Below, piece by piece: positions 1 to 64,000 of a stretch of 64,000 nt of DNA. The stretch spans positions 125,651 to 189,650 of the forward strand of contig JAGYKD010000001.1 of the NCBI GenBank assembly GCA_018401695.1. The letters run 5' to 3'. The translations under genes and the position numbers were made by a program. Origin of the DNA: Flavobacteriales bacterium. Lineage in GTDB: Bacteria > Bacteroidota > Bacteroidia > CAIKAF01. Positions within the stretch are counted from its first letter, which is position 1. Every line of letters begins with the position of its first letter. The notes below the pieces were generated by a model. The model ran no database searches, was not told where the DNA came from, and saw nothing but the letters and a program-made list of their open reading frames with translations.

Positions 1-2796
1 CTCAATTAAGAAGGACCGCCTTTTAGTGTTGAACTCTGAAATCAATATGCGTACTTCATTGCCTACTTTATTTTGTTGAAAAGCATGAACAAAACAATTC
101 TCTATAAAAACCTGAATTAAACCCGCAGGAATAGAAATTTGGTCCATTTCAGCAAAGGTGGGTTTTGCCTCAATTATTAACTCCACTGACTCAGGAAACC
201 TATCCTCTTGTAATTTGTGATATGACCGGACAAGCTCTAATTCTTTATTTAGTCCTATTAATTCGGACTGAAGATTTTCCAGAAAACCTCTTAACAAACC
301 TGCAAAATTCACTAAAAACTTAGATGCCTTCTCATTATTTCCAGAGTTTATCAAGCTGTAAACAGTATTGAGAGAGTTAAACACAAAATGTGGATTTAGC
401 GTTTTCTGGTATGCGATTAACTCTAATTCATAATACCGATTTAATTGTTTCATTCTTCTTTCCCGCATTCGGAGCCAGTATCTGATAAAAAGAAATGAAC
501 AAAGTAGGATAGTAAAAATAATACTTAACCGAAAAACTAGAGACTTATACCAAGGTGGGTTTACCTTAATCCAAAAAACAAACGGAGAGGATTCTATTCT
601 TAGGTCTGAGAGGTATGACCACACCTTAACCTCATGAACTCCAGGAGGAATACCCGTTAAATTAAAGGTGCCACTTTTGCTCTCACGCACTGTCACCCCA
701 GAAATTTCCATTATGTACTCTGAAGTAAGGGTACTAAAAAAGAAGGGCAGACCTGCATTGAAGCGCAAGGAATCTCCAAAATCTAAAGAAAGCATACTTG
801 AGGTTAAGTGTATTTCATCAATCCCTCTTACCATAGGGGAGACCGCTGTAAGTCGTTCAAGGCTCAGGGTAGAACTAAGCTGTACCTTGTGAAGTGCGGC
901 ATCGGTTTGGAAAATCATGGTATCTCCTTTGACCCAAAAAGCTTTTGCTTCTTGAAAAAAATGAGATCCATTTAGGGGCTGATATGAAAAAAACGGGTAT
1001 TTGTAAGGAGATACACAAAGAACAAAGTCTTTTGATGCAAAACAGGCACGTGTGTATAGCCCAGCATGGTTAATGGTTGACAAGAGCTTTCGACCAGAGG
1101 GCAGTTGAATCGCTGCCATAATCTCTCCTTCCCTTCTAACAATCAACCTATTACCCAACTCAAGTGACATAGTTAGCCCATTGTTCATGTAGTATTGAAC
1201 CAAGGGTCTATAATTAATGCTCTTTCTTTCCTCTTGAGGTTTTATGCTACTGTTCAAGACCCTTCCCTCAGGTTTTGAAATACAAAAAGACCTTAGAACA
1301 TTTTCATCTTGGAGGGTTAGTGTCAAATTTTGGTTTTCCTCGGTAAAATAAAATAGTCCGGGAAGCGTAGCCTGAAAAAACAAAAAGTTAATCTTATCGC
1401 CCTGGTAGAAAACATAGCCAAATGCATCATTAAACTGGACTACCAATGATTCTTTTCCTTGAAACACTGACTTAGGTTGCCCCAAAGTAATTTCTAAGGG
1501 GAAGGATACATCAAAGGACCAACTACCTCCAAGAGAAAAGTCTTGAAGACTCGTATAGGTAGGTTGTTTTACTTCATTGTCAGAATTTCTAACAGGAAAA
1601 ACGTACCACTTGGGACCAGGAATGACAAGTAATTTCCCCAGGAGAAATCCTTTGTTATACTCAGTCTCCTTTTCTTCAATGAAACCCAAGGTCTTATTCT
1701 GCTCAACGTTTCCCATCAAAAACACTCTTGTAGCATCTTTGTAGATAAAGCAAGTGTCATTTGAATACAAAAGCTTCCAAGAGCTCGGTATTCCTTTTCT
1801 TTCATGAAAATATCCACCTATTAAATACCGGGAACTTCCATTCGCACCTAAATACGAGGTAAGTGTAATAGGCTCAACAAACTGCTCCGAACGACCAAAA
1901 GGGCTTTCGTCCTCTAACAAAAACCCATATTTAGGATTCTTTGAAGAAAAGATCCCATTATTTGTTCTAGACTTCAATAGAAGAGAATCTTGCCGAACCT
2001 TCCTGTAAACTTCACTTGAAAAACTAAAGCTATAAACAGGAGCATTGGAGGCAATCCGAAAAAATAAACTGGCATTGTTTGCAAAGAACTCCAGTTTATG
2101 CTTGTATTTATCTTTTACTTGAAGCTTATGAGGGTAGTAGCTCACTTTTGGAGCCTCAACATTTTCAAAAACGACAACCCCCTTATTATCCAGAAAAAAA
2201 TACTTTCCATTGCTATGCCCTATCGGGTAAAAGGGCGAATGGTCATTCGGATGATTTATTCCACCTAAAAAGATGCCATCTCCACTATAAACAAGAACAC
2301 CCCTTTTAATAGGAATAAAGAGGTAGCCATTCAGTAACTTTGCCCCAGATTTTGCAAAAACGCTATTCCCGTTTTTATCCTTTAATGAGATCCTGCTAAC
2401 ACGACCAGCCCTATCAAGCTTCATTATATAGGTGGAAGTAGAAAACAGAAATAGAGAACTAGAATCTTGACTCAATACTAATTCCCAATATTCTAATGGA
2501 GGTAATGAGCTATATATTTTATTCATAGGACGTACTTGGCTCCCATCCCAACTCAGCAACCCATCAGAGGTAGCAGCAACAAACTGATTGTCAAAAAAAA
2601 CCAAATCGTATTCAAGCTGTACCGAAAAAGGAGATGAAAAAGGCTCATTCAAAGGCTGTGCGTGTGTTTGTAAAGAATAAACCCACAGGAGGAGAGAAGA
2701 GTATTTCAAGAACAATAGGAAATGGGTAACTGCTGCCCGACTCAGTTTTATTAATTTTACATCTGAATTTTTAAAATATGAATGGCTAAACCCCAT
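1..2796 (-). CDS. Membrane-anchored LytS/YehU-type sensor histidine kinase with large extracytoplasmic domain; 3' end runs off the window; absent from ORF track
   Basis: Hand translation gives an open minus frame from ATG 2796 (or TTG 2709, MKYSSLLLWVYSLQTHAQ, signal-like) to base 1. It contains a Y_Y_Y-like LTGIPPGVHEVKVW..VNPPWYKS, a TM helix, then LNPHFVFNSLN, ELELVRSYHKLQEDRF and IPAGLIQVFIENCFVHAF (His_kinase family motifs). Confidence 0.88.
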   Translation of the reverse strand, partial: MGFSHSYFKNSDVKLIKLSRAAVTHFLLFLKYSSLLLWVYSLQTHAQPLNEPFSSPFSVQLEYDLVFFDNQFVAATSDGLLSWDGSQVRPMNKIYSSLPPLEYWELVLSQDSSSLFLFSTSTYIMKLDRAGRVSRISLKDKNGNSVFAKSGAKLLNGYLFIPIKRGVLVYSGDGIFLGGINHPNDHSPFYPIGHSNGKYFFLDNKGVVVFENVEAPKVSYYPHKLQVKDKYKHKLEFFANNASLFFRIASNAPVYSFSFSSEVYRKVRQDSLLLKSRTNNGIFSSKNPKYGFLLEDESPFGRSEQFVEPITLTSYLGANGSSRYLIGGYFHERKGIPSSWKLLYSNDTCFIYKDATRVFLMGNVEQNKTLGFIEEKETEYNKGFLLGKLLVIPGPKWYVFPVRNSDNEVKQPTYTSLQDFSLGGSWSFDVSFPLEITLGQPKSVFQGKESLVVQFNDAFGYVFYQGDKINFLFFQATLPGLFYFTEENQNLTLTLQDENVLRSFCISKPEGRVLNSSIKPQEERKSINYRPLVQYYMNNGLTMSLELGNRLIVRREGEIMAAIQLPSGRKLLSTINHAGLYTRACFASKDFVLCVSPYKYPFFSYQPLNGSHFFQEAKAFWVKGDTMIFQTDAALHKVQLSSTLSLERLTAVSPMVRGIDEIHLTSSMLSLDFGDSLRFNAGLPFFFSTLTSEYIMEISGVTVRESKSGTFNLTGIPPGVHEVKVWSYLSDLRIESSPFVFWIKVNPPWYKSLVFRLSIIFTILLCSFLFIRYWLRMRERRMKQLNRYYELELIAYQKTLNPHFVFNSLNTVYSLINSGNNEKASKFLVNFAGLLRGFLENLQSELIGLNKELELVRSYHKLQEDRFPESVELIIEAKPTFAEMDQISIPAGLIQVFIENCFVHAFQQNKVGNEVRILISEFNTKRRSFLIE

Positions 2797-3655
2797 GATT
2801 AAAGAAAATACACAAACCCTCTTTTCATTTGTGAAATGGTTATTGGGTTCTGCCAAATTTAAATCATTTAAACCAATCGCTCCCGAACACAATTCCGCAG
2901 TCATTCTGGGGAATGGCCCGAGCCTGAGGGAATACCTACCTAACCTTTTGGAGCTTAGCTCCCGAGTTGAGCTCTGGGGAGTTAATTTCTTTTGCAACTC
3001 CGAAGCTTTCGATAATATAAAACCTAGATATTATGTGATAAATGCTCCAGAACTTGTTTTCCTTTCTGAGGATGCGATACCTCAAAAAACTATTGAAGCT
3101 AAAAAAGAGCTGCTTGCCAATATTTCTAAAGCAGATTGGCCTATGCAACTATTTGTTCCTTATCCTGGTGTAAAGGCTATGAAACGCCGGTTTAAAAACC
3201 ATATTCATATTAAAGTTCAGGGCTATAATGCCACCCCATTAGAAGGATCCGTTAAATTCACAAATTTTGCTTTAAGGCACGGGTGGGGGCTTCCTAGACC
3301 TCACAATGTTTTGATTCCAGCACTAGCCTTAGCTCTTAGAATGGACTTTACAAAAATTCTGCTTTTGGGAGCTGAGCACTCTTGGATTGAATCCTTAACA
3401 GTAACTCAAAATAATGAGGTACTTCTTGACCATCAGCACTTCTACGACAAAGGAAAGCAAATAGACAAAATGAACAGCTCCACATTTGAGCCGCGAAAGC
3501 TCCACGAAGTATTAGAAAAGTTTTATTTCAGCTTTAAATCGTATTGGGTTTTGAAGTATTTTGCTTCACATTTAAATATTCAAGTATATAATGTCACGCC
3601 AAAATCCTACATTGACGCCTTTAAAAAAGTAGATATAAACGATGTCCAATTTTAA
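2795..3655 (+). CDS. Maf/DUF115 (MptE-like) domain protein; candidate nonulosonate transferase
   Basis: AVILGNGPSL, KPRYYV and NVLIPALALALRMDFTKILLLGAEHSW motifs; first gene of the pse cluster. Confidence 0.65.
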   Translation: MIKENTQTLFSFVKWLLGSAKFKSFKPIAPEHNSAVILGNGPSLREYLPNLLELSSRVELWGVNFFCNSEAFDNIKPRYYVINAPELVFLSEDAIPQKTIEAKKELLANISKADWPMQLFVPYPGVKAMKRRFKNHIHIKVQGYNATPLEGSVKFTNFALRHGWGLPRPHNVLIPALALALRMDFTKILLLGAEHSWIESLTVTQNNEVLLDHQHFYDKGKQIDKMNSSTFEPRKLHEVLEKFYFSFKSYWVLKYFASHLNIQVYNVTPKSYIDAFKKVDINDVQF

Positions 3656-4664
3656 TAACAAAAGCATTTTAGTGACCGGAGGAACAGGATCCTTTGGTAA
3701 ATCCTTTGTAAGGGAAGTTTTGGATTCTTACCCTGAAGTAAGGAAAATCATCATTTTTAGTAGAGATGAACTAAAGCAATTTGAAATGGCTCAAGAGTTC
3801 TCTGCTGACGAACGCAAAAAACTTCGCTTTTTCCTTGGTGATGTTAGGGATAAAGACCGTTTAAACAGAGCAATTGAAGGAGTTAACATTATAGTACATG
3901 CCGCCGCCTTAAAACAAGTACCTGCGGCAGAGTATAACCCCTTGGAGTTCATTAAAACAAATATTTTAGGCGCTGAGAATATTATTGACGCTGCTTTTAA
4001 TAATGGGGTAGAAAATGTAGTTGCCCTGTCAACGGATAAGGCTGCCGCACCAGTTAATCTTTATGGTGCAACAAAGCTTTGTTCCGACAAACTTTTCCTT
4101 GCAGCCAATAATATCAAAGGAACACGTTCTATTAAGTTTTCTGTAGTTAGGTATGGTAACGTTATGGGAAGCAGAGGTTCCGTAATTCCATTTTTTCTAA
4201 AAATTGCAAAAAAGGCAACGAAAATACCAATTACCTCCCCTGAAATGACAAGATTTAACATTTCCCTTAAAGAAGGGGTAGATATGGTTCTATTTGCAAT
4301 AAATAACCAATGGGGAGGGGAGTTGTATGTTCCTAAAATCCCCTCTTATAAAATTTTAGATGTTGCTCAAGCAATCGCTCCAAGCCTACCAACCGAAATT
4401 GTTGGTATTAGGCCCGGTGAAAAAATTCATGAAGAAATGATTACCGAGGCAGACTCTTACTCTACCTTCGACATGGAAAAATATTTTGCCATCCTTCCTC
4501 AAATACCTGTCTTTGATTTAGAAAGTTTTAAGAGTCATTTCAATGCCAAGCCTGTGAGTCAAGGCTTTAAATATAACTCAGGTACAAACTCCGATTGGTT
4601 AAATGTGGAAGACATTAGGAGTTTAATTAAATTGCATGTCGACAAAAATTTTGAACCTATTTAA
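3642..4664 (+). CDS. pseB: UDP-N-acetylglucosamine 4,6-dehydratase (inverting)
   Basis: TGGTGSFG, FSRDELKQFEM, HAAALKQVPAAEYNP, STDKAAAPVNLYGATK, RYGNVMGSRGSVIPFF. Confidence 0.95.
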   Translation: MSNFNNKSILVTGGTGSFGKSFVREVLDSYPEVRKIIIFSRDELKQFEMAQEFSADERKKLRFFLGDVRDKDRLNRAIEGVNIIVHAAALKQVPAAEYNPLEFIKTNILGAENIIDAAFNNGVENVVALSTDKAAAPVNLYGATKLCSDKLFLAANNIKGTRSIKFSVVRYGNVMGSRGSVIPFFLKIAKKATKIPITSPEMTRFNISLKEGVDMVLFAINNQWGGELYVPKIPSYKILDVAQAIAPSLPTEIVGIRPGEKIHEEMITEADSYSTFDMEKYFAILPQIPVFDLESFKSHFNAKPVSQGFKYNSGTNSDWLNVEDIRSLIKLHVDKNFEPI

Positions 4665-5866
4665 TGGAAAGACCAATCCCATATGGCAAACAATTCCTAA
4701 CGGAAGAAGACATTAAAAGTGTTGTTGAAGTACTAAATTCGGACTACCTTACTCAAGGCCCTAAAATAGAAGAATTTGAAAATGCGTTTTCCAAATATGT
4801 TAACGCCGAATATGGGGTAGCAGTAAATAATGGAACTGCTGCCTTACACATTGCTTTAAAGGCACTTGGGGCAGAACCAAATCAATATGTTTTAGTACCC
4901 CCAATAACATTTGCAGCCTCTGCGAATTGTATAGAATACAATAACGCTATTCCACTCTTTACAGAAGTTGATGAACATGGACTCATGGATCTAAACTATG
5001 TGGAGGATTTGGTAAAAAGATATGGAACAAAAATAAGGGGAGCTATTCCCGTACAATACGCAGGTAAAGCTCTTAATCTAAAAAACTTAAGAGAAATACT
5101 TTCTACAATAGGGGGCTGGATCTTGGAGGATGCTTGCCATGCACCGGGAGGCTCTTTTGTTAAACCTAATGTAACCTTCCATTGTGGTGATGGCCAATTC
5201 TCCGATGCTAGTATTTTTTCATTCCACCCGGTTAAACACATTGCGACAGGTGAAGGCGGCATGGTGACAACTCCTCACTCCAAAGTCGAACAAAAACTTC
5301 GCACTCTTAGAACTCACGGTATCACAAAAGACCATGAACTTTTCCAAAACCCATTGGACTTAGCAAACGGGGAATCTCAGCAATCAAATTACCCAAGTTG
5401 GTATATGGAAATGCAAGAGTTAGGTTATAATTATAGACTAACTGATTTTCAAGCAGCATTAGGTATTTCCCAACTTACAAAGGCTAAGGAAAACCTTGAA
5501 AAACGGAGAGATATAGCTCGCTACTACATGAAAGAGCTTCAAGATTTACCAATTGAGCTCCCTTTTGATAACTTCAAGTCTCATGAAATCAACCACCACG
5601 CTCTACACCTGTTTGTCATAAAAACTGAAAAGAGAAGGGCGCTTTACGATTTTCTAAGAGAACATAAAATTTTTGCGCAAATCCATTATTTCCCGATACA
5701 CCTGATGCCCTATTACAGAAAAAAATACGGATATAAGCCTGGAGACTTTTCATCTGCTGAGAATTTCTATTCCAAATGCTTGTCTATTCCTTTGTTTCCT
5801 AGCTTAACAATTCAAGAAATGGATAGGGTTATAAATAAAATAAAGGACTTCTTCCGTCATGGATAA
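4664..5866 (+). CDS. pseC: UDP-4-amino-4,6-dideoxy-N-acetyl-altrosamine transaminase (DegT family)
   Basis: IPYGKQ, LTQGPKI, EDACHA, SFHPVKHIATGEGG, MQELGYNYRLTDFQAALG. Confidence 0.92.
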   Translation: MERPIPYGKQFLTEEDIKSVVEVLNSDYLTQGPKIEEFENAFSKYVNAEYGVAVNNGTAALHIALKALGAEPNQYVLVPPITFAASANCIEYNNAIPLFTEVDEHGLMDLNYVEDLVKRYGTKIRGAIPVQYAGKALNLKNLREILSTIGGWILEDACHAPGGSFVKPNVTFHCGDGQFSDASIFSFHPVKHIATGEGGMVTTPHSKVEQKLRTLRTHGITKDHELFQNPLDLANGESQQSNYPSWYMEMQELGYNYRLTDFQAALGISQLTKAKENLEKRRDIARYYMKELQDLPIELPFDNFKSHEINHHALHLFVIKTEKRRALYDFLREHKIFAQIHYFPIHLMPYYRKKYGYKPGDFSSAENFYSKCLSIPLFPSLTIQEMDRVINKIKDFFRHG

Positions 5867-6608
5867 ACCCACGTTTAGAGTTTTTATTCAAGCTAGAATG
5901 AGTTCAACCCGTTTGCCGGGGAAAGTTTTAAGAAACCTAAATGGACAACCTGTTTTGTTTTGGGTAATTGACAGAACAAAAAAGCTTGGACTCGAAACTA
6001 CAGTTCTTACAAGTAATGATTCAAGTGACAACTTTATTCAAGAATGGTGTGAAAAAAATGAGGTGGACTGTTTCAGAGGATCTCTAAACAATGTTCTTTA
6101 TCGATTTGTCGAAGCAGCATTGAACAGACCTGCAGATTTCTACATTCGGTTAACTGCAGATTGCCCACTAATTTTTTCTGAGCCAATTGAACAAGGGATT
6201 AAGTTCTGTAGGCTTTTGTTTGATCAAAAACCAAACAGCAAAATATTTTGTTCAAATTCTATTTGCAGATCCTACCCAAGAGGTTTAGATTTTGAAATCT
6301 TTTCAAGAAACTTGCTTGAAACAACAGGCCAAATGGCAAAAGATAATTATGAGCTCGAGCACGTTACCCCTTTCATGTATTTAAGTCCAAATGGTGCTGA
6401 AAAATTAATTCAGGTCACACACTCCACAGATTTATCTAATTACCGAATAACACTAGATACCGAAGAGGATTTTAGAGTTATTTCCAAAATATTTTCTGAA
6501 AAGAAAAAATTCTTAGCCAGTTTTAGCGATTTTACTAACAACCTTTCTAATTGGAATAGCATTTTTGACTTAAATAAACACATCCATCAAAAAGGAATTT
6601 ATGAATAA
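5859..6608 (+). CDS. spsF: SpsF-type cytidylyltransferase (functional PseF candidate)
   Basis: IQARMSSTRLPGKVL, RLTADCPLI, YPRGLDFEIF, EHVTP, RITLDTEED. Confidence 0.85.
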   Translation: MDKPTFRVFIQARMSSTRLPGKVLRNLNGQPVLFWVIDRTKKLGLETTVLTSNDSSDNFIQEWCEKNEVDCFRGSLNNVLYRFVEAALNRPADFYIRLTADCPLIFSEPIEQGIKFCRLLFDQKPNSKIFCSNSICRSYPRGLDFEIFSRNLLETTGQMAKDNYELEHVTPFMYLSPNGAEKLIQVTHSTDLSNYRITLDTEEDFRVISKIFSEKKKFLASFSDFTNNLSNWNSIFDLNKHIHQKGIYE

Positions 6609-7659
6609 TGCAGTGGTACATATTGGTCAAAGTAAGTTGTCTTTAAGTACCAGACCTTACATTGTAGCTGAACTTTCTGCAAACCACGGCAACAGCTTAG
6701 AATTGGCATTAAAAACAGTCAGTGCTGCAAAATCTGCCGGAGCAGACGCCATAAAACTGCAAACCTACACCGCAGACTCAATTACCTTCAACCATAAATC
6801 CGAAATATTCAAAATAAATCAAGGAACTGTCTGGGATGGTGAGTACTTATACGATTTGTACGAAAAAGCACATATGCCATGGGAATGGCACGATCCTATT
6901 TTTAAATTGGCTAAAGAACTAGGGATAGATTGCTTTAGCTCTCCTTTTTCTCCGGAAGCAGTTGACTATTTAAAAAAATTCAATCCGCCAGCCTTCAAAA
7001 TAGCTTCCTTTGAAATAACAGATATTCCACTTATTAAATATGCGGCCAAACAGAACAAGCCCATTATTATTTCTACAGGTATCGCCAATGAAAATGACAT
7101 TAAGCTTGCGTTAGATGCCTGTCACCAAGTGGGCAATTCAGAGGTCATCTTACTAAAATGTACTTCTGCCTATCCAGCCCCCATCGACTCCTTACAGCTC
7201 AGGCTCATTCCAATAATGAGAAAGCAATTCAACACCCTAGTTGGTCTTTCTGATCACTCTAAAGGAATTATTGCTCCTACAATTGCTACGTCGCTAAATG
7301 CAGTTTTTATTGAAAAGCATTTTATTCTTGATAAATCTGTGGGAGGCCCTGATGCCCATTTCTCGCTAGAGCCAAAAGAGTTTAAAGAAATGGTTGATAC
7401 CGTACATAAAACGTTTGAGGCACTAGGACCTGAAGTAAATAGCTTTCCTTCGACTCGACCCAAAAGTCAGTTTGCCAGATCTTTATTCATTGTAAAAGAT
7501 GTAAAACGCGGAGATTGTATCTCTCAAGAAAACATTAAGTCCATTAGACCGTCGCATGGCCTACACCCAAAATACTACGAAAGTATTCTTGGGAAAACGT
7601 TTCGACAGGACCTACCCGCCGGAACACCTTTAAGTAAAGACCATTATTCAGAATCCTGA
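6601..7659 (+). CDS. pseI: Pseudaminic acid synthase (NeuB family with SAF domain)
   Basis: AELSANHGNS, KLQTYTAD, KIASFEITD, LLKCTSAYPAP, GLSDHS, EKHF, SIRPSHGLHP. Confidence 0.92.
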   Translation: MNNAVVHIGQSKLSLSTRPYIVAELSANHGNSLELALKTVSAAKSAGADAIKLQTYTADSITFNHKSEIFKINQGTVWDGEYLYDLYEKAHMPWEWHDPIFKLAKELGIDCFSSPFSPEAVDYLKKFNPPAFKIASFEITDIPLIKYAAKQNKPIIISTGIANENDIKLALDACHQVGNSEVILLKCTSAYPAPIDSLQLRLIPIMRKQFNTLVGLSDHSKGIIAPTIATSLNAVFIEKHFILDKSVGGPDAHFSLEPKEFKEMVDTVHKTFEALGPEVNSFPSTRPKSQFARSLFIVKDVKRGDCISQENIKSIRPSHGLHPKYYESILGKTFRQDLPAGTPLSKDHYSES

Positions 7660-9137
7660 TGGGCATTCTTTACTCACAAAGCGTCCGAAACTCTATTCTA
7701 TTATTTACTGGCATAGGGGTTGGCTTTATTTCAAGTGCTATAATTCAACCAAAAATCTTCTCACCGGAGGAAAATGGCATCATTAAACTTCTAGTTGCAG
7801 TAGGGGCTATACTAGGACAGCTTTGCAGCTTAGGTTACCCTTCTGCTCTTATTAAGTTTAAACCAATTTTGCAAAAAAAAGGAGTTGACTTAAGTTGGTT
7901 AACCCTTAAATATTCAACAGTAGGGATTATTCTTACCATAGTAGTATGTAGTGCCTACGTTATCTTCCAATACTTCTCAACACCAACGGATTCCTCTGCC
8001 TTCTCAAATTACTCCTTACTAATTCCAATTGTTGCTGTTTCAACGCTATTATTTCTTAACCTTGACGCGCTTCACAGAGCTTTCTTTAACTCTACCGCAG
8101 GGGTTCTCCAAAAAGAAGTTATTCAACGCTCATTTACCCTAGTACTTCTTGGTTTTGTTGTATTCCTAAAACTTGATTTTGACTTTTTTATAATTATATA
8201 CTCCTTGCTTTTTGCCTTTCCGCCACTAATGTTATTGATCTTAAAAATCCAAAAGCCGCACTCCAAAAACTATTCGGCTCGTTCCTTCCCAAAAGCCTTG
8301 AAAAAACCATTCATTTCAGTCGCAGGTTTTGGCATTATCGCTGGCCTCTCTTCCTCCTTCATTATAAGCCTTGATGCATTATTTATTGAAGGCTTAATTG
8401 GCACATCGCACACAGGTGTGTATGCTGTTTTTGGCTACTTTGCCACCTTGGTACTTATTCCATTTAGAGCTATTGACAGAATTGCATCCCCAATTATTTC
8501 TCAAGCCCTCAATAGTAAAAATTTTGAAGAAATAAAAAAGGTTTATCAGCAATCTACTCTTTATCTCATTATTCTTAGTGGAGGCCTTGCTTCTGTGTTA
8601 ATTTCCAGCTATGAGCAAATTTCAATCTTTCTAACAGAGACATATGCCTATGGCATTCAAGTAATGTTTATTTTGATTATATCAAACCTTTTAGATGCCA
8701 TTACTGGCATCAATACATCGATTATTGCTAATTCAAAGTTTTACCGATACAACACCTACTTCCTACTAGGTTTAATAGTAATTTCTTGTATCACAAATTA
8801 TTTTCTTATTCCTTATTTTGGTATAAATGGAGCAGCAGCAGCCACTTTCCTAAGTATTCTACTTTATAATATTTGTAAACTCTTATTCATTGGCCTAAAG
8901 TTTGGCTTTTATCCATTTACATGGAAGGCTCCTGTTTGCCTTTTCTTCCCCCTTGGAGGGCTGTTTGCTGCGTATCTACTCTCTTTAATTTTACCCTCAG
9001 GGGAACACAATTTATTCGAACTGATTTGGGTCGTTACCTTAAAAGGTAGTATTGCTCTAACTATTTCCCTTTCAGCATTTCTTATTCCTGGCCTTTTGCC
9101 GAAACTCCCCTCCAAAAAACAACCGCCCCACCTATAA
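7659..9137 (+). CDS. wzx: Wzx-type oligosaccharide flippase
   Basis: About 12-14 hydrophobic segments; LIPYFGINGAAAATFLS motif; last gene of the sugar cluster. Confidence 0.85.
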   Translation: MGILYSQSVRNSILLFTGIGVGFISSAIIQPKIFSPEENGIIKLLVAVGAILGQLCSLGYPSALIKFKPILQKKGVDLSWLTLKYSTVGIILTIVVCSAYVIFQYFSTPTDSSAFSNYSLLIPIVAVSTLLFLNLDALHRAFFNSTAGVLQKEVIQRSFTLVLLGFVVFLKLDFDFFIIIYSLLFAFPPLMLLILKIQKPHSKNYSARSFPKALKKPFISVAGFGIIAGLSSSFIISLDALFIEGLIGTSHTGVYAVFGYFATLVLIPFRAIDRIASPIISQALNSKNFEEIKKVYQQSTLYLIILSGGLASVLISSYEQISIFLTETYAYGIQVMFILIISNLLDAITGINTSIIANSKFYRYNTYFLLGLIVISCITNYFLIPYFGINGAAAATFLSILLYNICKLLFIGLKFGFYPFTWKAPVCLFFPLGGLFAAYLLSLILPSGEHNLFELIWVVTLKGSIALTISLSAFLIPGLLPKLPSKKQPPHL

Positions 9138-11646
9138 CCAACAACCACAAAACTGCACTTCCTACCCTACTATAACCCGCCGACCTATACACCGTCTCCG
9201 GATAAAAATACCAGCGTACATTATGATTCCCTGCCGGTACCTTTAAGCCGCGAAGTACATAATTTACACGTATCGGGCTTGCCGGCATTCCGTCAATCTC
9301 TGCTTTCCAACCCCTGTCGTAGTATATCTCAGAAAATACCACCAAACCTTCTTTGCTTTGGTTTACCTTGTACTTCACTTCCTCTGGCGCCCATGTAAGT
9401 AGCTCTGCTCTTCCTAAGCTATCCAATCCGGGGCTTAACCCCGCAACTTCCTCTGAAAAGGATTCCTCAACCACCGCAACCCGCTTCAAATCCTCTCTGC
9501 GCATTACCTCGCCTATGGCTGCAGCAGCATCCGAAACCATAACTACCGAATCCGCAAGCCAAGCCGCTCCATACCTATGCATATTCATAAAAGGGGCTGC
9601 TTGCTTATCATAAATCAGGTATTTGGTATTCAACATATTCAGTGCTGCCAATCCTTTAAATGCCTCGCCCTGTTCCCTTACATCTCTTGCCCGTTGCAAC
9701 CGACTCACCATTACACTCAAATCCCCTCCCAATCTGCGCTCTACCAAATCTTGATAGCGACGTACCTTGGCCCCATGATAGCCTCCTATGGAATGGTGAA
9801 AAAACGAGGTAGTGCCATCGTTAAACGTGGAAACCGCTATGTTCGCCACTCTAAATCCCGGATCCGGATCATCCATAATCATTCGATCGGCTGCACTTGG
9901 AGTCATGGATACAGACTTGGGCTTCTTTACCTCAAATTTATCCTCCGTTAAATATCGGCTATCCACCAAAAACAAATCGACGCCTACAATCAAACCCAAG
10001 GCTACACCGGCATGCAAGGCCTTAAGTTTTCCCTTAAGATAGTAAAACAAAACCCCTGCACCCAAAACAACTACCAAAAGACTGCGGAGCAAATCGGCCC
10101 GAACTATGGAAGCTCTTGCCGATTCTAAGACATCCAATATGGCTCCCGTATTGCTCCCCGCCACGCTTTGAATAGCATCGGCATCTTTTGAGGGTACCAA
10201 GTCCTGAAACAAGCCCGGTGCCAACCAATTCAATAACAAAAAGGCAACACCGGCAGCACCAATATACATGCCTAATTTCTCTTGGGATATCTTTAAATAT
10301 GCAACCTGTTCCTTTAAGCGCTCTTTATTAAACAATACCGTATCTAAGCTAAGTCCAAACAAAACCGGCAAACAAAACTGAGGAACTACCATTATGGAGT
10401 TTACCGCTCTAAACTTGTTGTAGCCTGGAAAATAATCAATAAAAAAGTCCGTCAATATGGGGTCGTTCTTACCCAGCGACAACCACATCGTGAGCACAGT
10501 ACCCGCAAACAAAGCCCACTTAATGCTCGAACCCACCAAGAACATGCCCCAAAGTGCCATCAAAAACACAAAGGCTCCAACATAAATGACTCCTCCGGCG
10601 GCATCTTGATTTCCCCAGTATTGATCTAAATAAATCCCCTGCTGAAAGGCTTGGCCTTGAAAACTCTGCAAATTTCTGGCCTCCTTTGGATCCAGACGAC
10701 TCATGGCCTCTTCGTTATTTACCAAAGCTCCGTTACCCGGCCCCTTGTAGTTGGGAACAAAAAGTGCCCAATAATCTCCGGTAGCATAACTATAACCGGT
10801 TATATAACTCCTAGGCAAGCCTCCGGTTTGCTCTGCTTCGTCTACAACAGTTGCTTCTCCGCTTAACTCAGACGGGGCACGTGTGCTCACTTTTTGATAC
10901 TCCAATATGGGCATTATCCGGTTCAGATTGGCTGCCAGGGCGGCCACCATAGCAAGGGCCAACACACCACCGCCAAAGACCACGTGCCGCACGTCACCAA
11001 CTTTTATGGCTTTTATGGCCTCAATTAAAGCCCAAAAGCTTACAAAAAAGGCTCCATAATAGTACACCATTTGATAGTGACCGGCCATAATGGCGCAGCT
11101 CATGCCAATACCGGCCAAGCCTGCACCCGCTAAGTATTTCTTCCGAAACACCCAGGCCACCCCGGCCAAAAACCAGGGCAAATAGGCAATAGTAAGCACT
11201 TTGCCAAAGTGACCTGCTCCTAATACTACCGCCACATAACTGGTAAAACCAAAGGCCAAAGCCGACGCTGCGGCTGTTACCGGACGCAAACCCAAGGCCA
11301 CCATGAATAAATAGAAACCTGCCATAGACAGCCATAAGTACAAGGCCACTCTGGGTAATCCCAAACTTAATATCTGATGCACAATAGGACTCACATAATT
11401 GCCCTCTGCTTTAAAATACACCAAATACATGGGCATGCCGCCAAACATACTATTGGACCACAAAGGCGTTGCCCCGTTTTCCTCCTCGTATTGCATGGCT
11501 TCTTGAGCTGCTCCACGCCACATATCGTCGTCGTGAGCCCGGAGCTCCATGCCTTGAAATACTTCTGCCCGTCCATACAATAATGCGGCAACCAACAGCA
11601 CCGCTAATGCGGCTAAATGAGGATACAAAAAACGAAAACGGTTCAT
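9082..11646 (-). CDS. yfhO: YfhO family membrane protein (GT-C-like)
   Basis: PLWSNSMFGGMPMY, GHYQMVYY, PGYNKFRA, IGGYHGAKVRRYQDL, FSEIYYDRGWKAEIDG, VNYVLRGL. Confidence 0.88.
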   Translation of the reverse strand: MNRFRFLYPHLAALAVLLVAALLYGRAEVFQGMELRAHDDDMWRGAAQEAMQYEEENGATPLWSNSMFGGMPMYLVYFKAEGNYVSPIVHQILSLGLPRVALYLWLSMAGFYLFMVALGLRPVTAAASALAFGFTSYVAVVLGAGHFGKVLTIAYLPWFLAGVAWVFRKKYLAGAGLAGIGMSCAIMAGHYQMVYYYGAFFVSFWALIEAIKAIKVGDVRHVVFGGGVLALAMVAALAANLNRIMPILEYQKVSTRAPSELSGEATVVDEAEQTGGLPRSYITGYSYATGDYWALFVPNYKGPGNGALVNNEEAMSRLDPKEARNLQSFQGQAFQQGIYLDQYWGNQDAAGGVIYVGAFVFLMALWGMFLVGSSIKWALFAGTVLTMWLSLGKNDPILTDFFIDYFPGYNKFRAVNSIMVVPQFCLPVLFGLSLDTVLFNKERLKEQVAYLKISQEKLGMYIGAAGVAFLLLNWLAPGLFQDLVPSKDADAIQSVAGSNTGAILDVLESARASIVRADLLRSLLVVVLGAGVLFYYLKGKLKALHAGVALGLIVGVDLFLVDSRYLTEDKFEVKKPKSVSMTPSAADRMIMDDPDPGFRVANIAVSTFNDGTTSFFHHSIGGYHGAKVRRYQDLVERRLGGDLSVMVSRLQRARDVREQGEAFKGLAALNMLNTKYLIYDKQAAPFMNMHRYGAAWLADSVVMVSDAAAAIGEVMRREDLKRVAVVEESFSEEVAGLSPGLDSLGRAELLTWAPEEVKYKVNQSKEGLVVFSEIYYDRGWKAEIDGMPASPIRVNYVLRGLKVPAGNHNVRWYFYPETVYRSAGYSRVGSAVLWLLVIGGAVVFWRGVSAKGQE

Positions 11647-11656
11647 AGCTCTTTGT

Positions 11657-12847
11657 TTAACCTTGAATTCGGTCTGCGTCAGTCATGGCCGCTTGCACTG
11701 CCAAACTAACTTCATGACTTACCCGCAAGTTAAGCGTTTCGGGAACAATACGGTCCCTATCTAAATGGTAAACGGATTCTGCAATGGCTTTTGCCGCTGC
11801 CAACTTCATGGCCGTAGTAATGTGCTTGGCGCGCCCATCCAAGGCGCCCCTAAATATACCGGGAAAGGCCAATACATTGTTGATTTGGTTGGGCAAGTCG
11901 CTCCTGCCTGTGCCAACCACTGCCGCACCACCCTTATAGGCTTCTTCGGGCATTATCTCCGGAACAGGGTTGGCCAATGCAAATATAACGGCATCCCTGT
12001 TCATGGTCTTAATATCCTCGGCATTCAGCAAGTTTTCCTGGCTAACGCCAATAAATACATCGCTACCCGACAATACATCTTTTAAACTTCCGGTCACATT
12101 GTTCGGGTTGGTCCAACTCAACAAACTGCGCTTGGTATCGTTCAAATCTTCTCTGGCCTCATGCACAACCCCCTTAGAATCACACATAATCACCTCTTTT
12201 ACCGCCAATCCGCTTTGATTTTCGCCACGCGTGGCACTGTCGAGCAGCTTAGCAATAGCCACACCCGCTGCTCCGGCTCCATTAATCACAATTTTAAGGT
12301 CTCGAATTTCTTTGCCTACCAATTTACAGGCATTTATGATTCCGGCCAATACAACCACCGCCGTCCCATGCTGGTCGTCGTGAAATACCGGAATACCTAA
12401 ATCTTGCAGGCGTTCCTCTATTTCAAAACAACGGGGTGCTGCAATATCTTCCAAATTAATGCCCCCAAAAACCGGAGCAATCCTACGCACCGTCTCAATC
12501 ACCTCCTCAGTATCTTGCGTGGCCAGGCAAATAGGAAAGGCGTCAATGCCGGCAAATTTTCGAAACAACATGGCCTTGCCCTCCATTACAGGTATCGAAG
12601 CCTCTGCGCCAATATTGCCCAAACCCAGCACCGCCGATCCATCCGAAATCACTGCCACCGTGTTTCGTTTTATGGTGTACTTCCATACATCCATGGGGTT
12701 CTGATGAATACGCTTGCAGGGTTCGGCTACTCCGGGAGAGTATAGCAAACTCAAATCGTCGCGGGAGGCAATCTCCATCTTCGGTTGTATCCGTATCTTG
12801 CCTCTTAATTTCTCATGTAAAAACAGCGATTGCTGAAAATAATCCAT
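11657..12847 (-). CDS. NAD(P)-dependent malic enzyme (short form, no PTA domain)
   Basis: YSPGVAEPC, DGSAVLGLGNIG, PVMEGKA, GGINLEDI, FHDDQHGTA, GAGAAG, FALANP, NQINNVLAFPG; start placed at ATG 12847. Confidence 0.92.
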   Translation of the reverse strand: MDYFQQSLFLHEKLRGKIRIQPKMEIASRDDLSLLYSPGVAEPCKRIHQNPMDVWKYTIKRNTVAVISDGSAVLGLGNIGAEASIPVMEGKAMLFRKFAGIDAFPICLATQDTEEVIETVRRIAPVFGGINLEDIAAPRCFEIEERLQDLGIPVFHDDQHGTAVVVLAGIINACKLVGKEIRDLKIVINGAGAAGVAIAKLLDSATRGENQSGLAVKEVIMCDSKGVVHEAREDLNDTKRSLLSWTNPNNVTGSLKDVLSGSDVFIGVSQENLLNAEDIKTMNRDAVIFALANPVPEIMPEEAYKGGAAVVGTGRSDLPNQINNVLAFPGIFRGALDGRAKHITTAMKLAAAKAIAESVYHLDRDRIVPETLNLRVSHEVSLAVQAAMTDADRIQG

Positions 12848-12890
12848 ATGGGTATTCCGTTTCGGTGACCAAACATAGGAATTTATACGC

Positions 12891-14126
12891 ATGTCCGAAC
12901 TTTTGCGCACCTACATATTTGCTGCTTTTTGCTGCTTTTTCTTTCTTCATTTACAAGCAAGAAATACCTGCACGCCTTGTTTCTTAAGTGCTCCGGGAGA
13001 GCTGTGGCATTGGAACTCCAGCCAAAACCAACTTCAGGTGCCATGGCAAGGCAAAACCCTTAACCGAAGCATCGATACCCTTACTTGGTTTGCCCAACAT
13101 TACCCCTACGCCTCCAACAACGATTGGATAGCCTGGTTCAGCACCTTTGCTTTACCCCAAGCGCTGCCGGAACCGCCCAAAGGATTTAGAGTGCTCATCG
13201 ATCCCGGCCACTGGGCCGCCAACCCTAGCGATGCAAAACGCGAAGGACGCTTGCTTCCCGCGCAATTGCCCAACGGCAAAAAAGATACCCTCTTCGAGGC
13301 TATGCTCAATTTACACACCGCCTTAATCCTCAAAAATTTGCTGGAAGAAAAAGGCTATCTGGTGCAATTAACCCGAGAGCAACCCGGTTCCTCGCTGGGC
13401 ATGCCTTTTATGGATTGGTTCCATAATCACCGTTTTCAAACACTGGAACTGGCCCTAAAAGAGGGTATTGTAGATAAAAACACCGCTCAACAACTCAAAA
13501 ACACCGCTCGACCCGACCGCTGGCATCCCGCACTCTTTCACCATATGGACCTTTGGTACCGCATCCAAAAAGCCAAAAACTTTCAACCCCACCTGGTCAT
13601 CAGCATCCATTTTAACGTAGGCAATCAGAAGCCAAAGGCCGACGGCAGTTTCCCCTTGACTTCCGAAAACTACGCTATGGCCTTTGTTCCCGGAGCCATG
13701 CACCCCTCCGAAATTGAGTCTCCTCTTGATTTAGCCGCAGCCCTGCGTTGGCACAGCACCGACATCCTTTCTAAAAGCACCATGCTGGCAGAATTCTTTC
13801 TGAAATTTACCAACGATTCTTTAGGCGTCCCCCCCGTATCAGACCAAAATCAACTGGTTTACCTGAAAAAATACACCAAAAAAGGAAATAAAACCGGCAT
13901 TTATCACCGAAATCTCGCCATTCTAAGGCACAGTCCCTACCCCATCGTGCTCATTGAGCCTTTATTACAAAACAATCGGATGGAGTTCGAATCCCTTATC
14001 CTTCAAAAGGCTGGCCAACCGCCCTTTGCGCATAGCCCCCGGCTTTGGAAACTGGCACAAACCTGTTTTTGGACCATAGAAGCGTATAAAAATCAAACAT
14101 TTTCAGCCCATGAGCTTGGACCTTAG
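12891..14126 (+). CDS. Secreted N-acetylmuramoyl-L-alanine amidase (Amidase_3)
   Basis: Signal peptide; VLIDPGH, E..LNL, SIHFN, LIEP zinc-amidase motifs. Confidence 0.8.
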   Translation: MSELLRTYIFAAFCCFFFLHLQARNTCTPCFLSAPGELWHWNSSQNQLQVPWQGKTLNRSIDTLTWFAQHYPYASNNDWIAWFSTFALPQALPEPPKGFRVLIDPGHWAANPSDAKREGRLLPAQLPNGKKDTLFEAMLNLHTALILKNLLEEKGYLVQLTREQPGSSLGMPFMDWFHNHRFQTLELALKEGIVDKNTAQQLKNTARPDRWHPALFHHMDLWYRIQKAKNFQPHLVISIHFNVGNQKPKADGSFPLTSENYAMAFVPGAMHPSEIESPLDLAAALRWHSTDILSKSTMLAEFFLKFTNDSLGVPPVSDQNQLVYLKKYTKKGNKTGIYHRNLAILRHSPYPIVLIEPLLQNNRMEFESLILQKAGQPPFAHSPRLWKLAQTCFWTIEAYKNQTFSAHELGP

Positions 14127-14637
14127 CGACATAGAAAGCAACATCAAAAGCAAGCGCAAAGCCAAGTTCCAGGGTTTGTTCCGAGCTCCCGGCGTTTTGG
14201 GAAGTCTTGCCTGTTTGGCCCTTTTCATGCCCTTCGTACTTGAAACCTGCGGCAAAAGCACCGTCGAAAGTTACCATGCCTTTGACATAGCCACCACAAA
14301 CACCCCACAAGCAGGCCCCAAACACGCCCTACTCGCTTGGGGCATCATTCTCGCCAGCCTCAGCATTTGGGCTTGGTATCTCCTCCCCAAAAAGCTCCGC
14401 AAAGCCGCACCATTAGTCAACAGCTTGCTGGGCATTGGCCTCGCTGCCTCCTTGTGGATCTCCATTCTGGTAAACCCTGACCCATGGTTCAAAGACAAAA
14501 CCACCGACAACGAAGTAAGCAACCACAGCATAGAAACCGGTTTTGGACTGGTAACCAACCTTATATGCCACATAGCCTATTTGGGTTTTGGCCTATGGCT
14601 CATCCGTTCAGCTTCGGCAAAACACAAAAAAGAGTGA
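14110..14637 (+). CDS. Hypothetical membrane protein
   Basis: About four TM segments; overlaps the amidase stop. Confidence 0.6.
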   Translation: MSLDLSDIESNIKSKRKAKFQGLFRAPGVLGSLACLALFMPFVLETCGKSTVESYHAFDIATTNTPQAGPKHALLAWGIILASLSIWAWYLLPKKLRKAAPLVNSLLGIGLAASLWISILVNPDPWFKDKTTDNEVSNHSIETGFGLVTNLICHIAYLGFGLWLIRSASAKHKKE

Positions 14638-14641
14638 CTTT

Positions 14642-14783
14642 GGGCGGTGGCCGGGCCTTCCGCTTTAGTCCTCGGTTCGGAATCGGGCATCCCTAAGTCC
14701 CCAAGGGGCTTCCAGGGTCGCCCTTGGTGCCTAAGGGCTGCTCCGCTCCAAACCTCCGGGCTATCGCCTCAGTCCCTACCGCA
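14642..14783 (+). repeat. Intergenic hairpin element E1 (Flavo-1/REP-like)
   Basis: GGGCGG..CCGGGCCTTCCGC 5' end, long imperfect stem, loop TTCCAGGGTC, 3' end CAGTCCCTACCGCA. Confidence 0.8.
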
Positions 14784-14803
14784 AGATCTGCGAAACTCCG
14801 GCA

Positions 14804-15877
14804 TTACAAGCTCAAATAAGAAAAATCTTGCGCATTCTCTATCCGCTTCACCGAGGCCATCAACAAACGAATGACCGACTCCACATCCTCCATGGCTACG
14901 GTTTCTACGGTAGTATGCATGTATTTTAGCGGCAAGGAAATAAGCGCACTGGGAACCCCTTCGCCCGAATAGGCAAAGGCATCGGTATCGGTGCCGGTAC
15001 TGCGTTCGGCAACCTGCCGTTGAAAATTAATCTTTTCCTTTTCTGCTACATCAATCACTAGGCTCAGCAAACGGTTATGCACCGCAGACCCATAGGTCAA
15101 CACGGGCCCTTTGCCGCAGCGGATTTCCGGATCGTCCTTAGGATATCCCGGCGATTGATTGTCGTGGGTTACATCGGTAACCAGCGCTACATTTGGTTTT
15201 AATCGCCGAGAAATCATTTCGGCACCACGCAAACCAATTTCTTCTTGCACAGCATTTACAGCATACAAACCAAAGGGCAATGGATGTCCTTGCTCTTTAA
15301 ACCGACGCAAGACTTCGGCAATCATAAAACCACCAATACGATTGTCTAAGGCGCGTCCACACAGGTAGCGCTCCTTGTTCAAAAACATGGGCTCGTCTTC
15401 GAAAGTAGCCACACAACCAATGTGTATGCCCATTTCTTCCACTTCTTCTTTGGAATCGGCACCTACATCCAAAAAAATGCTTTTCATGGATGGGGCTTCT
15501 TCTTTGTCGCGTTGCCGCACATGAATAGCAGGCCAGCCAAACACTGCGCGCACTTCGCCTTTGGGGGTATGTATAATCACCCGTTTGGATGGAGCTATGA
15601 GGGGGTCGCTTCCTCCGTTTCGTTTGACGGAAATGTATCCTTTTTCGGAAATGGAGCTGACAAACCAACCAATTTCATCCGCATGGGCTTCTATTACCAC
15701 TTTGTAAGGGGCTTCGGGATTTACAACGGCCGCCACAGAACCGTAAGGGTCGGTAATCCAATGGTCGGCATAGGGTTTAATATACTCCATCCAGAGCTGT
15801 TGACCCGAGCTTTCGAAACCAGTAGGCGATGCGTTTTTCAGATAATTTAATAAAAACTTGCGGGCTTTAGCATCCAT
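14804..15877 (-). CDS. M42 family metallopeptidase
   Basis: AHADEIG, ALDNRIGG, QEEIGLRGA, DVTH, GTDTDA, LPLKYMHTTVE. Confidence 0.93.
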   Translation of the reverse strand: MDAKARKFLLNYLKNASPTGFESSGQQLWMEYIKPYADHWITDPYGSVAAVVNPEAPYKVVIEAHADEIGWFVSSISEKGYISVKRNGGSDPLIAPSKRVIIHTPKGEVRAVFGWPAIHVRQRDKEEAPSMKSIFLDVGADSKEEVEEMGIHIGCVATFEDEPMFLNKERYLCGRALDNRIGGFMIAEVLRRFKEQGHPLPFGLYAVNAVQEEIGLRGAEMISRRLKPNVALVTDVTHDNQSPGYPKDDPEIRCGKGPVLTYGSAVHNRLLSLVIDVAEKEKINFQRQVAERSTGTDTDAFAYSGEGVPSALISLPLKYMHTTVETVAMEDVESVIRLLMASVKRIENAQDFSYLSL

Positions 15878-15902
15878 AAGCAATATACATTGTAAGGGGA
15901 AC

Positions 15903-15931
15903 AAAAAAAACGCCCCAGAAGGTGGGGCGTT
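15903..15931 (-). terminator. Intrinsic terminator after rpmH
   Basis: AACGCCCCA/TGGGGCGTT stem followed by T8 on the minus strand. Confidence 0.85.
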
Positions 15932-15952
15932 AAAGAATTATTAAGAAATAGA

Positions 15953-16114
15953 CTATTTCTTGGGATAAAATTCATCGGAAACGGTGAGGCGCTTACGCCC
16001 TTTGCGGCGACGAGAAGCAAGTACTCTGCGTCCGTTGGCAGTAGACATACGCTTACGAAATCCGTGTTTGTTTCTTCTTTTGCGAATGGACGGCTGGAAC
16101 GTTCTTTTTGACAT
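15953..16114 (-). CDS. rpmH: 50S ribosomal protein L34 (53 aa; below ORF-track cutoff)
   Basis: Hand translation [53 protein letters not shown]. Confidence 0.97.
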
Positions 16115-16173
16115 GGCCTATAAATTTGGGCGCGGTTGCGCTGATGTATCTAAACTGTCTTTTTTGAGGACTG

Positions 16174-16181
16174 CAAAAATA
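16174..16181 (-). promoter_or_regulatory. Bacteroidota -7 promoter box for rpmH
   Basis: TATTTTTG matches TAnnTTTG. Confidence 0.6.
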
Positions 16182-16250
16182 GTAGTTCAAGGGAATTAAT
16201 CAAAACATTTACATTCTTTTTCCGTATTAATACATAATTAGAGAATCATC

Positions 16251-16396
16251 GGCCAGGGACCGGTGCGGAAACCCACCCTTTGGCTGCTTGTTGGTTTGGG
16301 GAGTGCTAAGCCCGGTGGCGCGCAGCAAACCCGGCTTAGCGCCGCCAAACCCAAGCTGCCAAAGGGTGCGTTGCAGCGAGGGCCCGGTTGGCCGCC
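16251..16396 (-). repeat. Intergenic hairpin element E2
   Basis: Minus strand GGCGGCCAACCGGGCCCTC ... CCGGTCCCTGGCC; stems CACCCTTTGGC/GCCAAAGGGTG and GCTAAGCCCGG/CCGGCTTAGC. Confidence 0.8.
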
Positions 16397-16411
16397 AAAA
16401 CAATAAAAAAT

Positions 16412-18562
16412 ATGCCATCGGTCGAATGGGAAGTAGAAGGAATGAGTTGCAGTGCCTGTGCCGGTGCGGTAAAACAAGCCCTGGAAAAACATCCTGCCGT
16501 TGGGGAGGCACAAGTGGCCTACAATGCCGGAAGAGCAAGCGTCCGCTGGGAGGGCAATGCGCCTGCTTTTGATGCGCTGGAGCGCTTGGTGGAACAAGCC
16601 GGCTACCGGTTGAGGCCCAAAGAAATGCAAAGTTCCGCCCGCGCTTGGCAAGAGGCCGCCAAACGTAGAAAAAAAGCCCTCCGCAAACGCGGCATGGAAA
16701 GCGCGCTTGCCCTAGCTATAAGTCTGCCCGTTATGGTGTTTGCCATGTGGTTTCACCACGCACCGGCAAGCCCATGGTTTGGTTTTGTTGGGGCGGGAAT
16801 TGTGTTGGGCTTGGGAAGAACCTATTTTGTAAAAGCATGGCAACAAATAAAAAACCGTTATCTGGCCATGGACACGCTCATAGCCTTAAGTACAGGAATG
16901 GCCTACTTCTATTCGGTGGGCCAATGGATTGCCGGCCACCCCGATATGCTGTTCTTTGAATCGGCCGCATTCATTATGGCTTTTGTTATGTTGGGTAAAT
17001 ACCTCGAAGAGCGTGCCCGTGCCTCGTCCCTAGACGCGCTTAGCAGCATGGCGGAGTTGGAAGTCGCCCAGGTGCGCCTGCACCCGCATGGCCAAGTAAT
17101 TCCTCTGGAGGAATTGCAATTGGGCCAAACGTTTTTGGTGAGTCAGGGCACACGCATACCTACCGATGGCAGGGTAGTGGAAGGAGAAGGAGAGGCCAAC
17201 GAACAATGGTTTACCGGCGAGGCGGCTCCGGTGCTCAAAACCCATGCAAGCGATGTAATGGCGGGCAGTTTGCTCATAAATGGCCAATTGGTAGTGGAAG
17301 CTACCCGCATGGGTAAAGAAAGCAGCCTAAACCAAACCATGCAAGCGGTCATGAAAACCTTGGGGCAACCTGCACCGGCGCAGCGTTTGGCGGACCAAAT
17401 TTCTTCGGTTTTTGTACCGGCAGTATTGGGGTTTGCATTAGCCACTTTTTTGATTTGGGGCCTTTTGCCTCAAGGCAGTTGGTGGATGGGCATACAGGCT
17501 GCCCTTACCGTGTTGGCGGTGGCTTGTCCTTGCGCCTTGGGTTTGGCCACCCCAACCGCCATTAGCGTAGCCGTGGGTTTGGCCGCCAAAAAGGGGGCCG
17601 TAATTCAAAAACCGGAAATGTTGGAGTGGATTGGGAAAACCGACCGCTTGTTTTTAGACAAAACAGGAACACTAACACAAGGCCGGCCCAAGGTAAAGAA
17701 CCACCAACTTCCTGAAGTCTATGCCGCTAGGGTGCGCCACATGGCGCAACGCTCGGTGCATCCGGCAGCCCAATCGGTGGCAGACCACCTAGAACATTCC
17801 GGAAAAGCCGCAAGCTTTGAAGCCCTAGTAGAGGAAATTCCCGGCAAAGGCCTGCGCATGAAAAACGAGAAAGGCGGGTTTTATTATTTAGGAAAGCCGG
17901 GCTGGGCAGCCGTTTCGGGGTGGCCTGACAAGGAAGCCAGCCTGGTGGTGTTTGGCAATGGGGAACAATGTTTGGGGTGGTTTGCCTTGCAAAGTTCCTG
18001 GCGCAAAGGAATGCCGGAGGCCATTGAGCAACTAAAAAAGATGGGAATACGTTCGGTATTGCTTACCGGCGACAGGCAAGCAGCAGCTCAGGAAATCGCA
18101 GAGCCCCTGGGTTTGCAGGAAGTCTATGCCCAACAAAGTCCGGCCCAAAAAGCCGAAAAAGTGCGGGAGGCCAAAGCCCAGGGACATTGGGTACTCATGG
18201 TTGGCGATGGCATTAACGATGCCGAGGCCCTAAGTGAGGCGCAGATGAGCATAGCTATGCAGGAGGGCAGCGGATTGGCCGTTTCTTCGGCGGGCATGCG
18301 TTTGCCGGCGGCACAGCTTCCTCAATTGCCCAGCTTCATTGAATTAGGAAAAAAGACCCGCCAAACCATACAGCAAAATTTGGCCTGGGCTTTTTTGTAC
18401 AATGTGCTGGCCCTACCCATTGCCGCAGGAGTACTGTATCCCTTAACAGGATACCTTATGAATCCTATGTGGGCGGGTTTGGCCATGGCCCTTAGTTCGG
18501 TGTCGGTGGTGGCCAACAGCATACGTCTTAGGATAAGCTTTCGTAACTTTGAACACGCATGA
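16412..18562 (+). CDS. copA: Copper-translocating P1B-type ATPase
   Basis: GMSCSAC HMA domain, CPCALGLATP, DKTGTLT, GDGINDA, YNVLALPIA, AMALSSVSV; start moved to ATG 16412 (ORF-track start lies in E2). Confidence 0.92.
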   Translation: MPSVEWEVEGMSCSACAGAVKQALEKHPAVGEAQVAYNAGRASVRWEGNAPAFDALERLVEQAGYRLRPKEMQSSARAWQEAAKRRKKALRKRGMESALALAISLPVMVFAMWFHHAPASPWFGFVGAGIVLGLGRTYFVKAWQQIKNRYLAMDTLIALSTGMAYFYSVGQWIAGHPDMLFFESAAFIMAFVMLGKYLEERARASSLDALSSMAELEVAQVRLHPHGQVIPLEELQLGQTFLVSQGTRIPTDGRVVEGEGEANEQWFTGEAAPVLKTHASDVMAGSLLINGQLVVEATRMGKESSLNQTMQAVMKTLGQPAPAQRLADQISSVFVPAVLGFALATFLIWGLLPQGSWWMGIQAALTVLAVACPCALGLATPTAISVAVGLAAKKGAVIQKPEMLEWIGKTDRLFLDKTGTLTQGRPKVKNHQLPEVYAARVRHMAQRSVHPAAQSVADHLEHSGKAASFEALVEEIPGKGLRMKNEKGGFYYLGKPGWAAVSGWPDKEASLVVFGNGEQCLGWFALQSSWRKGMPEAIEQLKKMGIRSVLLTGDRQAAAQEIAEPLGLQEVYAQQSPAQKAEKVREAKAQGHWVLMVGDGINDAEALSEAQMSIAMQEGSGLAVSSAGMRLPAAQLPQLPSFIELGKKTRQTIQQNLAWAFLYNVLALPIAAGVLYPLTGYLMNPMWAGLAMALSSVSVVANSIRLRISFRNFEHA

Positions 18563-18831
18563 AACTACCCATTTTTAGAAAACCCGCAGTTCCACACCGT
18601 TACAGGTTCAATACCACCCTTAAGTGTGGTGGATGTATTTTGGAGTTGGAAAAAGTATTCGAAGGAGATCCTAAAATTTCCCGTTGGGAGGTTAGCCTTA
18701 ATCAAATGCCGCTCATTTTGGAAATTACCAGCATGTACACCGTTGAGCAAGTTCAGACATTGGTAAAAAAAGCCGGGTATACCGCCGACTTATTGGAAGA
18801 ATTACCTTTAGAGGCCTCCAAAAGAAAATGA
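18559..18831 (+). CDS. Heavy-metal-associated (HMA/CopZ-like) protein
   Basis: TLKCGGC; ATGA overlap with copA; TAACTTTG box at 18544-18551. Confidence 0.75.
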   Translation: MKLPIFRKPAVPHRYRFNTTLKCGGCILELEKVFEGDPKISRWEVSLNQMPLILEITSMYTVEQVQTLVKKAGYTADLLEELPLEASKRK

Positions 18832-19247
18832 GTCAAAACGCCCAAAACATCTTAGCAAAAGCGGGCTTGCGCAAAACCAATGCCCGCATAGAGATTATTG
18901 CGTTTATGGACAATCAGGAAGGGGCTTTGGCCTTGGCAGACCTTGAAAGAAGCCTTTTGCATCTGGCCGACCGAGCCACCTTATACCGAACCTTAAAATC
19001 TTTTGAAGAAGCAGGCGTAGTCCATAAGGTGGTGGACCCATCCGGTGTGCTGCGCTATGCCCTTTGTCAAGAAAGTTGCCACACCGATGAGGCGCATCAG
19101 CATGCGCATGCGCATTTTAGCTGCACCTCTTGCGGAAAAATGATTTGTTTGGAAGAGCTTGACTTACCGGCTATGATACTTCCAGAGGGTTTTTTAGCCG
19201 AAGAGGCGCAGTTGGTATTCACCGGTTGGTGTAAAAATTGCCGCTAA
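18828..19247 (+). CDS. Fur family transcriptional regulator
   Basis: DRATLYRTLKSFEEAG, HQHAHAHFSCTSC, C-terminal CKNC. Confidence 0.9.
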   Translation: MSQNAQNILAKAGLRKTNARIEIIAFMDNQEGALALADLERSLLHLADRATLYRTLKSFEEAGVVHKVVDPSGVLRYALCQESCHTDEAHQHAHAHFSCTSCGKMICLEELDLPAMILPEGFLAEEAQLVFTGWCKNCR

Positions 19248-19251
19248 AGAT

Positions 19252-20175
19252 TTAGGCTTTGAACCAAAAGCCTTGAAATATCCACCAGCCGAATTTCACA
19301 ATCATAGAAGCCTTGGCCGGTTGTCCCCGAAGCAAGTAGCCCAGGGCAAGGAGCAAGGTTCCTGCGGATTTGGCCGTAAATTCCAAGTATCGTTTAAGCT
19401 TTGGGAAAAATGGAAGATCGGCTACTTCCAATTTTTCGCCTTTAGCAAAACCATAGCTGAATTTCTTTAAGTAGCCGGGATTAAGCTTGCTTTTATCTAC
19501 CAAATGATGCACCACTAAATCGGGGTAATACCATACCTGCATCATCTTTTCGCGGCCTTTTACCCTAGCAAAGAGTTCTTTTTCTTCTCCGGCGAGCAAA
19601 ATGGCGCCTTTTCTTCCAAGGTTGGTATTAAATAAACCGTAGGTATCGAAAAAGCGGCGGTGGTAGGTCATGTTGGAGCCGCAGGGAAATTTCCCCCAAA
19701 ACAAAATCGGTCCGTCTTTTTCGCCGGGGTCAAATTGGCCGGTAACTCCCCAGTAATATTTGGTATACCATTCGGGTTTTCCATCTACAAAGCCCGGAAT
19801 GATTTTTCCACCAATGGCATCCAGCTCAGGACGTTGATCCAAGTATTCCAGGTTTTTTCGCAAAAAATCCGGTGCTGCCAGGGCATCGTCGTCCAGGAAG
19901 GTTAGGATGTCTGCCTTAGCTTCGGCAATGCCGCGGTTTCGGGCATGGCTAAGTCCCTGATTGGCTTCGTGTACCAGTTTAAGGTTCATTTCAGGGCAAG
20001 ATTCAATAAACGCCCTTACCACCTCCACCGAGCGGTCGGTGCTGTTGTTGTCGACTACCACCACTTCGAAGTCGTTGTAGGGAAGGTCTTGTTTGGATAG
20101 CGCCTCAAGCGCTTTTCCTATGTATTTTTCGCGGTTATAGGTACATACAATTGCCGCAATGCGTGGTTGGCCCAT
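19252..20175 (-). CDS. Glycosyltransferase family 2
   Basis: IVCTYNR, VVDNNSTD, GLSHARNRG, FLDDD, GEEKEL. Confidence 0.92.
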   Translation of the reverse strand: MGQPRIAAIVCTYNREKYIGKALEALSKQDLPYNDFEVVVVDNNSTDRSVEVVRAFIESCPEMNLKLVHEANQGLSHARNRGIAEAKADILTFLDDDALAAPDFLRKNLEYLDQRPELDAIGGKIIPGFVDGKPEWYTKYYWGVTGQFDPGEKDGPILFWGKFPCGSNMTYHRRFFDTYGLFNTNLGRKGAILLAGEEKELFARVKGREKMMQVWYYPDLVVHHLVDKSKLNPGYLKKFSYGFAKGEKLEVADLPFFPKLKRYLEFTAKSAGTLLLALGYLLRGQPAKASMIVKFGWWIFQGFWFKA

Positions 20176-20305
20176 GAGGCAAAATTACATAAAAGCATGG
20201 GGCAAAGCAGAAACTCTCCAAAGGCAAAATTTGTCGATTGGCTATACTTTCTATCTTTACCCCAAATACCACCGACCGGCAGGTTCGGTGCCAAAGCCAA
20301 ACCTG

Positions 20306-22087
20306 ATGAATGCACTGCTAAACAAGCCCTTGGTACGCATCGGAGTGCCTGTTTTGCTCCTATTTTTTGCCACCTTTAGAATATTTGGCAACATAGGCTT
20401 GGAAAACAGGCCGGCCACAGGCTACGACGAGCAAATGTGGACCAGCGCCTCGGTAAGTAGTTGGGCCATGTTTGCCCAAGGGCATGTGCGACCAACAAAA
20501 GAACTGGACAATTGGTTTCCCACCTATGCCTGGAAGCACGAACTGGACATTTTTACCGGCGAAAAATGGTCGCAAGGGTTTAACCCGGACACGGTTACCT
20601 TTCCTTACGATTACATAACCCTTGAAAACGAAAATCAGGGATATTCCCAACTAATTAAATACGACACCCTTAAATTCCCAAGAAAAGATTTTCAGTGGTT
20701 TGACCGAGCCACCTGGACCTTTGGTTGGAAAGCACCCAACTTGGGCAAATACCTTATGGGGGCTTGGTTGGCAGTTAGTTCCGAAGGTACGAACCCCAAC
20801 GGTTACTTTAAATTTGAAACTCCGGAAGGAAAGCCCAGCGGCGCACCTTTTGCCTATACCCCACCTGAGCTAGTGGCCAAAGCCCGTATAATAAATGCCT
20901 TGTTTACCTTAGGCAGCCTATTGCTTGTATTGTGGCTGGGTGGTATGATTCAATGGCCTGTAACCGGTTGGGTGGCGGCCCTGTTGCTGCTGCTAAACCA
21001 AGATTTTATAGACGTGAATACCGCCGTTGGTTTAGACTCTTTTGTGGTGTTCTTTTCCTTGCTTTCGGCGGCCTTTTTGATTAAAACCTTTTTTGCGCTG
21101 CAAAAAGAGCAAGGGATAAAACCTATTTTTCTTTGGGCAGCAGCCACCGGTTTGGCCCTGGGCGGAGCAGTGAGTAGTAAGCTCAACGGTGCCATGATGG
21201 TGGTAGCTGCCGCGTTGGCCTTTGCTTGGCTTGCCTATTGGGCTTTCAAGCACAAAAAAACAAACAAGGTTTGGGTCCGAAAATTCATAGGAGCCGGCCT
21301 ACTGACCGGAGGTCTTCCGGTGCTTTTGTTTGTTGTTCTTAACCCACAAGTTTGGCATGAACCTGTGGGGCGCGCTAAGGCCCTTCAAGAATCAGCCGAC
21401 GGGTACTTCGAAAAAAGAGCAGTGATTTTAACCTTCACTCAATTTTACGATCCTTTGCAAGCCATGGGCAACAGCCTAAACGCACGGGTGCAAAGTGGGA
21501 GAATGGACCCTGCCGCTTTTCAGGGCCTCGTAAACCAGCTCAACAGCTTTGGAGCTAAGATTCAAAACGACAGAAACAAGCCGGAAACTTATGCCCAAGT
21601 GCTACCCAAGCGGTATGCAGAACTTCAAAAAATTCATGAGCAATTTAGTACCGCAGCCGATACCAGTGTCATGGAAGACGCACCCTTTTACAATTGGGTT
21701 GCCATTAAAAACGAGTTTGGTCCGGCTTTTGGCTTAATGATTAAGCGCACAGGAATACATCCAGGCGAAGGCCCCGGCCTGCACTACTACGGCACCTTTG
21801 GCAATTTGATTCCCATAAAAAACAATCCATTGGACCTGTTGCTACTGGTTTTTGGATTGCTGGTGCTATTGCTGGCCTGGTACAAAGGACTTTTGGAACA
21901 CCGTATGCCGGCAGTAGTAATGTTGTTGTGCACAGTTATGGTGGTTTATGGCAATACCAATTTCTTATGGCAAGATTGGAGCAGATATTTTACCGTGTTT
22001 TTGCCTTGGTATAGTTTAATATCGGCCTTTGGGCTTATATATTTGCTGCAGCACAAAAAGGAAGTAAAGCGCCTGTTTAAATTTTAG
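20306..22087 (+). CDS. Polytopic membrane protein, GT-C (PMT/ArnT-like) glycosyltransferase
   Basis: GYDEQMW acidic pair after first TM, APNLGKYLMG, SKLNG; many TM segments; start moved to ATG 20306. Confidence 0.6.
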   Translation: MNALLNKPLVRIGVPVLLLFFATFRIFGNIGLENRPATGYDEQMWTSASVSSWAMFAQGHVRPTKELDNWFPTYAWKHELDIFTGEKWSQGFNPDTVTFPYDYITLENENQGYSQLIKYDTLKFPRKDFQWFDRATWTFGWKAPNLGKYLMGAWLAVSSEGTNPNGYFKFETPEGKPSGAPFAYTPPELVAKARIINALFTLGSLLLVLWLGGMIQWPVTGWVAALLLLLNQDFIDVNTAVGLDSFVVFFSLLSAAFLIKTFFALQKEQGIKPIFLWAAATGLALGGAVSSKLNGAMMVVAAALAFAWLAYWAFKHKKTNKVWVRKFIGAGLLTGGLPVLLFVVLNPQVWHEPVGRAKALQESADGYFEKRAVILTFTQFYDPLQAMGNSLNARVQSGRMDPAAFQGLVNQLNSFGAKIQNDRNKPETYAQVLPKRYAELQKIHEQFSTAADTSVMEDAPFYNWVAIKNEFGPAFGLMIKRTGIHPGEGPGLHYYGTFGNLIPIKNNPLDLLLLVFGLLVLLLAWYKGLLEHRMPAVVMLLCTVMVVYGNTNFLWQDWSRYFTVFLPWYSLISAFGLIYLLQHKKEVKRLFKF

Positions 22088-22093
22088 AAGGCC

Positions 22094-22816
22094 ATGCGTA
22101 TAAAACTGTATTTTATTCGGAAGACCAAGGCGTGGTTTATGCGCTTGCATTTGCATGTTTTGGTGGAACCTTTTTCGGGCTTTCTTTTGAATTTGGCCTA
22201 TTTGAGTAAAATGAGTGCTTGGAGGGCCAAGCACAAGCATTTGGCCTTGAACGACTTTATGAGTCACCGCTACGACTACAACAAAAGATTGCAACTCCAC
22301 GCCCATGTGTTGGAAACCGAAGACCTCAAAGGCCCCATTCACTATTTGGAATTTGGGGTAGCCCGCGGCGAAAGTATATTGTGGTGGTTGCAGCACAACA
22401 GCCATCCGGAATCTAAGTTTGTGGGATTTGACACCTTTACAGGTCTGCCTGAAGATTGGAATGTGTTTAAAAAAGGGGATATGAGTGCCGAAGGGCAAGT
22501 TCCGGCAACGGATGACCCCAGAGTGCAATGGGAGGTAGGTTTATTTCAGGATACCTTGCCCGGCTACTTGGAAAAAAATCGGCCAGAAGGACGTTTGGTA
22601 ATTCACTTGGATGGAGATTTATACACCGCCGCTTATTTTCCCTTAAATGCCTTGGCCACTCACTTAAAACCGGGAGACCTTATCTTGTTCGACGAATTTG
22701 GTGTTCCCACCCATGAATTTAAAGCCTTTACGGAGTTTTTTGCTTCCTATTACAAAGATTATGAGGTGTTGGGAGCTCTAAACAACTACCTGCACCTGGC
22801 CATAAAACTCAAATAA
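22094..22816 (+). CDS. TylF/MycF-family O-methyltransferase
   Basis: YLEFGVARGES, GFDTFTGLPE, GLFQDTLP, HLDGDLY, LFDEF. Confidence 0.85.
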   Translation: MRIKLYFIRKTKAWFMRLHLHVLVEPFSGFLLNLAYLSKMSAWRAKHKHLALNDFMSHRYDYNKRLQLHAHVLETEDLKGPIHYLEFGVARGESILWWLQHNSHPESKFVGFDTFTGLPEDWNVFKKGDMSAEGQVPATDDPRVQWEVGLFQDTLPGYLEKNRPEGRLVIHLDGDLYTAAYFPLNALATHLKPGDLILFDEFGVPTHEFKAFTEFFASYYKDYEVLGALNNYLHLAIKLK

Positions 22817-22839
22817 GAGCAACCAAGACGGAGCGTTTC

Positions 22840-23427
22840 TTAGTTCTTAGCTTTTTGGGGTAAGAAAAGATTGGTTTCGATGAGTTCCACCAAGGTATGG
22901 CCCAAAAGCAGGTGCATTTCTTGGATTCGAGAAGTAATCTGAGCGGGGACGAGCAAACAAACGTCACACAATTCGGACATAGTTCCTCCGCTTTTGCCTG
23001 TAAATCCTATGGTTTTGGCACCTAAAATCCGAGCCTTTTCTAAACCGCGGAGCACATTTTGGCTGGTGCCTGAGGTGCTAAAACCTATGCAAACGTCTCC
23101 GGGCAGGCAAAGCGCCTCTACCTGTCTGGAAAAAACCATATCAAAGCCAAAGTCATTGCCAATAGAGGTAAGAGCGGCAGGATCGGAGGTTAAAGCCACT
23201 GCAGGGAGTCCTTTACGGTCCAACTGATAGCGTCCTGTAAATTCAGCAGCCAAATGCAGCGCATCTGCGGCACTTCCCCCATTGCCAAACAACCAAATGC
23301 GATGCCCATTTTGCAAGGCATGCAAGCAAAGGTGGGCGGCCTTGCCTATGGCTGAAGCGCATTGGGATTGGGTAAGCTCAGTTACTTTTAGGTGTTCTTG
23401 GAACAAATGGTTTACCAGTTCTTGCAT
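22840..23427 (-). CDS. gmhA: Phosphoheptose isomerase
   Basis: GNGGSAADA, LTSIGNDFGF, STSGTSQNV, TSRIQEMH. Confidence 0.93.
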   Translation of the reverse strand: MQELVNHLFQEHLKVTELTQSQCASAIGKAAHLCLHALQNGHRIWLFGNGGSAADALHLAAEFTGRYQLDRKGLPAVALTSDPAALTSIGNDFGFDMVFSRQVEALCLPGDVCIGFSTSGTSQNVLRGLEKARILGAKTIGFTGKSGGTMSELCDVCLLVPAQITSRIQEMHLLLGHTLVELIETNLFLPQKAKN

Positions 23428-23502
23428 GCCAAATCAATAAAAGGCAAAGGTAAGGCCAATAGAATGAAAGACGCATACAAAAAAGAGCAGTGATTTTGTT
23501 TT

Positions 23503-23650
23503 AGGCCCCTGATGGAGGCAAGTAGCTTGTGCAAGCCCAAAGCCGGAAGGCCGTGCAGCGAGGAGGCCCCGATACTTCGGGGACCCCGGAGCGCCGGCAA
23601 GACGTGCTTTGGGCATGCGCAACTACTGCCGAGAGCAGGATTAGGCCCCC
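23503..23650 (-). repeat. Intergenic hairpin element E3
   Basis: Starts 8 nt after the heptose kinase stop; arms GGCAAGTAGCTTGTGCAAGCCCAAAGC / GCTTTGGGCATGCGCAACTACTGCC. Confidence 0.72.
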
Positions 23651-23657
23651 AAAAAAA

Positions 23658-24587
23658 TCATACCGAAAAAAGCCAATTGGCTTGCACAGCTACCGTACCG
23701 GGTTGTGCCACTACGAGTCCGGCGGCTTGATTGGCCAGGGCAATAGCTTCCTCCTCGGGCAGTTGAGCCGCAATACCTGCAGCAAGCACGGCAACTACGG
23801 TATCGCCGGCTCCGCTTACATCATATACCTTTTGAGCCTGAGCTTCAAAAAAGCGCACCTTTCCATTATGGTACCAGGCCATCCCCAGCTCGGAGAGGGT
23901 TACCAAAATATGGGGAATATTCCATCGTGCGGCAGCGGCATGCAAATGCGCCTCCACTTGTTGAGGTTTTGGCAAAGAAAATTGGCCCAAAGCCGCACAA
24001 AGCTCTTTCCAATTGGGGGTAATCCAATCGGTACCTTCGTAGCGATTCCAATCGGCATGTTTGGGGTCGGTCACCACCGGGATTTTCTTCTCTTGCGCCA
24101 TTCCATAGACATATCGGAGGACTTCAGGGCTAAGGCAGCCCTTTCCGTAGTCGGAGCAAATCCAAACCTGTGCCTTGCTTTCCTCTAAAGCTTTGGGCAA
24201 TTGCCGAACAGAGGTCAATTCCGGATTTCCAGGCTCTTGGTCTAAGCGAATCATTTGTTGCCCACGGGCTATGATGCGTTCCTTGGTAATAGTGGCCTGA
24301 TTGCTAAACCAAGTAAGGCAATGAATACCTGAGTTTTTGAGCAAATACAACAGTTCTTGTCCCTTTTCGTCGTCTCCTACCCTTCCAAGCATGTGTGTGT
24401 CGCAGTGTAAGCCGGCTAAATTCATAGCCACATGTGCGGCACCGCCGGGCTGGTGGATTTCGCGTTCTAAGCGTACCACAGGCACCGGTGCTTCAGGAGA
24501 AATGCGTGTGGCTTCTCCATAGCGGTAAATATCAAGCATCATATCGCCCAACACCATTACTGATACCTTGTGAAAAGGGTTTTGCAT
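23658..24587 (-). CDS. rfaE1: D-glycero-D-manno-heptose-7-phosphate kinase (stand-alone HldE kinase domain)
   Basis: GDMMLDIY, RISPEAPVPVV, PGGAA, SDYGKG, ITPNWKE, DVSGAGDTV. Confidence 0.9.
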   Translation of the reverse strand: MQNPFHKVSVMVLGDMMLDIYRYGEATRISPEAPVPVVRLEREIHQPGGAAHVAMNLAGLHCDTHMLGRVGDDEKGQELLYLLKNSGIHCLTWFSNQATITKERIIARGQQMIRLDQEPGNPELTSVRQLPKALEESKAQVWICSDYGKGCLSPEVLRYVYGMAQEKKIPVVTDPKHADWNRYEGTDWITPNWKELCAALGQFSLPKPQQVEAHLHAAAARWNIPHILVTLSELGMAWYHNGKVRFFEAQAQKVYDVSGAGDTVVAVLAAGIAAQLPEEEAIALANQAAGLVVAQPGTVAVQANWLFSV

Positions 24588-24690
24588 GCTACAAAATTAA
24601 TAGGAATGCCGAATTTAGGATGGCATCATGGTCGGTAGAAAGAAAACGGCAGGCAATGGTTTAGAGAGCGCGTGCTACTATCTTTGCGGC

Positions 24691-25599
24691 ATGCGACCGG
24701 GCATAAAATACATGTTGATGGCAACGGTTTGGTTTGCCCTCATGAATTTTTGCGTTAAAATGATGCCCGGGATGCCGGTGCAAGTAGTATTGCTTTTTCG
24801 GTGCCTTATCACCCTAACCTTTAGTGGCTGGGCCATATACCGCATGGGCATTTCGCCTTGGGGCAACAACAAAACCGTATTGCTGCTACGCGGTTTGTTT
24901 GGTACTGCCGGACTCACGGCCTATTTTATGACCTTGCAGCATATCCCTTTGGCTTCGGCGGTCACTTTGCAATATTTATCGCCGGTATTCACCGTGCTGT
25001 TTGCCCGTCTTTTATTGGGTGAGCGTTTAAAATGGCTGCAACTGTTGTTTTTTGCCATCTCCTTTGCCGGCGTGGTGGTGGTTAAGGGCACCGATCATAG
25101 AATAGCTTTGCCTTTATTGGCCTTGGGCATATGTTCGGCCTTGTTTTCGGGCTTGGCCTATAATATGATTCGGAAAGCCAGAAAAACAGAGCACCCCAAC
25201 GTAGTGGTGTTTTACTTTCCTTTGGTGGCTTTGCCTTTGATTTCGGTGTGGTGTTTGTACGCCTGGAAAACACCTTCGGGCATGGAGTGGCTATGGATTT
25301 TGGGCACCGGCGTCTGTACTCAATTTGCGCAAATGGCCATGACTAGAGCCTTTATGGCGGAGCAGGTGGCCTCGGTGGCAGGCCTGCAATATTTGGGCTT
25401 GGTGTATTCTTTTTTGATTGGTTGGCTTGGTTTTGGAGAATGGTATTCGGCCTGGACCTTTGCAGGTATGTTGTTGGTTGTGCTTGGCGTTTTGGCCAAT
25501 ATCTTTTATGCCGATTGGCAACGCAGAAATCGAAGGTTATTGATGCGGCAAAGGCCAAAATACCAAGTGAACACCCAAGAAGAACTGGGCAAAGGGTAG
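24691..25599 (+). CDS. DMT/EamA family transporter
   Basis: Two EamA repeats; TATCTTTG box at 24679-24686 supports the 24691 start. Confidence 0.88.
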   Translation: MRPGIKYMLMATVWFALMNFCVKMMPGMPVQVVLLFRCLITLTFSGWAIYRMGISPWGNNKTVLLLRGLFGTAGLTAYFMTLQHIPLASAVTLQYLSPVFTVLFARLLLGERLKWLQLLFFAISFAGVVVVKGTDHRIALPLLALGICSALFSGLAYNMIRKARKTEHPNVVVFYFPLVALPLISVWCLYAWKTPSGMEWLWILGTGVCTQFAQMAMTRAFMAEQVASVAGLQYLGLVYSFLIGWLGFGEWYSAWTFAGMLLVVLGVLANIFYADWQRRNRRLLMRQRPKYQVNTQEELGKG

Positions 25600-25778
25600 C
25601 AAGAGAAGCAAAAAAACCGCTAAAAATGCACCTTTGGGCTGCACCCCTTAGCCTTTTTTAAGACAGAAATCGATTGATTTTTAGCGATAAAGAGGGATAT
25701 ATGTCCAAACAGGTAGTGGTTGGTTTAAAAATAAAGCCCTAAGTTTGTGGCCAACCATTGTTTATTAAACCCAAACGC

Positions 25779-26786
25779 ATGATGAAACGTTTTACTTTAT
25801 TAGCTGCCTGCACCCTTGTTGCTGCAACAGTTTCTGCCCAGCGTCCGGCTGGTACTTTCCAAGCCGACGAAACGGCACGTTCAGCTTTTAGCCCTTCCAT
25901 GATTTCCAAAGTGGATTCCAATATGACTCCTACTTCTTATGGAGGCCAAGGCTGCGATACATTGCGCTTGTATACGTTTAGCAATCAAGGTAACCCACCA
26001 GCAGGCTTTATTTTTGGAATTAATGACTTTTTGGACAAGCAGAAAGGATACATGTTTAATGCCAATGGTACCGTGCCCGGTGCCGGTTTTGCTTTCGGAT
26101 TCAAAGCATTAATCGACACTGCATCAATGGGCGGAAGCTATGTAGCACACATCTACACCGAATCTTCTCCGGGTATGTGGAGTTTGGCAGCTTCTTCTAC
26201 CCCCGTAAGTTATGCCAATATCGATACCTCTTTCGGTCAAAGTGGCCCGGCCTTTACTCCCTTCATCTTTATGCCTGCAGTGCAGGTGAACGGAAACTTC
26301 ATAGTAGCTGTTGACGTTTATAGCCAAGCAGATACCACTAGTGGTGCAGCCTTGTGGTCTAATGGCCCCACTTGCGGCTCCGACAACTCTTATGAAGTGT
26401 ATGAAGCCATGACCGGTGATACCATCGTTAAAATTTCGGGAAATTGGTCCGGTGCGGGTGGTGGCCCATTGTTGGCCGACCCCTTTATGGGTATCCAAGT
26501 ACAAGGCTTTACCGGCGTAGAGACCTTGACCAGCAACAGCCTTATGGCCTATCCTAACCCTGCCAACAACATGGTAAGCGTAGGTTTCGGTGCTGAAAAA
26601 GCAGCTCAAGGAACCCTCGAAATCATGAACCTGGCAGGTCAGGTTGTACTTAGCCAAAACATCGACGTTGTATCCGGCAAAAACATGGTAGAAGTGAATA
26701 TCGCTGACCTTGCGTCCGGCGTATATGCCTACCAAGTAAAAACCGGTGCTCAACAAATGACCGGCAAATTGGTGGTAAACCACTAA
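25779..26786 (+). CDS. T9SS type A sorting domain-containing surface protein
   Basis: Signal peptide; C-terminal YPNPANNMV...NLAGQVV...DLASGVYAYQV...KLVVNH. Confidence 0.88.
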   Translation: MMKRFTLLAACTLVAATVSAQRPAGTFQADETARSAFSPSMISKVDSNMTPTSYGGQGCDTLRLYTFSNQGNPPAGFIFGINDFLDKQKGYMFNANGTVPGAGFAFGFKALIDTASMGGSYVAHIYTESSPGMWSLAASSTPVSYANIDTSFGQSGPAFTPFIFMPAVQVNGNFIVAVDVYSQADTTSGAALWSNGPTCGSDNSYEVYEAMTGDTIVKISGNWSGAGGGPLLADPFMGIQVQGFTGVETLTSNSLMAYPNPANNMVSVGFGAEKAAQGTLEIMNLAGQVVLSQNIDVVSGKNMVEVNIADLASGVYAYQVKTGAQQMTGKLVVNH

Positions 26787-26805
26787 TTAGAGCTTTTTAA
26801 TTGTG

Positions 26806-26836
26806 AAGGCCTCCGGTTTCGGAGGCCTTTTTTTTT
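26806..26836 (+). terminator. Intrinsic terminator
   Basis: AAGGCCTCCG-GTTT-CGGAGGCCTT followed by T-run. Confidence 0.9.
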
Positions 26837-26889
26837 GGCACTAAAAAAACTAGGCTAGCCTTACCCCAAGTTAAAACAAGCGGCTGTTC

Positions 26890-26897
26890 TATCTTTG
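26890..26897 (+). promoter_or_regulatory. -7 promoter box of leuS
   Basis: TATCTTTG 4 nt upstream of ATG 26902. Confidence 0.65.
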
Positions 26898-26901
26898 CCC
26901 C

Positions 26902-29676
26902 ATGATGTACGATTTTAAATCCATCGATCAACAGGCTCAAGCGGCCTGGGAAAAGGCCCAAGCCTTTAAAGCAGAAACAGGTGCTCCGCGCCCCAAATTC
27001 TATATTCTGGATATGTTCCCCTATCCCTCGGGGGCCGGACTGCATGTGGGTCACCCTCTAGGTTACATCGCCTCAGATATTGTAGGCCGCTATAAAAAAA
27101 TGCAAGGCTACGAAGTACTACACCCTATGGGTTTTGATGCCTTTGGGCTACCCGCCGAGCAATACGCCATTCAAACCAACCGCCACCCCGCTGATACGAC
27201 CAAAGAAAATACCGACCGGTACCGCGAACAGCTCAAAATGCTGGGGCTGGGCTACGACTGGAGCAGAGAAATTCAAACCTCTGACCCCAATTATTACAAG
27301 CATACCCAATGGTTGTTCTTGCAGCTCTTTGAGCATTGGTACGACCAAAGCCGCCAAAAACCACAGCCCATAAAAAGCCTAATTGCCCATTTTGAAACCA
27401 AAGGAAATGATGGCATTCAGGCCGCCGGCGGGTTAGAAGAACCTTTCTCGGCCAAGGATTGGAACCATTTTTCAACGACAGAAAAGGCCGACATCCTCAT
27501 GAAGTATAGATTGGCCTTCCAATCCGAAGCCTGGGTCAATTGGTGCGAGGCCTTGGGTACGGTGTTGGCCAATGACGAAGTTAAGGACGGAAAGTCCGAG
27601 CGAGGAGGACATCCCGTAGAACGCAAGCAACTCAAGCAATGGTTTTTGCGCATCAGCGCCTACGCCGACCGACTGCTGGAAGATTTAAACGACCTGGCCT
27701 GGTCCGAAGCCATGAAGGAAATGCAAGCCCACTGGATTGGAAAATCCGAAGGCGCCAAACTGCATTTTGAAGTAGAAGGCAACGATTTTTCTTTGGAGGT
27801 ATTCACCACCCGACCGGATACCCTTTACGGAGTATGCTATTTGGCCATCGCCCCGGAACATGAGCGCCTGCATGAAATTGTTCGGCCGGAAGCCACGGAT
27901 GCCTTAGCCTATGCCAAAGAAGCCGCCAATCGCTCCGAAAGGGAACGCCAAGCCAATGTGCACCAAGTAAGCGGGGCCTTTACCGGAGCTTATGCCCGTC
28001 ACCCCCTCACCGGCGAATCCATCCCTATTTGGATTGCCGATTATGTATTGGCCGGTTATGGAACCGGTGCAGTAATGGCCGTTCCGGCCCACGACAGCAG
28101 AGATTTTAGGTTTGCTAAGCATTTTAAGCTGCCCATCAAACAAGTAATTCTCCCCCCTGACCCAAATGCAGGCTTAGATGAAGCTTGGGAAGCCAAAGAA
28201 GGAACCCTAACTAATTCTGAATTCCTAGACGGAAAAAGCGTTAAAGAAGCCATTCCTGCCATGCTCGACTACTTGAGCCAAAAAGGTCTGGGCAAACGCG
28301 AAGTATTGTACCGCCTGCGCGACGCAAATTTTTCCAGACAGCGCTATTGGGGAGAACCTTTTCCCATAGCCTATCGCAATGGCATTGCCGAGGCGCTGCC
28401 TCAGGAGGCCCTCCCTGTGGAACTCCCCAAAATGGAAGATTTTAAACCCACAGGAAAACCCGAATCGCCTTTAACCAAAGCACAAGAATGGGTGCAACTT
28501 CCAGACGGCCGCAAGCGCGAAACCGATACCATGCCCGGATTTGCCGGCTCTTCCTGGTACTTTTTGCGGTTCATGGACCCTCATAACCCAGATAGCTTTG
28601 CCGGTGAAAACGCACTCCACTATTGGCAAGACGTGGACCTGTATGTGGGAGGCACCGAACATGCCGTAGGACACCTGCTCTACGCACGGTTTTTTCACAA
28701 ATTTCTTTACGACCTGGAAAAAGTACCCACCAAAGAGCCTTTTAAACGCTTGGTGAATCAGGGCATGATTTTGGGACGCTCCAATTTGTTGTTGCGGCAC
28801 CCCGAAACCGGAGCCTTTTGGTCGGCAGGCTTGGTTCAAGAACCCGAAAGCTTCCATAAACTCCACATCGATATCCGATGGGTGGAAAACGATCAACTTT
28901 CGGTAGATCGCCTGTTGGAGCTGTATCCCGATCAAAATCCAAATCAAATCCACGCAGAGAACGGCATGGTGCAGCTTTTGCCGGAAGTCGAAAAAATGTC
29001 CAAGTCCAAATTCAATGTGGTGAACCCCGACGACATCGTACAGCAATACGGAGCCGACACCCTGCGCATGTACGAAATGTTCCTGGGCCCCATTGAACAG
29101 TCCAAACCCTGGAACACTCAAGGCATTGAAGGCGTGCATAAATTCCTGAAACGCTTATGGAAACTGTGCGTTTCCGAAAACGGAGACTGCCTGCTCTCCG
29201 GGGAGGCGCCGTCTAAAGAATCTTTAAAATCGCTTCATACTTTGCTCAAAAAGCTTCCCGAAGACCTGGAGCAGCTCTCCCTCAACACCTGCATCAGCGC
29301 TTTTATGATTTGCCTCAACGAACTCAGCAATCAAAAATGCCAAAGCCTGGAGGTTTTTAAACCTTTGTGCCTGGCCCTTTCGCCCTTTGCACCGCATACC
29401 GCCGAAGCTTTGTGGAAAATCATGGGAGAAGAGGGTTTGGCTTGCCAACAAAGCTGGCCCAAACACAACGAAACTTACCTGGTTTCTGACAGCCTACTCT
29501 ACCCTGTTTCTTTTAACGGCAAAAAACGCTATACCTTGGAACTGCCCAAAACCATGAGCAAAGAAGAGGTAGAAAAAGAAGCTCTAAACCACGAAGAGGC
29601 GGCCCGCTGGCTCGAGGGCAAAGCCCCCAAAAAGGTCATTGTGGTGCCCGGCAAAATCGTGAACATCGTGGTATAA
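26902..29676 (+). CDS. leuS: Leucine--tRNA ligase
   Basis: MFPYPSGAGLHVGH (HIGH), GTGAVMAVPAHD, KMSKS, DTLRMYEMFLGP. Confidence 0.98.
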   Translation: MMYDFKSIDQQAQAAWEKAQAFKAETGAPRPKFYILDMFPYPSGAGLHVGHPLGYIASDIVGRYKKMQGYEVLHPMGFDAFGLPAEQYAIQTNRHPADTTKENTDRYREQLKMLGLGYDWSREIQTSDPNYYKHTQWLFLQLFEHWYDQSRQKPQPIKSLIAHFETKGNDGIQAAGGLEEPFSAKDWNHFSTTEKADILMKYRLAFQSEAWVNWCEALGTVLANDEVKDGKSERGGHPVERKQLKQWFLRISAYADRLLEDLNDLAWSEAMKEMQAHWIGKSEGAKLHFEVEGNDFSLEVFTTRPDTLYGVCYLAIAPEHERLHEIVRPEATDALAYAKEAANRSERERQANVHQVSGAFTGAYARHPLTGESIPIWIADYVLAGYGTGAVMAVPAHDSRDFRFAKHFKLPIKQVILPPDPNAGLDEAWEAKEGTLTNSEFLDGKSVKEAIPAMLDYLSQKGLGKREVLYRLRDANFSRQRYWGEPFPIAYRNGIAEALPQEALPVELPKMEDFKPTGKPESPLTKAQEWVQLPDGRKRETDTMPGFAGSSWYFLRFMDPHNPDSFAGENALHYWQDVDLYVGGTEHAVGHLLYARFFHKFLYDLEKVPTKEPFKRLVNQGMILGRSNLLLRHPETGAFWSAGLVQEPESFHKLHIDIRWVENDQLSVDRLLELYPDQNPNQIHAENGMVQLLPEVEKMSKSKFNVVNPDDIVQQYGADTLRMYEMFLGPIEQSKPWNTQGIEGVHKFLKRLWKLCVSENGDCLLSGEAPSKESLKSLHTLLKKLPEDLEQLSLNTCISAFMICLNELSNQKCQSLEVFKPLCLALSPFAPHTAEALWKIMGEEGLACQQSWPKHNETYLVSDSLLYPVSFNGKKRYTLELPKTMSKEEVEKEALNHEEAARWLEGKAPKKVIVVPGKIVNIVV

Positions 29677-29679
29677 ATT

Positions 29680-31455
29680 ATGGCAAAAAGCGACCGAAGT
29701 TCAAAACGCATAAGCAAGGTCTCCTTAAAACGCTCCTTGCGCTTGTACGGCTTTATGAGGCCCTACAAATGGCCTTTCATTCTTGGCTTAGCCTGTTTGG
29801 TGGTGAGCAGCTCCGCCTCTCTGTTGGTTTTTTCTTCCTTAGGCAAACTCATCGATTTTCAAGGGGAAGCACTGGGCCAACGGGTAAATCAACTTACTCT
29901 ACTGTTGGGAGGCGTTCTTCTGCTGCAAGCCCTGGCTTCGTTTTTGAGGATTTACACTTTTGCCTGGGTCACTCAACGCACCATCGCAGCCATTCGGCAG
30001 GCGGTGTTCGACAAGCTGCTCAGCTTGCCTGTGGCCTGGTACCAAAAACAACGTAGCGGCGAAATTTCGAGCCGGGTCACCGCCGATATTTCGGCGGTGC
30101 AAGACTCGCTAACCACCTATTTGGCCGAATTTATCCGCCAAATTATTATTGTGTTTGGCACGGTGTTCATTCTTATGGCCTCTTCTCCCAAGTTGGCTTT
30201 ATTTATGATGGGCACCCTTCCGGTAATGGCTGTTTTGGCGGTTTTTTTTGGCAGATTCGTGCGCAAACTTTCCAAAAAAGCGCAAAATGAGGTGGCCGAA
30301 TCTACCCATTTGCTCGAAGAGGTGCTGCAAGGCATATCCACCGTTAAGGCCTTTACCGCCGAGTGGATTCAGTCCGCCCGGTATAAAAAGCTTACCGACG
30401 CTGTCATTCATACAGGCATGCGCAACGCCGTGTATCGGGGCTTGTTTGCGGTGTTCATTATCCTGTTTTTGTTCGGAGCCATTATTTCCATAGTTTGGTA
30501 TGGCTCTCATTTGGTGGCACAAAACGAATTGTCGCATGGCGATTTGTTCAGCTTTTTTATGCTTAGTGGCCTCATGGCGGGCTCCGTTGGTGGACTTGCC
30601 GATACTTACTCGCAAATGCAAAAAGCCATTGGCGCCACCGAAAGCCTGCTCGACATTTTGGATGCCCGGGTTGAGCTAAGCGAGCTCAAGGCCCCCCAAA
30701 GCCTACCCAAGCCCAAGGGCCATTTGCGCTTTGAGCAGTTGAGCTTTAGCTACCCCAACCGTTCCGAACAACAAGTGCTGCAAGAGCTAAACCTGGACAT
30801 CCCCGCAGGAAGTACCTGCGCCATTGTTGGCAGCAGCGGAGCAGGTAAATCTACCTTGTCTTATTTATTGATGCGGTTTTACCAACCGAGTTCCGGGCGC
30901 ATTCTTTTGGACGGCCAAGACATTGCAGACCTGGACCTGGGCGCCTACCGCTCCCTCTTGGGCTATGTGCCGCAAGATGTGATGCTGTTTAGTGGCAGCA
31001 TCCGCGAAAACATTGCCTATGCCAGACCCCAGGCTGCTCAAGATGACATTGAGTACGCCGCAGAAATGGCCAACGCCGCTCAATTTATCGAAGAGCTGCC
31101 TCAAGGCTATAATACCCAGGTGGGCGACCGCGGTACCCAACTCAGCGGTGGCCAAAGGCAACGCATTGCCATTGCTCGGGCTGTTCTGGCCAACCCCTCC
31201 CTTCTCATTTTGGACGAGGCCACCAGCAGCCTCGACACCGCCTCCGAAAAGTTGGTGCAAGAAGCCCTGGAACGCCTAAGAAAAGGACGCACCAGTTTGG
31301 TTATAGCCCACAGGTTAAGTACCATACGAAATGCACAGCAAATTGTAGTCCTCCAAAACGGCAAAGTAGCCGAAACCGGAACCCACGAGTCGCTGCTGCA
31401 ACAAGGCGGCATTTATGCCGGATTGGTGCGCTTGGATGAAGGATCAAACGCTTAA
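29680..31455 (+). CDS. ABC transporter permease/ATP-binding protein (MsbA/MdlB-like)
   Basis: TM domain plus [32 protein letters not shown]. Confidence 0.93.
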   Translation: MAKSDRSSKRISKVSLKRSLRLYGFMRPYKWPFILGLACLVVSSSASLLVFSSLGKLIDFQGEALGQRVNQLTLLLGGVLLLQALASFLRIYTFAWVTQRTIAAIRQAVFDKLLSLPVAWYQKQRSGEISSRVTADISAVQDSLTTYLAEFIRQIIIVFGTVFILMASSPKLALFMMGTLPVMAVLAVFFGRFVRKLSKKAQNEVAESTHLLEEVLQGISTVKAFTAEWIQSARYKKLTDAVIHTGMRNAVYRGLFAVFIILFLFGAIISIVWYGSHLVAQNELSHGDLFSFFMLSGLMAGSVGGLADTYSQMQKAIGATESLLDILDARVELSELKAPQSLPKPKGHLRFEQLSFSYPNRSEQQVLQELNLDIPAGSTCAIVGSSGAGKSTLSYLLMRFYQPSSGRILLDGQDIADLDLGAYRSLLGYVPQDVMLFSGSIRENIAYARPQAAQDDIEYAAEMANAAQFIEELPQGYNTQVGDRGTQLSGGQRQRIAIARAVLANPSLLILDEATSSLDTASEKLVQEALERLRKGRTSLVIAHRLSTIRNAQQIVVLQNGKVAETGTHESLLQQGGIYAGLVRLDEGSNA

Positions 31456-31478
31456 ATCAAAGTTATTTTTTAGGTTTT

Positions 31479-31623
31479 GGCCGCCTGAACCGGGCCCTCC
31501 CTCCTGCCCGGGCTTGGGAAAACCTCGTCCTCATTAGGCCGTGCGGGGGCTTCTTGGGTCGCCTCCACCGGCCTATTTGGTCGGGCTTCCCCAATCCCGT
31601 GCATCCGTGCCGGTCCCTGGCGG
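31479..31623 (+). repeat. Intergenic hairpin element E4
   Basis: GGCCGCC..CCGGGCCCTCC 5' end, loop TTCTTGGGTC, 3' end CGTGCCGGTCCCTGG. Confidence 0.82.
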
Positions 31624-31649
31624 TTAAGCTCCGAAAAAAAAATGAGCAT

Positions 31650-32192
31650 TTAAGGGTGCCAGGGCACATCCTCTCGCCCCGCATCCGCATTAAACTGCCG
31701 AGCCAGGGTAAATAAATAATCCGAAAGGCGGTTCAAAAAGGCCAGCAATTCGGGAGCCAAGCCCTCCTGCTCGTTCAGGGCCGTGCACAAGCGTTCTGCA
31801 CGTCGACACACGCACCGAGCTACATGCGCTTGAGAAGCCGAGGAAGCTCCACCGGGCAAAATAAAGGTCTTGAGCGGGTTTAAGCCCTCATCCATTCGGT
31901 CTATCCAGGTTTCTAATTCCAGCACAGCAGTGGCAGGCCAGGCCGGCAAATGCGGATGTTCCTTTCCCGGGGCGGCAGCCAAATGGGATCCCAATACAAA
32001 CAAATGGTTTTGAATGGATTGGATTTGGGGCAAATAGGCCAAGCCTTCTTGGGTAGAGGCGAGCATGCCCAGCCAAGAATTCAATTCATCTACCGTACCG
32101 TAGGCTTCAATACGCAAATGGTGCTTGGGCAAACGCGTGCCTCCGAACAGGGAAGTTTCGCCTAAATCGCCTTTTTTGGTATAAATTTTCAT
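31650..32192 (-). CDS. pduO: Cob(I)alamin adenosyltransferase (PduO type)
   Basis: [45 protein letters not shown]. Confidence 0.93.
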
Positions 32193-32911
32193 GAATCTTC
32201 AAGGTTTGGGGGAATTTCGAGACGGATAGGCTCGTTGGGCTCATCGGATTCAATAAGGCCGTCCCGCAAGCGCACAATGCGGGTGGCGTGTCGGGCAATG
32301 TCCTCTTCGTGGGTTACCAAAATAATGGTGTTACCTGCGGCCCTAAGCGCATCAAAAAGGGCCATGATTTCGTAAGAGGTACGTGTATCCAAGTTTCCTG
32401 TGGGCTCATCGGCCAGCAGAATGGTAGGTTCGTTTACCAAGGCTCTGGCCACCGCCACCCGTTGCCTTTGCCCGCCCGAAAGTTCGTTGGGTTTGTGTTT
32501 CATTCGATCGCCCAGGCCCACTTGTTCGAGCACCGTTTTGGCCCGTTCCAGTCGTTTGCTCTTAGAAATTCCTGCATAAATTAAGGGCAGGGCCACGTTT
32601 TCTAAGGCGGTATATCGCGGCAATAAATTAAAGGTCTGAAAAATAAAACCGATTTCGTGGTTTCGGATTTCGGCCAATTGATTGTCGTTCAGTTTACTTA
32701 CATCTTTACCATTGAGCAAATATTTGCCACCGCTGGGCGAATCCAGGCAACCAATAATGTTCATAAAGGTTGACTTACCGGAGCCTGAAGGCCCCATAAA
32801 TGCTACGTATTCGTTTTTTTGGATAGAAATATCAATGCCCTTAAGGACCTTAATGACTTCCTTCCCCAAAATAAACTGCCGCAAGAGCTGTTCGGTGCGA
32901 ATAACCTCCAT
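32189..32911 (-). CDS. ABC transporter ATP-binding protein (LolD/MacB-like)
   Basis: [34 protein letters not shown]. Confidence 0.93.
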
Positions 32912-33005
32912 GAAGCAAGTTTACCAAATAAAATGGCTTGTTGCGGTTAATAAAGGTGAAAAGGTGTGGGTGGGAAAAAAACACCACAATTTCGCATACT
33001 ATTTA

Positions 33006-33203
33006 TCAATAATTCATTCCAAAGGCCCAAAGCGGTACCACGTTCCGATACCCATATTCCATATCGTCCTTTACAATGAATGATGTATCTGCTTGTGTCG
33101 CTTGATTCTGTTGTTTGTGCTTACCTCCAACCTCAAAGGTATACCCCTCTATCCTAAAATTGGATTTTTTGGAAGAAATGACTTCATTATTCACGTGCAC
33201 CAA
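33006..33203 (-). pseudogene. C-terminal remnant of a Bacteroidota AAA-family ATPase (DUF4143-like tail)
   Basis: TFEVGGKHK..IVKDDMEYG.RNVVPLWAFG; in-frame TGA immediately upstream, no Walker motifs. Confidence 0.6.
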
Positions 33204-33606
33204 GAATCAAAGAAATACAAAACGCACAACGCATTGAGCAATTTTCAAGAAATTTGCTCATCCCGTTGCGCACATTTGACAAGAGATTCCTACTCAGGGC
33301 TTGGGTTAACTCATGGAGACCTTTGACGCCATGCGAGTGCCGAGCGGCATTTACTTAGCTTTTCTAAAGTGGTCGACTTCCATTTTAGCCAAATTAAAAT
33401 CAAATTTAGAGGTTCTTGTTGTCCAGTTTTGTTGGGGCTGCAGCCTTTTGCACACTTTTTTAGACATTAGCGGCCTCTAGTTTTTGATCGTTATTGGACA
33501 TAATTTTTTGATTTGCCCAAAGTTGAGAAGAGCTTTTGGAGGTGAAGAATATGGGGTTGGCTGAATGCTTACTTCAATTCTTGCTGTTATTTCGCCTCTT
33601 TGAATT

Positions 33607-34595
33607 TCACATTTTCGGTTCAACTATTATTGTCCACGAAATGGATTGTAATCGCTCTTGAATCATTTTTAACGTTTTTAAAATATCCTTTTCATTTGGC
33701 AATTCGCCATAGACCAAACTTTTAAAAACAGCTGAATAAGTAGGGTTTATTTCACTCCAAACACTATCCAATTCTTTGAAGATAAGGGCTTCCTTTGGGT
33801 GGTGCATGAGCCATTTATTATTATTCCTGAAACTTGCCACATCATCAATGGCTACTTTCAAAAGCATTTCATCAAAAGACTTTGAATGAAAGAATTCTGA
33901 ATACACCTCTTGTTTCAATAGCTGATGCAAATCGTAGGTGTGGCGTATCTTTTTCTTTAAATCTTCTATTGGATTTTCACCATAAGAAAAACGAACCAAG
34001 CTCATTATTTTTTCGCAAATGGTTCTGATGGGCTCTAATACCAATACATCAAAAGGAAGCAAATTATTTTCTTCAGCAATTTGGGCTTGTTGAGCATCTA
34101 CCATCATTTGCCCTACGAATGAAATGATGCTTTTGGTGGTGTAAGGCTCATAATATCCCAGCCAAGTAGATTCTAAAATGATGACGTCTCTTACTTGCCC
34201 ATAATCACCTTTGAATTCTTTGTTGTAGGAATGTGCCGTTTTTCTATTCATTCCCATTTTATGGGTGATACCTTCAATAGGGACTTCTGGCAAAATGCTT
34301 TCTACAACCTTGCTTACGGTCTTTAATTTTGATTTTAACCTGCTGTCTGTTTCTCCTTCACGCCTTAACACTACCAAATCAATATCTTCAGAAAATCGGT
34401 CTATCATCTGGTAACATTTAGACAATGCGGTACCGCCTTTGAATACGGTGTCGTTGGCTATTTCATTTTTGAAAATGGTAAACAAAGCAAGGTCACCCAA
34501 TAGTCTTTTTCTACATATTCGGGCTTTAGCTTCATTTTTTGGGCGGCAAACCGAATGGCATCCTTGTAAAGTGCTATGTTCTCGTGCAGCCTCAT
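33607..34595 (-). pseudogene. abiEii: AbiEii nucleotidyltransferase toxin, frameshifted near codon 36
   Basis: ATG 34595 overlaps the antitoxin stop and reads MRLHEN...YVEKDYWVT. A 1-nt shift at ~34489 then joins ALFTIF..VFKGGTALSKCY..RFSEDIDL. Span 989 bp = 3n-1. Confidence 0.82.
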
Positions 34596-35320
34596 TCGAT
34601 ATACCAATTTGATTTTGTGGGCAATTCACTCTCTTTTACGCCCAATTTTATGATAGTTAGTGGGTTTAAACTGTCTTTTAACTTTTCAATGCCTTGTGCT
34701 TTGCTGCCTAAATTTTCCAATATGGCGCCTACTAATGCGCGCACTCTTGGCGGATACTTCAAAGCATATTTGAGTAAGCTTGCGGTTTGCTTTTCGTTAA
34801 GCTCTTTTACTATGGCCCTTAGTCTATTTATTGCCTCACCCACAGAGCAATCAGGAATTTTTTTAATGTCTTTGAATGCATCCAACAAGCCTAATGTCTC
34901 CCAATTAATATCGGTCACTTCGGCATAACTTTTTACGGCATCAGCTTTTAGGTTTTCCCGATTGATGTTGACGCGTTTTCCTCGACTCGCAATTTTAATG
35001 CGGAATGCCATTTGAGTAGTTAAGCCCAAACGATTGTAAAGTGAAGTGCCTGTTTCGTAAGCCACTCGCTTACCGTTTTCAAACAAATAAGGGCGGAGCA
35101 ATTCGCCGTAATCGGGTTTTAGTTCGCCAAATACGGTTTGCTCAGGTTTGTAAAACACCCCTTTGGAAACTTTCTTTATCAACCCTTCCTTTTGCAGCCG
35201 TTCTAAGACTTTGGCTGCTGTGGTATAGTCTTCTTTGGCAATACGCAAATCGTCATAACCAAAGGTTTGCCCTTCGGGTAGCTGTTGTATTCGTTTGCGC
35301 ATTTCTGTTGCCAATGCCAT
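34592..35320 (-). CDS. abiEi: AbiEi-type antitoxin / wHTH regulator (DUF6088-like)
   Basis: LERLQKEGLIKKVSKGVFYKP, LYNRLGLTTQ; directly upstream of AbiEii; start ATG 35320 with TATCTTTG box at 35325-35332. Confidence 0.8.
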   Translation of the reverse strand: MALATEMRKRIQQLPEGQTFGYDDLRIAKEDYTTAAKVLERLQKEGLIKKVSKGVFYKPEQTVFGELKPDYGELLRPYLFENGKRVAYETGTSLYNRLGLTTQMAFRIKIASRGKRVNINRENLKADAVKSYAEVTDINWETLGLLDAFKDIKKIPDCSVGEAINRLRAIVKELNEKQTASLLKYALKYPPRVRALVGAILENLGSKAQGIEKLKDSLNPLTIIKLGVKESELPTKSNWYIE

Positions 35321-35345
35321 AATGCAAAGATAGTTATGATTTTGT

Positions 35346-35379
35346 AATGTCAGGTTTTTGGCGCTAAAAACTTGACATT
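35346..35379. promoter_or_regulatory. Inverted repeat, candidate AbiEi operator
   Basis: AATGTCAGGTTTTT-GGCGCT-AAAAACTTGACATT (14-bp arms, one mismatch) just upstream of the -7 box. Confidence 0.7.
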
Positions 35380-35480
35380 TTGTACTGATAAACATCTTCC
35401 TCTTTCTTTCCGTTCGAACCTGTCGGCATTTCCGGCTAGTTCTATTTTTGGGGAAGCCTACACCCCGACTTATATACTAG

Positions 35481-36782
35481 GAGACCGTTGACGTTTTCCA
35501 CCAACAAGCCCTTTATTGATGCTTATTCTTGATTTTTTCCGACTCAATTTCGAGATTTTATAAGTTTTTCGAATGTTTTGGTCTCATTTTTGGCCTTTTT
35601 TTCGTGCCATTTTGGGCGAAATCGCCCTCCTTTTCCTCCTTTTTTAACTCATGGACATAACTATCCCAGGGGATCGTTTTAAATTGTAGGCTATGGCTTC
35701 CATTAGATGTTGGGTATGGGTTTTTTCCAACCCAGCGTACCTTGCCACTCCCGACTTAAACCATCGTTTTATTCCTCCAAAGCTTCGCTCTATCGGATAA
35801 CGGTGCTGGGTAATAAAATCGTTCATCTCTTGCTTTGCCCTTGATAAAGTTTTGCCTCTTGACTTTTTATGCATGATGCCGTTCTTTAGCCCCATCTTCT
35901 TTAGCAACTTCTCATTCTTTTGACTTCGATAACCCTTATCACCAAACAACCTGGCACCCTTTTCAATGGGTACATTCGCTAGTACAACCTCTAAATTGCT
36001 AATTTCATTCACATTGGCCTCCGTGGTGTGGATGCCTATAAATAAGCCATTAGGATCGCTAACGGCATGTGCCTTGTAACCGAAGGTAAAGTCCCCGCCT
36101 TTGCACACCCAGCGCGCCTCATCATCTACGCCGGGCTGTTTGACTTTGACAAGCTTGAGTTGCTCCTTTTCCTGCTCGGGATCTTTTGGGTCTTCCAGAT
36201 CATTCGTAATCTCATAGGTAGCTTTACCCTTTGGGCTTCTTGGGCTTCTGGTCAGCGTGGCATCTACAATGGCTCCCTCTTTAACGATAATCCCCTTCTT
36301 CATCCGCTGCTTATTGATTTCTTTGAAAAGCTTTTCAAAGGCTTTTGTCTTAGTAAGCTCGGTGCGGAACTTAGAGACCAAACTATGGTCAGGAGAAGGA
36401 AAGTCTAAGGGAAGTCCAATAAACTCGCTGCATGCAAAAGAGTCGTTCACCCTATCCTCTACCTGATAATCATTAAGTCCATACCAAGTTTGAAGCAAGA
36501 GCATTTTAAAAAGAAGCAAACCAGGAACAGATGGCTGTCCATTGGCGGAATGCCCTTTGGTGTAATACTTATGAATAATGTTTTGAATGGGGCGCCAGTC
36601 GATTATCTGGTCAACATTTCTAAGGAAATCTCTGGTTTTGCTTTTTCTGCCCTCTTAGGCCAAGTCAAAAAAGGAGGGGCGATTGCTTTTTTCCATGGTC
36701 AAATATAAGAAAAAATCGGCAAATAACCCTGCAACAAACTGTTTATAAGTATGTTAAATTAAAATGACGCGTCAACAGTCTC
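35481..36782 (-). mobile_element. IS5-family insertion sequence (1302 bp)
   Basis: Terminal IRs GAGACCGTTGACG (35481-35493) and CGTCAACAGTCTC (36770-36782), one mismatch; encloses a DDE transposase. Confidence 0.88.
35644..36696 (-). pseudogene. IS5 transposase with in-frame TAA at codon 14
   Basis: MEKSNRPSFFDLA*EGRK...IDWRPI...LLFKMLLLQTWY; IVDAT, GYKAH, GDKGY, RYPIERSFG. Confidence 0.85.
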
Positions 36783-36853
36783 AAAATGTGCAAGTTCTTG
36801 AGCTTTTCTTTTGTAATTGGAGCACCTTGGCCCCAACCCCAACCAAACCCAAC

Positions 36854-36922
36854 ATGTAGAGATTTTTGCTCCAACAAATCACTAATAATCAGAAAGTTAA
36901 ACAAAAAAATGTAGAGATTTTT
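36854..36922. repeat. ATGTAGAGATT direct-repeat pair, 55-bp period (locus A)
   Basis: Copies start at 36854 and 36909. Confidence 0.65.
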
Positions 36923-36953
36923 TCCGAACGAAAATCCCAAAAACGGAGCTTAA

Positions 36954-37099
36954 GCGCCCCGGCGGAGGGCAATTAGCCTGCCGAACCAGGTGGCCCAGCA
37001 GCCGCAGGGGCAAGAGCGACCACAGGAAGCTCCTTGGCCATGCATGGCTGCGTTGCCATCCTAGGAGGCAGCTAATGGCCGGAGACGGATTAGGCGCCC
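36954..37099 (-). repeat. Intergenic hairpin element E5
   Basis: Minus strand GGGCGCC start 7 nt after the MBL gene stop; loop TTCCTGTGGTC closed by GGAGC/GCTCT. Confidence 0.75.
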
Positions 37100-37106
37100 A
37101 AACCCT

Positions 37107-37883
37107 TTAATCAAACTCCAAAGCCAGGCCATCGTAGGCCAATTGCATGCCCTTGGGTAGGGATTGGCTCACCTCCTCGTGGCGGCCCAAATAGTGCGAA
37201 ATGTGGGTGAACCAGGCCTCTTTGGGCTGTAAATGGTGCATGAGCGAAACGGCCTCCGCCAAATTGAAATGCGACACGTGCGGCTCCAAACGCAAGGCGT
37301 TTAGGGCAATAACTGCGGCTCCCTCCATTTTTTGCAATTCTTCGGGAGCAATGTAATTGGCATCGGTAACGTAGCAAAAGTCGCCTATGCGGAAGCCAAG
37401 TACGGGCAAACGGTGGTGCATTACCTGAATGGGTATAAAATGCAGATCTCCAATGCTGAATGGCTCCAAACCAATGGTTTTCAACTCCAGGTTGGGAACT
37501 CCGGGATACTTTTTCTCGGCAAAAGCATAGTGAAACTCGCGGCGCAAGGCGGTTTCTACCTGAGGGGTGCAATAGAGGGGCATGTCGGTCTTTTGGGAGA
37601 AATTAAAGGCCCTTACGTCGTCTAAGCCCGCTACATGATCCTTATGCTCGTGGGTAAACAACACGGCATCTAAGGTCTTTACCTGTTCGCGGAGCATTTG
37701 CTGCCTAAAATCGGGACCGGTGTCAATGACCACGCGGGTATGGGCGGTTTCGACCATGATGGAACTCCGCAGACGCTTGTCTTTACCGTTAAGGGATGTA
37801 CATACCTCGCAATCGCAAGCAATTACTGGGACTCCCTGCGAAGTGCCGGTTCCTAAAAAGGTTATTTTGAGGGAGCCGGCCAT
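37107..37883 (-). CDS. MBL-fold metallo-hydrolase (PhnP-like)
   Basis: LGTGTSQGVP, DTGPDFRQQ, THEHKDHVAGLDD, THISH. Confidence 0.92.
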   Translation of the reverse strand: MAGSLKITFLGTGTSQGVPVIACDCEVCTSLNGKDKRLRSSIMVETAHTRVVIDTGPDFRQQMLREQVKTLDAVLFTHEHKDHVAGLDDVRAFNFSQKTDMPLYCTPQVETALRREFHYAFAEKKYPGVPNLELKTIGLEPFSIGDLHFIPIQVMHHRLPVLGFRIGDFCYVTDANYIAPEELQKMEGAAVIALNALRLEPHVSHFNLAEAVSLMHHLQPKEAWFTHISHYLGRHEEVSQSLPKGMQLAYDGLALEFD

Positions 37884-37885
37884 GC

Positions 37886-39034
37886 TTAGGCTGTCTGGGC
37901 TTTACCTTTCCAGATGCCGGTTAAAATTGCCAGCGCACGCTCTACTTCTTCTTCGGTGGTGTACCTCGAAAAAGAGAATCGGACTCCGGGGCGTCCTACC
38001 GGGGCTCCGATATGCGCCAACACATGGCTGCCGGTTTGGGCTCCTGAAGAGCAGGCACTGCCGCCGCTGGCGGAGATTCCGTGGATGTCCATTTTCATTA
38101 GAAACATTTCGGCGTCCGGGGTTTCCGGAAAACTTATGTTGAGTACGGTATACAAATCGGTGCCGTCGGTTACTCCATTGCATTCCAATCCGGGAAACTC
38201 GTTTTGCAAGCCTTCCAACATTCGGAGTTTGAGGCTACGTATGCGGGCAGCATGTTGGTCCATACCTTCCACGGCCAAGCATAGGGCTTTGGCCAGCCCG
38301 GCTATGCCGTAAAGGTTCTCGGTTCCGGCGCGCAAATTGCGTTCCTGGGCGCCTCCGGTAATGAAAGGGGCAAGTTTTACACGGTCGTGGTCGATGTACA
38401 AAAATCCCACTCCTTTGGGGCCGTGCAGTTTGTGTGCGGAGCAGGTGACCATATCTACCGGCATGGATTTTAGGTCAAAAGGGAAGTGCCCCATGGTTTG
38501 GACGGTATCGGAATGAAACAAGGCCCCGTATTTGCGGCAAAGCTGCCCTACCTCGTGGAGGTCAATGGTGGTGCCGATTTCGTTGTTGGCGTGCATGAGC
38601 GAAACCAAAGCATTCTTGGATTGGGCAAGGCAATTTTCCAAATGTTCCATGTTGAGCCGCCCAAGGCGGTCGTGTGGAATCCAATCAGCCTTAACTTTTC
38701 CTTCGGCTTCGAGGGCTTCAATGGTATGGGTTACCGCATGGTGTTCAATAGGCGAGCTAATGATATGTTGAATTCCCATGACTTCTACGGTTTTGCGCAG
38801 GGCCATATTGTCGGCTTCGGTACCGCCGGAGGTAAAGCATATTTCGGCGGGTGCGGCGCCCACCAGTTCTGCCACTTGTCTTCTTGCCTTTTCAAGGTAG
38901 GCTCTGGCCTGGCGTCCATGGCCGTGAATGGAAGAAGGATTCCCAAAACAATCCCTCATGATGGTTTGCATTTCCTGAATCACCTCTTCGGCCATGCAGG
39001 TGGTTGCGGCATTGTCTAAATAAATGCGGTTCAT
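37886..39034 (-). CDS. iscS: Cysteine desulfurase
   Basis: YLDNAATT, GNPSSIH, FTSGGTEADN, MHANNEIG, SAHKLHGPKG, SGGSACSSG. Confidence 0.93.
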   Translation of the reverse strand: MNRIYLDNAATTCMAEEVIQEMQTIMRDCFGNPSSIHGHGRQARAYLEKARRQVAELVGAAPAEICFTSGGTEADNMALRKTVEVMGIQHIISSPIEHHAVTHTIEALEAEGKVKADWIPHDRLGRLNMEHLENCLAQSKNALVSLMHANNEIGTTIDLHEVGQLCRKYGALFHSDTVQTMGHFPFDLKSMPVDMVTCSAHKLHGPKGVGFLYIDHDRVKLAPFITGGAQERNLRAGTENLYGIAGLAKALCLAVEGMDQHAARIRSLKLRMLEGLQNEFPGLECNGVTDGTDLYTVLNISFPETPDAEMFLMKMDIHGISASGGSACSSGAQTGSHVLAHIGAPVGRPGVRFSFSRYTTEEEVERALAILTGIWKGKAQTA

Positions 39035-40428
39035 AGCTTACTGGGACTAAGTTGTTGAATTTGCTCCAGAATTTCCTCGGCCAGGGCATTGGCCATTTCT
39101 TGGTTTGGTGCTTCGGTATAGATTCTAAGAATGGGCTCGGTATTGGACTTGCGGACGTGCACCCAGGCATTTCCATGGTTTATCCAAAGTCCGTCGATGG
39201 TTTGTATGTCTTCTTGGGCATATTGCCGGGTGAGTTGTTGAAGTACTTCGTCGGCCGGGGCTTTTCCTTCCAGATTCACTTTGCGTTTGCTCATGGCATA
39301 GGCCGGATATTTTGCCCTGATTTGGGTTGGTTTTAATCCGGTTTCGGCCATGAAACTAAGGAAAAGCGCCACGCCAATCAGGGCGTCCCGGCCGTAGTGC
39401 AAATCCGGAAAAATAAGGCCTCCATTTCCTTCGCCGCCAAGTACAGCGCCCACTTCTTTCATTTTTTGCACCACATGGACTTCGCCAACGGCAGAGGTAA
39501 AGCGTTCGCAACCGTGCCATGCGGCTACGTCGGCCAAAGCGCGCGAAGAAGACAAGTTAGACACCACAGGACCGGGGCGCTTAGCCAGGAGGTAATCTGC
39601 GATAGCCACCAGGGTATATTCTTCACCGAAGAAGCTGCCGTCTTCGCAAACAATGGCCAGTCGATCCACATCAGGGTCGACCACAAAACCTACATCGGCG
39701 CCGCTTTCTTTTACTTGTCGGCAATAGCCTTGGAGGTGTTCGGGAAGCGGTTCGGGGTTGTGTGGGAAGCGTCCGGTGGGTGTACCGTAGGGGTTATGGA
39801 TTTGATTTACGCCTAAAGCTTTTAGCAAAATGGGCAAGGCTACGCCTCCGGAGGAGTGGACCCCATTTATGGAGACGGAAAAATTGGCTGCGGCAATGGA
39901 TTCTTGAAGGACGAAAGGATGCTGTACAATTTGGTCTACATGTTCGACGATAAAGGCATCGGCCAAACGCACGCTACCTAACTGAGATACTTGGACATAG
40001 GGATTTCCGCCTTGCTGCACCAATTCCATAAGGGCTTGGCCATCGGATGCGGAGAGGAACTCGCCTTTTTCGTTGAGCAGTTTTAGGGCATTCCATTCTA
40101 CGGGATTGTGGCTGGCGGTTAAGATAATACCACCTTGGGCTTTGTAAGCGGGCACGGCCATTTCTACGGTGGGTGTTGTGGAGAGCCCCAGATCGGTAAC
40201 TTGGATTCCACAAAAGGCCAGGGTATGCGCCACAATATTGGCCAGAGATGGACCGGAAGGCCGGGCATCTCTTCCCAAAAGGACATGAATATTTTGGTTG
40301 GGATAGCGCTTGGTAAGCCATTGGGCGTATCCGGTAGCAAACTTCACCATGTCCGGAGGCGTTAGATTTTGGCCCGGCACACCACCAATGGTGCCCCGAA
40401 TACCCGAAACCGATTGTATTAAGGTCAT
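39031..40428 (-). CDS. glmM: Phosphoglucosamine mutase
   Basis: SVSGIRGTIGG, TASHNP, DPDVDR, GGEGNGG, RKSNTEP. Confidence 0.93.
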   Translation of the reverse strand: MTLIQSVSGIRGTIGGVPGQNLTPPDMVKFATGYAQWLTKRYPNQNIHVLLGRDARPSGPSLANIVAHTLAFCGIQVTDLGLSTTPTVEMAVPAYKAQGGIILTASHNPVEWNALKLLNEKGEFLSASDGQALMELVQQGGNPYVQVSQLGSVRLADAFIVEHVDQIVQHPFVLQESIAAANFSVSINGVHSSGGVALPILLKALGVNQIHNPYGTPTGRFPHNPEPLPEHLQGYCRQVKESGADVGFVVDPDVDRLAIVCEDGSFFGEEYTLVAIADYLLAKRPGPVVSNLSSSRALADVAAWHGCERFTSAVGEVHVVQKMKEVGAVLGGEGNGGLIFPDLHYGRDALIGVALFLSFMAETGLKPTQIRAKYPAYAMSKRKVNLEGKAPADEVLQQLTRQYAQEDIQTIDGLWINHGNAWVHVRKSNTEPILRIYTEAPNQEMANALAEEILEQIQQLSPSKL

Positions 40429-40507
40429 AGAAACCGCTTTTGGGCAAAGATAGCCAAAACGGATAGTATGCCTTGGAATCCGTACCTTTGTACTGACTTT
40501 TCATTAT

Positions 40508-41917
40508 ATGCAAGAATCCGAAGAGCAGAGTTACAACCTCCAACTTATCCAGTCCTTTGAAGATGGGCTAAATTCCGGCGAGATGCGCTACTTTGATTCG
40601 GAAGAATTTGAAGAAATCACCTCCTATTATTTGGCTATTGAGGACACCGAAAATGCGCGGGAGGCTATTTCACATGGTTTAGACCAGCATCCCAAGCATT
40701 CAGATTTGCTACTAATGAACAGCAGGGTTTTGCTTCATGAGGGAAAAATGAATCAGGCGCTGAACCAGCTTGATGAGCTATTGTTGGAGCAGCAAGAAAA
40801 CGATGAGCTATGGGCATTAAAAGCGGAGGTGTATTCTGAATTGTTGGAACACGACTTGGCCATTTTGTATTACCAAAAAGCATTGGAAGTCTGTGATCCG
40901 GACAGTAGGGCTTACTACCAAGTAGAGATGGCGCATGAGCAAATTTTAAAAAACGATGCAGATGCAGCCCGTCGTACGCTTAAAATGTGCCTTAGGTCTT
41001 ACCCTGACTATGAACCTGCCTACACCTCGCTTTTTGTTTTGGCCAATGCCAACGACGAATTGCAAGATGTATTAACCTATTTTAGAAGGCTCACCGACAA
41101 GAATCCGTACAATAAATTGGCTTGGTATAGCATGGGCTTATGCTACAAACAGTTGGACTTGCACGAGGAATCGGTGCACTGTTTTGATTTGGTGCTAACC
41201 ATAGATGAGGGTTTTTATGAGGTGTACATGGATTTGGCGTATGCTTACATGGCCATGGAATGGTGGAGCAAAGCCCTTGAAGCTTTAAAGGCTGCCCGAA
41301 AAAGCTATAACGACCCAACACACCTACTCTATTTAAGGGCAGAATGCTATTTCCACCAGGAGCGGTTTAATAAATCCTTGTTTTGCTTCCGAAAAGTGGC
41401 TCATTACTTACCTGACCATGCCGAAGCCTGGTTTGGCATTGGTTTGTGTTTGCACGAAATGGGGCACTCAAAAGAAGGCTTAGCCCACCTGAACCATGCC
41501 TTAAGTCTGGATTCTGAAAGTTTTGACATGCGACTTGGCAAAGCCAATATGCTCAAAGAAATGGGTGAATTCGGAGAAGCGGAGAATGTGTATATTCGAC
41601 TTTTAGAAAGCCATCCCGACCATTGGGAATTGTTCTTTGACCAATCCGATTTGTATGTTCGGATGGATGATTTTGGCATGGCAGCTTCTTCGTTAATGGA
41701 GTCGCTGAAAATTGAGCCAAATTCTGCGGAAATCCTGTACCGGCTTGCAGCCATTCAATGGCGTAGAGGCCTAAAAGAAGATGCCGCCTCCGCTCTAAAT
41801 CAGGCCTTGCTCATCGATTATGCAGGGCATAAGGATATGTTGGATTATTTACCCGACCTAGAACAAGACCCCTTTATTATCGACATTATTGAAACCCATA
41901 AATCCCATGGAAATTAA
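40508..41917 (+). CDS. Tetratricopeptide repeat protein
   Basis: Acidic N-terminus (YFDSEEFEEI) and tandem TPR-like helices. Confidence 0.85.
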   Translation: MQESEEQSYNLQLIQSFEDGLNSGEMRYFDSEEFEEITSYYLAIEDTENAREAISHGLDQHPKHSDLLLMNSRVLLHEGKMNQALNQLDELLLEQQENDELWALKAEVYSELLEHDLAILYYQKALEVCDPDSRAYYQVEMAHEQILKNDADAARRTLKMCLRSYPDYEPAYTSLFVLANANDELQDVLTYFRRLTDKNPYNKLAWYSMGLCYKQLDLHEESVHCFDLVLTIDEGFYEVYMDLAYAYMAMEWWSKALEALKAARKSYNDPTHLLYLRAECYFHQERFNKSLFCFRKVAHYLPDHAEAWFGIGLCLHEMGHSKEGLAHLNHALSLDSESFDMRLGKANMLKEMGEFGEAENVYIRLLESHPDHWELFFDQSDLYVRMDDFGMAASSLMESLKIEPNSAEILYRLAAIQWRRGLKEDAASALNQALLIDYAGHKDMLDYLPDLEQDPFIIDIIETHKSHGN

Positions 41918-42779
41918 GCTCCCTTTTGTTCCCGAACGAAGCCAAAAGCCCAGAAACCATGGTCTTAATATGGTCATGGACAAAGGCCTTAGCCTTAGAC
42001 AGGTAGAAGACCTGTTGGAAACTTCCCACGCCCTTATTGATTTTGTAAAACTTGGCTTTGGTACTTCATTTGTCTATCCAAAAATCAAAGAGAAACTTCA
42101 ATTGTATACCGCTGCCGGTATAAGGCCTTATTTGGGCGGCACCCTATTCGAAGCCTTTGTAATCCGCAACAAAGTAGAAGATTACCTTCGGCTTATGGAC
42201 GCATGGGACTTGGATGTGGTGGAGGTTTCGGATGGCTCGCTTCGCATTGCACCCGACCTAAAGTGTGAACTTATTCATGCGTTGTCAAAAAGAGCCTTAG
42301 TGCTTTCTGAGGTAGGCTCCAAAGAAGAAGGCATTTTGATTGCTCCCAACAAGTGGAAGCAAATGATGCAAGATGAGCTTTCTGCCGGAGCGTGGAAGGT
42401 AATTGCCGAAGCGAGAGAAAGCGGCACCGTAGGCATTTACAGGCCTTCAGGAAAAGCACATACCCAATTGATCAATAAAATTTTAGGGGTAATTGAAGCC
42501 GAAAACATCATTTGGGAGGCCCCTCAAAAGCCGCAGCAGGTGTTTTGGATAAAACTGCTGGGTGCCAACGTGAACTTGGGCAATATTGCCCCGGAAGAAG
42601 TTATTCCTTTAGAAACCCTTAGACAAGGATTAAGAGGCGATACGTTTTTCCATTTTTTACCCAAAGATTTGGCAGAAAACGAAGTGCAAAGCCTAAACAT
42701 TCCAGATACTTCCAATTACCTTAAGAAAACGTCCAATGAAGGAGTTAAGCGTAACCGAACTAAAACAAATGCAGGATAA
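41907..42779 (+). CDS. comA: Phosphosulfolactate synthase (ComA family)
   Basis: KPRNHGLNMVMDKGL, VKLGFGTS, SEVGSK, VIAEARESG, WEAP, NVNLGNI, LETLRQGLRGDT. Confidence 0.92.
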   Translation: MEIKLPFVPERSQKPRNHGLNMVMDKGLSLRQVEDLLETSHALIDFVKLGFGTSFVYPKIKEKLQLYTAAGIRPYLGGTLFEAFVIRNKVEDYLRLMDAWDLDVVEVSDGSLRIAPDLKCELIHALSKRALVLSEVGSKEEGILIAPNKWKQMMQDELSAGAWKVIAEARESGTVGIYRPSGKAHTQLINKILGVIEAENIIWEAPQKPQQVFWIKLLGANVNLGNIAPEEVIPLETLRQGLRGDTFFHFLPKDLAENEVQSLNIPDTSNYLKKTSNEGVKRNRTKTNAG

Positions 42780-43053
42780 AGGCGAGGCCTTTGCCCTAAT
42801 TGACGTTAGAGAACCTTACGAAGCCGAAATTTGCCACATCAATGGCACCCTAATTCCTATGGGAGAAGTTTTGGATAGACTTAGCGAAATCCCAAAAGAG
42901 GGAAAAGTGGTGATGCACTGCCGCTCCGGTGGGCGCTCAGGTACCGTAATTCAGGTACTTGAAGAGGAGCATGGCTACACCAATCTCTTCAACCTTACCG
43001 GAGGAATTTTGGCTTGGTCGGCACACATTGACCCAAGCCTACCTTCCTACTAA
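42736..43053 (+). CDS. Rhodanese-like domain protein
   Basis: LIDVREPYE, HCRSGGRS, NLTGGILAW. Confidence 0.9.
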   Translation: MKELSVTELKQMQDKGEAFALIDVREPYEAEICHINGTLIPMGEVLDRLSEIPKEGKVVMHCRSGGRSGTVIQVLEEEHGYTNLFNLTGGILAWSAHIDPSLPSY

Positions 43054-43071
43054 TTATTAGCAAATCAGCCT

Positions 43072-44001
43072 ATGAAGGTTTTCGGCACGCTTACTATTTT
43101 GCTGAAAGGTATGGCTATGGGTGCCGCAGATGTGGTCCCCGGGGTTTCAGGTGGAACCATTGCCTTTATTACCGGCATTTACGAGCGTTTATTGAATGCC
43201 ATTAAAAGCATAAATCCTTCTCTTTTAGGAACCCTTAGGTCCAAAGGAATTGCCACTGCTTGGAAACAGGCCGATGCCGGATTTTTGCTGACCCTGCTCA
43301 CCGGAATTGCCATTAGTTTGGGGAGTTTGGCACGATTGCTCACCTACCTGCTCGAAAACCACCCCATTCCCATCTGGTCTTTTTTCTTTGGACTGGTGTT
43401 GGCCTCCGTTTGGGTGGTGCAAAAACAAAGAAAAACCAAGCATTGGAACCAGATTCCGGTACTCCTGGTGGGCGCAGGTCTTGCCTTTTGGATTACCATG
43501 GCCGTGCCTGCCGAAACACCCGAAGCGCTTTGGTTTGTTTTTTTATCCGGTGCTATAGCCATCTGCGCTATGATTTTACCCGGAATTTCAGGTTCGTTTA
43601 TTCTACTGATTTTAGGAAAGTATGCCTTTATTATGCAGGCATTTAAAAACTTAGACTTAATTACCCTGACTGTTTTTGCCCTGGGCTGCCTTACCGGGCT
43701 TCTTAGCTTTGTTCGCCTTGTTTCTTTCTTCTTTAAAAAATACCACGATTTCACGGTAGTTTTACTTACAGGCTTTATGCTGGGTTCGCTACCTAAAATT
43801 TGGCCCTGGCGGGTGCCTACGCTTATTTTGGAAACGGCCAAAGGACCAAAGGTTATTCAGGAAAGTGCTGTTCTGCCTCAAGAGTTTGTACAACAAACGC
43901 AGCAAAACCCGGAACTGACCTGGGCTGTATTTGGTTTAGTGGCCGGCATGCTCTTGGTAGTATTGCTGGATTTTGCCCCTAAACCAAAAACGCAAGAATG
44001 A
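43072..44001 (+). CDS. DUF368 family membrane protein
   Basis: KGMAMGAADVVPGVSGGTIAFITGIYERL, AMILPGISGSFILL. Confidence 0.92.
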   Translation: MKVFGTLTILLKGMAMGAADVVPGVSGGTIAFITGIYERLLNAIKSINPSLLGTLRSKGIATAWKQADAGFLLTLLTGIAISLGSLARLLTYLLENHPIPIWSFFFGLVLASVWVVQKQRKTKHWNQIPVLLVGAGLAFWITMAVPAETPEALWFVFLSGAIAICAMILPGISGSFILLILGKYAFIMQAFKNLDLITLTVFALGCLTGLLSFVRLVSFFFKKYHDFTVVLLTGFMLGSLPKIWPWRVPTLILETAKGPKVIQESAVLPQEFVQQTQQNPELTWAVFGLVAGMLLVVLLDFAPKPKTQE

Positions 44002-44768
44002 TTTGCTACGGACTCATCGGCTACCCAATTGCACACTCCAAAAGCCCGGAGCTATTTGAGCAGATGTTCCAAAAGTTTGACTTAAAAGGCCGAGAATACA
44101 GGCTGTTTCCGCTTCAAGACCCCTCCAAAATTTATGCGCTTGCCCAAGACCAAACCTTAAAAGGCCTCAACGTTACTATTCCTTGGAAATCCTCTATTAT
44201 TCATTATTTAGACGATATCGACGAGAAAGCCAAAGCCATAGGTGCGGTCAATTGCATTTCCATTGAACATACTTCCCGCGGGCCTCGGCTTAAGGGATAC
44301 AATACCGATTTTATGGGCTTTTGGGAGGACTTAAGCGCTTGGGGGCTGCCGTCCCAGCCCAAAGCACTAGTCTTAGGCAATGGAGGCGCATCCAAGGCCG
44401 TAACTTTTGCGCTGGAATGGGCAGACATTCCTTACCAAGTCTTAGCCCGTACCCCCCGAAATTCAATGGAACAGAACTGGGCAAATGCACCATTGACCAC
44501 GTGGAGGGAAGCCAACCTCCTTGTGCACACCACTCCTGTCGGCATGACGGGTATCCGGGACCAAATGCCCTTTGTTCCAAAACACGGCTTAGAGCACAAA
44601 CCCCAGGTGTACGATTTGGTGTATTCCCCTTTGGAAACCACTTTAATGCAAAAAGCTAAAGCCCAAGGTTGTAAAGTAAAAAATGGCCTTGGTATGCTCC
44701 AAAGGCAAGCTGAGCTTGCCTTGGAGCTTTGGGAAAGCGATTTGGCTAAGGCGCCCCAATGGCCATAA
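43998..44768 (+). CDS. aroE: Shikimate dehydrogenase
   Basis: HSKSP, GLNVTIPWK, IGAVNC, GYNTD, GNGGAS, DLVY, GLGML..QA. Confidence 0.93.
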   Translation: MICYGLIGYPIAHSKSPELFEQMFQKFDLKGREYRLFPLQDPSKIYALAQDQTLKGLNVTIPWKSSIIHYLDDIDEKAKAIGAVNCISIEHTSRGPRLKGYNTDFMGFWEDLSAWGLPSQPKALVLGNGGASKAVTFALEWADIPYQVLARTPRNSMEQNWANAPLTTWREANLLVHTTPVGMTGIRDQMPFVPKHGLEHKPQVYDLVYSPLETTLMQKAKAQGCKVKNGLGMLQRQAELALELWESDLAKAPQWP

Positions 44769-45906
44769 AACTAAAGGCTCTATCCTCTGGCAAACCGCTT
44801 TCATCATAGGTTTCTATCCGAAGTTGGCTTGAATCTGCGGCGGCCAGTTGCACCGGACTGGTGGCATAATTCATGGCTCCACTTGCCTCAAAGGCTTGCG
44901 AAACTAGGGCCACCGGAATATCGGCGAAAGCTTGACTAAACCGGATGGTATAGACTCCTATGCCGGTTTTTTGCACCTCAAACCCACCTCCTTTGAGGGG
45001 CATTCCGTCGCCCCCTACATGACCACGAATTAGGCGTTCGGCCACCATTTGGTTTTGAACAGGCACGGCCACTTGAGTAGCTGGAACCTGTACGAGCCAG
45101 GATTGATAAGCACCTTGAGGTTGCACCGGCCCAAAAGAGTAGCCCGAAAACAAGCATTGCAGGTAGCCGGTTTGCCAGCCATCGCCTCCCAAATCCCAGG
45201 CTTCTAATAAGTAAGGTCCGGGAGACAAGGCAAGGGACTGCTGAAAAGCCAGGTGTTGACTGGGGCCGCCACCCCCCGAAGCTACCGTTTGGCCTTGGGC
45301 ATTCTTAAGCGACCATTGGTTTTGATGACCTTGAGGGCCATACCAGACTTGAACCATGGTTGAGGTGGTTGCGGCTTGTTGCCATTGATAGCCGGCATCC
45401 AAGGTAAGTAGACCCGATCCTCCGGGCACCAATCGTCCTTGGGCATCCGCCGCCACATGTTGCAAGCCTCCTCCGGCCAAAACTCCACTTTGCAAATAGC
45501 CGCTGGCATGAAACTCTCCACTGGAAGGGTGCAACACAATACGTTGATTCCCAGAAAGAGGAAGCCATTCGATGGGACTTTCGGCCTGCCAAGCCAGGTT
45601 AGTTCCGTTGGACTGCACCGAATGAAGCAAAGGGCCTGGCAGCCGCAAGGTGTCTCTAAGCCAGGTTTGACCTGCCACTTCCAAGGCACAGCCGGGTTGA
45701 AGCACACCTATACCGGTGTTGCCCTGGACCAATAAGCCATTGGGAGGCGCTTCAATTTCCCCGGCATAGGAATGGCCTATAGCCACATTGCCTTGGATGT
45801 CGAACCTGTTGATGGGCCTAAAATCGGCGAAGCCAATTCCGGCCGCGTGTTGGGGGTGGAGGACATGAATCGGTAAGCAGCATAAAGCTGCAATCCAGGT
45901 TTTCAT
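44746..45906 (-). CDS. Secreted mosaic hypothetical protein (GIG-repeat/tail-fibre-like N-terminus, lectin-like C-terminus)
   Basis: GNVAIG / GNTGIG..P...LEV repeats; GDGW-containing middle module; C-terminal GVYTIRFSQAFADIPVAL. Confidence 0.55.
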   Translation of the reverse strand: MKTWIAALCCLPIHVLHPQHAAGIGFADFRPINRFDIQGNVAIGHSYAGEIEAPPNGLLVQGNTGIGVLQPGCALEVAGQTWLRDTLRLPGPLLHSVQSNGTNLAWQAESPIEWLPLSGNQRIVLHPSSGEFHASGYLQSGVLAGGGLQHVAADAQGRLVPGGSGLLTLDAGYQWQQAATTSTMVQVWYGPQGHQNQWSLKNAQGQTVASGGGGPSQHLAFQQSLALSPGPYLLEAWDLGGDGWQTGYLQCLFSGYSFGPVQPQGAYQSWLVQVPATQVAVPVQNQMVAERLIRGHVGGDGMPLKGGGFEVQKTGIGVYTIRFSQAFADIPVALVSQAFEASGAMNYATSPVQLAAADSSQLRIETYDESGLPEDRAFSFMAIGAP

Positions 45907-46092
45907 GTCGTTTTGAATTTGACCTAAAGGTATAAAAAAAAACACTAAAGAAAAAACAAATTCGCATTCTAGGTTTATTAAATATTTCTACAATAGAATA
46001 TCAGAACCCGATTTGTAGCAAAACCTAACTTTACTCGCCTACTCTAGCTCCTTTTGCCACCAATTGCCCTTAGAAAGCCCTACTTTTGCCCT

Positions 46093-46941
46093 ATGAAAGC
46101 ACTGTTGGTTTCCCTGCTCTGCATTGGCATCTTTGGATCTTCTCCCGATTCAGACGATGGTTTCGGCCCCGAAAAACTGCTAAGAACCCCCGACAGCCTT
46201 AGGGTACAAACAATCCAAGACAGCTTAATTGCCTTACACTTGGAAACAGATGAGCCCCGCCCCTTGATTCAATGGCTGCAATGGGAAATTGTGCAAAACC
46301 GAAGTTCCTCAGCACATCAGGTACTCCAAAGCTTATTGCCTCGCCAAGACGTTCAAGCGATGGATCACTTCCATGCCGCCATGGCCTGGGCGCTTCAAAA
46401 GCAAGAAAAGTATAAAAAAGCACTCCTCTATGCCCAAAAGACCCTGGCCCTTAATCCCCAATGGTGCTCCGGTACCGGAGAATTTTGGGTGAAATACCTT
46501 AAAGCTCGCGCCAATCCCTTGCAATCCCCGCATACCTTTTTAGACCTAAATACGGAAGTAAACCTTAGGCATAAAAAGGAAACCCAAGGCAACCCGGGCC
46601 AGGTTCAGGCCTGGGAAAAACTGCGCAGGGAGCTCTCCGACTTTTTGAAACACCAAGGCTTTTTGCTGTCCTCGAACGACCCTTGGCTTGCCCAACTTTG
46701 CCTGGATTTGGGCGACCTGTATTATTTGACCGAAGAAACAGACTCCGCAAAACTATGGTGGAAGAAAGCCCAGGTCCTAAACCCCGCTTTGGCATCAAAC
46801 ATTCAGGACCGAAAATCCGTTTTACGCAGTAGTATCCTGCAGTATTTCACTTGGTGGAAAATCTTAATTGGCCTTTTAGTTCTTGGTGGTCTTGCTTGGT
46901 GGCTATCGCTCAGTGCCTCCATCAAAAAAACCGGAAAATGA
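46093..46941 (+). CDS. TPR-like secreted protein with C-terminal TM anchor
   Basis: Signal peptide, YAQKTLALNP and WKKAQVLNP TPR-like ends, C-terminal hydrophobic helix; TACTTTTG box at 46081-46088. Confidence 0.6.
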   Translation: MKALLVSLLCIGIFGSSPDSDDGFGPEKLLRTPDSLRVQTIQDSLIALHLETDEPRPLIQWLQWEIVQNRSSSAHQVLQSLLPRQDVQAMDHFHAAMAWALQKQEKYKKALLYAQKTLALNPQWCSGTGEFWVKYLKARANPLQSPHTFLDLNTEVNLRHKKETQGNPGQVQAWEKLRRELSDFLKHQGFLLSSNDPWLAQLCLDLGDLYYLTEETDSAKLWWKKAQVLNPALASNIQDRKSVLRSSILQYFTWWKILIGLLVLGGLAWWLSLSASIKKTGK

Positions 46942-46954
46942 GGGTAGTATTGCT

Positions 46955-48964
46955 ATGAAATTTAAACTAGAATCGGCGTACAAGCCTTTGGGAGATCAGC
47001 CCATGGCTATTGCTGAAATAACCCAAGGAATTAAGTCCAAAATCCCTTTTCAAACGCTCTTGGGAGCTACCGGAACCGGTAAAACCTTTACCATGGCCAA
47101 TGTGGTGGAACAGGTGCAAAAACCCACCTTGGTGTTGAGCCACAACAAAACCCTAGCGGCGCAGCTGTATGGAGAATTCCGGCAATTCTTTCCGCAAAAT
47201 GCCGTAGAATACTTTGTGTCCTACTACGACTATTACCAACCGGAAGCCTATATCCCGACCAGCGATACCTATATTGAAAAGGACCTGAGCATCAACGATG
47301 AAATCGAAAAGCTCCGCCTTTCGACCACCTCGGCCCTTTTGTCCGGCAGAAGAGATGTTTTGGTCGTGGCATCCGTGTCCTGCATTTACGGCATGGGAAA
47401 TCCTGAGGATTTTTATGCCCAAACCATTCGCATTAAGGTTGGAGACCACATCAGCCGCAATAAATTTTTGCACCAACTTATTGAAGGCCTATACTTTAGA
47501 ACCGAACAGGAGTTCAAAAGAGGCACCTTTCGGGTCATTGGCGATACGGTAGACGTCTTTTTGGCCTACGCAGAAAACGCGGTACGGATTTATTTCTGGG
47601 GCGATGAAATTGAGGCCATAGAACTTATTGATCCAATAACCGGCCAAGCCTTGGACAAAATGGATCTGTTTAGCATCAATCCGGCCAACCTTTTTGTAAC
47701 CACGCGCGAGCGCATCAAAGGCGCGACCTACAAAATTCAAGACGACCTGGTGGCTCAAATGGAGTTTTTTAAAGAAACCGGCAAGCCGCTCGAAGCCAAA
47801 CGCCTGGAGCAACGGGTAGAATATGACCTCGAAATGATTCGTGAGCTGGGTTATTGCTCCGGCATCGAAAACTACAGCCGCTATTTTGACGGCAGAAAAC
47901 CCGGTACGCGCCCCTTTTGCCTGTTGGATTATTTCCCCGACGATTGGTTGCTCATCATTGATGAAAGCCACGTAACCATTCCTCAAATCCGTGCCATGTA
48001 TAACGGCGACCGCATGCGCAAAACCAATTTGGTGGAATATGGATTCCGCCTTCCGGCAGCTCTTGACAACCGCCCCCTAAAATTTGAGGAATTCGAAGGA
48101 CTCATAAACCAAGCCGTATATGTAAGCGCAACTCCCGGCGACTACGAACTCGAAAAGTCCGAGGGTCTTTATGCCGAGCAAATCATTCGACCCACCGGTT
48201 TGCTCGATCCCCTCATTGAAGTGAGGCCCACCAAAAACCAAATCGATGACTTAATCGAAGAAATTAGCCTGCGGGCCGAACGCGATGAACGGGTACTGAT
48301 AACCACCCTTACCAAGCGCATGGCCGAAGAGCTCCACAAATATTTCCAAAGGTTGCACATCCGCTGCCGCTACATTCACTCCGAAGTGGACACCTTAGAA
48401 CGCGTGGAAATTCTAAGGGAATTAAGGCTGGGCATCTTTGACGTGCTTATTGGCGTGAACCTGCTGCGCGAAGGATTAGACCTCCCCGAAGTGTCTTTGG
48501 TCGCCATTTTGGATGCCGACAAAGAAGGCTTCCTCCGTAATCAACGATCTCTTATTCAAACCATTGGACGCGCTGCCCGAAACGTTAACGGCACCGTAAT
48601 TATGTATGCCGACCGGGAAACCGTTTCTATGCAAAAGGCCATGGAGGAAACCGAAAGACGTCGGGAAAAACAGGTGGCCTACAACTTAAAACACAACATG
48701 AAACCAACGCCCCTGGTGCGCGACCGCGAAGCCATTCTCCGCAGCACTTCCATGGGTGGGAAAAGTAAAAAATACGAAGATTATAAGCAGCCGGAAGAAA
48801 GTGCGCTGGTTGCCGAACCCAACTTGGACTATGCAGGCCCTGAGGCCCTAAACAAACGCATAGAACAGGTCCGCCGGCAAATGGAAAAAGCCGCGAAAGC
48901 CTTGGATTTCATTGAGGCAGCACGGCTTAGAGACTTACTCTTTGAATTGCAGGCCAAAAAATAA
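46955..48964 (+). CDS. uvrB: Excinuclease ABC subunit B
   Basis: GATGTGKTFT, HNKTLAAQLY, YYDYYQPEAY, DESH, GINL-like GVNLLREGLD, DADKEGFLR. Confidence 0.98.
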   Translation: MKFKLESAYKPLGDQPMAIAEITQGIKSKIPFQTLLGATGTGKTFTMANVVEQVQKPTLVLSHNKTLAAQLYGEFRQFFPQNAVEYFVSYYDYYQPEAYIPTSDTYIEKDLSINDEIEKLRLSTTSALLSGRRDVLVVASVSCIYGMGNPEDFYAQTIRIKVGDHISRNKFLHQLIEGLYFRTEQEFKRGTFRVIGDTVDVFLAYAENAVRIYFWGDEIEAIELIDPITGQALDKMDLFSINPANLFVTTRERIKGATYKIQDDLVAQMEFFKETGKPLEAKRLEQRVEYDLEMIRELGYCSGIENYSRYFDGRKPGTRPFCLLDYFPDDWLLIIDESHVTIPQIRAMYNGDRMRKTNLVEYGFRLPAALDNRPLKFEEFEGLINQAVYVSATPGDYELEKSEGLYAEQIIRPTGLLDPLIEVRPTKNQIDDLIEEISLRAERDERVLITTLTKRMAEELHKYFQRLHIRCRYIHSEVDTLERVEILRELRLGIFDVLIGVNLLREGLDLPEVSLVAILDADKEGFLRNQRSLIQTIGRAARNVNGTVIMYADRETVSMQKAMEETERRREKQVAYNLKHNMKPTPLVRDREAILRSTSMGGKSKKYEDYKQPEESALVAEPNLDYAGPEALNKRIEQVRRQMEKAAKALDFIEAARLRDLLFELQAKK

Positions 48965-48978
48965 GGGTTTATTGGTTT

Positions 48979-49123
48979 GGGCGGCTTTACAGGCCCTCCC
49001 TTCAAGTCCTCAGAGCCAAGCCCTGTGGGGCTAAAGCCTGCGTGGGCTTCCTTCGTCAGCCTACACCGCTCAAGCCCCACAGGGCTTGGCTCCTCCGGGC
49101 TTTTCGTGCCGGTCCCTGCCGCA
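48979..49123 (+). repeat. Intergenic hairpin element E6
   Basis: Perfect 20-bp stem 49013-49032 / 49073-49092; 3' end CGTGCCGGTCCCTGCCGCA. Confidence 0.85.
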
Positions 49124-49129
49124 GATGGT

Positions 49130-49678
49130 CTATTCTAAACAATCATCAATTCCATTTAAGGCCGAGGCAAAACGTGCCTCTCCCTCCCCGCTCACCAAGG
49201 CAAATGGCTTTCTCGTAGCTTGGTAGCTGGCTGTATAATACTCCAAGCGCTCCCACCGTCCATCAGGACCTTCCCTTAAGGGGTCTGCTTCCCATGGAAG
49301 GTCAGGAATGCAAATCAACGCCAAGTCCCAGGGCTCTAAAGACCAAAATTCCTCTAAAAAATCCAAGCGCTTTCCATAGGCCAGTTTGGCCCAAAGCATG
49401 CCATTAAATCCATCGGTGTCCCAAACCACCCAACCCGAAAAGTCTAAAGAGGCCTTCCAAGCCTGCACTTGGTTTCGGTATAGGGTTTCCAATTCCTCCC
49501 AGGCCAAAGGCAAGGCCTTTCCCTCCATAAAATCCCGTGCCAACTCAGGAACATAGGCAGCCCTTAAATGCTGAGCCAAGGCTTGCGCCAAAGTAGATTT
49601 GCCTGTACTTTCGGGGCCGGCCACCACCAAAACCTTAGTTTGCTTTTTTTCCATCCTTTTCCCAGCGCATCCATGCAA
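49130..49678 (-). CDS. NadR-like ribosylnicotinamide kinase / AAA ATPase
   Basis: GPESTGKSTLA, VPELAR, WDTD, DLPWEADPLRE. Confidence 0.85.
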   Translation of the reverse strand: MHGCAGKRMEKKQTKVLVVAGPESTGKSTLAQALAQHLRAAYVPELARDFMEGKALPLAWEELETLYRNQVQAWKASLDFSGWVVWDTDGFNGMLWAKLAYGKRLDFLEEFWSLEPWDLALICIPDLPWEADPLREGPDGRWERLEYYTASYQATRKPFALVSGEGEARFASALNGIDDCLE

Positions 49679-50204
49679 AAATGGCCAAAGCCGTCAACAA
49701 CAAAAAATGCAGGGCCGCCAAAGGCCAATCTTTATAGGCATACATAGCCGCCATCACCAAGTCTACGGGCACAAAAATAGCCCAACCCAATTTTTGTTTT
49801 TTGGCCAACAAATAGGTGCCGGCAAAGGCATAAAAGGTGGTCATACCATCCAGCAAGGGAAGACTAGCTGTGGGAATCATAGCTACCAGCCAACCAACCA
49901 ATAAGCCCAAAGGAGCGGGCAAGACCCACCAAAGGAATACCTGAGTCCTGGGAAGCTTTGGCACTTTAAAGGTGTTTTGCTCCGGTTGTTTCCAACTCCA
50001 CAAACCATAGAAGGCGGCCAAAACGTAAAAAACGTTTAATACAACGTCTAAGTAATACCCCGAAAGCCAGGCCATAATTACGTAAAGGGCCGAAGATACC
50101 ATGCCAAACCACCAACTTATGGAATATCCGAGACCGGCCAAAAGGGTAAAGCCCAAGCCTAAGATAACGGCTGTAGGCTCCAGAGCATCGAACCAGGCCA
50201 TCAT
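49635..50204 (-). CDS. pnuC: Nicotinamide riboside transporter
   Basis: Multi-TM; LPLLDGMTT, YLLAKKQ..GW...D; adjacent to the NadR-like gene. Confidence 0.85.
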   Translation of the reverse strand: MMAWFDALEPTAVILGLGFTLLAGLGYSISWWFGMVSSALYVIMAWLSGYYLDVVLNVFYVLAAFYGLWSWKQPEQNTFKVPKLPRTQVFLWWVLPAPLGLLVGWLVAMIPTASLPLLDGMTTFYAFAGTYLLAKKQKLGWAIFVPVDLVMAAMYAYKDWPLAALHFLLLTALAIFAWMRWEKDGKKAN

Positions 50205-50956
50205 AGCCAGCTGCGTGGGCTTAATCCTTCAAAAATATGGGACATGTGGTTTGGATTTTCCTCCAAAGCCTGACCAATAACCACCAAATCGGCGCCGGCT
50301 TGCCAGGCTTCTTGCACCTGATGGGGACTTCGAATGCCTCCTCCTACCCAAAGGGGGCCTAAGTTTAGGGATTTTATGGCTTGAATTACATTGGGCGGAA
50401 CCGGGTTTAGGGCTCCGGAACCTGCATCCAAATAATGCAGTTTCATGCCCATATAATGTGCGGCCAAGGCAGTTGCTGCGGCAATTCCGGGTTTATCGGC
50501 AGGAATGGGCAAGGTTTGAGAAACATAATGGGCGGTGGTAATTTTGCCCCCATCCACCAGTTGGTAGGCGGTGGCAATGGTTTCCAAACCGGTTTGCCGC
50601 ACTTTAGGGGCCGCTTGCACTTGTTGCCCTATAAGGAACTCCGGATTTCGGCCACTTACCAGGCACAAAAACAAAAGGGCATCGGCCTCTTGAAGGACGG
50701 GGTTGCCGGGGCCGGGAAACAGCACCACAGGCAATGCACTTAGGGCTCGAATTTCGGCTATGATTTGTTGACCGGAGCGGCCGCTTTCTTGCATACTGGT
50801 GCCTAATAAAACAAGGCTACAGCCAAAGCGTTCTGCAGAAGCAAGCAAACCCTCCCATTGCGTTTGAGGAGCTTTGTCGGGATCCAGCAAAAGCGCCCAG
50901 GTTTTGGTTTCGCTTTTGTGGCCTTCCCAAATGTATGACCAGATGCTGCTGTGCAT
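50201..50956 (-). CDS. Geranylgeranylglyceryl phosphate synthase (group II, PcrB/GGGPS family)
   Basis: LLLDPDK, PVVLFPG, LVSGRNPEFLIG, AYQLVDGG, YLDAGSGA, VGGGIRS; start moved to ATG 50956. Confidence 0.9.
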   Translation of the reverse strand: MHSSIWSYIWEGHKSETKTWALLLDPDKAPQTQWEGLLASAERFGCSLVLLGTSMQESGRSGQQIIAEIRALSALPVVLFPGPGNPVLQEADALLFLCLVSGRNPEFLIGQQVQAAPKVRQTGLETIATAYQLVDGGKITTAHYVSQTLPIPADKPGIAAATALAAHYMGMKLHYLDAGSGALNPVPPNVIQAIKSLNLGPLWVGGGIRSPHQVQEAWQAGADLVVIGQALEENPNHMSHIFEGLSPRSWL

Positions 50957-51037
50957 AATGAATGGCTCGAAGGTACGGCTTTTGCCGTATTTGTGCTTCT
51001 GTTTTTGGAGGCTGCTTTTTTGTTGGAACGAGGGTCT

Positions 51038-51183
51038 GCGCCCCGGGTGAGCCGGAAACCCCGGAAGCCGGAGACCATCTGTGGCTTGGCGGGTGGAGGC
51101 CCGACCCAAGAAGGGCCCCCGCAGCGCTTAGCCACAGAAGGTCTGCGGATGAGGAGTTGCAGGGGAGGCCGGAAAAGGCGCCC
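51038..51183 (-). repeat. Intergenic hairpin element E7
   Basis: Minus strand GGGCGCC start 4 nt after the kinase stop; loop TTCTTGGGTC identical to E4. Confidence 0.8.
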
Positions 51184-51187
51184 AAGT

Positions 51188-51862
51188 TTAAACCTCCATT
51201 AATCGATCGCTGTCAAAATAGTGCATTCCCGGGCTAAGGGGCAGGTGCACAAGCCGCAACATGCGCTCAAAATCAGCGTTATGCGCCACAAAGTCAATTT
51301 TTGAAACATCGACGAGGGCTACGGGTAGGTTTTTAAGGGAACGGAGCAATTCAAAATATCCGGATTGAATGTTTTGCAGATAGTCCTCCTGAATTTCTTG
51401 TTCGTAGGGCCGTCCGCGATGTCGGATATTTTGCAGCAGCCGCTCGCGGTCGCTGTGCAGGTAAATGAGTTTATCGGGGAGGGGAAGGCTATCGCGAATG
51501 ATTTTAAACAGCCGTCCAAACAGTTCAAATTCGGGTTGATCGAGGGTAATTTGCGCAAAAATGAGCGATTTTAGCACAAAATAATCGGCGACAATGCCCT
51601 GCTGAAACAAATCGGGTTTGCCCAACTCGTCTTTTAATTGCTGGTAGCGCTCGGCGAGGAAGGAGAGCTCCAAAGGAAAAGCATACTTTTTTCGGTCCTT
51701 GTAAAATCCCGGTAAAAAGGGGTTGTCCGAAAACTGTTCGAGCACCAGTTTGGAGCTGAAGTGCTGAGAAAGCATGGTGGCCAAGGTGGTTTTGCCGGCA
51801 CCGATATTACCTTCGATTACGAGGTATCTCCAGGGGTTTTCGGTTTGCCTTAATCCATCCAT
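51188..51862 (-). CDS. Deoxynucleoside kinase
   Basis: IEGNIGAGKTT, ELSFLAERY, IRHRGRPYE. Confidence 0.92.
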   Translation of the reverse strand: MDGLRQTENPWRYLVIEGNIGAGKTTLATMLSQHFSSKLVLEQFSDNPFLPGFYKDRKKYAFPLELSFLAERYQQLKDELGKPDLFQQGIVADYFVLKSLIFAQITLDQPEFELFGRLFKIIRDSLPLPDKLIYLHSDRERLLQNIRHRGRPYEQEIQEDYLQNIQSGYFELLRSLKNLPVALVDVSKIDFVAHNADFERMLRLVHLPLSPGMHYFDSDRLMEV

Positions 51863-52344
51863 CGCTCTACGGTTGACATGTCGGGAGAAAGCTCCTTGAG
51901 CTCGTGCAATTGCTTTTGCAGCAAGGGGTGCACAAAATTGGGGAGGATATCTACCAACGGGAACAGCACAAAATTGCGCAAATGAAGCCGCGGATGGGGC
52001 AATTGAAGATCTTTTTTATTCACAATTTCTTCACCCAAAAACAACAAATCCAAATCGAGCTTGCGGTCGGCGTAGCCCCGGCTTTGGTCGGGTTTTCCGC
52101 TCAGTTGCTCCAAACGCTGCATATTTTGCAACAAAGATTCGGGGCTAGAGCTGTAGGGAAATACCAAAATACGGTTTAGAAAATCGTTGGCACTCAGGTA
52201 GCCCCAGGGCGGACTTCGATACCAAGGACTAGCCAAACAATAGCCGGTGGCGGACCAAACGCAAGCGGCAGCTAAGGCTCGGCCAAACCAATAGGGCGTT
52301 TGAGGCTGATTTCCTCCCAGCTGAATGCATGCCAATGGATCCAT
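51850..52344 (-). CDS. folK: 2-amino-4-hydroxy-6-hydroxymethyldihydropteridine diphosphokinase (divergent)
   Basis: LGGN, FLNR, YADRKLDLDLL, LQLPHPRLHLRNFVL.PL. Confidence 0.88.
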   Translation of the reverse strand: MDPLACIQLGGNQPQTPYWFGRALAAACVWSATGYCLASPWYRSPPWGYLSANDFLNRILVFPYSSSPESLLQNMQRLEQLSGKPDQSRGYADRKLDLDLLFLGEEIVNKKDLQLPHPRLHLRNFVLFPLVDILPNFVHPLLQKQLHELKELSPDMSTVERWMD

Positions 52345-52387
52345 GGCCGAAAAGTACAAAACTCCGTTCTACAAGCCCTTCCAACTT

Positions 52388-52852
52388 ATGAAGGATTCTT
52401 TTGTTATAAAGCGTATGCAATGGACATTTAGTAGCCCTTGGTTTAGGGCCTCTTTTCAGGAGGTAGTAAAAGGCTTTGATGAGCAGTTATTTTCGGCACT
52501 AAACCCCAAGTGGATGCCCATGAAAGTACTTCGGTTTGACGGTTGTGCGCCGGGCGATAAAGTGCAATTGGCCATTGGCCTTCCGCCTTTAAGCATGGCT
52601 TGGACCAGCGAAATTACAGAAGCCAAACACGATGCTAGCTGTTGGTGGTTTGTAGACGAAGGCACGGCCTTACCTTTTTTCCTAAGCCATTGGAAACATA
52701 CCCACCGGGTGGAAAGCCGGGAGGGAGAATGCCGGGTAATAGACCATATTGAATTTGAATTCAGCAGCCCCATGTACAAGCTGTTGCTGCCTTTGATGCG
52801 TAAGCAATTCGGCTACCGCGAAAAGGTATATCCGGCTTATTTTACTCCATAA
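52388..52852 (+). CDS. SRPBCC/START-fold protein
   Basis: FVDEG..LPFFLSHWKHTHRV, VIDHIEF; start uncertain (52388 or 52415). Confidence 0.7.
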   Translation: MKDSFVIKRMQWTFSSPWFRASFQEVVKGFDEQLFSALNPKWMPMKVLRFDGCAPGDKVQLAIGLPPLSMAWTSEITEAKHDASCWWFVDEGTALPFFLSHWKHTHRVESREGECRVIDHIEFEFSSPMYKLLLPLMRKQFGYREKVYPAYFTP

Positions 52853-53895
52853 TAGGACTTGTACCAGCGGATAAACTGCTCTACTCCGGTTTGGATGGAA
52901 GTACTTGGTTTGTATCCATACTCGGTGATAAGTTCGGTTACATCGGCATAAGAAGTAAGCACATCGCCGGGTTGCAGTGGCATAGGATTAATTTCGGCTT
53001 TTTTGCCCAATTGCTTTTCGATTTCATGCACGTAGTCCATGAGGTTTACCGGGCTGCTGTGTCCAATATTGAGTACCCTAAACGGTGCCGAAGAAATATC
53101 GGGCTGCGGATGCAAAGGGTTAAATGAGGGGTCGGGCTGCGCCGGTTTGTCCATGACAGCCTCAATACCTTTCACAATATCGTCGATGTAGGTAAAATCC
53201 CTCCGCATGTTGCCGTGGTTGTACACATCAATGGGTCTGCCTTCAATAATGGCTTTGGTAAACAAAAAGAGGGCCATATCGGGTCTGCCCCAAGGCCCGT
53301 ATACCGTAAAGAAACGAAGACCGGTGGTGGGAATACAAAACAGGTGGCTGTAGGCATGCGCCATAAGTTCGTTGCTTCGTTTGGTAGCCGCATAAAGCGA
53401 TACCGGATGCACGGTGCTGTGTTGGGTAGAAAAAGGGATTTCGCCATTGAGCCCATAGACCGAACTGGAGCTGGCATAGACAAAATGCTCGGGTTCGATT
53501 TTGCGCATGCCCTCAAGCATATTCAAGAATGCCTCTAAATTGGCATGTAAATAGGCTTCCGGATGGGTTAAGGAGTAACGTACCCCTGCTTGGGCAGCCA
53601 AATGCACCACCACATCGGGCTTTTCTTTTTCCAACAGCTCAAACAGGGCCTCTTTATGGCATAAATCCAGTTTCCAAAACCGGAAAGGATAGCGGCTGCT
53701 TTGAAGTGGTCCGGGGTCGTTTAATTCTGCTTTATCTAAGCCCAACTGCTCCAATCGACCTGCTTTGAGCTCGGGGTCATAATAGTCGTTAAGAACGTCA
53801 ATACCCAATACTTCGCCCCGGCCATTATCCAAAAGGTGTTTAGCCAAGTGAAAACCAATAAAGCCGCCCGTTCCGGTAATAAGGATTTTTTTCAC
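52837..53895 (-). CDS. NAD-dependent epimerase (UDP-glucuronate 4-epimerase-like)
   Basis: TGTGGFIG, HLAAQAGVRYS, YASSSSVYG, YAATK, FFTVYGPWGRPDMA. Confidence 0.92.
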   Translation of the reverse strand: MKKILITGTGGFIGFHLAKHLLDNGRGEVLGIDVLNDYYDPELKAGRLEQLGLDKAELNDPGPLQSSRYPFRFWKLDLCHKEALFELLEKEKPDVVVHLAAQAGVRYSLTHPEAYLHANLEAFLNMLEGMRKIEPEHFVYASSSSVYGLNGEIPFSTQHSTVHPVSLYAATKRSNELMAHAYSHLFCIPTTGLRFFTVYGPWGRPDMALFLFTKAIIEGRPIDVYNHGNMRRDFTYIDDIVKGIEAVMDKPAQPDPSFNPLHPQPDISSAPFRVLNIGHSSPVNLMDYVHEIEKQLGKKAEINPMPLQPGDVLTSYADVTELITEYGYKPSTSIQTGVEQFIRWYKSYYGVK

Positions 53896-53945
53896 CTTTG
53901 TACATGCATGTTTGTGCCAAAAATAGAAAATACAGTTAAGGACGG

Positions 53946-54827
53946 ATGGTATTGTTGAAAGTTCTACGCATTCATCAATGGACCAAAAACCTGTTTTTGT
54001 TCCTACCCCTGTTTTTTGCCGGGGCCTTTTTGGAATGGAACCCCCTACTGAGCTGTATACTAGGTTTTGTGCTGTTTAGCTTAACGGCCTCTGCAGTTTA
54101 CATTATTAATGATATCCGCGACGTAGAGGAAGACAGGCTTCACCCCGAAAAAAAACACAGACCTTTTGCCAGTGGAGCTTGGTCTATGCGCAGTGGTCAA
54201 GTATTGGCGGCCCTGCTTGTTGGAGGTTCTTTTGCTGTGGCCTATTGGCTTCAGCCCAATTTTTTATGGGTGCTTTTGGCCTATTTCGCCATTAATTTGG
54301 CCTATAGCGCCGGGCTTAAAAAAGTAGCTTTACTCGATATTACCATGATTGCCACCGGCTTTGTCTTACGCGTAGTGGCCGGTGGTGTACTGGCTGTGCT
54401 GCCGATTTCTTCTTGGATTATTATAATGACCTTTTTGCTGGCTCTTTTTCTGGGACTGGCCAAACGCCGCGACGATTTGCTCATTCTGCGTGACTCCGGA
54501 AAAAAATTGCGGCAATCCTTAGACGGCTATAACCTGCCCTTTATTCAATCTGCCATGGTGCTCATGGCCGGGGTGGTTATGGTAAGCTATATTATGTACA
54601 CCATGAGCCCCGAAGTTATTGCTCGTATGGGCTCGGACAAACTCTACATTACAGGACTGTTTGTGCTCATAGGTTTGCTTCGGTATTTGCAACTCACCTT
54701 GGTTTTTGAAAAGTCGGGCAACCCGTCTAAAATTTTATTGAAAGACCGGGGTATTCAACTCAGCTTGCTGCTTTGGGTGCTGAGTTTTGTGGTGTTGCTC
54801 TACGCAGATAGCATTGTTTTGCCATGA
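53946..54827 (+). CDS. Polyprenyl-phosphate phosphoribosyltransferase (UbiA family, Rv3806c-like)
   Basis: RIHQWTKN, YIINDIRDVEEDRLHPEKKHRPFASG, LRVVAG, LAKRRDDL. Confidence 0.88.
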   Translation: MVLLKVLRIHQWTKNLFLFLPLFFAGAFLEWNPLLSCILGFVLFSLTASAVYIINDIRDVEEDRLHPEKKHRPFASGAWSMRSGQVLAALLVGGSFAVAYWLQPNFLWVLLAYFAINLAYSAGLKKVALLDITMIATGFVLRVVAGGVLAVLPISSWIIIMTFLLALFLGLAKRRDDLLILRDSGKKLRQSLDGYNLPFIQSAMVLMAGVVMVSYIMYTMSPEVIARMGSDKLYITGLFVLIGLLRYLQLTLVFEKSGNPSKILLKDRGIQLSLLLWVLSFVVLLYADSIVLP

Positions 54828-56146
54828 GTCCTTTTAAACAGTCCATAAGCAATTGGGGAAATTACCCCCTTACCGAATCTTTGGTTTATCAAGGAAAAGA
54901 GAGGCCGGCTTCCGGTCCCTATATTGCTCGTGGCATGGGACGCTGCTACGGAGACTCGGCCTCGCAAGCCCAGATTTGGTCGAGCCGTGCCAACCGCTGT
55001 ATGTTGGATTTTGATTCAAACACAGGAGTCCTAACTGCCGAAGCCGGACTTACCTTGGACGAGATTTTACAAACTTTTGTGCCCAGAGCTTGGTTTCTAC
55101 CGGTTACGCCGGGCACCAAATTTGTGAGCCTGGGAGGAGCTTTTGCCAGCGATATTCACGGCAAAAACCACCATGGAAACGGTTGTTTTTCGGACCATGT
55201 TTTGTGGATTGATTTAGAAAATGCCGAAGGCGAGGTGCTGCGGTGCAGCCGCGAAAAAAACCAAGAACTTTTTGAGCTCACCGCCGGAGGTATGGGACTC
55301 ACAGGCATTATTCTTCGGGTAGCACTCCAACTGCATCCAATTGAAACCGCCTACATAAAACAACGCAGCATTCGTTGCCGAAATCTGCAAGAAACCTTAG
55401 AGCAAATCCTTGCGCACCAACATTGGACCCATTCGGTGGCCTGGATCGACTGCCTGGCACCCGGCAAAGCTATGGGCCGATCTATCCTTTTGCTGGGCGA
55501 ACATGCCAAAGCAAACGAACTGCCTGAGAAATACCAAAACCAAGCCCTTAAACCCCACAGCACTCAACAAAAAAACTTCCCCTTTTTTCTACCCGGCTTT
55601 GCCCTAAATTCATTCTCGGTAAAAACATTTAATTTCCTGTATTACCACAAACACCTTCCCAAACAAAAGGAACAGTTGGTGCATTACGAACCTTTCTTTT
55701 ATCCATTGGATGCCATTGGCCACTGGAACCGCATTTATGGAAAACGGGGATTTACCCAATACCAATTTGTATTGCCTCCCGACCAAGTCGATGGCTTGAT
55801 TAAAATTATTGAAACCATACGTGCCCATGGCATGGGCTCTTTTTTGACCGTACTCAAACTTTTTGGCCCTCAAAAAGAAAATTACTTGCGGTTCCCCAAG
55901 GAGGGCTTCACACTGGCCATGGATTTTCCCTTGAGCCCCAAACTGGAGGGTTTTCTAAGTCAATTGGATGCACTGGTGTTGAAACATGGAGGACGAGTTT
56001 ACCTTACCAAGGACCTACGCATGCCTCCGGAAATGCTCATGGCTAGTTATCCTCAAGCAGAGCAATTTCGCCAAAAAATCAAAGAGATGGATTCAAAAGC
56101 CACCTTCCAAAGTTTGCAATCCCAACGCCTAGATTTGCACTTATGA
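54824..56146 (+). CDS. dprE1: DprE1-like FAD-linked oxidase
   Basis: RGMGRCYGD, PVTPGTKFVSLGGAFASDIHGKNHH, YPLDAIGHWNRIYG, GGRVYLTKD. Confidence 0.88.
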   Translation: MSPFKQSISNWGNYPLTESLVYQGKERPASGPYIARGMGRCYGDSASQAQIWSSRANRCMLDFDSNTGVLTAEAGLTLDEILQTFVPRAWFLPVTPGTKFVSLGGAFASDIHGKNHHGNGCFSDHVLWIDLENAEGEVLRCSREKNQELFELTAGGMGLTGIILRVALQLHPIETAYIKQRSIRCRNLQETLEQILAHQHWTHSVAWIDCLAPGKAMGRSILLLGEHAKANELPEKYQNQALKPHSTQQKNFPFFLPGFALNSFSVKTFNFLYYHKHLPKQKEQLVHYEPFFYPLDAIGHWNRIYGKRGFTQYQFVLPPDQVDGLIKIIETIRAHGMGSFLTVLKLFGPQKENYLRFPKEGFTLAMDFPLSPKLEGFLSQLDALVLKHGGRVYLTKDLRMPPEMLMASYPQAEQFRQKIKEMDSKATFQSLQSQRLDLHL

Positions 56147-56874
56147 AACATTGCCTCATTTTGGGAGCGCACTCAGATGTTGCCCTAGCCATTGCCCATC
56201 AACTGGCCAAAGAAGGCCATTCCCTTTGGCTTGCAGCCCGGAGGTTTCAGGATTTGGAACCTATTCAAAAGGATTTGGAAATTCGCTATGGGGTGCCTGT
56301 TGCTTGCTTTGCTTTCGATGCAGAAAAGCCGGAAAGTCACCAAGCATTTGTAGAGGCCTTGCCGGAATGCCCCGACGAGGTGTATTTGGTATTTGGGTAT
56401 TTGGGACCGCATCCCGGCAGCCTGGAGCATCCCACCGATGCCCGGCGCATTGTGCAAGTGAATTTTGCGGGAGCTGTTTCTGTGCTCCAAGCCTTGGCTT
56501 TGGCCATGCAAAAACGCGGCAAAGGTGCCATAGCCGGCATTTCCTCCGTGGCGGGCGAACGCGGACGCAAGAGCAATTTCCTCTACGGCTCAGCCAAAGC
56601 CGGCCTTAGCGCCTACCTGGACGGACTAAGAAACTACGGATACCATCATGGCTTTCATGTGTGCACCGTAAAACCGGGATTTATTCGAACCGCCATGACC
56701 GCCGGCATGGATTTACCCAAACCCCTTACGGCAAGCCCGGAGCAAGTAGCCAAAGCCACCATTTCTGGACTTCGGAAGAAGAAAGGAAGGGTGTATGTAT
56801 TGCCCATCTGGCGGTGGATTATGTGCCTTATCCGCAATATTCCGGACAGCATGTTCCGTAAAAAACAACTCTGA
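56143..56874 (+). CDS. dprE2: DprE2-like short-chain dehydrogenase/reductase
   Basis: SSVAGERGRKSNFLYGSAKAG, VKPGFIRTAMT; ATGA overlap with dprE1. Confidence 0.85.
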   Translation: MKHCLILGAHSDVALAIAHQLAKEGHSLWLAARRFQDLEPIQKDLEIRYGVPVACFAFDAEKPESHQAFVEALPECPDEVYLVFGYLGPHPGSLEHPTDARRIVQVNFAGAVSVLQALALAMQKRGKGAIAGISSVAGERGRKSNFLYGSAKAGLSAYLDGLRNYGYHHGFHVCTVKPGFIRTAMTAGMDLPKPLTASPEQVAKATISGLRKKKGRVYVLPIWRWIMCLIRNIPDSMFRKKQL

Positions 56875-56876
56875 GT

Positions 56877-56945
56877 ATGTAGAGATTGGCCAAGATCCAA
56901 ATATCTCATTATCAATTATTTAAATTTTTTAATGTAGAGATTTTT
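56877..56945. repeat. ATGTAGAGATT direct-repeat pair, 55-bp period (locus B)
   Basis: Copies start at 56877 and 56932. Confidence 0.65.
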
Positions 56946-56978
56946 GGGCCCCGGCATCTAGAAGTTTTTCTAATCTAA

Positions 56979-57116
56979 CCGGCCTCTTACTGCTGCCCGG
57001 CTGCGCATCGGCCTATGCAGGGCAACCTGCTGCGGTGGCTTTTCCTAAGGAGCCGCCTCCTCGCCGGGCCCTGCATGGCCGCTTGCTTGCCGTGCATTCG
57101 TTTAGGCCGGGGGGCC
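56979..57116 (+). repeat. Intergenic hairpin element E8 (most divergent copy)
   Basis: Stem GGCCTATGCAGGGC / GCCCTGCATGGCC; inner GGTGGC/GCCGCC followed by TCC as in other copies. Confidence 0.65.
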
Positions 57117-57145
57117 ACTTTCTGTCGTTTGGTCTTCCAATAGAC

Positions 57146-58594
57146 TCAGAACTCAATATGCTTTGGATACCTTGGAAAAGGAATTACATCGCGGATATTG
57201 GTCATTCCGGTTACAAAAAGCAAAAAGCGTTCAAATCCCAAGCCGTAACCGCTGTGAGGAACGCTGCCAAACTTTCGGGTGTCTAAATACCACCACATTT
57301 CCTCCTCGGGAATGTGGAAATCTTTCATGCGACTTTTTAACACCTCCAAACGTTCTTCTCTTTGGGAGCCGCCTACCATTTCACCAATTCCGGGAAATAA
57401 AATGTCCATGGCGCGGACGGTTTTGTTGTCCTCTCCTAGGCGCATGTAAAAGGCCTTAATTTCCTTTGGGTAGTCGGTAAGAATCACCGGTCTTCCCACT
57501 TCTTTTTCGACCAAGAAACGTTCGTGCTCCGATTGCAAATCGGTGCCCCAGCCTTTGATGGGGTAGGTAAACTTTCCTTTTTTGTTGGGCTTGGACTGCT
57601 CCAACAGGTCAATGGCACGGGTGTAGGTCATTCGCTCAAAAGGTTGCTCTGCCACCAATTTCAAACGTTCTATCAATCCATACTTGCTTCGGTCTTCTTG
57701 CTTCTTACCGGCTTCTTCTTTGGCAAACCTTTGGTCTAAGAAATCCAAGTCTTCGGCACAATGATCGAGGGCATAACGTACCAGGTATTTTAGGTTCGCT
57801 TCGGCCAAATCCATATTGTCGTTCAGATCGGCAAAAGCCACTTCGGGTTCAATCATCCAAAACTCGGCCAGGTGGCGTGTGGTGTTGGAGTTTTCGGCCC
57901 TAAAGGTTGGACCAAAAGTATAGACTTTCCCCAGGCCTAAGGCTCCCAACTCGGCCTCCAACTGTCCGGAAACCGTTAAATGGGCGGCTTTACCAAAAAA
58001 GTCCTGAGAAAAGTCAGGGCTACCGTCGCTATGTTTAGGGGTATTCGCCATATCCAAGGTGGTTACCCGAAACATTTCACCGGCACCCTCCGCATCGCTG
58101 GCGGTTAGAATGGGCGTATGCAACCAGTAAAATCCTCGTTCGTGAAAAAACTGATGCATGGCAAAAGCCATGGCATGCCGCATGCGAAAAATGGCGCCAA
58201 AAGTTTGGGTGCGAAACCTCAAATGGGCCTTTTCTCGCAAAAACTCCAGGCTGTGGGCTTTGGGTTGCAAGGGATAAAAATCGGGGTGGTCAATATCGGC
58301 TTGGGCATCGCCCAAGACCTCAATTTCATCGGCCAAAATTTCGGACTGCTGCCCTTTTCCGGAAGAAGCTACCAACGTTCCTTTGACTTTAATGGAGGCT
58401 CCCGTAGTAATTCGGTCAAGTAGGGCCTCGTCCATGTGCTCGAAATCGACAACCACCTGCAATCCCGACAAACAGCTCCCGTCGTTGAGGTGTATAAAGC
58501 GCCTGCTTCTGAAAGTACGCACCCAACCGCCGGTTTGCACGGCCTGACCTGTTGGCTCCATGGCCAAAATACGTTTTATGGATTCCGGTAACAT
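57146..58594 (-). CDS. asnS: Asparagine--tRNA ligase
   Basis: [67 protein letters not shown]. Confidence 0.97.
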
Positions 58595-58617
58595 AGTCTG
58601 TAATTTGCTGGGCAAAG

Positions 58618-61515
58618 TTAGAAATTATCTATGCCGCTGCATACCACCCTTAGCGCCGGAATTCCTTGGATGGTCAAAATGTACACTCCGGGATTCGGAC
58701 GTTCAAAAACCCAATCAAATTGCTGTTGAGCCTCTAAGGGCCAAACTACAGATTTCACCTCACGGCCTTGCATATCCAGGAGACGAACCAATCGCCCCTG
58801 TAGGCCTTTGCCTTTCAAATGGATTTCGCCGGTAAATGGATTGGGCCACACCCTAAGTGTTTGCACTTCTTGGTTTTCTATTTGGGAACTAGCTCCTACA
58901 TATACGGCACCATTGCTGCTGGCTATTCCGGACAACAAGCCCGCCTGATTTTCGGCCCGCACCGACAAAAAGGTCCAAGTTCCCTCCGTCAATGCCATGG
59001 GCTGGTTTATGGATTGTGCCCCTGCCAAACTTTGCCAAGCTACCAGGTCGCATTGCCCGGGTACACTACCCAAGCACCATTGGTAGGCTGCCAAACCGGA
59101 GTGGGGATCGTCCGAAGCTCCCCAGGATCCGGGGCGCATTAATTGATGCAAGGTATCGACATCTGAAAATATGCCGTCCAACACGTAAGGAGGAATTGAG
59201 GGAGGCGTAAAATCCATAGGGTAGGTTAGTTCTTCCATAGGTCCCATATTCCCTGCCCCATCGGTGGCAAAAGCAAAAATTTTACCGGCAGGCAAAGCAG
59301 GATTGGGATTGGGGTTGGGCAAATGTCCCGGTGGCCAAGCTTGGGTTTGCACCCAAATCGGCTGGCTTGGATTGCGTTGAGGTCCACTCAACAGTTCTTC
59401 AAGTGCAAAAACACTATGTGCAGCTTCCATAGACACCCAAGTCTTTGAGCCCAACAAAGGGGAGTAAGCCGCCTCGCCCAACCAGGCCCCATCCAACCAA
59501 ATGCGTACGGTACTGTCGGTGCTTGCCACCAACCAATGGTGGGTTTGACCGGCTTGAATGGAAGTTTGCCAGGTCATTAAAGGGCTGCAATGCCCTTGGT
59601 TGCAGCGGTCCAAACGGGCTTGTCCGTTCACATCCCAATACAAGCGCAGGCTATGATTGCGTCCGGGGCCAGAGGGGCTGTCGGCCAAAAAATAGAACAA
59701 AGCGCTTCCCTGACCTTGATAATTGTGCAAAGCCGAACGCCAAGAATAAAAGCGACCACCCGATTGCTGGGGCAAAGAAGCGCTAATTAGGGCTTGAGGA
59801 ATGGTCTGTTGCTGCACCACTCGACCACTGCCCTGCTGCCAGTTTCCGGAAATTACGGACCAACCGGAATGCAAGGCACCCGGCGGCCCATCAAAAAATT
59901 CGGCCAACATACCTTTGCCGGTGTTGCCCTTATAGTCTTGGCCATCGTGGCTGGCCGCCAACCAAAACGCTTGATGCAGTCCGGAGCCCCCGGCATCTGA
60001 ATCCAAAAACATTTGATTAAAATCGGCGCTTATCCACTGAGCACTTTGAGGTATTTGGGTTTGAGGTGCAATACTGTCCCCTACTTGACCATTCAGCTGT
60101 TCCCAAGCACAAGAAAACCCGGTGCGTTGGGTGGCACAATCGCTAAGAAAAAGCACATAAAGACTGTTACCGGAGGATTCTACAGGCCCCGGCAATTGTT
60201 GCCCGTCAAAGCTCCCCAACAAAGGAGCCAAGGCATCGCTCCCATCAAAAACCATTAGGTAGTCCCAGTCGCTTTCGGTATCAAAATACTGAAACGACAG
60301 GCGCACTCTTCCTGAGGGCACGGAAATGCGCCAAGCCATAAGGTCGTCGTTTGGATAGGGCCCCGAAAGGGGATAGCTCCATTGCCCTGAGGTTCCGCCA
60401 AAGTTTATGGGAGCAGGAATTTGAGCCAGGCTTCGGGCATAGCGCATCCAATTCCAATGCATGCCGGGGTCGGTATGCGTTTGATTGGGATAGTGCTGGT
60501 GCCCTTTGGTTCGTGTGCATGAGCCGGGCCTAAAGGCATATCGGTATTGTGTAGCAGCTGCCCAGGGCCACCAGGCTGTTCGTAGGCTGTCTATGCCATG
60601 CCGGGTGGCAATTCTTCGGCTTAAACCTGCAGAAGAAGCATACATACTGTCGGTATACCAAGCGGGATTAGAAACAAAGCCTTCATGTTCAATTCCAATG
60701 GTATAGTTGTTCTCTGTGCCCACATGCCAAGCCCTATCGGCCTCATCTACCATTTGTAATAGGTAGCCATCCGAGCTCCTCACCAAATAATGGCAAGAAA
60801 CATTGGAGGGACAATGTTGAAACCAGGCTATGGTTCCCGCAAAACTTCCTTGCATGGTATGCAGGGTAATGGCGCTTGGCGGCACACCCTGCCGGCTGTT
60901 GTAATTGCAGGAAGGTGCGGAATTCCAGGCGGCCAAAGGGTCGTTTCCGGATCTTAGGTGTAAAGATTCAGGCAGGCCTTCAGGGATTAACTCCTCCAAC
61001 TGAATTTCGGGCCCTCCTAAATGAGCCCAAGCCCTAAGTACTTCGTCGAGCCAAAATGCCACAGGCAGGGTGCTTCCACACATAGCCTCCGAGGGAATGT
61101 AAGAAATAAGTGCTGCGGCCCATAGCCAGTCCTGAGGCAAAGGGTCTTGCACTCCATCGAGTACGGCATCTAAGGCCTTATGCCAAGCCCTAAGTTCGTT
61201 CTGAGGAGAAGCCAGCAAACTATCGAAAGGAGTACCGGCAGCTGCCTCTGCCAAGTCTGTATTCTCTCGAAAAAGGCCTTTACCGTCGGAAAGCCATCCC
61301 ATATAGCCTTGAGGTATGGGCTTCCCGTTGCAGGCTTCCGGCATGTTAGGACCAATCCATTCCCAGCGGCAGTGCTCCCAAGAAACGGCAGCGGATAAAC
61401 CTGCGGGATGATGAGGAAACTCCCGATCTATTTGCTCAAAAAAAGCAGGTGGAGCAACTCTTTGGCTGCTCAGCTGTTGCATACATAATATGCACATTAG
61501 AAACAAAGTACGCAT
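58618..61515 (-). CDS. T9SS-secreted N-acetylmuramoyl-L-alanine amidase (Amidase_2) with CUB domain
   Basis: [31 protein letters not shown] (amidase); [31 protein letters not shown] (CUB); C-terminal VWPNPF..GVYIL. Confidence 0.85.
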
Positions 61516-61585
61516 AGGCTCTTTTTAGCTTAAAACTAGCCTGCTTACCTGTGTTTAGTCGTATATTAAACGCTTATAAACGTTT

Positions 61586-62299
61586 ATGACAGTAATCGCT
61601 CCAATATTTAATTTGAGCTTGTGGTCTTTTGCCCGCAAATACCTGTTGTTTTCGGTATTTTGTTCCTGGGGTTTTGCAGTACAAGCTCAAGCGCTTGAGT
61701 CTACTGAGATGGAAGAACTCCCAAAATTCCGTGTAGGCCTGGAGGCCGGAGCTTTATTTTCTACCTTGAGCGGCAGTGGCGTGGTGGCCCTTCAATTGCC
61801 GGGAATTACCGCAAGCCTATTTTTAGAAAAACCCATCAACTCCCGATGGGAAGCCACAGCAGGAGCAGGTTTTGCTATGCGCGGTTTTGTGCGCAATCCT
61901 GACCCGGACAATGGAGATTTTGAGCAATTAACGGCTCGTTTCAACTACTTGGAACTGCGTTTAGGGGCAAAGTACAAGCTGTTGAACAATAGAAATCTGG
62001 CTTTGGAAGCTTACCTAATGCCGGCCGTTTTGCTTGGTCAATCCGTCAGAGATGCCTTTGGATCTGTAGGAAATGTGCAGCAAGGCGAACCGTTTGACCT
62101 AGGCTTAGCTTTTGGGCTTTCTTATGCCGTGCATCCAAAGTGGTTGTTCACTGCTCGATTTAGGCATTCGGTATTGCCGGTTATTAAAAACGTGGATGGA
62201 AATACGCAGTTTAACCCGGTGTTCGGACAGGTTAATTTAGGCCAATTTCATGCCTCCTTGATGGCAGGTGTCCGCTACGCAATCTTTGCTGCTCCATGA
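61586..62299 (+). CDS. Outer-membrane beta-barrel (porin family) protein
   Basis: Signal peptide, alternating beta-strand pattern, FNYLELRLG, GLSY. Confidence 0.75.
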   Translation: MTVIAPIFNLSLWSFARKYLLFSVFCSWGFAVQAQALESTEMEELPKFRVGLEAGALFSTLSGSGVVALQLPGITASLFLEKPINSRWEATAGAGFAMRGFVRNPDPDNGDFEQLTARFNYLELRLGAKYKLLNNRNLALEAYLMPAVLLGQSVRDAFGSVGNVQQGEPFDLGLAFGLSYAVHPKWLFTARFRHSVLPVIKNVDGNTQFNPVFGQVNLGQFHASLMAGVRYAIFAAP

Positions 62300-62715
62300 A
62301 AAGATTCATTTTATTTTTTTTGCTGGCAAACGGTAATCTATCTGCTCAATTGCAATGGAATACACAACAAACCCAAGCCTGTTATACCGAAAAATGGAAA
62401 CATTGCGGCTATGCGGTGGAACAATTGCAGTGGGCCTATGGAAGGCCGGATAGCAATGCATGTTGGCATATCAAGGATTTACCGGCACTTAGCCAAGGTT
62501 TTGAACTGTGCCTCAGCGCTTCCGCTCTGCATGCACCGGTAGCCAAAGCTACTTTCGAGGCCTTTATGCGCGTCATTGGACCTTGCCCAAAAATAGATAT
62601 GCAGCTTCAATACCGTATGTCAAAATCTAAAGGGCAAGATTCTATTTGGACCGAAGAAGAGCAAATCATGTTAATTCACTGGTTTGATGTCCTTCACGGT
62701 GGTTTTGACGAATAG
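62296..62715 (+). CDS. Hypothetical secreted protein
   Basis: Signal-like N-terminus; ATGA overlap with the upstream gene. Confidence 0.55.
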   Translation: MKRFILFFLLANGNLSAQLQWNTQQTQACYTEKWKHCGYAVEQLQWAYGRPDSNACWHIKDLPALSQGFELCLSASALHAPVAKATFEAFMRVIGPCPKIDMQLQYRMSKSKGQDSIWTEEEQIMLIHWFDVLHGGFDE

Positions 62716-62743
62716 GCAAGGCTAAGCTTGCTGCGCAATTTTT

Positions 62744-63634
62744 CTAGTTCAGTCGGTAGCTAAGGGAAATATTGATTTGAGTGGGCATTTCAGCACCTTC
62801 TACCTGAGCGTTCATCCTCATTTTTTGCTCCATATCTGCTTCCATGGTAATTCCGGTTTCCGGGTCTACCCGCAAAATCGAGGTGAAGTCCGAAGAAACG
62901 GTCACTTGGGTCCCCTTACTTTCAACGGTTTTTTCAGGGATATTGCCCACTGCTTCTAAAACAACCCGGCCCTCTTCCATACCCAAATAGGTATAATTTA
63001 CCGACACGGTTAAGGCCTTTTCGCCACCACCGGTTTGGTAGGAACTTTCCCAAGAATCTCCGGGGGCAATAGCCGTCTCGGGAAATTGAGCCAGGTAGTA
63101 CACTATGCCTTCGGCGCTTCCGGGACCTCCGCTGCCCTTGCCCATATTGTCCATTCCGGTAGTTCCCTCTTGCCTCAGCACATTTCCTCGACTGCCAAAA
63201 GCAGTACTAACGCTTTGATTGATTATTTCACTGAAACGATCCTTCAACTCCATGGCCAAGGCACCTTCGGCTTCTTCCGGGGCATCGGAATCAAAACTGG
63301 AGGGTCCCATAGCACGTCCGATTAACCCTTTAGGAGTTTGCTTCATCACAATACGGGTGAGTTTGCTGCGCATAACACAAGCGGTATCTCCATTGCCCGG
63401 ACGGTAGGTCTGGAGAATCTCCATGTTTAGGATTTGATCCATCTCCATTATGGCCATGTCCATTTTCATATCTAAATCGAGGCTCACCTGAAACTCCTGA
63501 ACCCGGTTGGGCTGTAAACGCAAGGTCAATGGTTCACCCTCAGAAAGGCTCTGCCCCAATGCGGAGGTTTCCGGCGCTTTTTCGCCACAGGAAAAAAGGC
63601 CCAACACCAGGACCGGGATTAAAAAAGTGCGCAT
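62744..63634 (-). CDS. Lipoprotein (DUF6263-like)
   Basis: Lipobox LGLFSC; FDSD, FPETAIAPGDSW. Confidence 0.65.
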   Translation of the reverse strand: MRTFLIPVLVLGLFSCGEKAPETSALGQSLSEGEPLTLRLQPNRVQEFQVSLDLDMKMDMAIMEMDQILNMEILQTYRPGNGDTACVMRSKLTRIVMKQTPKGLIGRAMGPSSFDSDAPEEAEGALAMELKDRFSEIINQSVSTAFGSRGNVLRQEGTTGMDNMGKGSGGPGSAEGIVYYLAQFPETAIAPGDSWESSYQTGGGEKALTVSVNYTYLGMEEGRVVLEAVGNIPEKTVESKGTQVTVSSDFTSILRVDPETGITMEADMEQKMRMNAQVEGAEMPTQINISLSYRLN

Positions 63635-63685
63635 GGTATGCAAATCTATTTTTGCAAAAATAATGGAATTGGCTGGCAAAGGCGT

Positions 63686-64000
63686 TTATTCGAGAAACTT
63701 GAGGTTTCTTTTCAATCCTTCGTAGCCTGTGCGTTTCACAGCAGAACCTTTAAACAAGTCTTTGAACAAATCTTCGGTTAGGTCCATCCAGTCTTCCCGT
63801 TTCATTTCCAAAAGCCTAGGGTCGGGTTCAAACAGCGCTTCGCTATGGGGTTTGGCAAAACGGTTCCAAGGGCAGACCTCTTGGCAAATGTCACAGCCAA
63901 ACATCCAGTCATTAAAGGTGCCTTTCATGCCTTCCGGAATGGCCGATTTCAGTTCAATAGTAAAATAAGAAATGCATTTTGAGCCATCCACTTCGTAAGG
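63686..64000 (-). CDS. queG: tRNA epoxyqueuosine reductase, C-terminal part (5' end outside window)
   Basis: [29 protein letters not shown]. Confidence 0.92.

Follow-up and report, generated by a model that had tools for sequence, protein, structure and literature searches.

The window, as we call the whole stretch of 64,000 nucleotides that was analysed, opens on a low-GC island, visible in the GC profile, which carries an operon of six genes, all on the same strand and overlapping their neighbours by 1-14 nt (Table 1). The first is a real ORF with an ATG start, and the start of pseB overlaps it by 14 nt. The sequence-only reading had placed this gene at the head of a pseB-pseC-spsF-pseI-wzx series containing no other glycosyltransferase. 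Both points are borne out: the ORF and the tightly overlapping operon are as described, and searches with Pfam and NCBIfam models found no second glycosyltransferase domain inside the operon. Beyond it, a YfhO-like gene is convergent with wzx and overlaps the 3' end of the latter by 56 nt. The LytTR response regulator partner of the LytS-type kinase lies just outside the window, past its start.

Table 1. Features of the window discussed in the text, with positions and principal domain scores.
Feature	Position	Strand	Remarks
LytS-type histidine kinase	1..2793	-	PF06580; divergent from the operon, within the same low-GC island
Maf/GT42/GT29-fold protein, stand-alone	2795..3655	+	286 aa; operon gene 1; candidate CMP-pseudaminic acid (nonulosonate) glycosyltransferase
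PseB, UDP-GlcNAc 4,6-dehydratase (inverting)	3642..4664	+	TIGR03589 514.9 bits (cut-off 407.75)
PseC-like aminotransferase	4664..5866	+	TIGR03588 410.4 bits (cut-off 423.5); DegT family 331 bits
SpsF-like cytidylyltransferase, presumed CMP-Pse synthetase	5859..6608	+	PF02348 CTP_transf_3 81.6 bits
PseI, pseudaminic acid synthase (NeuB family)	6601..7659	+	TIGR03586 469.2 bits (cut-off 340.25)
Wzx-type (MOP superfamily) flippase	7659..9137	+	492 aa; PF01943 (Polysacc_synt) 28.2 bits, at cut-off; MatE 24.3 bits
YfhO-like GT-C membrane protein	9082..11646	-	854 aa; PF09586 32 bits
GT2	19252..20175	-	307 aa; PF00535 111.8 bits

PseB and PseI exceed the NCBIfam equivalog cut-offs, while PseC and the PseF-, PseG- and PseH-like proteins all fall below them, the SpsF-like cytidylyltransferase scoring a weak 20.5 bits against the PseF model. 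Pfam and NCBIfam searches found no pseG-like or pseH-like gene in the operon; such genes lie on the same contig at a distance of about 985 kb (PseG-like, 124.8 bits, cut-off 153.55; PseH-like, 38.6 bits, cut-off 93.1). Judged by these scores, the assignment of the pseudaminic acid (Pse) pathway to this genome is incomplete, several steps remaining under their equivalog cut-offs. The six-gene cassette was found again in related loci (L005-L009), at 45-72% identity and in another genomic setting.

The 286-aa protein belongs to a family of more than 1000 clusters at 50% identity, annotated as 'hypothetical protein', with at least 732 homologues of about 290 aa. One homologue is equal in length and 94% identical, and nearly all of the best 150 family representatives measure about 280-310 aa, a 539-aa representative among them having a length like that of the cytidylyltransferase fusions described below. 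The protein had been called 'Maf/DUF115-like', a label based on a sub-threshold domain match: PF01973 (Maf_flag10, MptE-like, the former DUF115) reaches 27.4 bits, under the gathering threshold of 34.6, and aligns to residues 23-81 only. Across the family, 47 of 53 members match this model at E<0.01 (best 2.6e-9). The 286-aa protein had no match in NCBIfam, nor in a direct sequence search of PDB chains, and in the literature on DUF115/MptE-like proteins outside flagellin glycosylation we found nothing relevant.

A profile of the family gave partial, marginal matches in the PDB to the GT42 enzymes CstI and CstII of Campylobacter jejuni (2p2v, 2x63/1ro7; E 0.0017-0.016), in which the (A/L)GNGPSL nucleotide motif, G-A-D/E and a 'YL-G-D' strand are aligned. 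These enzymes are of similar size (258-290 aa), with a CMP-nonulosonate donor and a lipid-linked oligosaccharide acceptor. By sequence, however, the family falls outside GT42: PF06002 (CST-I) matches one of 53 members (E 0.0019), and the CstI match (E 0.0017) is partial. Invariant in the family are GNGPS, R168, N171, H195, W197 and H215-F-Y (Y217), mostly in the C-terminal half, and we regard these as putative catalytic residues. In GT42 the catalytic residues are His188, Arg129, Tyr156 and Tyr162, the His acting as base and the Arg and Tyr residues contacting CMP-Neu5Ac; the hallmarks of GT29 are the sialylmotifs L, S, III and VS. Because the C-terminal half has no sequence relative in the PDB, where a profile of it (A3, residues 140-262) returned chance matches only, the residues are unmappable onto CstII or Maf.

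Structure prediction against GT29, GT42 and Maf had been suggested as a check. In a Foldseek search, the AlphaFold2 model (pLDDT 93.7, pTM 0.92) matched GT29 sialyltransferases and Maf ahead of the MptE pterin kinase. Human ST8SiaIII (5bo6) and ST6GalNAc2 (6apl) gave the best E-values (ST8SiaIII: E 6.8e-5, TM 0.39-0.41, rmsd 8.6-9.3 Å) and full-length alignments of about 250 columns, yet at 11-15% identity and a TM of about 0.4, and GT29 enzymes are lumenal proteins of eukaryotes with disulfide bonds. The Maf glycosyltransferase of Magnetospirillum magneticum (5mu5) followed (E 8.1e-5, prob 1.00, TMq 0.50, TMt 0.25). These structural similarities are modest (TM 0.39-0.50, rmsd about 8.7 Å), the MptE kinase was found by the same search, and CstI and CstII were not among the top matches. 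On the model, the core is predicted to be a modified GT-A domain resembling GT42. Such a GT42-related core is shared with Maf proteins, including those of Geobacillus and Clostridium, as are a GNGPS-type nucleotide motif in the N-terminal part that PF01973 recognises and linkage to genes for the biosynthesis of Pse, Leg or Neu.

That linkage can be quantified in a sample of 401 Bacteroidia genomes and 80 related loci, 38 of them with full flanks. The family occurs in 31 of the 401 genomes (about 8%), and every one of the 31 also encodes a NeuB-type synthase, against 231 of 401 (58%) overall. A NeuB gene lies within 10 kb of the Maf-like gene in 50 of the 80 loci; of the 38 fully flanked ones, 32 have it within 8 kb and six have none there. 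The co-occurrence anticipated by the sequence-only reading is thus present, and together with the fold it supports the reading of the protein as a CMP-nonulosonate transferase. The family adjoins at least four kinds of nonulosonate gene set: a Pse type, two NeuB/CT types and a NeuB + KdsC-phosphatase type. On the family tree the type of cluster changes 7 times, against about 26 in shuffles; this agreement is confounded by organismal relatedness and is used as weak support only. In Bacteroidales loci L036, L046, L051 and L079 the Maf-like domain and a cytidylyltransferase are fused in single ORFs of 540-547 aa. A homologous flippase is encoded in 22 of the 80 loci.

The Maf-like gene is often found beside YfhO, a predicted general protein O-glycosylation gene of the phylum, whose product has been put forward in a 2026 preprint as the O-glycosylation oligosaccharyltransferase (bioRxiv 10.64898/2026.07.27.740950). 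Among the fully flanked loci it is flanked by a YfhO-like gene in 25 of 38 and by a GT2 gene in 27 of 38, and the window's own YfhO-like protein shares 33% identity (E 2e-114) with the YfhO-like protein encoded beside Maf-like genes in other genomes. The commonest arrangement, present in two phyla, runs YfhO-like GT-C, GT2, Maf-like gene, nonulosonate genes; this order is new in this analysis. YfhO-like genes are core genes of the class, occurring in 391 of 401 Bacteroidia genomes, so that a specific co-occurrence of the YfhO and Maf-like families was rejected and only adjacency to the Maf-like gene is informative; even adjacency could in part mark a favoured insertion site, not a shared function. 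The conserved YfhO-like neighbourhood favours O-glycosylation, one of the options that the sequence-only reading had named. The GT2 of the window belongs to the GT2 family found most often directly beside Maf-like genes elsewhere, being 37-43% identical to its members (cluster 1; median within the cluster, 40.6%).

Taking this evidence together, we consider it probable that the 286-aa protein is a CMP-Pse (nonulosonate) transferase acting on an undecaprenyl-linked glycan, which would then be exported by Wzx, probably to O-glycosylation. The protein would act in the cytoplasm as a stand-alone catalytic domain belonging to the superfamily of sialyltransferase-like modified GT-A folds (GT29, GT42, Maf). 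Its CMP-pseudaminic acid donor would come from the PseB, PseC, PseI and SpsF-like cytidylyltransferase of the operon, with the PseG-like and PseH-like proteins encoded elsewhere, and the Pse residue would be moved onto a sugar of the undecaprenyl-linked glycan on the inner side of the membrane. The operon Wzx may export the Pse-capped glycan, whose destination would probably be general protein O-glycosylation via the adjacent YfhO-like GT-C or, alternatively, LPS or capsule. As a more tentative proposal, and one about which we are doubtful, the Maf-like enzyme, a 304-aa GT2, a Wzx-type flippase and the YfhO-like GT-C may form one functional module that makes a short nonulosonate-capped glycan on Und-P or Und-PP, to be delivered in the periplasm.

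In Bacteroidota, the experimentally supported Pse/Leg transferases that we found are Tanf_01245 and TFUB4_00887 of Tannerella forsythia, proteins of 442-445 aa with D/E-D/E-G and HP motifs that act as capping enzymes of the general O-glycan; their genes lie beside the CMP-Pse/Leg locus (PMC5420450). The idea that the Tannerella Pse transferase is Maf-like proved wrong, the enzymes being described as TagB-like (PMC5420450). The 286-aa family is unrelated to them and has a different fold, and the source genome encodes neither a TagB-like transferase (Glyphos_transf, PF04464) nor a KpsS-like one (Capsule_synth), which lends the transferase reading further support. A search for GT52 was made without a positive control and its empty result is uninformative.

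An unlikely, more specific variant is a four-component Und-P route, in effect a Gtr/CsbB-YfhO-type system lengthened by one sugar: the GT2 would load a hexose on undecaprenyl phosphate, the Maf-like enzyme would add the nonulosonate, Wzx would flip the product and the YfhO-like GT-C would transfer it to protein or LPS in the periplasm. The recurrent order, in which a Wzx gene may stand between YfhO and GT2, includes no initiating phosphoglycosyltransferase; GT2 adjoins YfhO even in genomes that lack a Maf-like gene (G005, G030, G151, G188); and the AlphaFold2 model of GT2 ends in three long C-terminal helices. Against this, Foldseek finds a generic GT-A GT2 enzyme in that model. The sequence and fold matches are to RmlT, TarS, PcManGT and chondroitin synthase, with DPMS weak and with neither GtrB nor ArnC among the matches from the PDB sequence and fold searches, so that a GtrB/CsbB-type polyprenol-phosphate sugar synthase is not supported. 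Known GT-C enzymes with polyprenol-monophosphate donors, moreover, transfer single sugars, and the GT2 of the window lies 10 kb off, beside another GT-C, one belonging to the PMT family.

Characterised Maf proteins with a nonulosonate donor act directly on protein (bioRxiv 10.1101/2020.06.03.131540), and this, with the 5mu5 match, raises the prospect that Pse is placed Maf-style on Ser/Thr of a non-flagellin cytoplasmic or pre-export protein. We judge this distinctly unlikely, since the 286-aa protein represents the Maf core only: the 5mu5 chain has 632 residues and is covered in part, the flagellin-binding N- and C-terminal domains of Maf are missing, and the C-terminal half is family-specific. 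The neighbourhoods likewise differ from those of Maf, with linkage to Wzx, GT2 and YfhO and not to flagellar genes; flippases occur in the operon and in 16 of the 38 full loci, and no conserved candidate target protein was seen in the neighbourhoods. Flagellin (PF00669) had no match in the 99.8% complete genome, in which the controls matched, in keeping with the earlier statement that Bacteroidota are not flagellated; this absence also favours the main reading.

A role in another step of nonulosonate metabolism, as a stand-in for PseG or PseH or as a CMP-nonulosonate hydrolase or modifier, would fit an operon that lacks pseG and pseH, and close linkage to biosynthetic genes would be no less expected if the protein were a pathway enzyme. 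This we hold very unlikely, because the genome carries PseG-like and PseH-like genes at another locus, a PseG-like gene coexists with the Maf-like gene in 20 related loci, the family is also found with non-Pse clusters, in which PseG/PseH steps do not exist, and the fold is that of CMP-sugar transferases. A true MptE-type 6-hydroxymethyl-7,8-dihydropterin pyrophosphokinase is scarcely credible: to set beside the weak PF01973 match, the Rossmann-like N-terminal half and Pfam family name shared with archaeal MptE, and the Foldseek match to the Methanocaldococcus jannaschii enzyme HPPK (8sd5, E 2.2e-4), which ranks last among the three fold classes (TMq 0.29-0.30), the genome encodes a canonical FolK-type HPPK (PF01288, 80.6 bits) that makes an MptE-type kinase unnecessary, the neighbourhoods hold nonulosonate genes throughout and no folate genes, and some genomes encode the domain as a fusion with a cytidylyltransferase.

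To our knowledge, few transferases have been described for pseudaminic, legionaminic and related acids, though these sugars decorate many bacterial surfaces, and the only experimentally supported examples that we found in Bacteroidota, those of Tannerella, belong to an unrelated family. The Maf-like 'hypothetical proteins' are the best candidates for nonulosonate transfer in non-flagellated bacteria, and a minimal catalytic domain of 286 aa would suit both structural work and chemo-enzymatic pseudaminylation. The recurrent placement of the family beside a YfhO-like GT-C provides a concrete, testable link to the question of which enzymes serve as oligosaccharyltransferase and ligase in the O-glycosylation system that spans the phylum. 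If the module proposed above is real, the synteny of YfhO, GT2, Maf-like and nonulosonate genes would provide evidence from genomic context, the first of its kind, that connects YfhO with glycan transfer within the general O-glycosylation system of Bacteroidota (and Ignavibacteriota). The most likely role of the family itself is to add sialic-acid-like sugars to the surface glycans of non-flagellated Bacteroidota.

The sequence-only reading had placed a compact 286-aa Maf-like protein at the head of pseB-pseC-spsF-pseI-wzx, with no second glycosyltransferase in the operon. Both points stand: the six genes lie on one strand, neighbouring ORF ends overlap by 1-14 nt, and domain searches found no further glycosyltransferase domain inside the operon. 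The 'Maf/DUF115' label itself derives from a match to PF01973 that covers residues 23-81 only and scores 27.4 bits, below the gathering score of 34.6; the protein matches no NCBIfam model. The operon is carried on a low-GC island (0.36-0.41 GC versus 0.473 for the genome) that begins some 2.6 kb ahead of the window and ends near position 9300. LytS-type histidine kinase and LytTR response regulator genes lie divergently on the same island and may regulate the operon. Upstream of this pair, a 931-aa CHU_C-domain protein, a T9SS cargo, is encoded.

Features of the window, of its own genome (C1, contig coordinates; L085, a locus of that genome) and of loci around Maf-like relatives (other L-numbers); plain coordinates are window positions
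Feature	Coordinates	Strand	Remarks
LytS-type histidine kinase	1-2793	-	
LytTR response regulator	C1:124650-125400		
Maf-like gene	2795..3655	+	286 aa; ATG start; first of six same-strand genes
PseB	3642-4664	+	TIGR03589, 514.9 bits, over cut-off
PseC-like	4664-5866	+	TIGR03588, 410.4 bits (cut-off 423.5)
SpsF-like cytidylyltransferase	5859-6608	+	PF02348, 81.6 bits
PseI	6601-7659	+	TIGR03586, 469.2 bits
Wzx-type flippase	7659-9137	+	PF01943, at cut-off
YfhO-like GT-C, 854 aa	9082-11646	-	3' end overlaps 3' end of wzx by 56 nt
GT2	19252-20175	-	true member of neighbour GT2 family; divergent from PMT-family GT-C
PMT-family GT-C	20159-22087	+	beside window GT2
TylF-type methyltransferase	22094-22816		after PMT-family GT-C
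SIS-domain protein	22840-23427	-	after TylF-type methyltransferase
AbiEii-type toxin (340 aa), DUF6088 protein, DDE transposase (291 aa)	33607-36519	-	
PseG-like and PseH-like genes	L085 9465-10962 = C1:1113464-1114961		adjoin 377-aa GT2 and FkbM methyltransferase
Second NeuB-like gene and KdsC-like phosphatase	C1:1085140-1086488	-	NeuB-like 30% identical to PseI
Maf-like/cytidylyltransferase fusion ORFs	L036 3131-4753; L046 2396-4039; L051 3278-4900; L079 9956-11584		Barnesiella, Porphyromonadaceae and Bacteroides sp. MAGs

An AlphaFold2 model of the protein, built with a 53-sequence alignment of the family (pLDDT 93.7, pTM 0.92), was compared with the PDB using Foldseek. Human ST8SiaIII, a GT29 enzyme, ranked first (E 6.8e-5), followed by the M. 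magneticum Maf glycosyltransferase (5mu5; E 8.1e-5, TMq 0.50) and then by the M. jannaschii HPPK MptE (8sd5; E 2.2e-4, TMq 0.29). This ranking, in keeping with the transferase proposed from sequence, therefore places the protein in the sialyltransferase-like modified GT-A superfamily, within which the family is a new, uncharacterised variant. The profile of the alignment also matched the GT42 sialyltransferases CstI (E 0.0017) and CstII weakly, over the (A/L)GNGPSL motif and a strand ending in G-x-D; the C-terminal half, searched alone against the PDB, yielded no relative. The TM-scores are modest, and by fold alone the protein may also be an MptE-type kinase; a canonical FolK is present in the genome.

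The family is large. A word-indexed search recovered at least 732 homologues, nearly all of about 290 aa and labelled 'hypothetical protein', in Bacteroidota and Melioribacteraceae, and an exhaustive profile search returned 4282 representatives at E<=1e-3, of which 1031 reached E<=1e-30. The residues invariant in the alignment (N40-G-P-S43, N64, R168, N171, G192, H195, W197, H215-F-Y217 and S271..D274-A-F) are, from their conservation, candidates for catalysis.

Relatives turned up in 287 of 185,579 species genomes, and 80 loci were inspected by searching with the window's proteins. A NeuB-family synthase lies no more than 10 kb from the Maf-like gene in 50/80 loci; within the same distance, 37 loci have a cytidylyltransferase, 28 PseB, 28 PseC and 22 Wzx. 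Where at least 8 kb was available on both sides, NeuB was found in 32 of 38 loci. The expected co-occurrence with neuB-type genes also holds genome-wide: in a sample of 401 Bacteroidia, all 31 carriers of the family encode NeuB, against 231/401 overall (per genus, 15/15 against 125/200). The accompanying gene sets differ between loci. Besides a Pse type and a Marivirga type, one set combines a hexapeptide acetyltransferase, a cytidylyltransferase, a distant NeuB, a methyltransferase and a GT2-cytidylyltransferase fusion. In a Bacteroidales type, a single ORF of 540-547 aa joins the Maf-like domain to an SpsF-like cytidylyltransferase and is followed by NeuB and a KdsC-like phosphatase. The family tree follows these types (7 changes versus about 26 in shuffles), a correspondence confounded by organismal relatedness. 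Downstream of the Maf-like gene, at a distance of about 3 kb, a 461-aa GT2/cytidylyltransferase-like fusion and a 370-aa methyltransferase recur (L011-L013, L015, L024, L054, L064, L067, L073, L075), with a distant NeuB 25-29% identical to PseI; these loci constitute an uncharacterised nonulosonate pathway type.

The six-gene cassette reappears, at 45-72% identity, in the closest named relatives, freshwater Flavobacteriales MAGs (L005-L009), where it sits between another polysaccharide locus and a KdsC region. This recurrence in a different genomic setting indicates that the Maf-like gene, pse genes and wzx travel as a unit. Elsewhere in the window, an AbiEii-type toxin gene adjoins that of a DUF6088 protein, its probable antitoxin partner, with a DDE transposase gene next.

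The genome to which the window belongs is 2.99 Mb and 99.8% complete; our search of it found no flagellin, as anticipated, and no second Maf-like gene. The Pse/Leg transferases of Tannerella (Bacteroidota), supported by knockout and complementation, are 442-445-aa TagB-like proteins of a family unrelated to the Maf-like protein (PMC5420450); neither a TagB-like Glyphos_transf nor a KpsS-like Capsule_synth protein was found in this genome, and a search for GT52, also negative, had no positive control. The Pse pathway is divided over two loci, with PseG-like (332 aa) and PseH-like GNAT (171 aa) genes, both scoring below cut-offs, together about 985 kb from the operon. A second NeuB-like gene, next to that of a KdsC-like phosphatase, suggests a second nonulosonate, of Kdn/Neu type.

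We consider the Maf-like protein most likely to be a CMP-pseudaminic acid transferase, and the wider family most likely to transfer nonulosonates from CMP donors. The acceptor would be a lipid-linked glycan, modified in the cytoplasm and then exported by Wzx. As to the destination, neighbour clustering gave as the commonest arrangement YfhO-like (~818 aa) > GT2 (~304 aa) > Maf-like > nonulosonate genes. Of the 80 loci, 54 have the GT2 gene, on the same strand and a median 67 nt upstream, and 37 have the YfhO-like gene (27/38 and 25/38 of the loci with full flanks). Hosts of the module span Cytophagales (five families), Saprospirales, Flavobacteriales, Sphingobacteriales and also Ignavibacteriota; Marivirga tractuosa and Melioribacter roseus are cultured examples. 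The window's YfhO-like protein is 33% identical (E 2e-114) to those neighbours; being near-universal in the class (391/401 genomes, mostly single-copy), it is informative only by adjacency. The GT2, an ordinary one by sequence and fold and not clearly a polyprenol-phosphate sugar synthase, is rarer (26/401) and enriched in carriers (10/31 versus 16/370), and also adjoins YfhO in some genomes lacking the Maf-like gene. The window's own copy lies in a second glycosylation cluster (19252-23427) with the PMT-family GT-C, TylF and SIS genes. For O-glycosylation in Bacteroidota, a 2025 review describes the OTase, the ligase and the core flippase as still to be discovered (PMC12871550); an in silico prediction in a preprint of July 2026 names this YfhO as the OTase (10.64898/2026.07.27.740950). 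LPS or capsule is the alternative destination; the YfhO synteny favours a protein O-glycan. The Maf-like family is of moderate to high interest for bacterial glycobiology.

Follow-up and report, generated by a model that had tools for sequence, protein, structure and literature searches.

The 64,000-nt stretch of Flavobacteriales DNA analysed here (the window) carries eight copies of a hairpin repeat, all of them intergenic, 138-148 nt long and rich in GC (0.61-0.67 vs about 0.48). All eight were found where the first-pass annotation had placed them, with their limits refined. Each element is delimited by its basal helix (P1 to P1'), and the canonical strand is the one that reads a 5' T-run followed by GGSCSSC. 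In the list below, bits are scores with model R1 and z compares the folding energy with that of dinucleotide shuffles.

E1, 14642-14782, + strand: type A; 83 bits, z -2.4; starts 4 nt past the stop of a + strand ORF (14110-14637) and ends 21 nt short of the stop of a convergent M42 peptidase gene.
E2, 16250-16396, - strand: type A, loop class GTTTGCTGCGCGCCAC; 104 bits, z -4.7; in the divergent spacer between rpmH (15953-16114, - strand) and a gene for a copA-like P-type ATPase, whose ATG lies about 16 nt downstream.
E3, 23503-23650, - strand: type B (5' GGGGGCCTAATCC..., 3' ...CATCAGGGGCC); 16.6 bits on the - strand with filters off, z -4.9; sense-oriented, 7 nt past the stop of a pfkB-kinase gene (23658-24587, - strand).
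E4, 31479-31623, + strand: type A, apical loop TTCTTGGGTC, with a 3' tail TTAAGCTCCG to 31633; 124 bits; fills the spacer of convergent ABC-transporter and cobalamin-adenosyltransferase genes.
E5, 36954-37099, - strand: type B, apical loop TTCCTGTGGTC, with a 3' tail TTAAGCTCCG to 36944; 8.5 bits with filters off, z -1.9; 7 nt past the stop of a metallo-beta-lactamase-fold gene (37107-37883, - strand).
E6, 48979-49122, + strand: type A with a perfect 20-bp helix; 132 bits, z -6.8; 14 nt past the uvrB stop, ending 7 nt short of the stop of a convergent AAA_28 gene.
E7, 51038-51184, - strand: type-A 5' half with the 3' end ...CCCGGGGCGC; 99.6 bits, z -2.8; 4 nt past the stop of a deoxynucleoside-kinase gene (51188-51862, - strand).
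E8, 56979-57116, + strand: diverged, weak member; 28 bits (E 4e-5), z -3.0; between convergent genes for a short-chain dehydrogenase and a class II tRNA synthetase.

The setting of E2 is a divergent promoter region and not a 3' end. A DDE insertion sequence directly adjoins E5, and a 66-nt IS-end-like fragment lies on the 5' side of E8.

Folding turns every one of the eight copies into one end-to-end hairpin. When the entire window is folded in sliding 160-nt segments (mean -39, sd 10 kcal/mol), no other single long hairpin appears, and the elements stand out at -67 to -93 kcal/mol. Because the elements are GC-rich, their energies are only modestly below those of shuffled sequences (z -1.7 to -6.8); for E4 and E5 energy by itself is thus marginal, and the signal lies in the topology and the shared modules. 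These modules comprise the short covarying helix P1, a base module of type A or B, a locus-specific stem of 25-35 bp and an apical loop that belongs to one of a few conserved classes. In module A, P1 is followed by CCGGGCC paired with GG-T-CCC-T-GG, from which two T are bulged, and then by a pyrimidine-rich internal loop in which CUCCCUCC faces UUUCCGUGCC. E1, E2, E4, E6, E7 and, weakly, E8 carry it, while the base of E3 and E5 is the different module B; P1, the T-rich 5' flank and the apical-loop classes are common to both types. The eight copies are not uniform: E3 and E5 stand apart by their other base and R1 scores of 16.6 and 8.5 bits, and E8 is a weak member (28 bits). Several finer details of that description were borne out: the motifs CCGGGCCCT and CCGGTCCCT lie at the places given, E6 has its perfect 20-bp helix, and the loop TTC(C/T)n2-3(G/C)GTC is exactly apical in E1, E4, E5, E6 and E7. 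E4 and E7 share the identical loop TTCTTGGGTC on helices that differ by 2 bp, that of E7 being extended by an extra CC...GG pair step.

The stems are nearly unrelated in sequence yet self-complementary, as the first-pass annotation had proposed. Between the eight copies, the left arms of the variable stem show 51% identity, compared with 47% for shuffled arms, and when arms are swapped between copies the mean duplex energy weakens from -37.9 kcal/mol for cognate pairs to -20.3 (sd 6.6) for non-cognate ones. Covariation in the alignment is strong: 86% of cells are paired vs 65% in shuffles, a level that none of 500 shuffles reaches, with changes on both sides in 24 of 30 pairs, and slid controls collapse. 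Compensatory changes are also seen between orthologs and between near-identical strains, where E2, for example, differs by six substitutions that include one full G-C to A-T compensatory pair. Selection on complementarity rather than on stem sequence, which the first-pass annotation had claimed from E4 and E7, is supported by the covariation, the arm swap and these compensatory changes. Two qualifications apply. The dissimilarity of the stems holds among the window copies but not always genome-wide, since one relative has sub-families whose stems are 72-91% similar at different loci; and the description of the stems as freely covarying is overstated, since at any single locus the stem is strongly conserved over time.

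This conservation in place is pronounced. Orthologous copies are 93.5-97.6% identical, whereas neighbouring genes share 65-81% of their third codon positions; the E4 orthologs in L019 and L059 are 95-96% identical, against 65-80% at this codon position in the genes that flank E4, and the E6 orthologs in L121 and L122 are 95% identical. Among the ortholog differences, 21 of 36 fall at unpaired positions. All elements that were checked also occur in the related strains; no presence/absence polymorphism among these strains and no empty site was found. The copies are thus fixed at their orthologous positions, and they change several times more slowly than synonymous sites in the neighbouring genes, an excess of identity that points to purifying selection in place.

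Model R1 recovers six of the window's eight copies and, in relatives, all true ones, mostly at 83-136 bits; three weaker matches, including E8, score 28-49 bits, and nothing else rises above noise. A search with the end pattern gave 112 genome matches, of which only 14 are single hairpins. These come from two MAGs of about 49% GC that are syntenic with the window, and the remainder are chance matches in high-GC genomes. Further copies lie on three metagenome contigs; a search for viral copies returned none, as did 44 kb around uvrB in relatives with 78% identical UvrB. True copies, at orthologous sites, are confined to the lineage of the window (a pair of related MAGs plus a few contigs from metagenomes), and within the public collections searched the family is restricted to one uncultured salt-lake/aquatic Flavobacteriales-like lineage.

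Most copies start 4-23 nt past the stop codon of a gene on the same strand, although in co-directional contexts the excess of sense over antisense placement (about 6 vs 2) is not significant. The window holds ten convergent gene pairs, six of which have no element and spacers ranging from overlapping to 29 nt; since these spacers are short, the four long ones are made up of the element itself. Comparison of four paralogs with sharp edges shows unrelated flanks and no target duplication, in a genome background where an unrelated DDE MITE has a clear 6-bp duplication. The 12 nt on the 5' side contain on average 7.2 T, and the T-run at the junction varies from 0 to 7; copy L022a has nine T just before the junction, which are the U-tract of a canonical terminator that it directly follows. 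Only 3 of about 15 copies have an A-rich 3' flank. No transposase associated with the elements was found; Pfam scans of the neighbours returned only housekeeping functions, and it is only from the multi-copy, sharp-edged, sub-family pattern that we infer mobility.

Several known classes of repeat share parts of this profile. REP, BIME and REPIN sequences are likewise multi-copy extragenic hairpins, GC-rich relative to their spacers, located after stop codons or between convergent genes and free of target duplication; they are also landing sites for insertion sequences, and here DDE IS and MITE copies insert at or in the elements. REPs, however, are 20-40 nt long, and REPINs (~100 nt) are built from two near-identical REPs, with a GTAG/CGTC tag and near-identical copies, whereas the present elements are single hairpins of 140-150 nt that lack such a tag and combine conserved modules at the base and loop with a stem particular to each locus: the 5' foot reads as a T-run followed by GGSCSSC where a REP has GTAG or CGTC at the foot of its palindrome, and the barely above-random stem identity excludes a near-identical, REPIN-style population. 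Length, the single long imperfect palindrome and the intergenic location recall ERIC/IRU (127 bp) and the Correia elements of Neisseria (100-155 bp), which are co-transcribed with their neighbours and processed by RNases. Copies of ERIC and Correia elements are alike along their full length, and the latter also carry 26-bp terminal inverted repeats and a TA duplication; in the present family, conservation is limited to the ends and the loop, and a duplication is lacking. Integron attC sites resemble the elements in conserving structure over sequence, with a conserved foot, a variable central stem, extrahelical bases and recognition as a folded single strand, but we found no R''/R' cores (RYYYAAC/GTTRRRY) at the ends, no one-orientation cassette array and no integrase. 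The neighbours are instead housekeeping genes in mixed orientation, and a conserved apical loop is not a feature of attC. A MITE of a DDE transposon was rejected because there is no target-site duplication and inverted-repeat ends are trivial in a palindrome.

Four other explanations were weighed. The suggested resemblance to the Flavo-1 RNA motif (RF01705), a multi-copy element of Bacteroidota with a variable central hairpin that lies sense or antisense to transcripts (PMC9723704), did not survive: the tolerance of a variable hairpin is shared and the 3' ends are loosely alike (CCGGUC vs the published-alignment consensus ...AGCCCGGUC), but the 5' halves are unrelated, the overall architecture differs, and cmscan of the whole window with permissive filters matched no copy at the gathering score or up to E=10, which makes membership scarcely credible. 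No other Rfam 15 family covers the elements either; the only sub-threshold hits over an element, generic hairpin matches to mir-3127 and mir-995 at E6 (E 4-8), are counted as chance. That the copies are ordinary or bidirectional intrinsic terminators that merely look alike would fit their position at gene 3' ends and in four convergent spacers, but is very unlikely. The T-run precedes the hairpin and no U-tract follows it on either strand, so they are not standard intrinsic terminators, and a terminator scan did not call them. Normal short terminators occur elsewhere in the window (for example at 26805 and 15931), six of the ten convergent pairs do without any hairpin, and base and loop modules of 30 nt or more conserved across loci would not be expected. 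The position of L022a directly after a canonical terminator also speaks against this role, and copies so placed may be poorly transcribed. A new class of structured RNA, acting from the canonical strand as a 3'-UTR cis element or sRNA bound by a lineage-specific RNA-binding protein or RNase, is a more serious candidate that we nonetheless consider unlikely. The strong covariation, the purifying selection and the location just past same-strand stop codons would all suit it, as would conserved features that are strand-asymmetric: the two bulged T, the internal loop rich in pyrimidines, and G-U alternating recurrently with G-C at positions within the modules (columns 37/151 and 79/110). The minimum free energy, however, is equal on both strands, and wobble pairs, which number 69 on the canonical and 49 on the opposite strand, become equally frequent once a single conserved module wobble, scored for each type-A copy in the arm alignment, is removed; the lack of strand bias in the variable stems, unusual for an RNA read from one strand, argues against a function as such an RNA. 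Inspection revealed no in-register Bacteroidota-type -7 box (TAnnTTTG) at the 5' edge, there is no terminator, no RNA-seq run was found to contain the locus, and three copies (E2, L063a and L094a) do not lie sense-downstream of any gene. Paired double changes can, moreover, also arise by template-switch correction within a DNA palindrome.

The elements could also be substrates, still maintained or moved, of an HUH nuclease (Y1, RAYT/IS200-type) or another single-strand recombinase, akin to REPINs or PATEs. The hairpin with its extrahelical T is compatible with this, and both the absence of duplication and the oriented placement immediately 3' of a short T-rich motif are typical of IS200/IS605-type and REP/RAYT systems. 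The wider clade does contain systems of this kind, as a relative with 78% identical UvrB carries a Y1_Tnp gene with its own REP-like repeats downstream of uvrB. Yet tblastn with a Y1_Tnp of the clade detected no Y1_Tnp or REP/REPIN-associated RAYT gene in the ~190 kb sampled from the lineage, only a few percent of a genome; there is no conserved GTAG or CGTC tag, the copies are highly diverged, and the strains show no presence/absence polymorphism. PATEs insert 3' of a fixed tetra- or pentanucleotide, carry sub-terminal hairpins at both ends and have an orientation tied to replication. The T-rich 5' flank and lack of duplication fit, but one end-to-end hairpin in place of two sub-terminal ones does not, nor does the orientation from E1 to E8 (+,-,-,+,-,+,-,+), which alternates within one replichore-sized window, unlike lagging-strand-targeted IS200/IS605. 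We regard a current HUH substrate as improbable. Similarly doubtful is a new host-maintained class of structured nucleic-acid signals, with hundreds of paralogous loci per genome, in which a dedicated, predicted protein would read the foot and the apical loop across a rod of arbitrary sequence. The foot would then comprise the 7-bp helix, two flipped-out T and the pyrimidine internal loop, with the long rod as spacer, and the class might be, for example, a system for 3'-end formation or RNA decay specific to a Flavobacteriales group, or a new substrate for single-strand DNA recombination unrelated to RAYT or attC.

Based on the above data, we favour, at somewhat better than even odds (a probability of about 0.55), the reading that the elements form a new family of palindromic repeats, lineage-specific and REP/ERIC/Correia-like, which inserted beside gene-end T-tracts and is now fixed and constrained. 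The family of ~145-bp hairpin repeats is previously undescribed. According to this proposal, it would have spread in an ancestor of the lineage as a non-autonomous element, recognised in its folded single-stranded form and inserting in a fixed orientation immediately 3' of gene-end T-rich tracts and without target duplication. Protein would recognise the loop and the conserved base, including the extrahelical T of the latter, while the stem need only pair. The host would most likely have retained the hairpin within the 3' untranslated RNA of the gene upstream, or of the two genes where these converge, where it could act as a 3'-end barrier, a processing site or an insulator between transcription units. 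A role at the DNA level, as a cruciform or a protein-binding site, fits nearly as well as this 3'-UTR role.

Interspersed palindromic repeats are common in Proteobacteria and poorly charted in Bacteroidota. Two features make this family more than one further set of REPs: its architecture, with a fixed foot and loop and a stem that is free between loci, and its conservation in place. The elements break short-read assemblies, the contigs of one relative ending at E4, and attract IS and MITE insertions, which makes them relevant to MAG quality and annotation. Lastly, conservation in place far above the level of synonymous sites argues that the host needs these hairpins. Should there be a partner protein, what it reads could be worked out from the dozens of naturally occurring sequence variants that the family offers of a single structure.

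All eight ~145-bp repeats reported by the first-pass annotation (E1 to E8) are present at the positions it gave. Taking the outermost bases of the basal helix P1 as limits, they measure 138-148 nt, and their G+C content is 61-67% against a window mean of about 48%. All lie between ORFs, and each forms one hairpin joining its two ends. Folding the entire window in sliding 160-nt segments (mean -39, sd 10 kcal/mol) returns them as the sole single long hairpins, with energies of -67 to -93 kcal/mol. Relative to dinucleotide-preserving shuffles, their energy z-scores range from -1.7 to -6.8. Folding energy by itself is weak for E4 and E5, and the case for an element therefore rests on topology together with shared modules.

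When the copies are read in the canonical orientation, starting with a T-run and then GGSCSSC, two base modules can be distinguished. This orientation is + for E1, E4, E6 and E8 and - for E2, E3, E5 and E7. Type A (six copies) is arranged as P1, a short linker, P2, an internal loop, P3, a locus-specific stem and an apical module. Its P1 is a covarying 5-bp helix (GCGCC/GGCGC, GCGGC/GCCGC, CCGCC/GGCGG or GGCCC/GGGCC), and its P2 pairs CCGGGCC with GG-T-CCC-T-GG through seven Watson-Crick pairs, so that two T bulge from the 3' strand. The internal loop opposes CTCCCTCC to TTTCCGTGCC, and P3 (AAGYCC/GGRCTT) is followed by a 25-35-bp stem particular to each locus. Type B (E3 and E5) retains the T-run, P1 and the apical module on a different base, with TAATCCGTCTCCGGCC ATTAGC on the 5' side and GCTAAT TGCCCTCC GCCGG on the 3' side. 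With filters off, the type-A covariance model R1 scores E3 and E5 at 16.6 and 8.5 bits; E8 is a weak type-A member (28 bits). The apical modules fall into at least four classes, which recur on differing stems and on type-A and type-B bases alike:

Apical class 1: GGGC-TTCYnnSGTC-GCC
Apical class 2: GGGCG-TTTGCTGCGCGCCA-CGCCC
Apical class 3: GGTGG-TTCCRCAAAGCT-CCACC
Apical class 4: CCCCGAARnATCGGGG

The finer claims about these hairpins also hold: E6 contains a perfect 20-bp helix, the five TTC...GTC loops each sit at a hairpin apex, and E4 and E7 share an identical 10-nt loop on helices that differ by 2 bp, that of E7 being the longer.

The central stems had been described as sharing almost no sequence while remaining self-complementary, and the numbers bear this out. 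Pairwise identity among the eight variable left arms is 51%, close to the 47% of shuffled arms, whereas the mean duplex energy is -37.9 kcal/mol for cognate arms against -20.3 (sd 6.6) for non-cognate arms. In the 26-sequence model alignment, standard pairs occupy 86% of cells versus 65% with partners shuffled, falling to 58-60% when partners are slid by one column. Both-sided changes occur in 24 of the 30 pairs, and the observed covariation values were reached by 0 of 500 shuffles. Individual cases include a compensatory C-G to T-A change between the relatives' loci L104 and L008, and several paired changes between E5 and its paralog on L094. Element pairing thus exceeds both chance and descent.

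Each element is also conserved in place. The E4 copy of the window shares 95-96% identity with those of the related MAGs JAUHWY01 and CAZJFM01, E6 is 95% identical to its counterparts on L121 and L122, and the ortholog pairs L104/L008 and L039/L102 reach 93.5% and 97.6%. In the same comparisons, third codon positions of neighbouring genes are 65-81% identical, which points to purifying selection at each locus and beyond the shared modules. About 58% of the ortholog differences affect unpaired bases. Arm-to-arm correction inside a palindrome, if unbiased, would be expected to generate double changes without lowering the substitution rate.

E2, the sole copy in a divergent promoter region, departs from this pattern of elements evolving more slowly than their flanks. 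Two other metagenomes contain strains whose flanking genes diverge from the window by about 0.3%; their E2 carries six substitutions in 147 nt (about 4%). One full G-C pair has become A-T and another substitution closes a mismatch, so that pairing is preserved or improved. An imported segment or recombination with a paralog could account for the excess. Absent from the 100-aa ORF list is a 53-aa ORF at 15953-16114 on the - strand (MSKRTFQPS...RKRR), which is rpmH (L34); its identification makes the context of E2 the divergent rpmH/copA spacer. A canonical terminator follows rpmH at 15909-15931 (-).

We scanned 185,579 species genomes with the two end motifs (20 fixed bases) and filtered the matches by GC content and single-hairpin fold. 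Among the 112 loci returned, 14 are single hairpins in ~49% GC DNA, nine in JAUHWY01 (MAG 'Bacteroidia bacterium 2_bin.4', syntenic with the window) and five in CAZJFM01; the remainder are chance matches in high-GC genomes (Actinomycetota and similar). The CAZJFM01 MAG is syntenic with, and 85% identical to, window positions 24.5-31.9 kb. It is labelled 'uncultured Candidatus Competibacteraceae' at ~49% GC, while the window that it matches is Bacteroidota with T9SS Por_Secre_tail genes; the label or the bin looks wrong. A stricter pattern in JGI metagenomes added only three further contigs, orthologous to loci of these two MAGs, and IMG/VR viral sequences gave no true copy, their one match falling by chance within a coding region of a contig with 63% GC. 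The window's organism itself was detected only in salt-lake, runoff and lake metagenomes. The identity of UvrB homologs drops from 97-98% directly to 78%, a level at which the relatives, where named, are Flavobacteriales or Bacteroidia MAGs, and two 22-kb uvrB loci from such relatives contain no copies and no comparable hairpins. With copies limited to the window, the two MAGs and the three contigs, the family is, as far as can be seen, restricted to a genus-level lineage.

Most copies start 4-23 nt past the stop codon of a same-strand gene. This proximity needs no special mechanism, because in the window's six element-free convergent gene pairs the spacers range from overlap to 29 nt, such that an element placed there abuts both genes; co-directional spacers are promoter-free only beside the upstream stop; and orientation counts in co-directional contexts (about 6 sense to 2 antisense) are too small to show a bias. 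What is robustly asymmetric is the T-run of the 5' junction: all 20 flanks examined are T-rich on this side (on average 7.2 T in the last 12 nt), and the 3' flank is only rarely A-rich. Because the T-run varies in length, we count it as part of the flank and not of the element; at copy L022a it coincides with a canonical terminator's U-tract.

We infer element mobility. The similar-stem paralogs L022a, L104a, L110a and L094a have common sharp edges within unrelated flanks, with no target duplication around them. Comparison of contigs from four metagenomes with the window and locus L060 yielded no empty site, every element checked being present in all related strains, and orthologous sites are occupied in all relatives for every checkable element. 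'Skip' joints inside E4 and copy L060a were rejected as excisions, since one side spans only 21-22 nt, and are attributed to paralogs or to artefacts of assembly. The elements have no associated transposase, and the adjoining genes are housekeeping genes. An ORF on L063, between a type-B and an inverted type-A copy, was considered as a candidate carried gene; judged by its translation, it encodes a secreted Gly-rich, PKD-like protein and no enzyme. Locus L118, from a 78%-UvrB relative, has a 115-aa Y1_Tnp (PF01797) gene in the spacer downstream of uvrB (12228-13300), ringed by short repeats particular to it, GCGACATTTTGATAGCCCTGTAGGGGCGACATTTT and CCGCCTTCGCCTCCGGCTTCGGCGG. The arrangement resembles a RAYT/REP-like system that shares no sequence relationship with the hairpin family, and it places REP/RAYT systems nearby in the tree. 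The transposase was rejected as their partner given its different repeats and the lack of a homolog in about 190 kb of lineage DNA, a small sample.

Other mobile DNA adjoins or interrupts some of the hairpin elements. A DDE insertion sequence distinct from them, at window 35478-36916, with its transposase (DDE_Tnp_1 + DUF772) at 35644-36519, has ~145-nt MITE derivatives with terminal repeats GAGYCCRTTGACGCGTTG:

Window 35478-36916: IS/MITE beside E5
L059 3398-3555: MITE inside the E5 ortholog
L019 ~300-500: MITE beside the E4 ortholog
L115 2790-2933 (= L060 7688/7693) and run X5: MITE exactly at the 5' T-run junction of copy L060b

For the L060b junction, filled and empty versions of the site form a clean pair and reveal a 6-bp duplication, AATTTG. 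The motif ATGTAGAGATT, matched five times in the window against 0.65 expected, occurs twice, 55 nt apart, beside both E5 (36854-36919) and E8 (56877-56942). These ~66-nt segments are mutually alignable; the one by E5 is the right end of the IS, and the one by E8 looks like a solo IS-end remnant. A second short repeat, CCCTGACGCTTCGGTCAGGG, resembling CGTC-tagged REPs, is found at L019 ~500-800, L005 6540-6740 and L056 ~6440-6470, singly or as tandem arrays of 27-nt units GAAGTYCCTGACCGAAGCGTCAGGGAA that are partly N-masked and adjoin the MITE. Window positions 33385-35477 are low in GC (0.40-0.42) and encode a type IV toxin-antitoxin-like pair:

33607-34629, - strand: AbiEii toxin
34592-35395, - strand: DUF6088 protein

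This segment lies on the opposite side of E5 relative to L059, where a ~85-bp sequence (33385-33469) flanks E5 on both sides, an arrangement suggesting that an IS-associated rearrangement had its breakpoint at E5. At the window's start (1-9000), the first ~8-9 kb has 38% G+C versus about 48-50% elsewhere; seven overlapping, tightly packed + strand ORFs (2795-9137) are possibly an acquired gene cluster.

Whether the family acts as RNA or DNA draws evidence on both sides. The two bulged T, the internal loop, pyrimidine-rich on either side, the G-U/G-C and U-G/C-G alternation recurring at two module positions and the T-rich 5' flank speak for a strand-specific folded form. Against a one-strand RNA speak folding energies that are equal on both strands and the absence of a wobble strand bias, sought as an RNA signature in the variable stems: 69 transition mismatches read as G-U on the canonical strand versus 49 on the other, the 69 including one conserved-base mismatch per type-A copy as scored by arm-to-arm alignment. 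A search for RNA-seq runs covering the locus returned none. The hairpins are not ordinary intrinsic terminators, because a U-tract is missing after the hairpin on both strands; the organism has ordinary terminators elsewhere. A promoter of their own was also rejected, the TTTG at the 5' edge having no preceding TA in the Bacteroidota -7 register. The first-pass annotation had likened the element ends to the Flavo-1 RNA motif (RF01705), an identity that we reject, as an Rfam search was blank at the gathering score and again when relaxed to E<=10. The family behaves like REP/ERIC/Correia-type elements and is attC-like in its logic of structure over sequence, but it fails the defining tests of Flavo-1, REP/RAYT, DDE MITEs, attC and intrinsic terminators alike.

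Based on these data, the elements form a genuine family of long intergenic palindromes that had not been catalogued before, characterized by fixed foot and loop modules, locus-specific stems and in-place conservation at each locus. Most likely, they would have inserted beside gene-end T-tracts in an ancestor and then been retained; their present role would most plausibly be that of a 3'-UTR hairpin.
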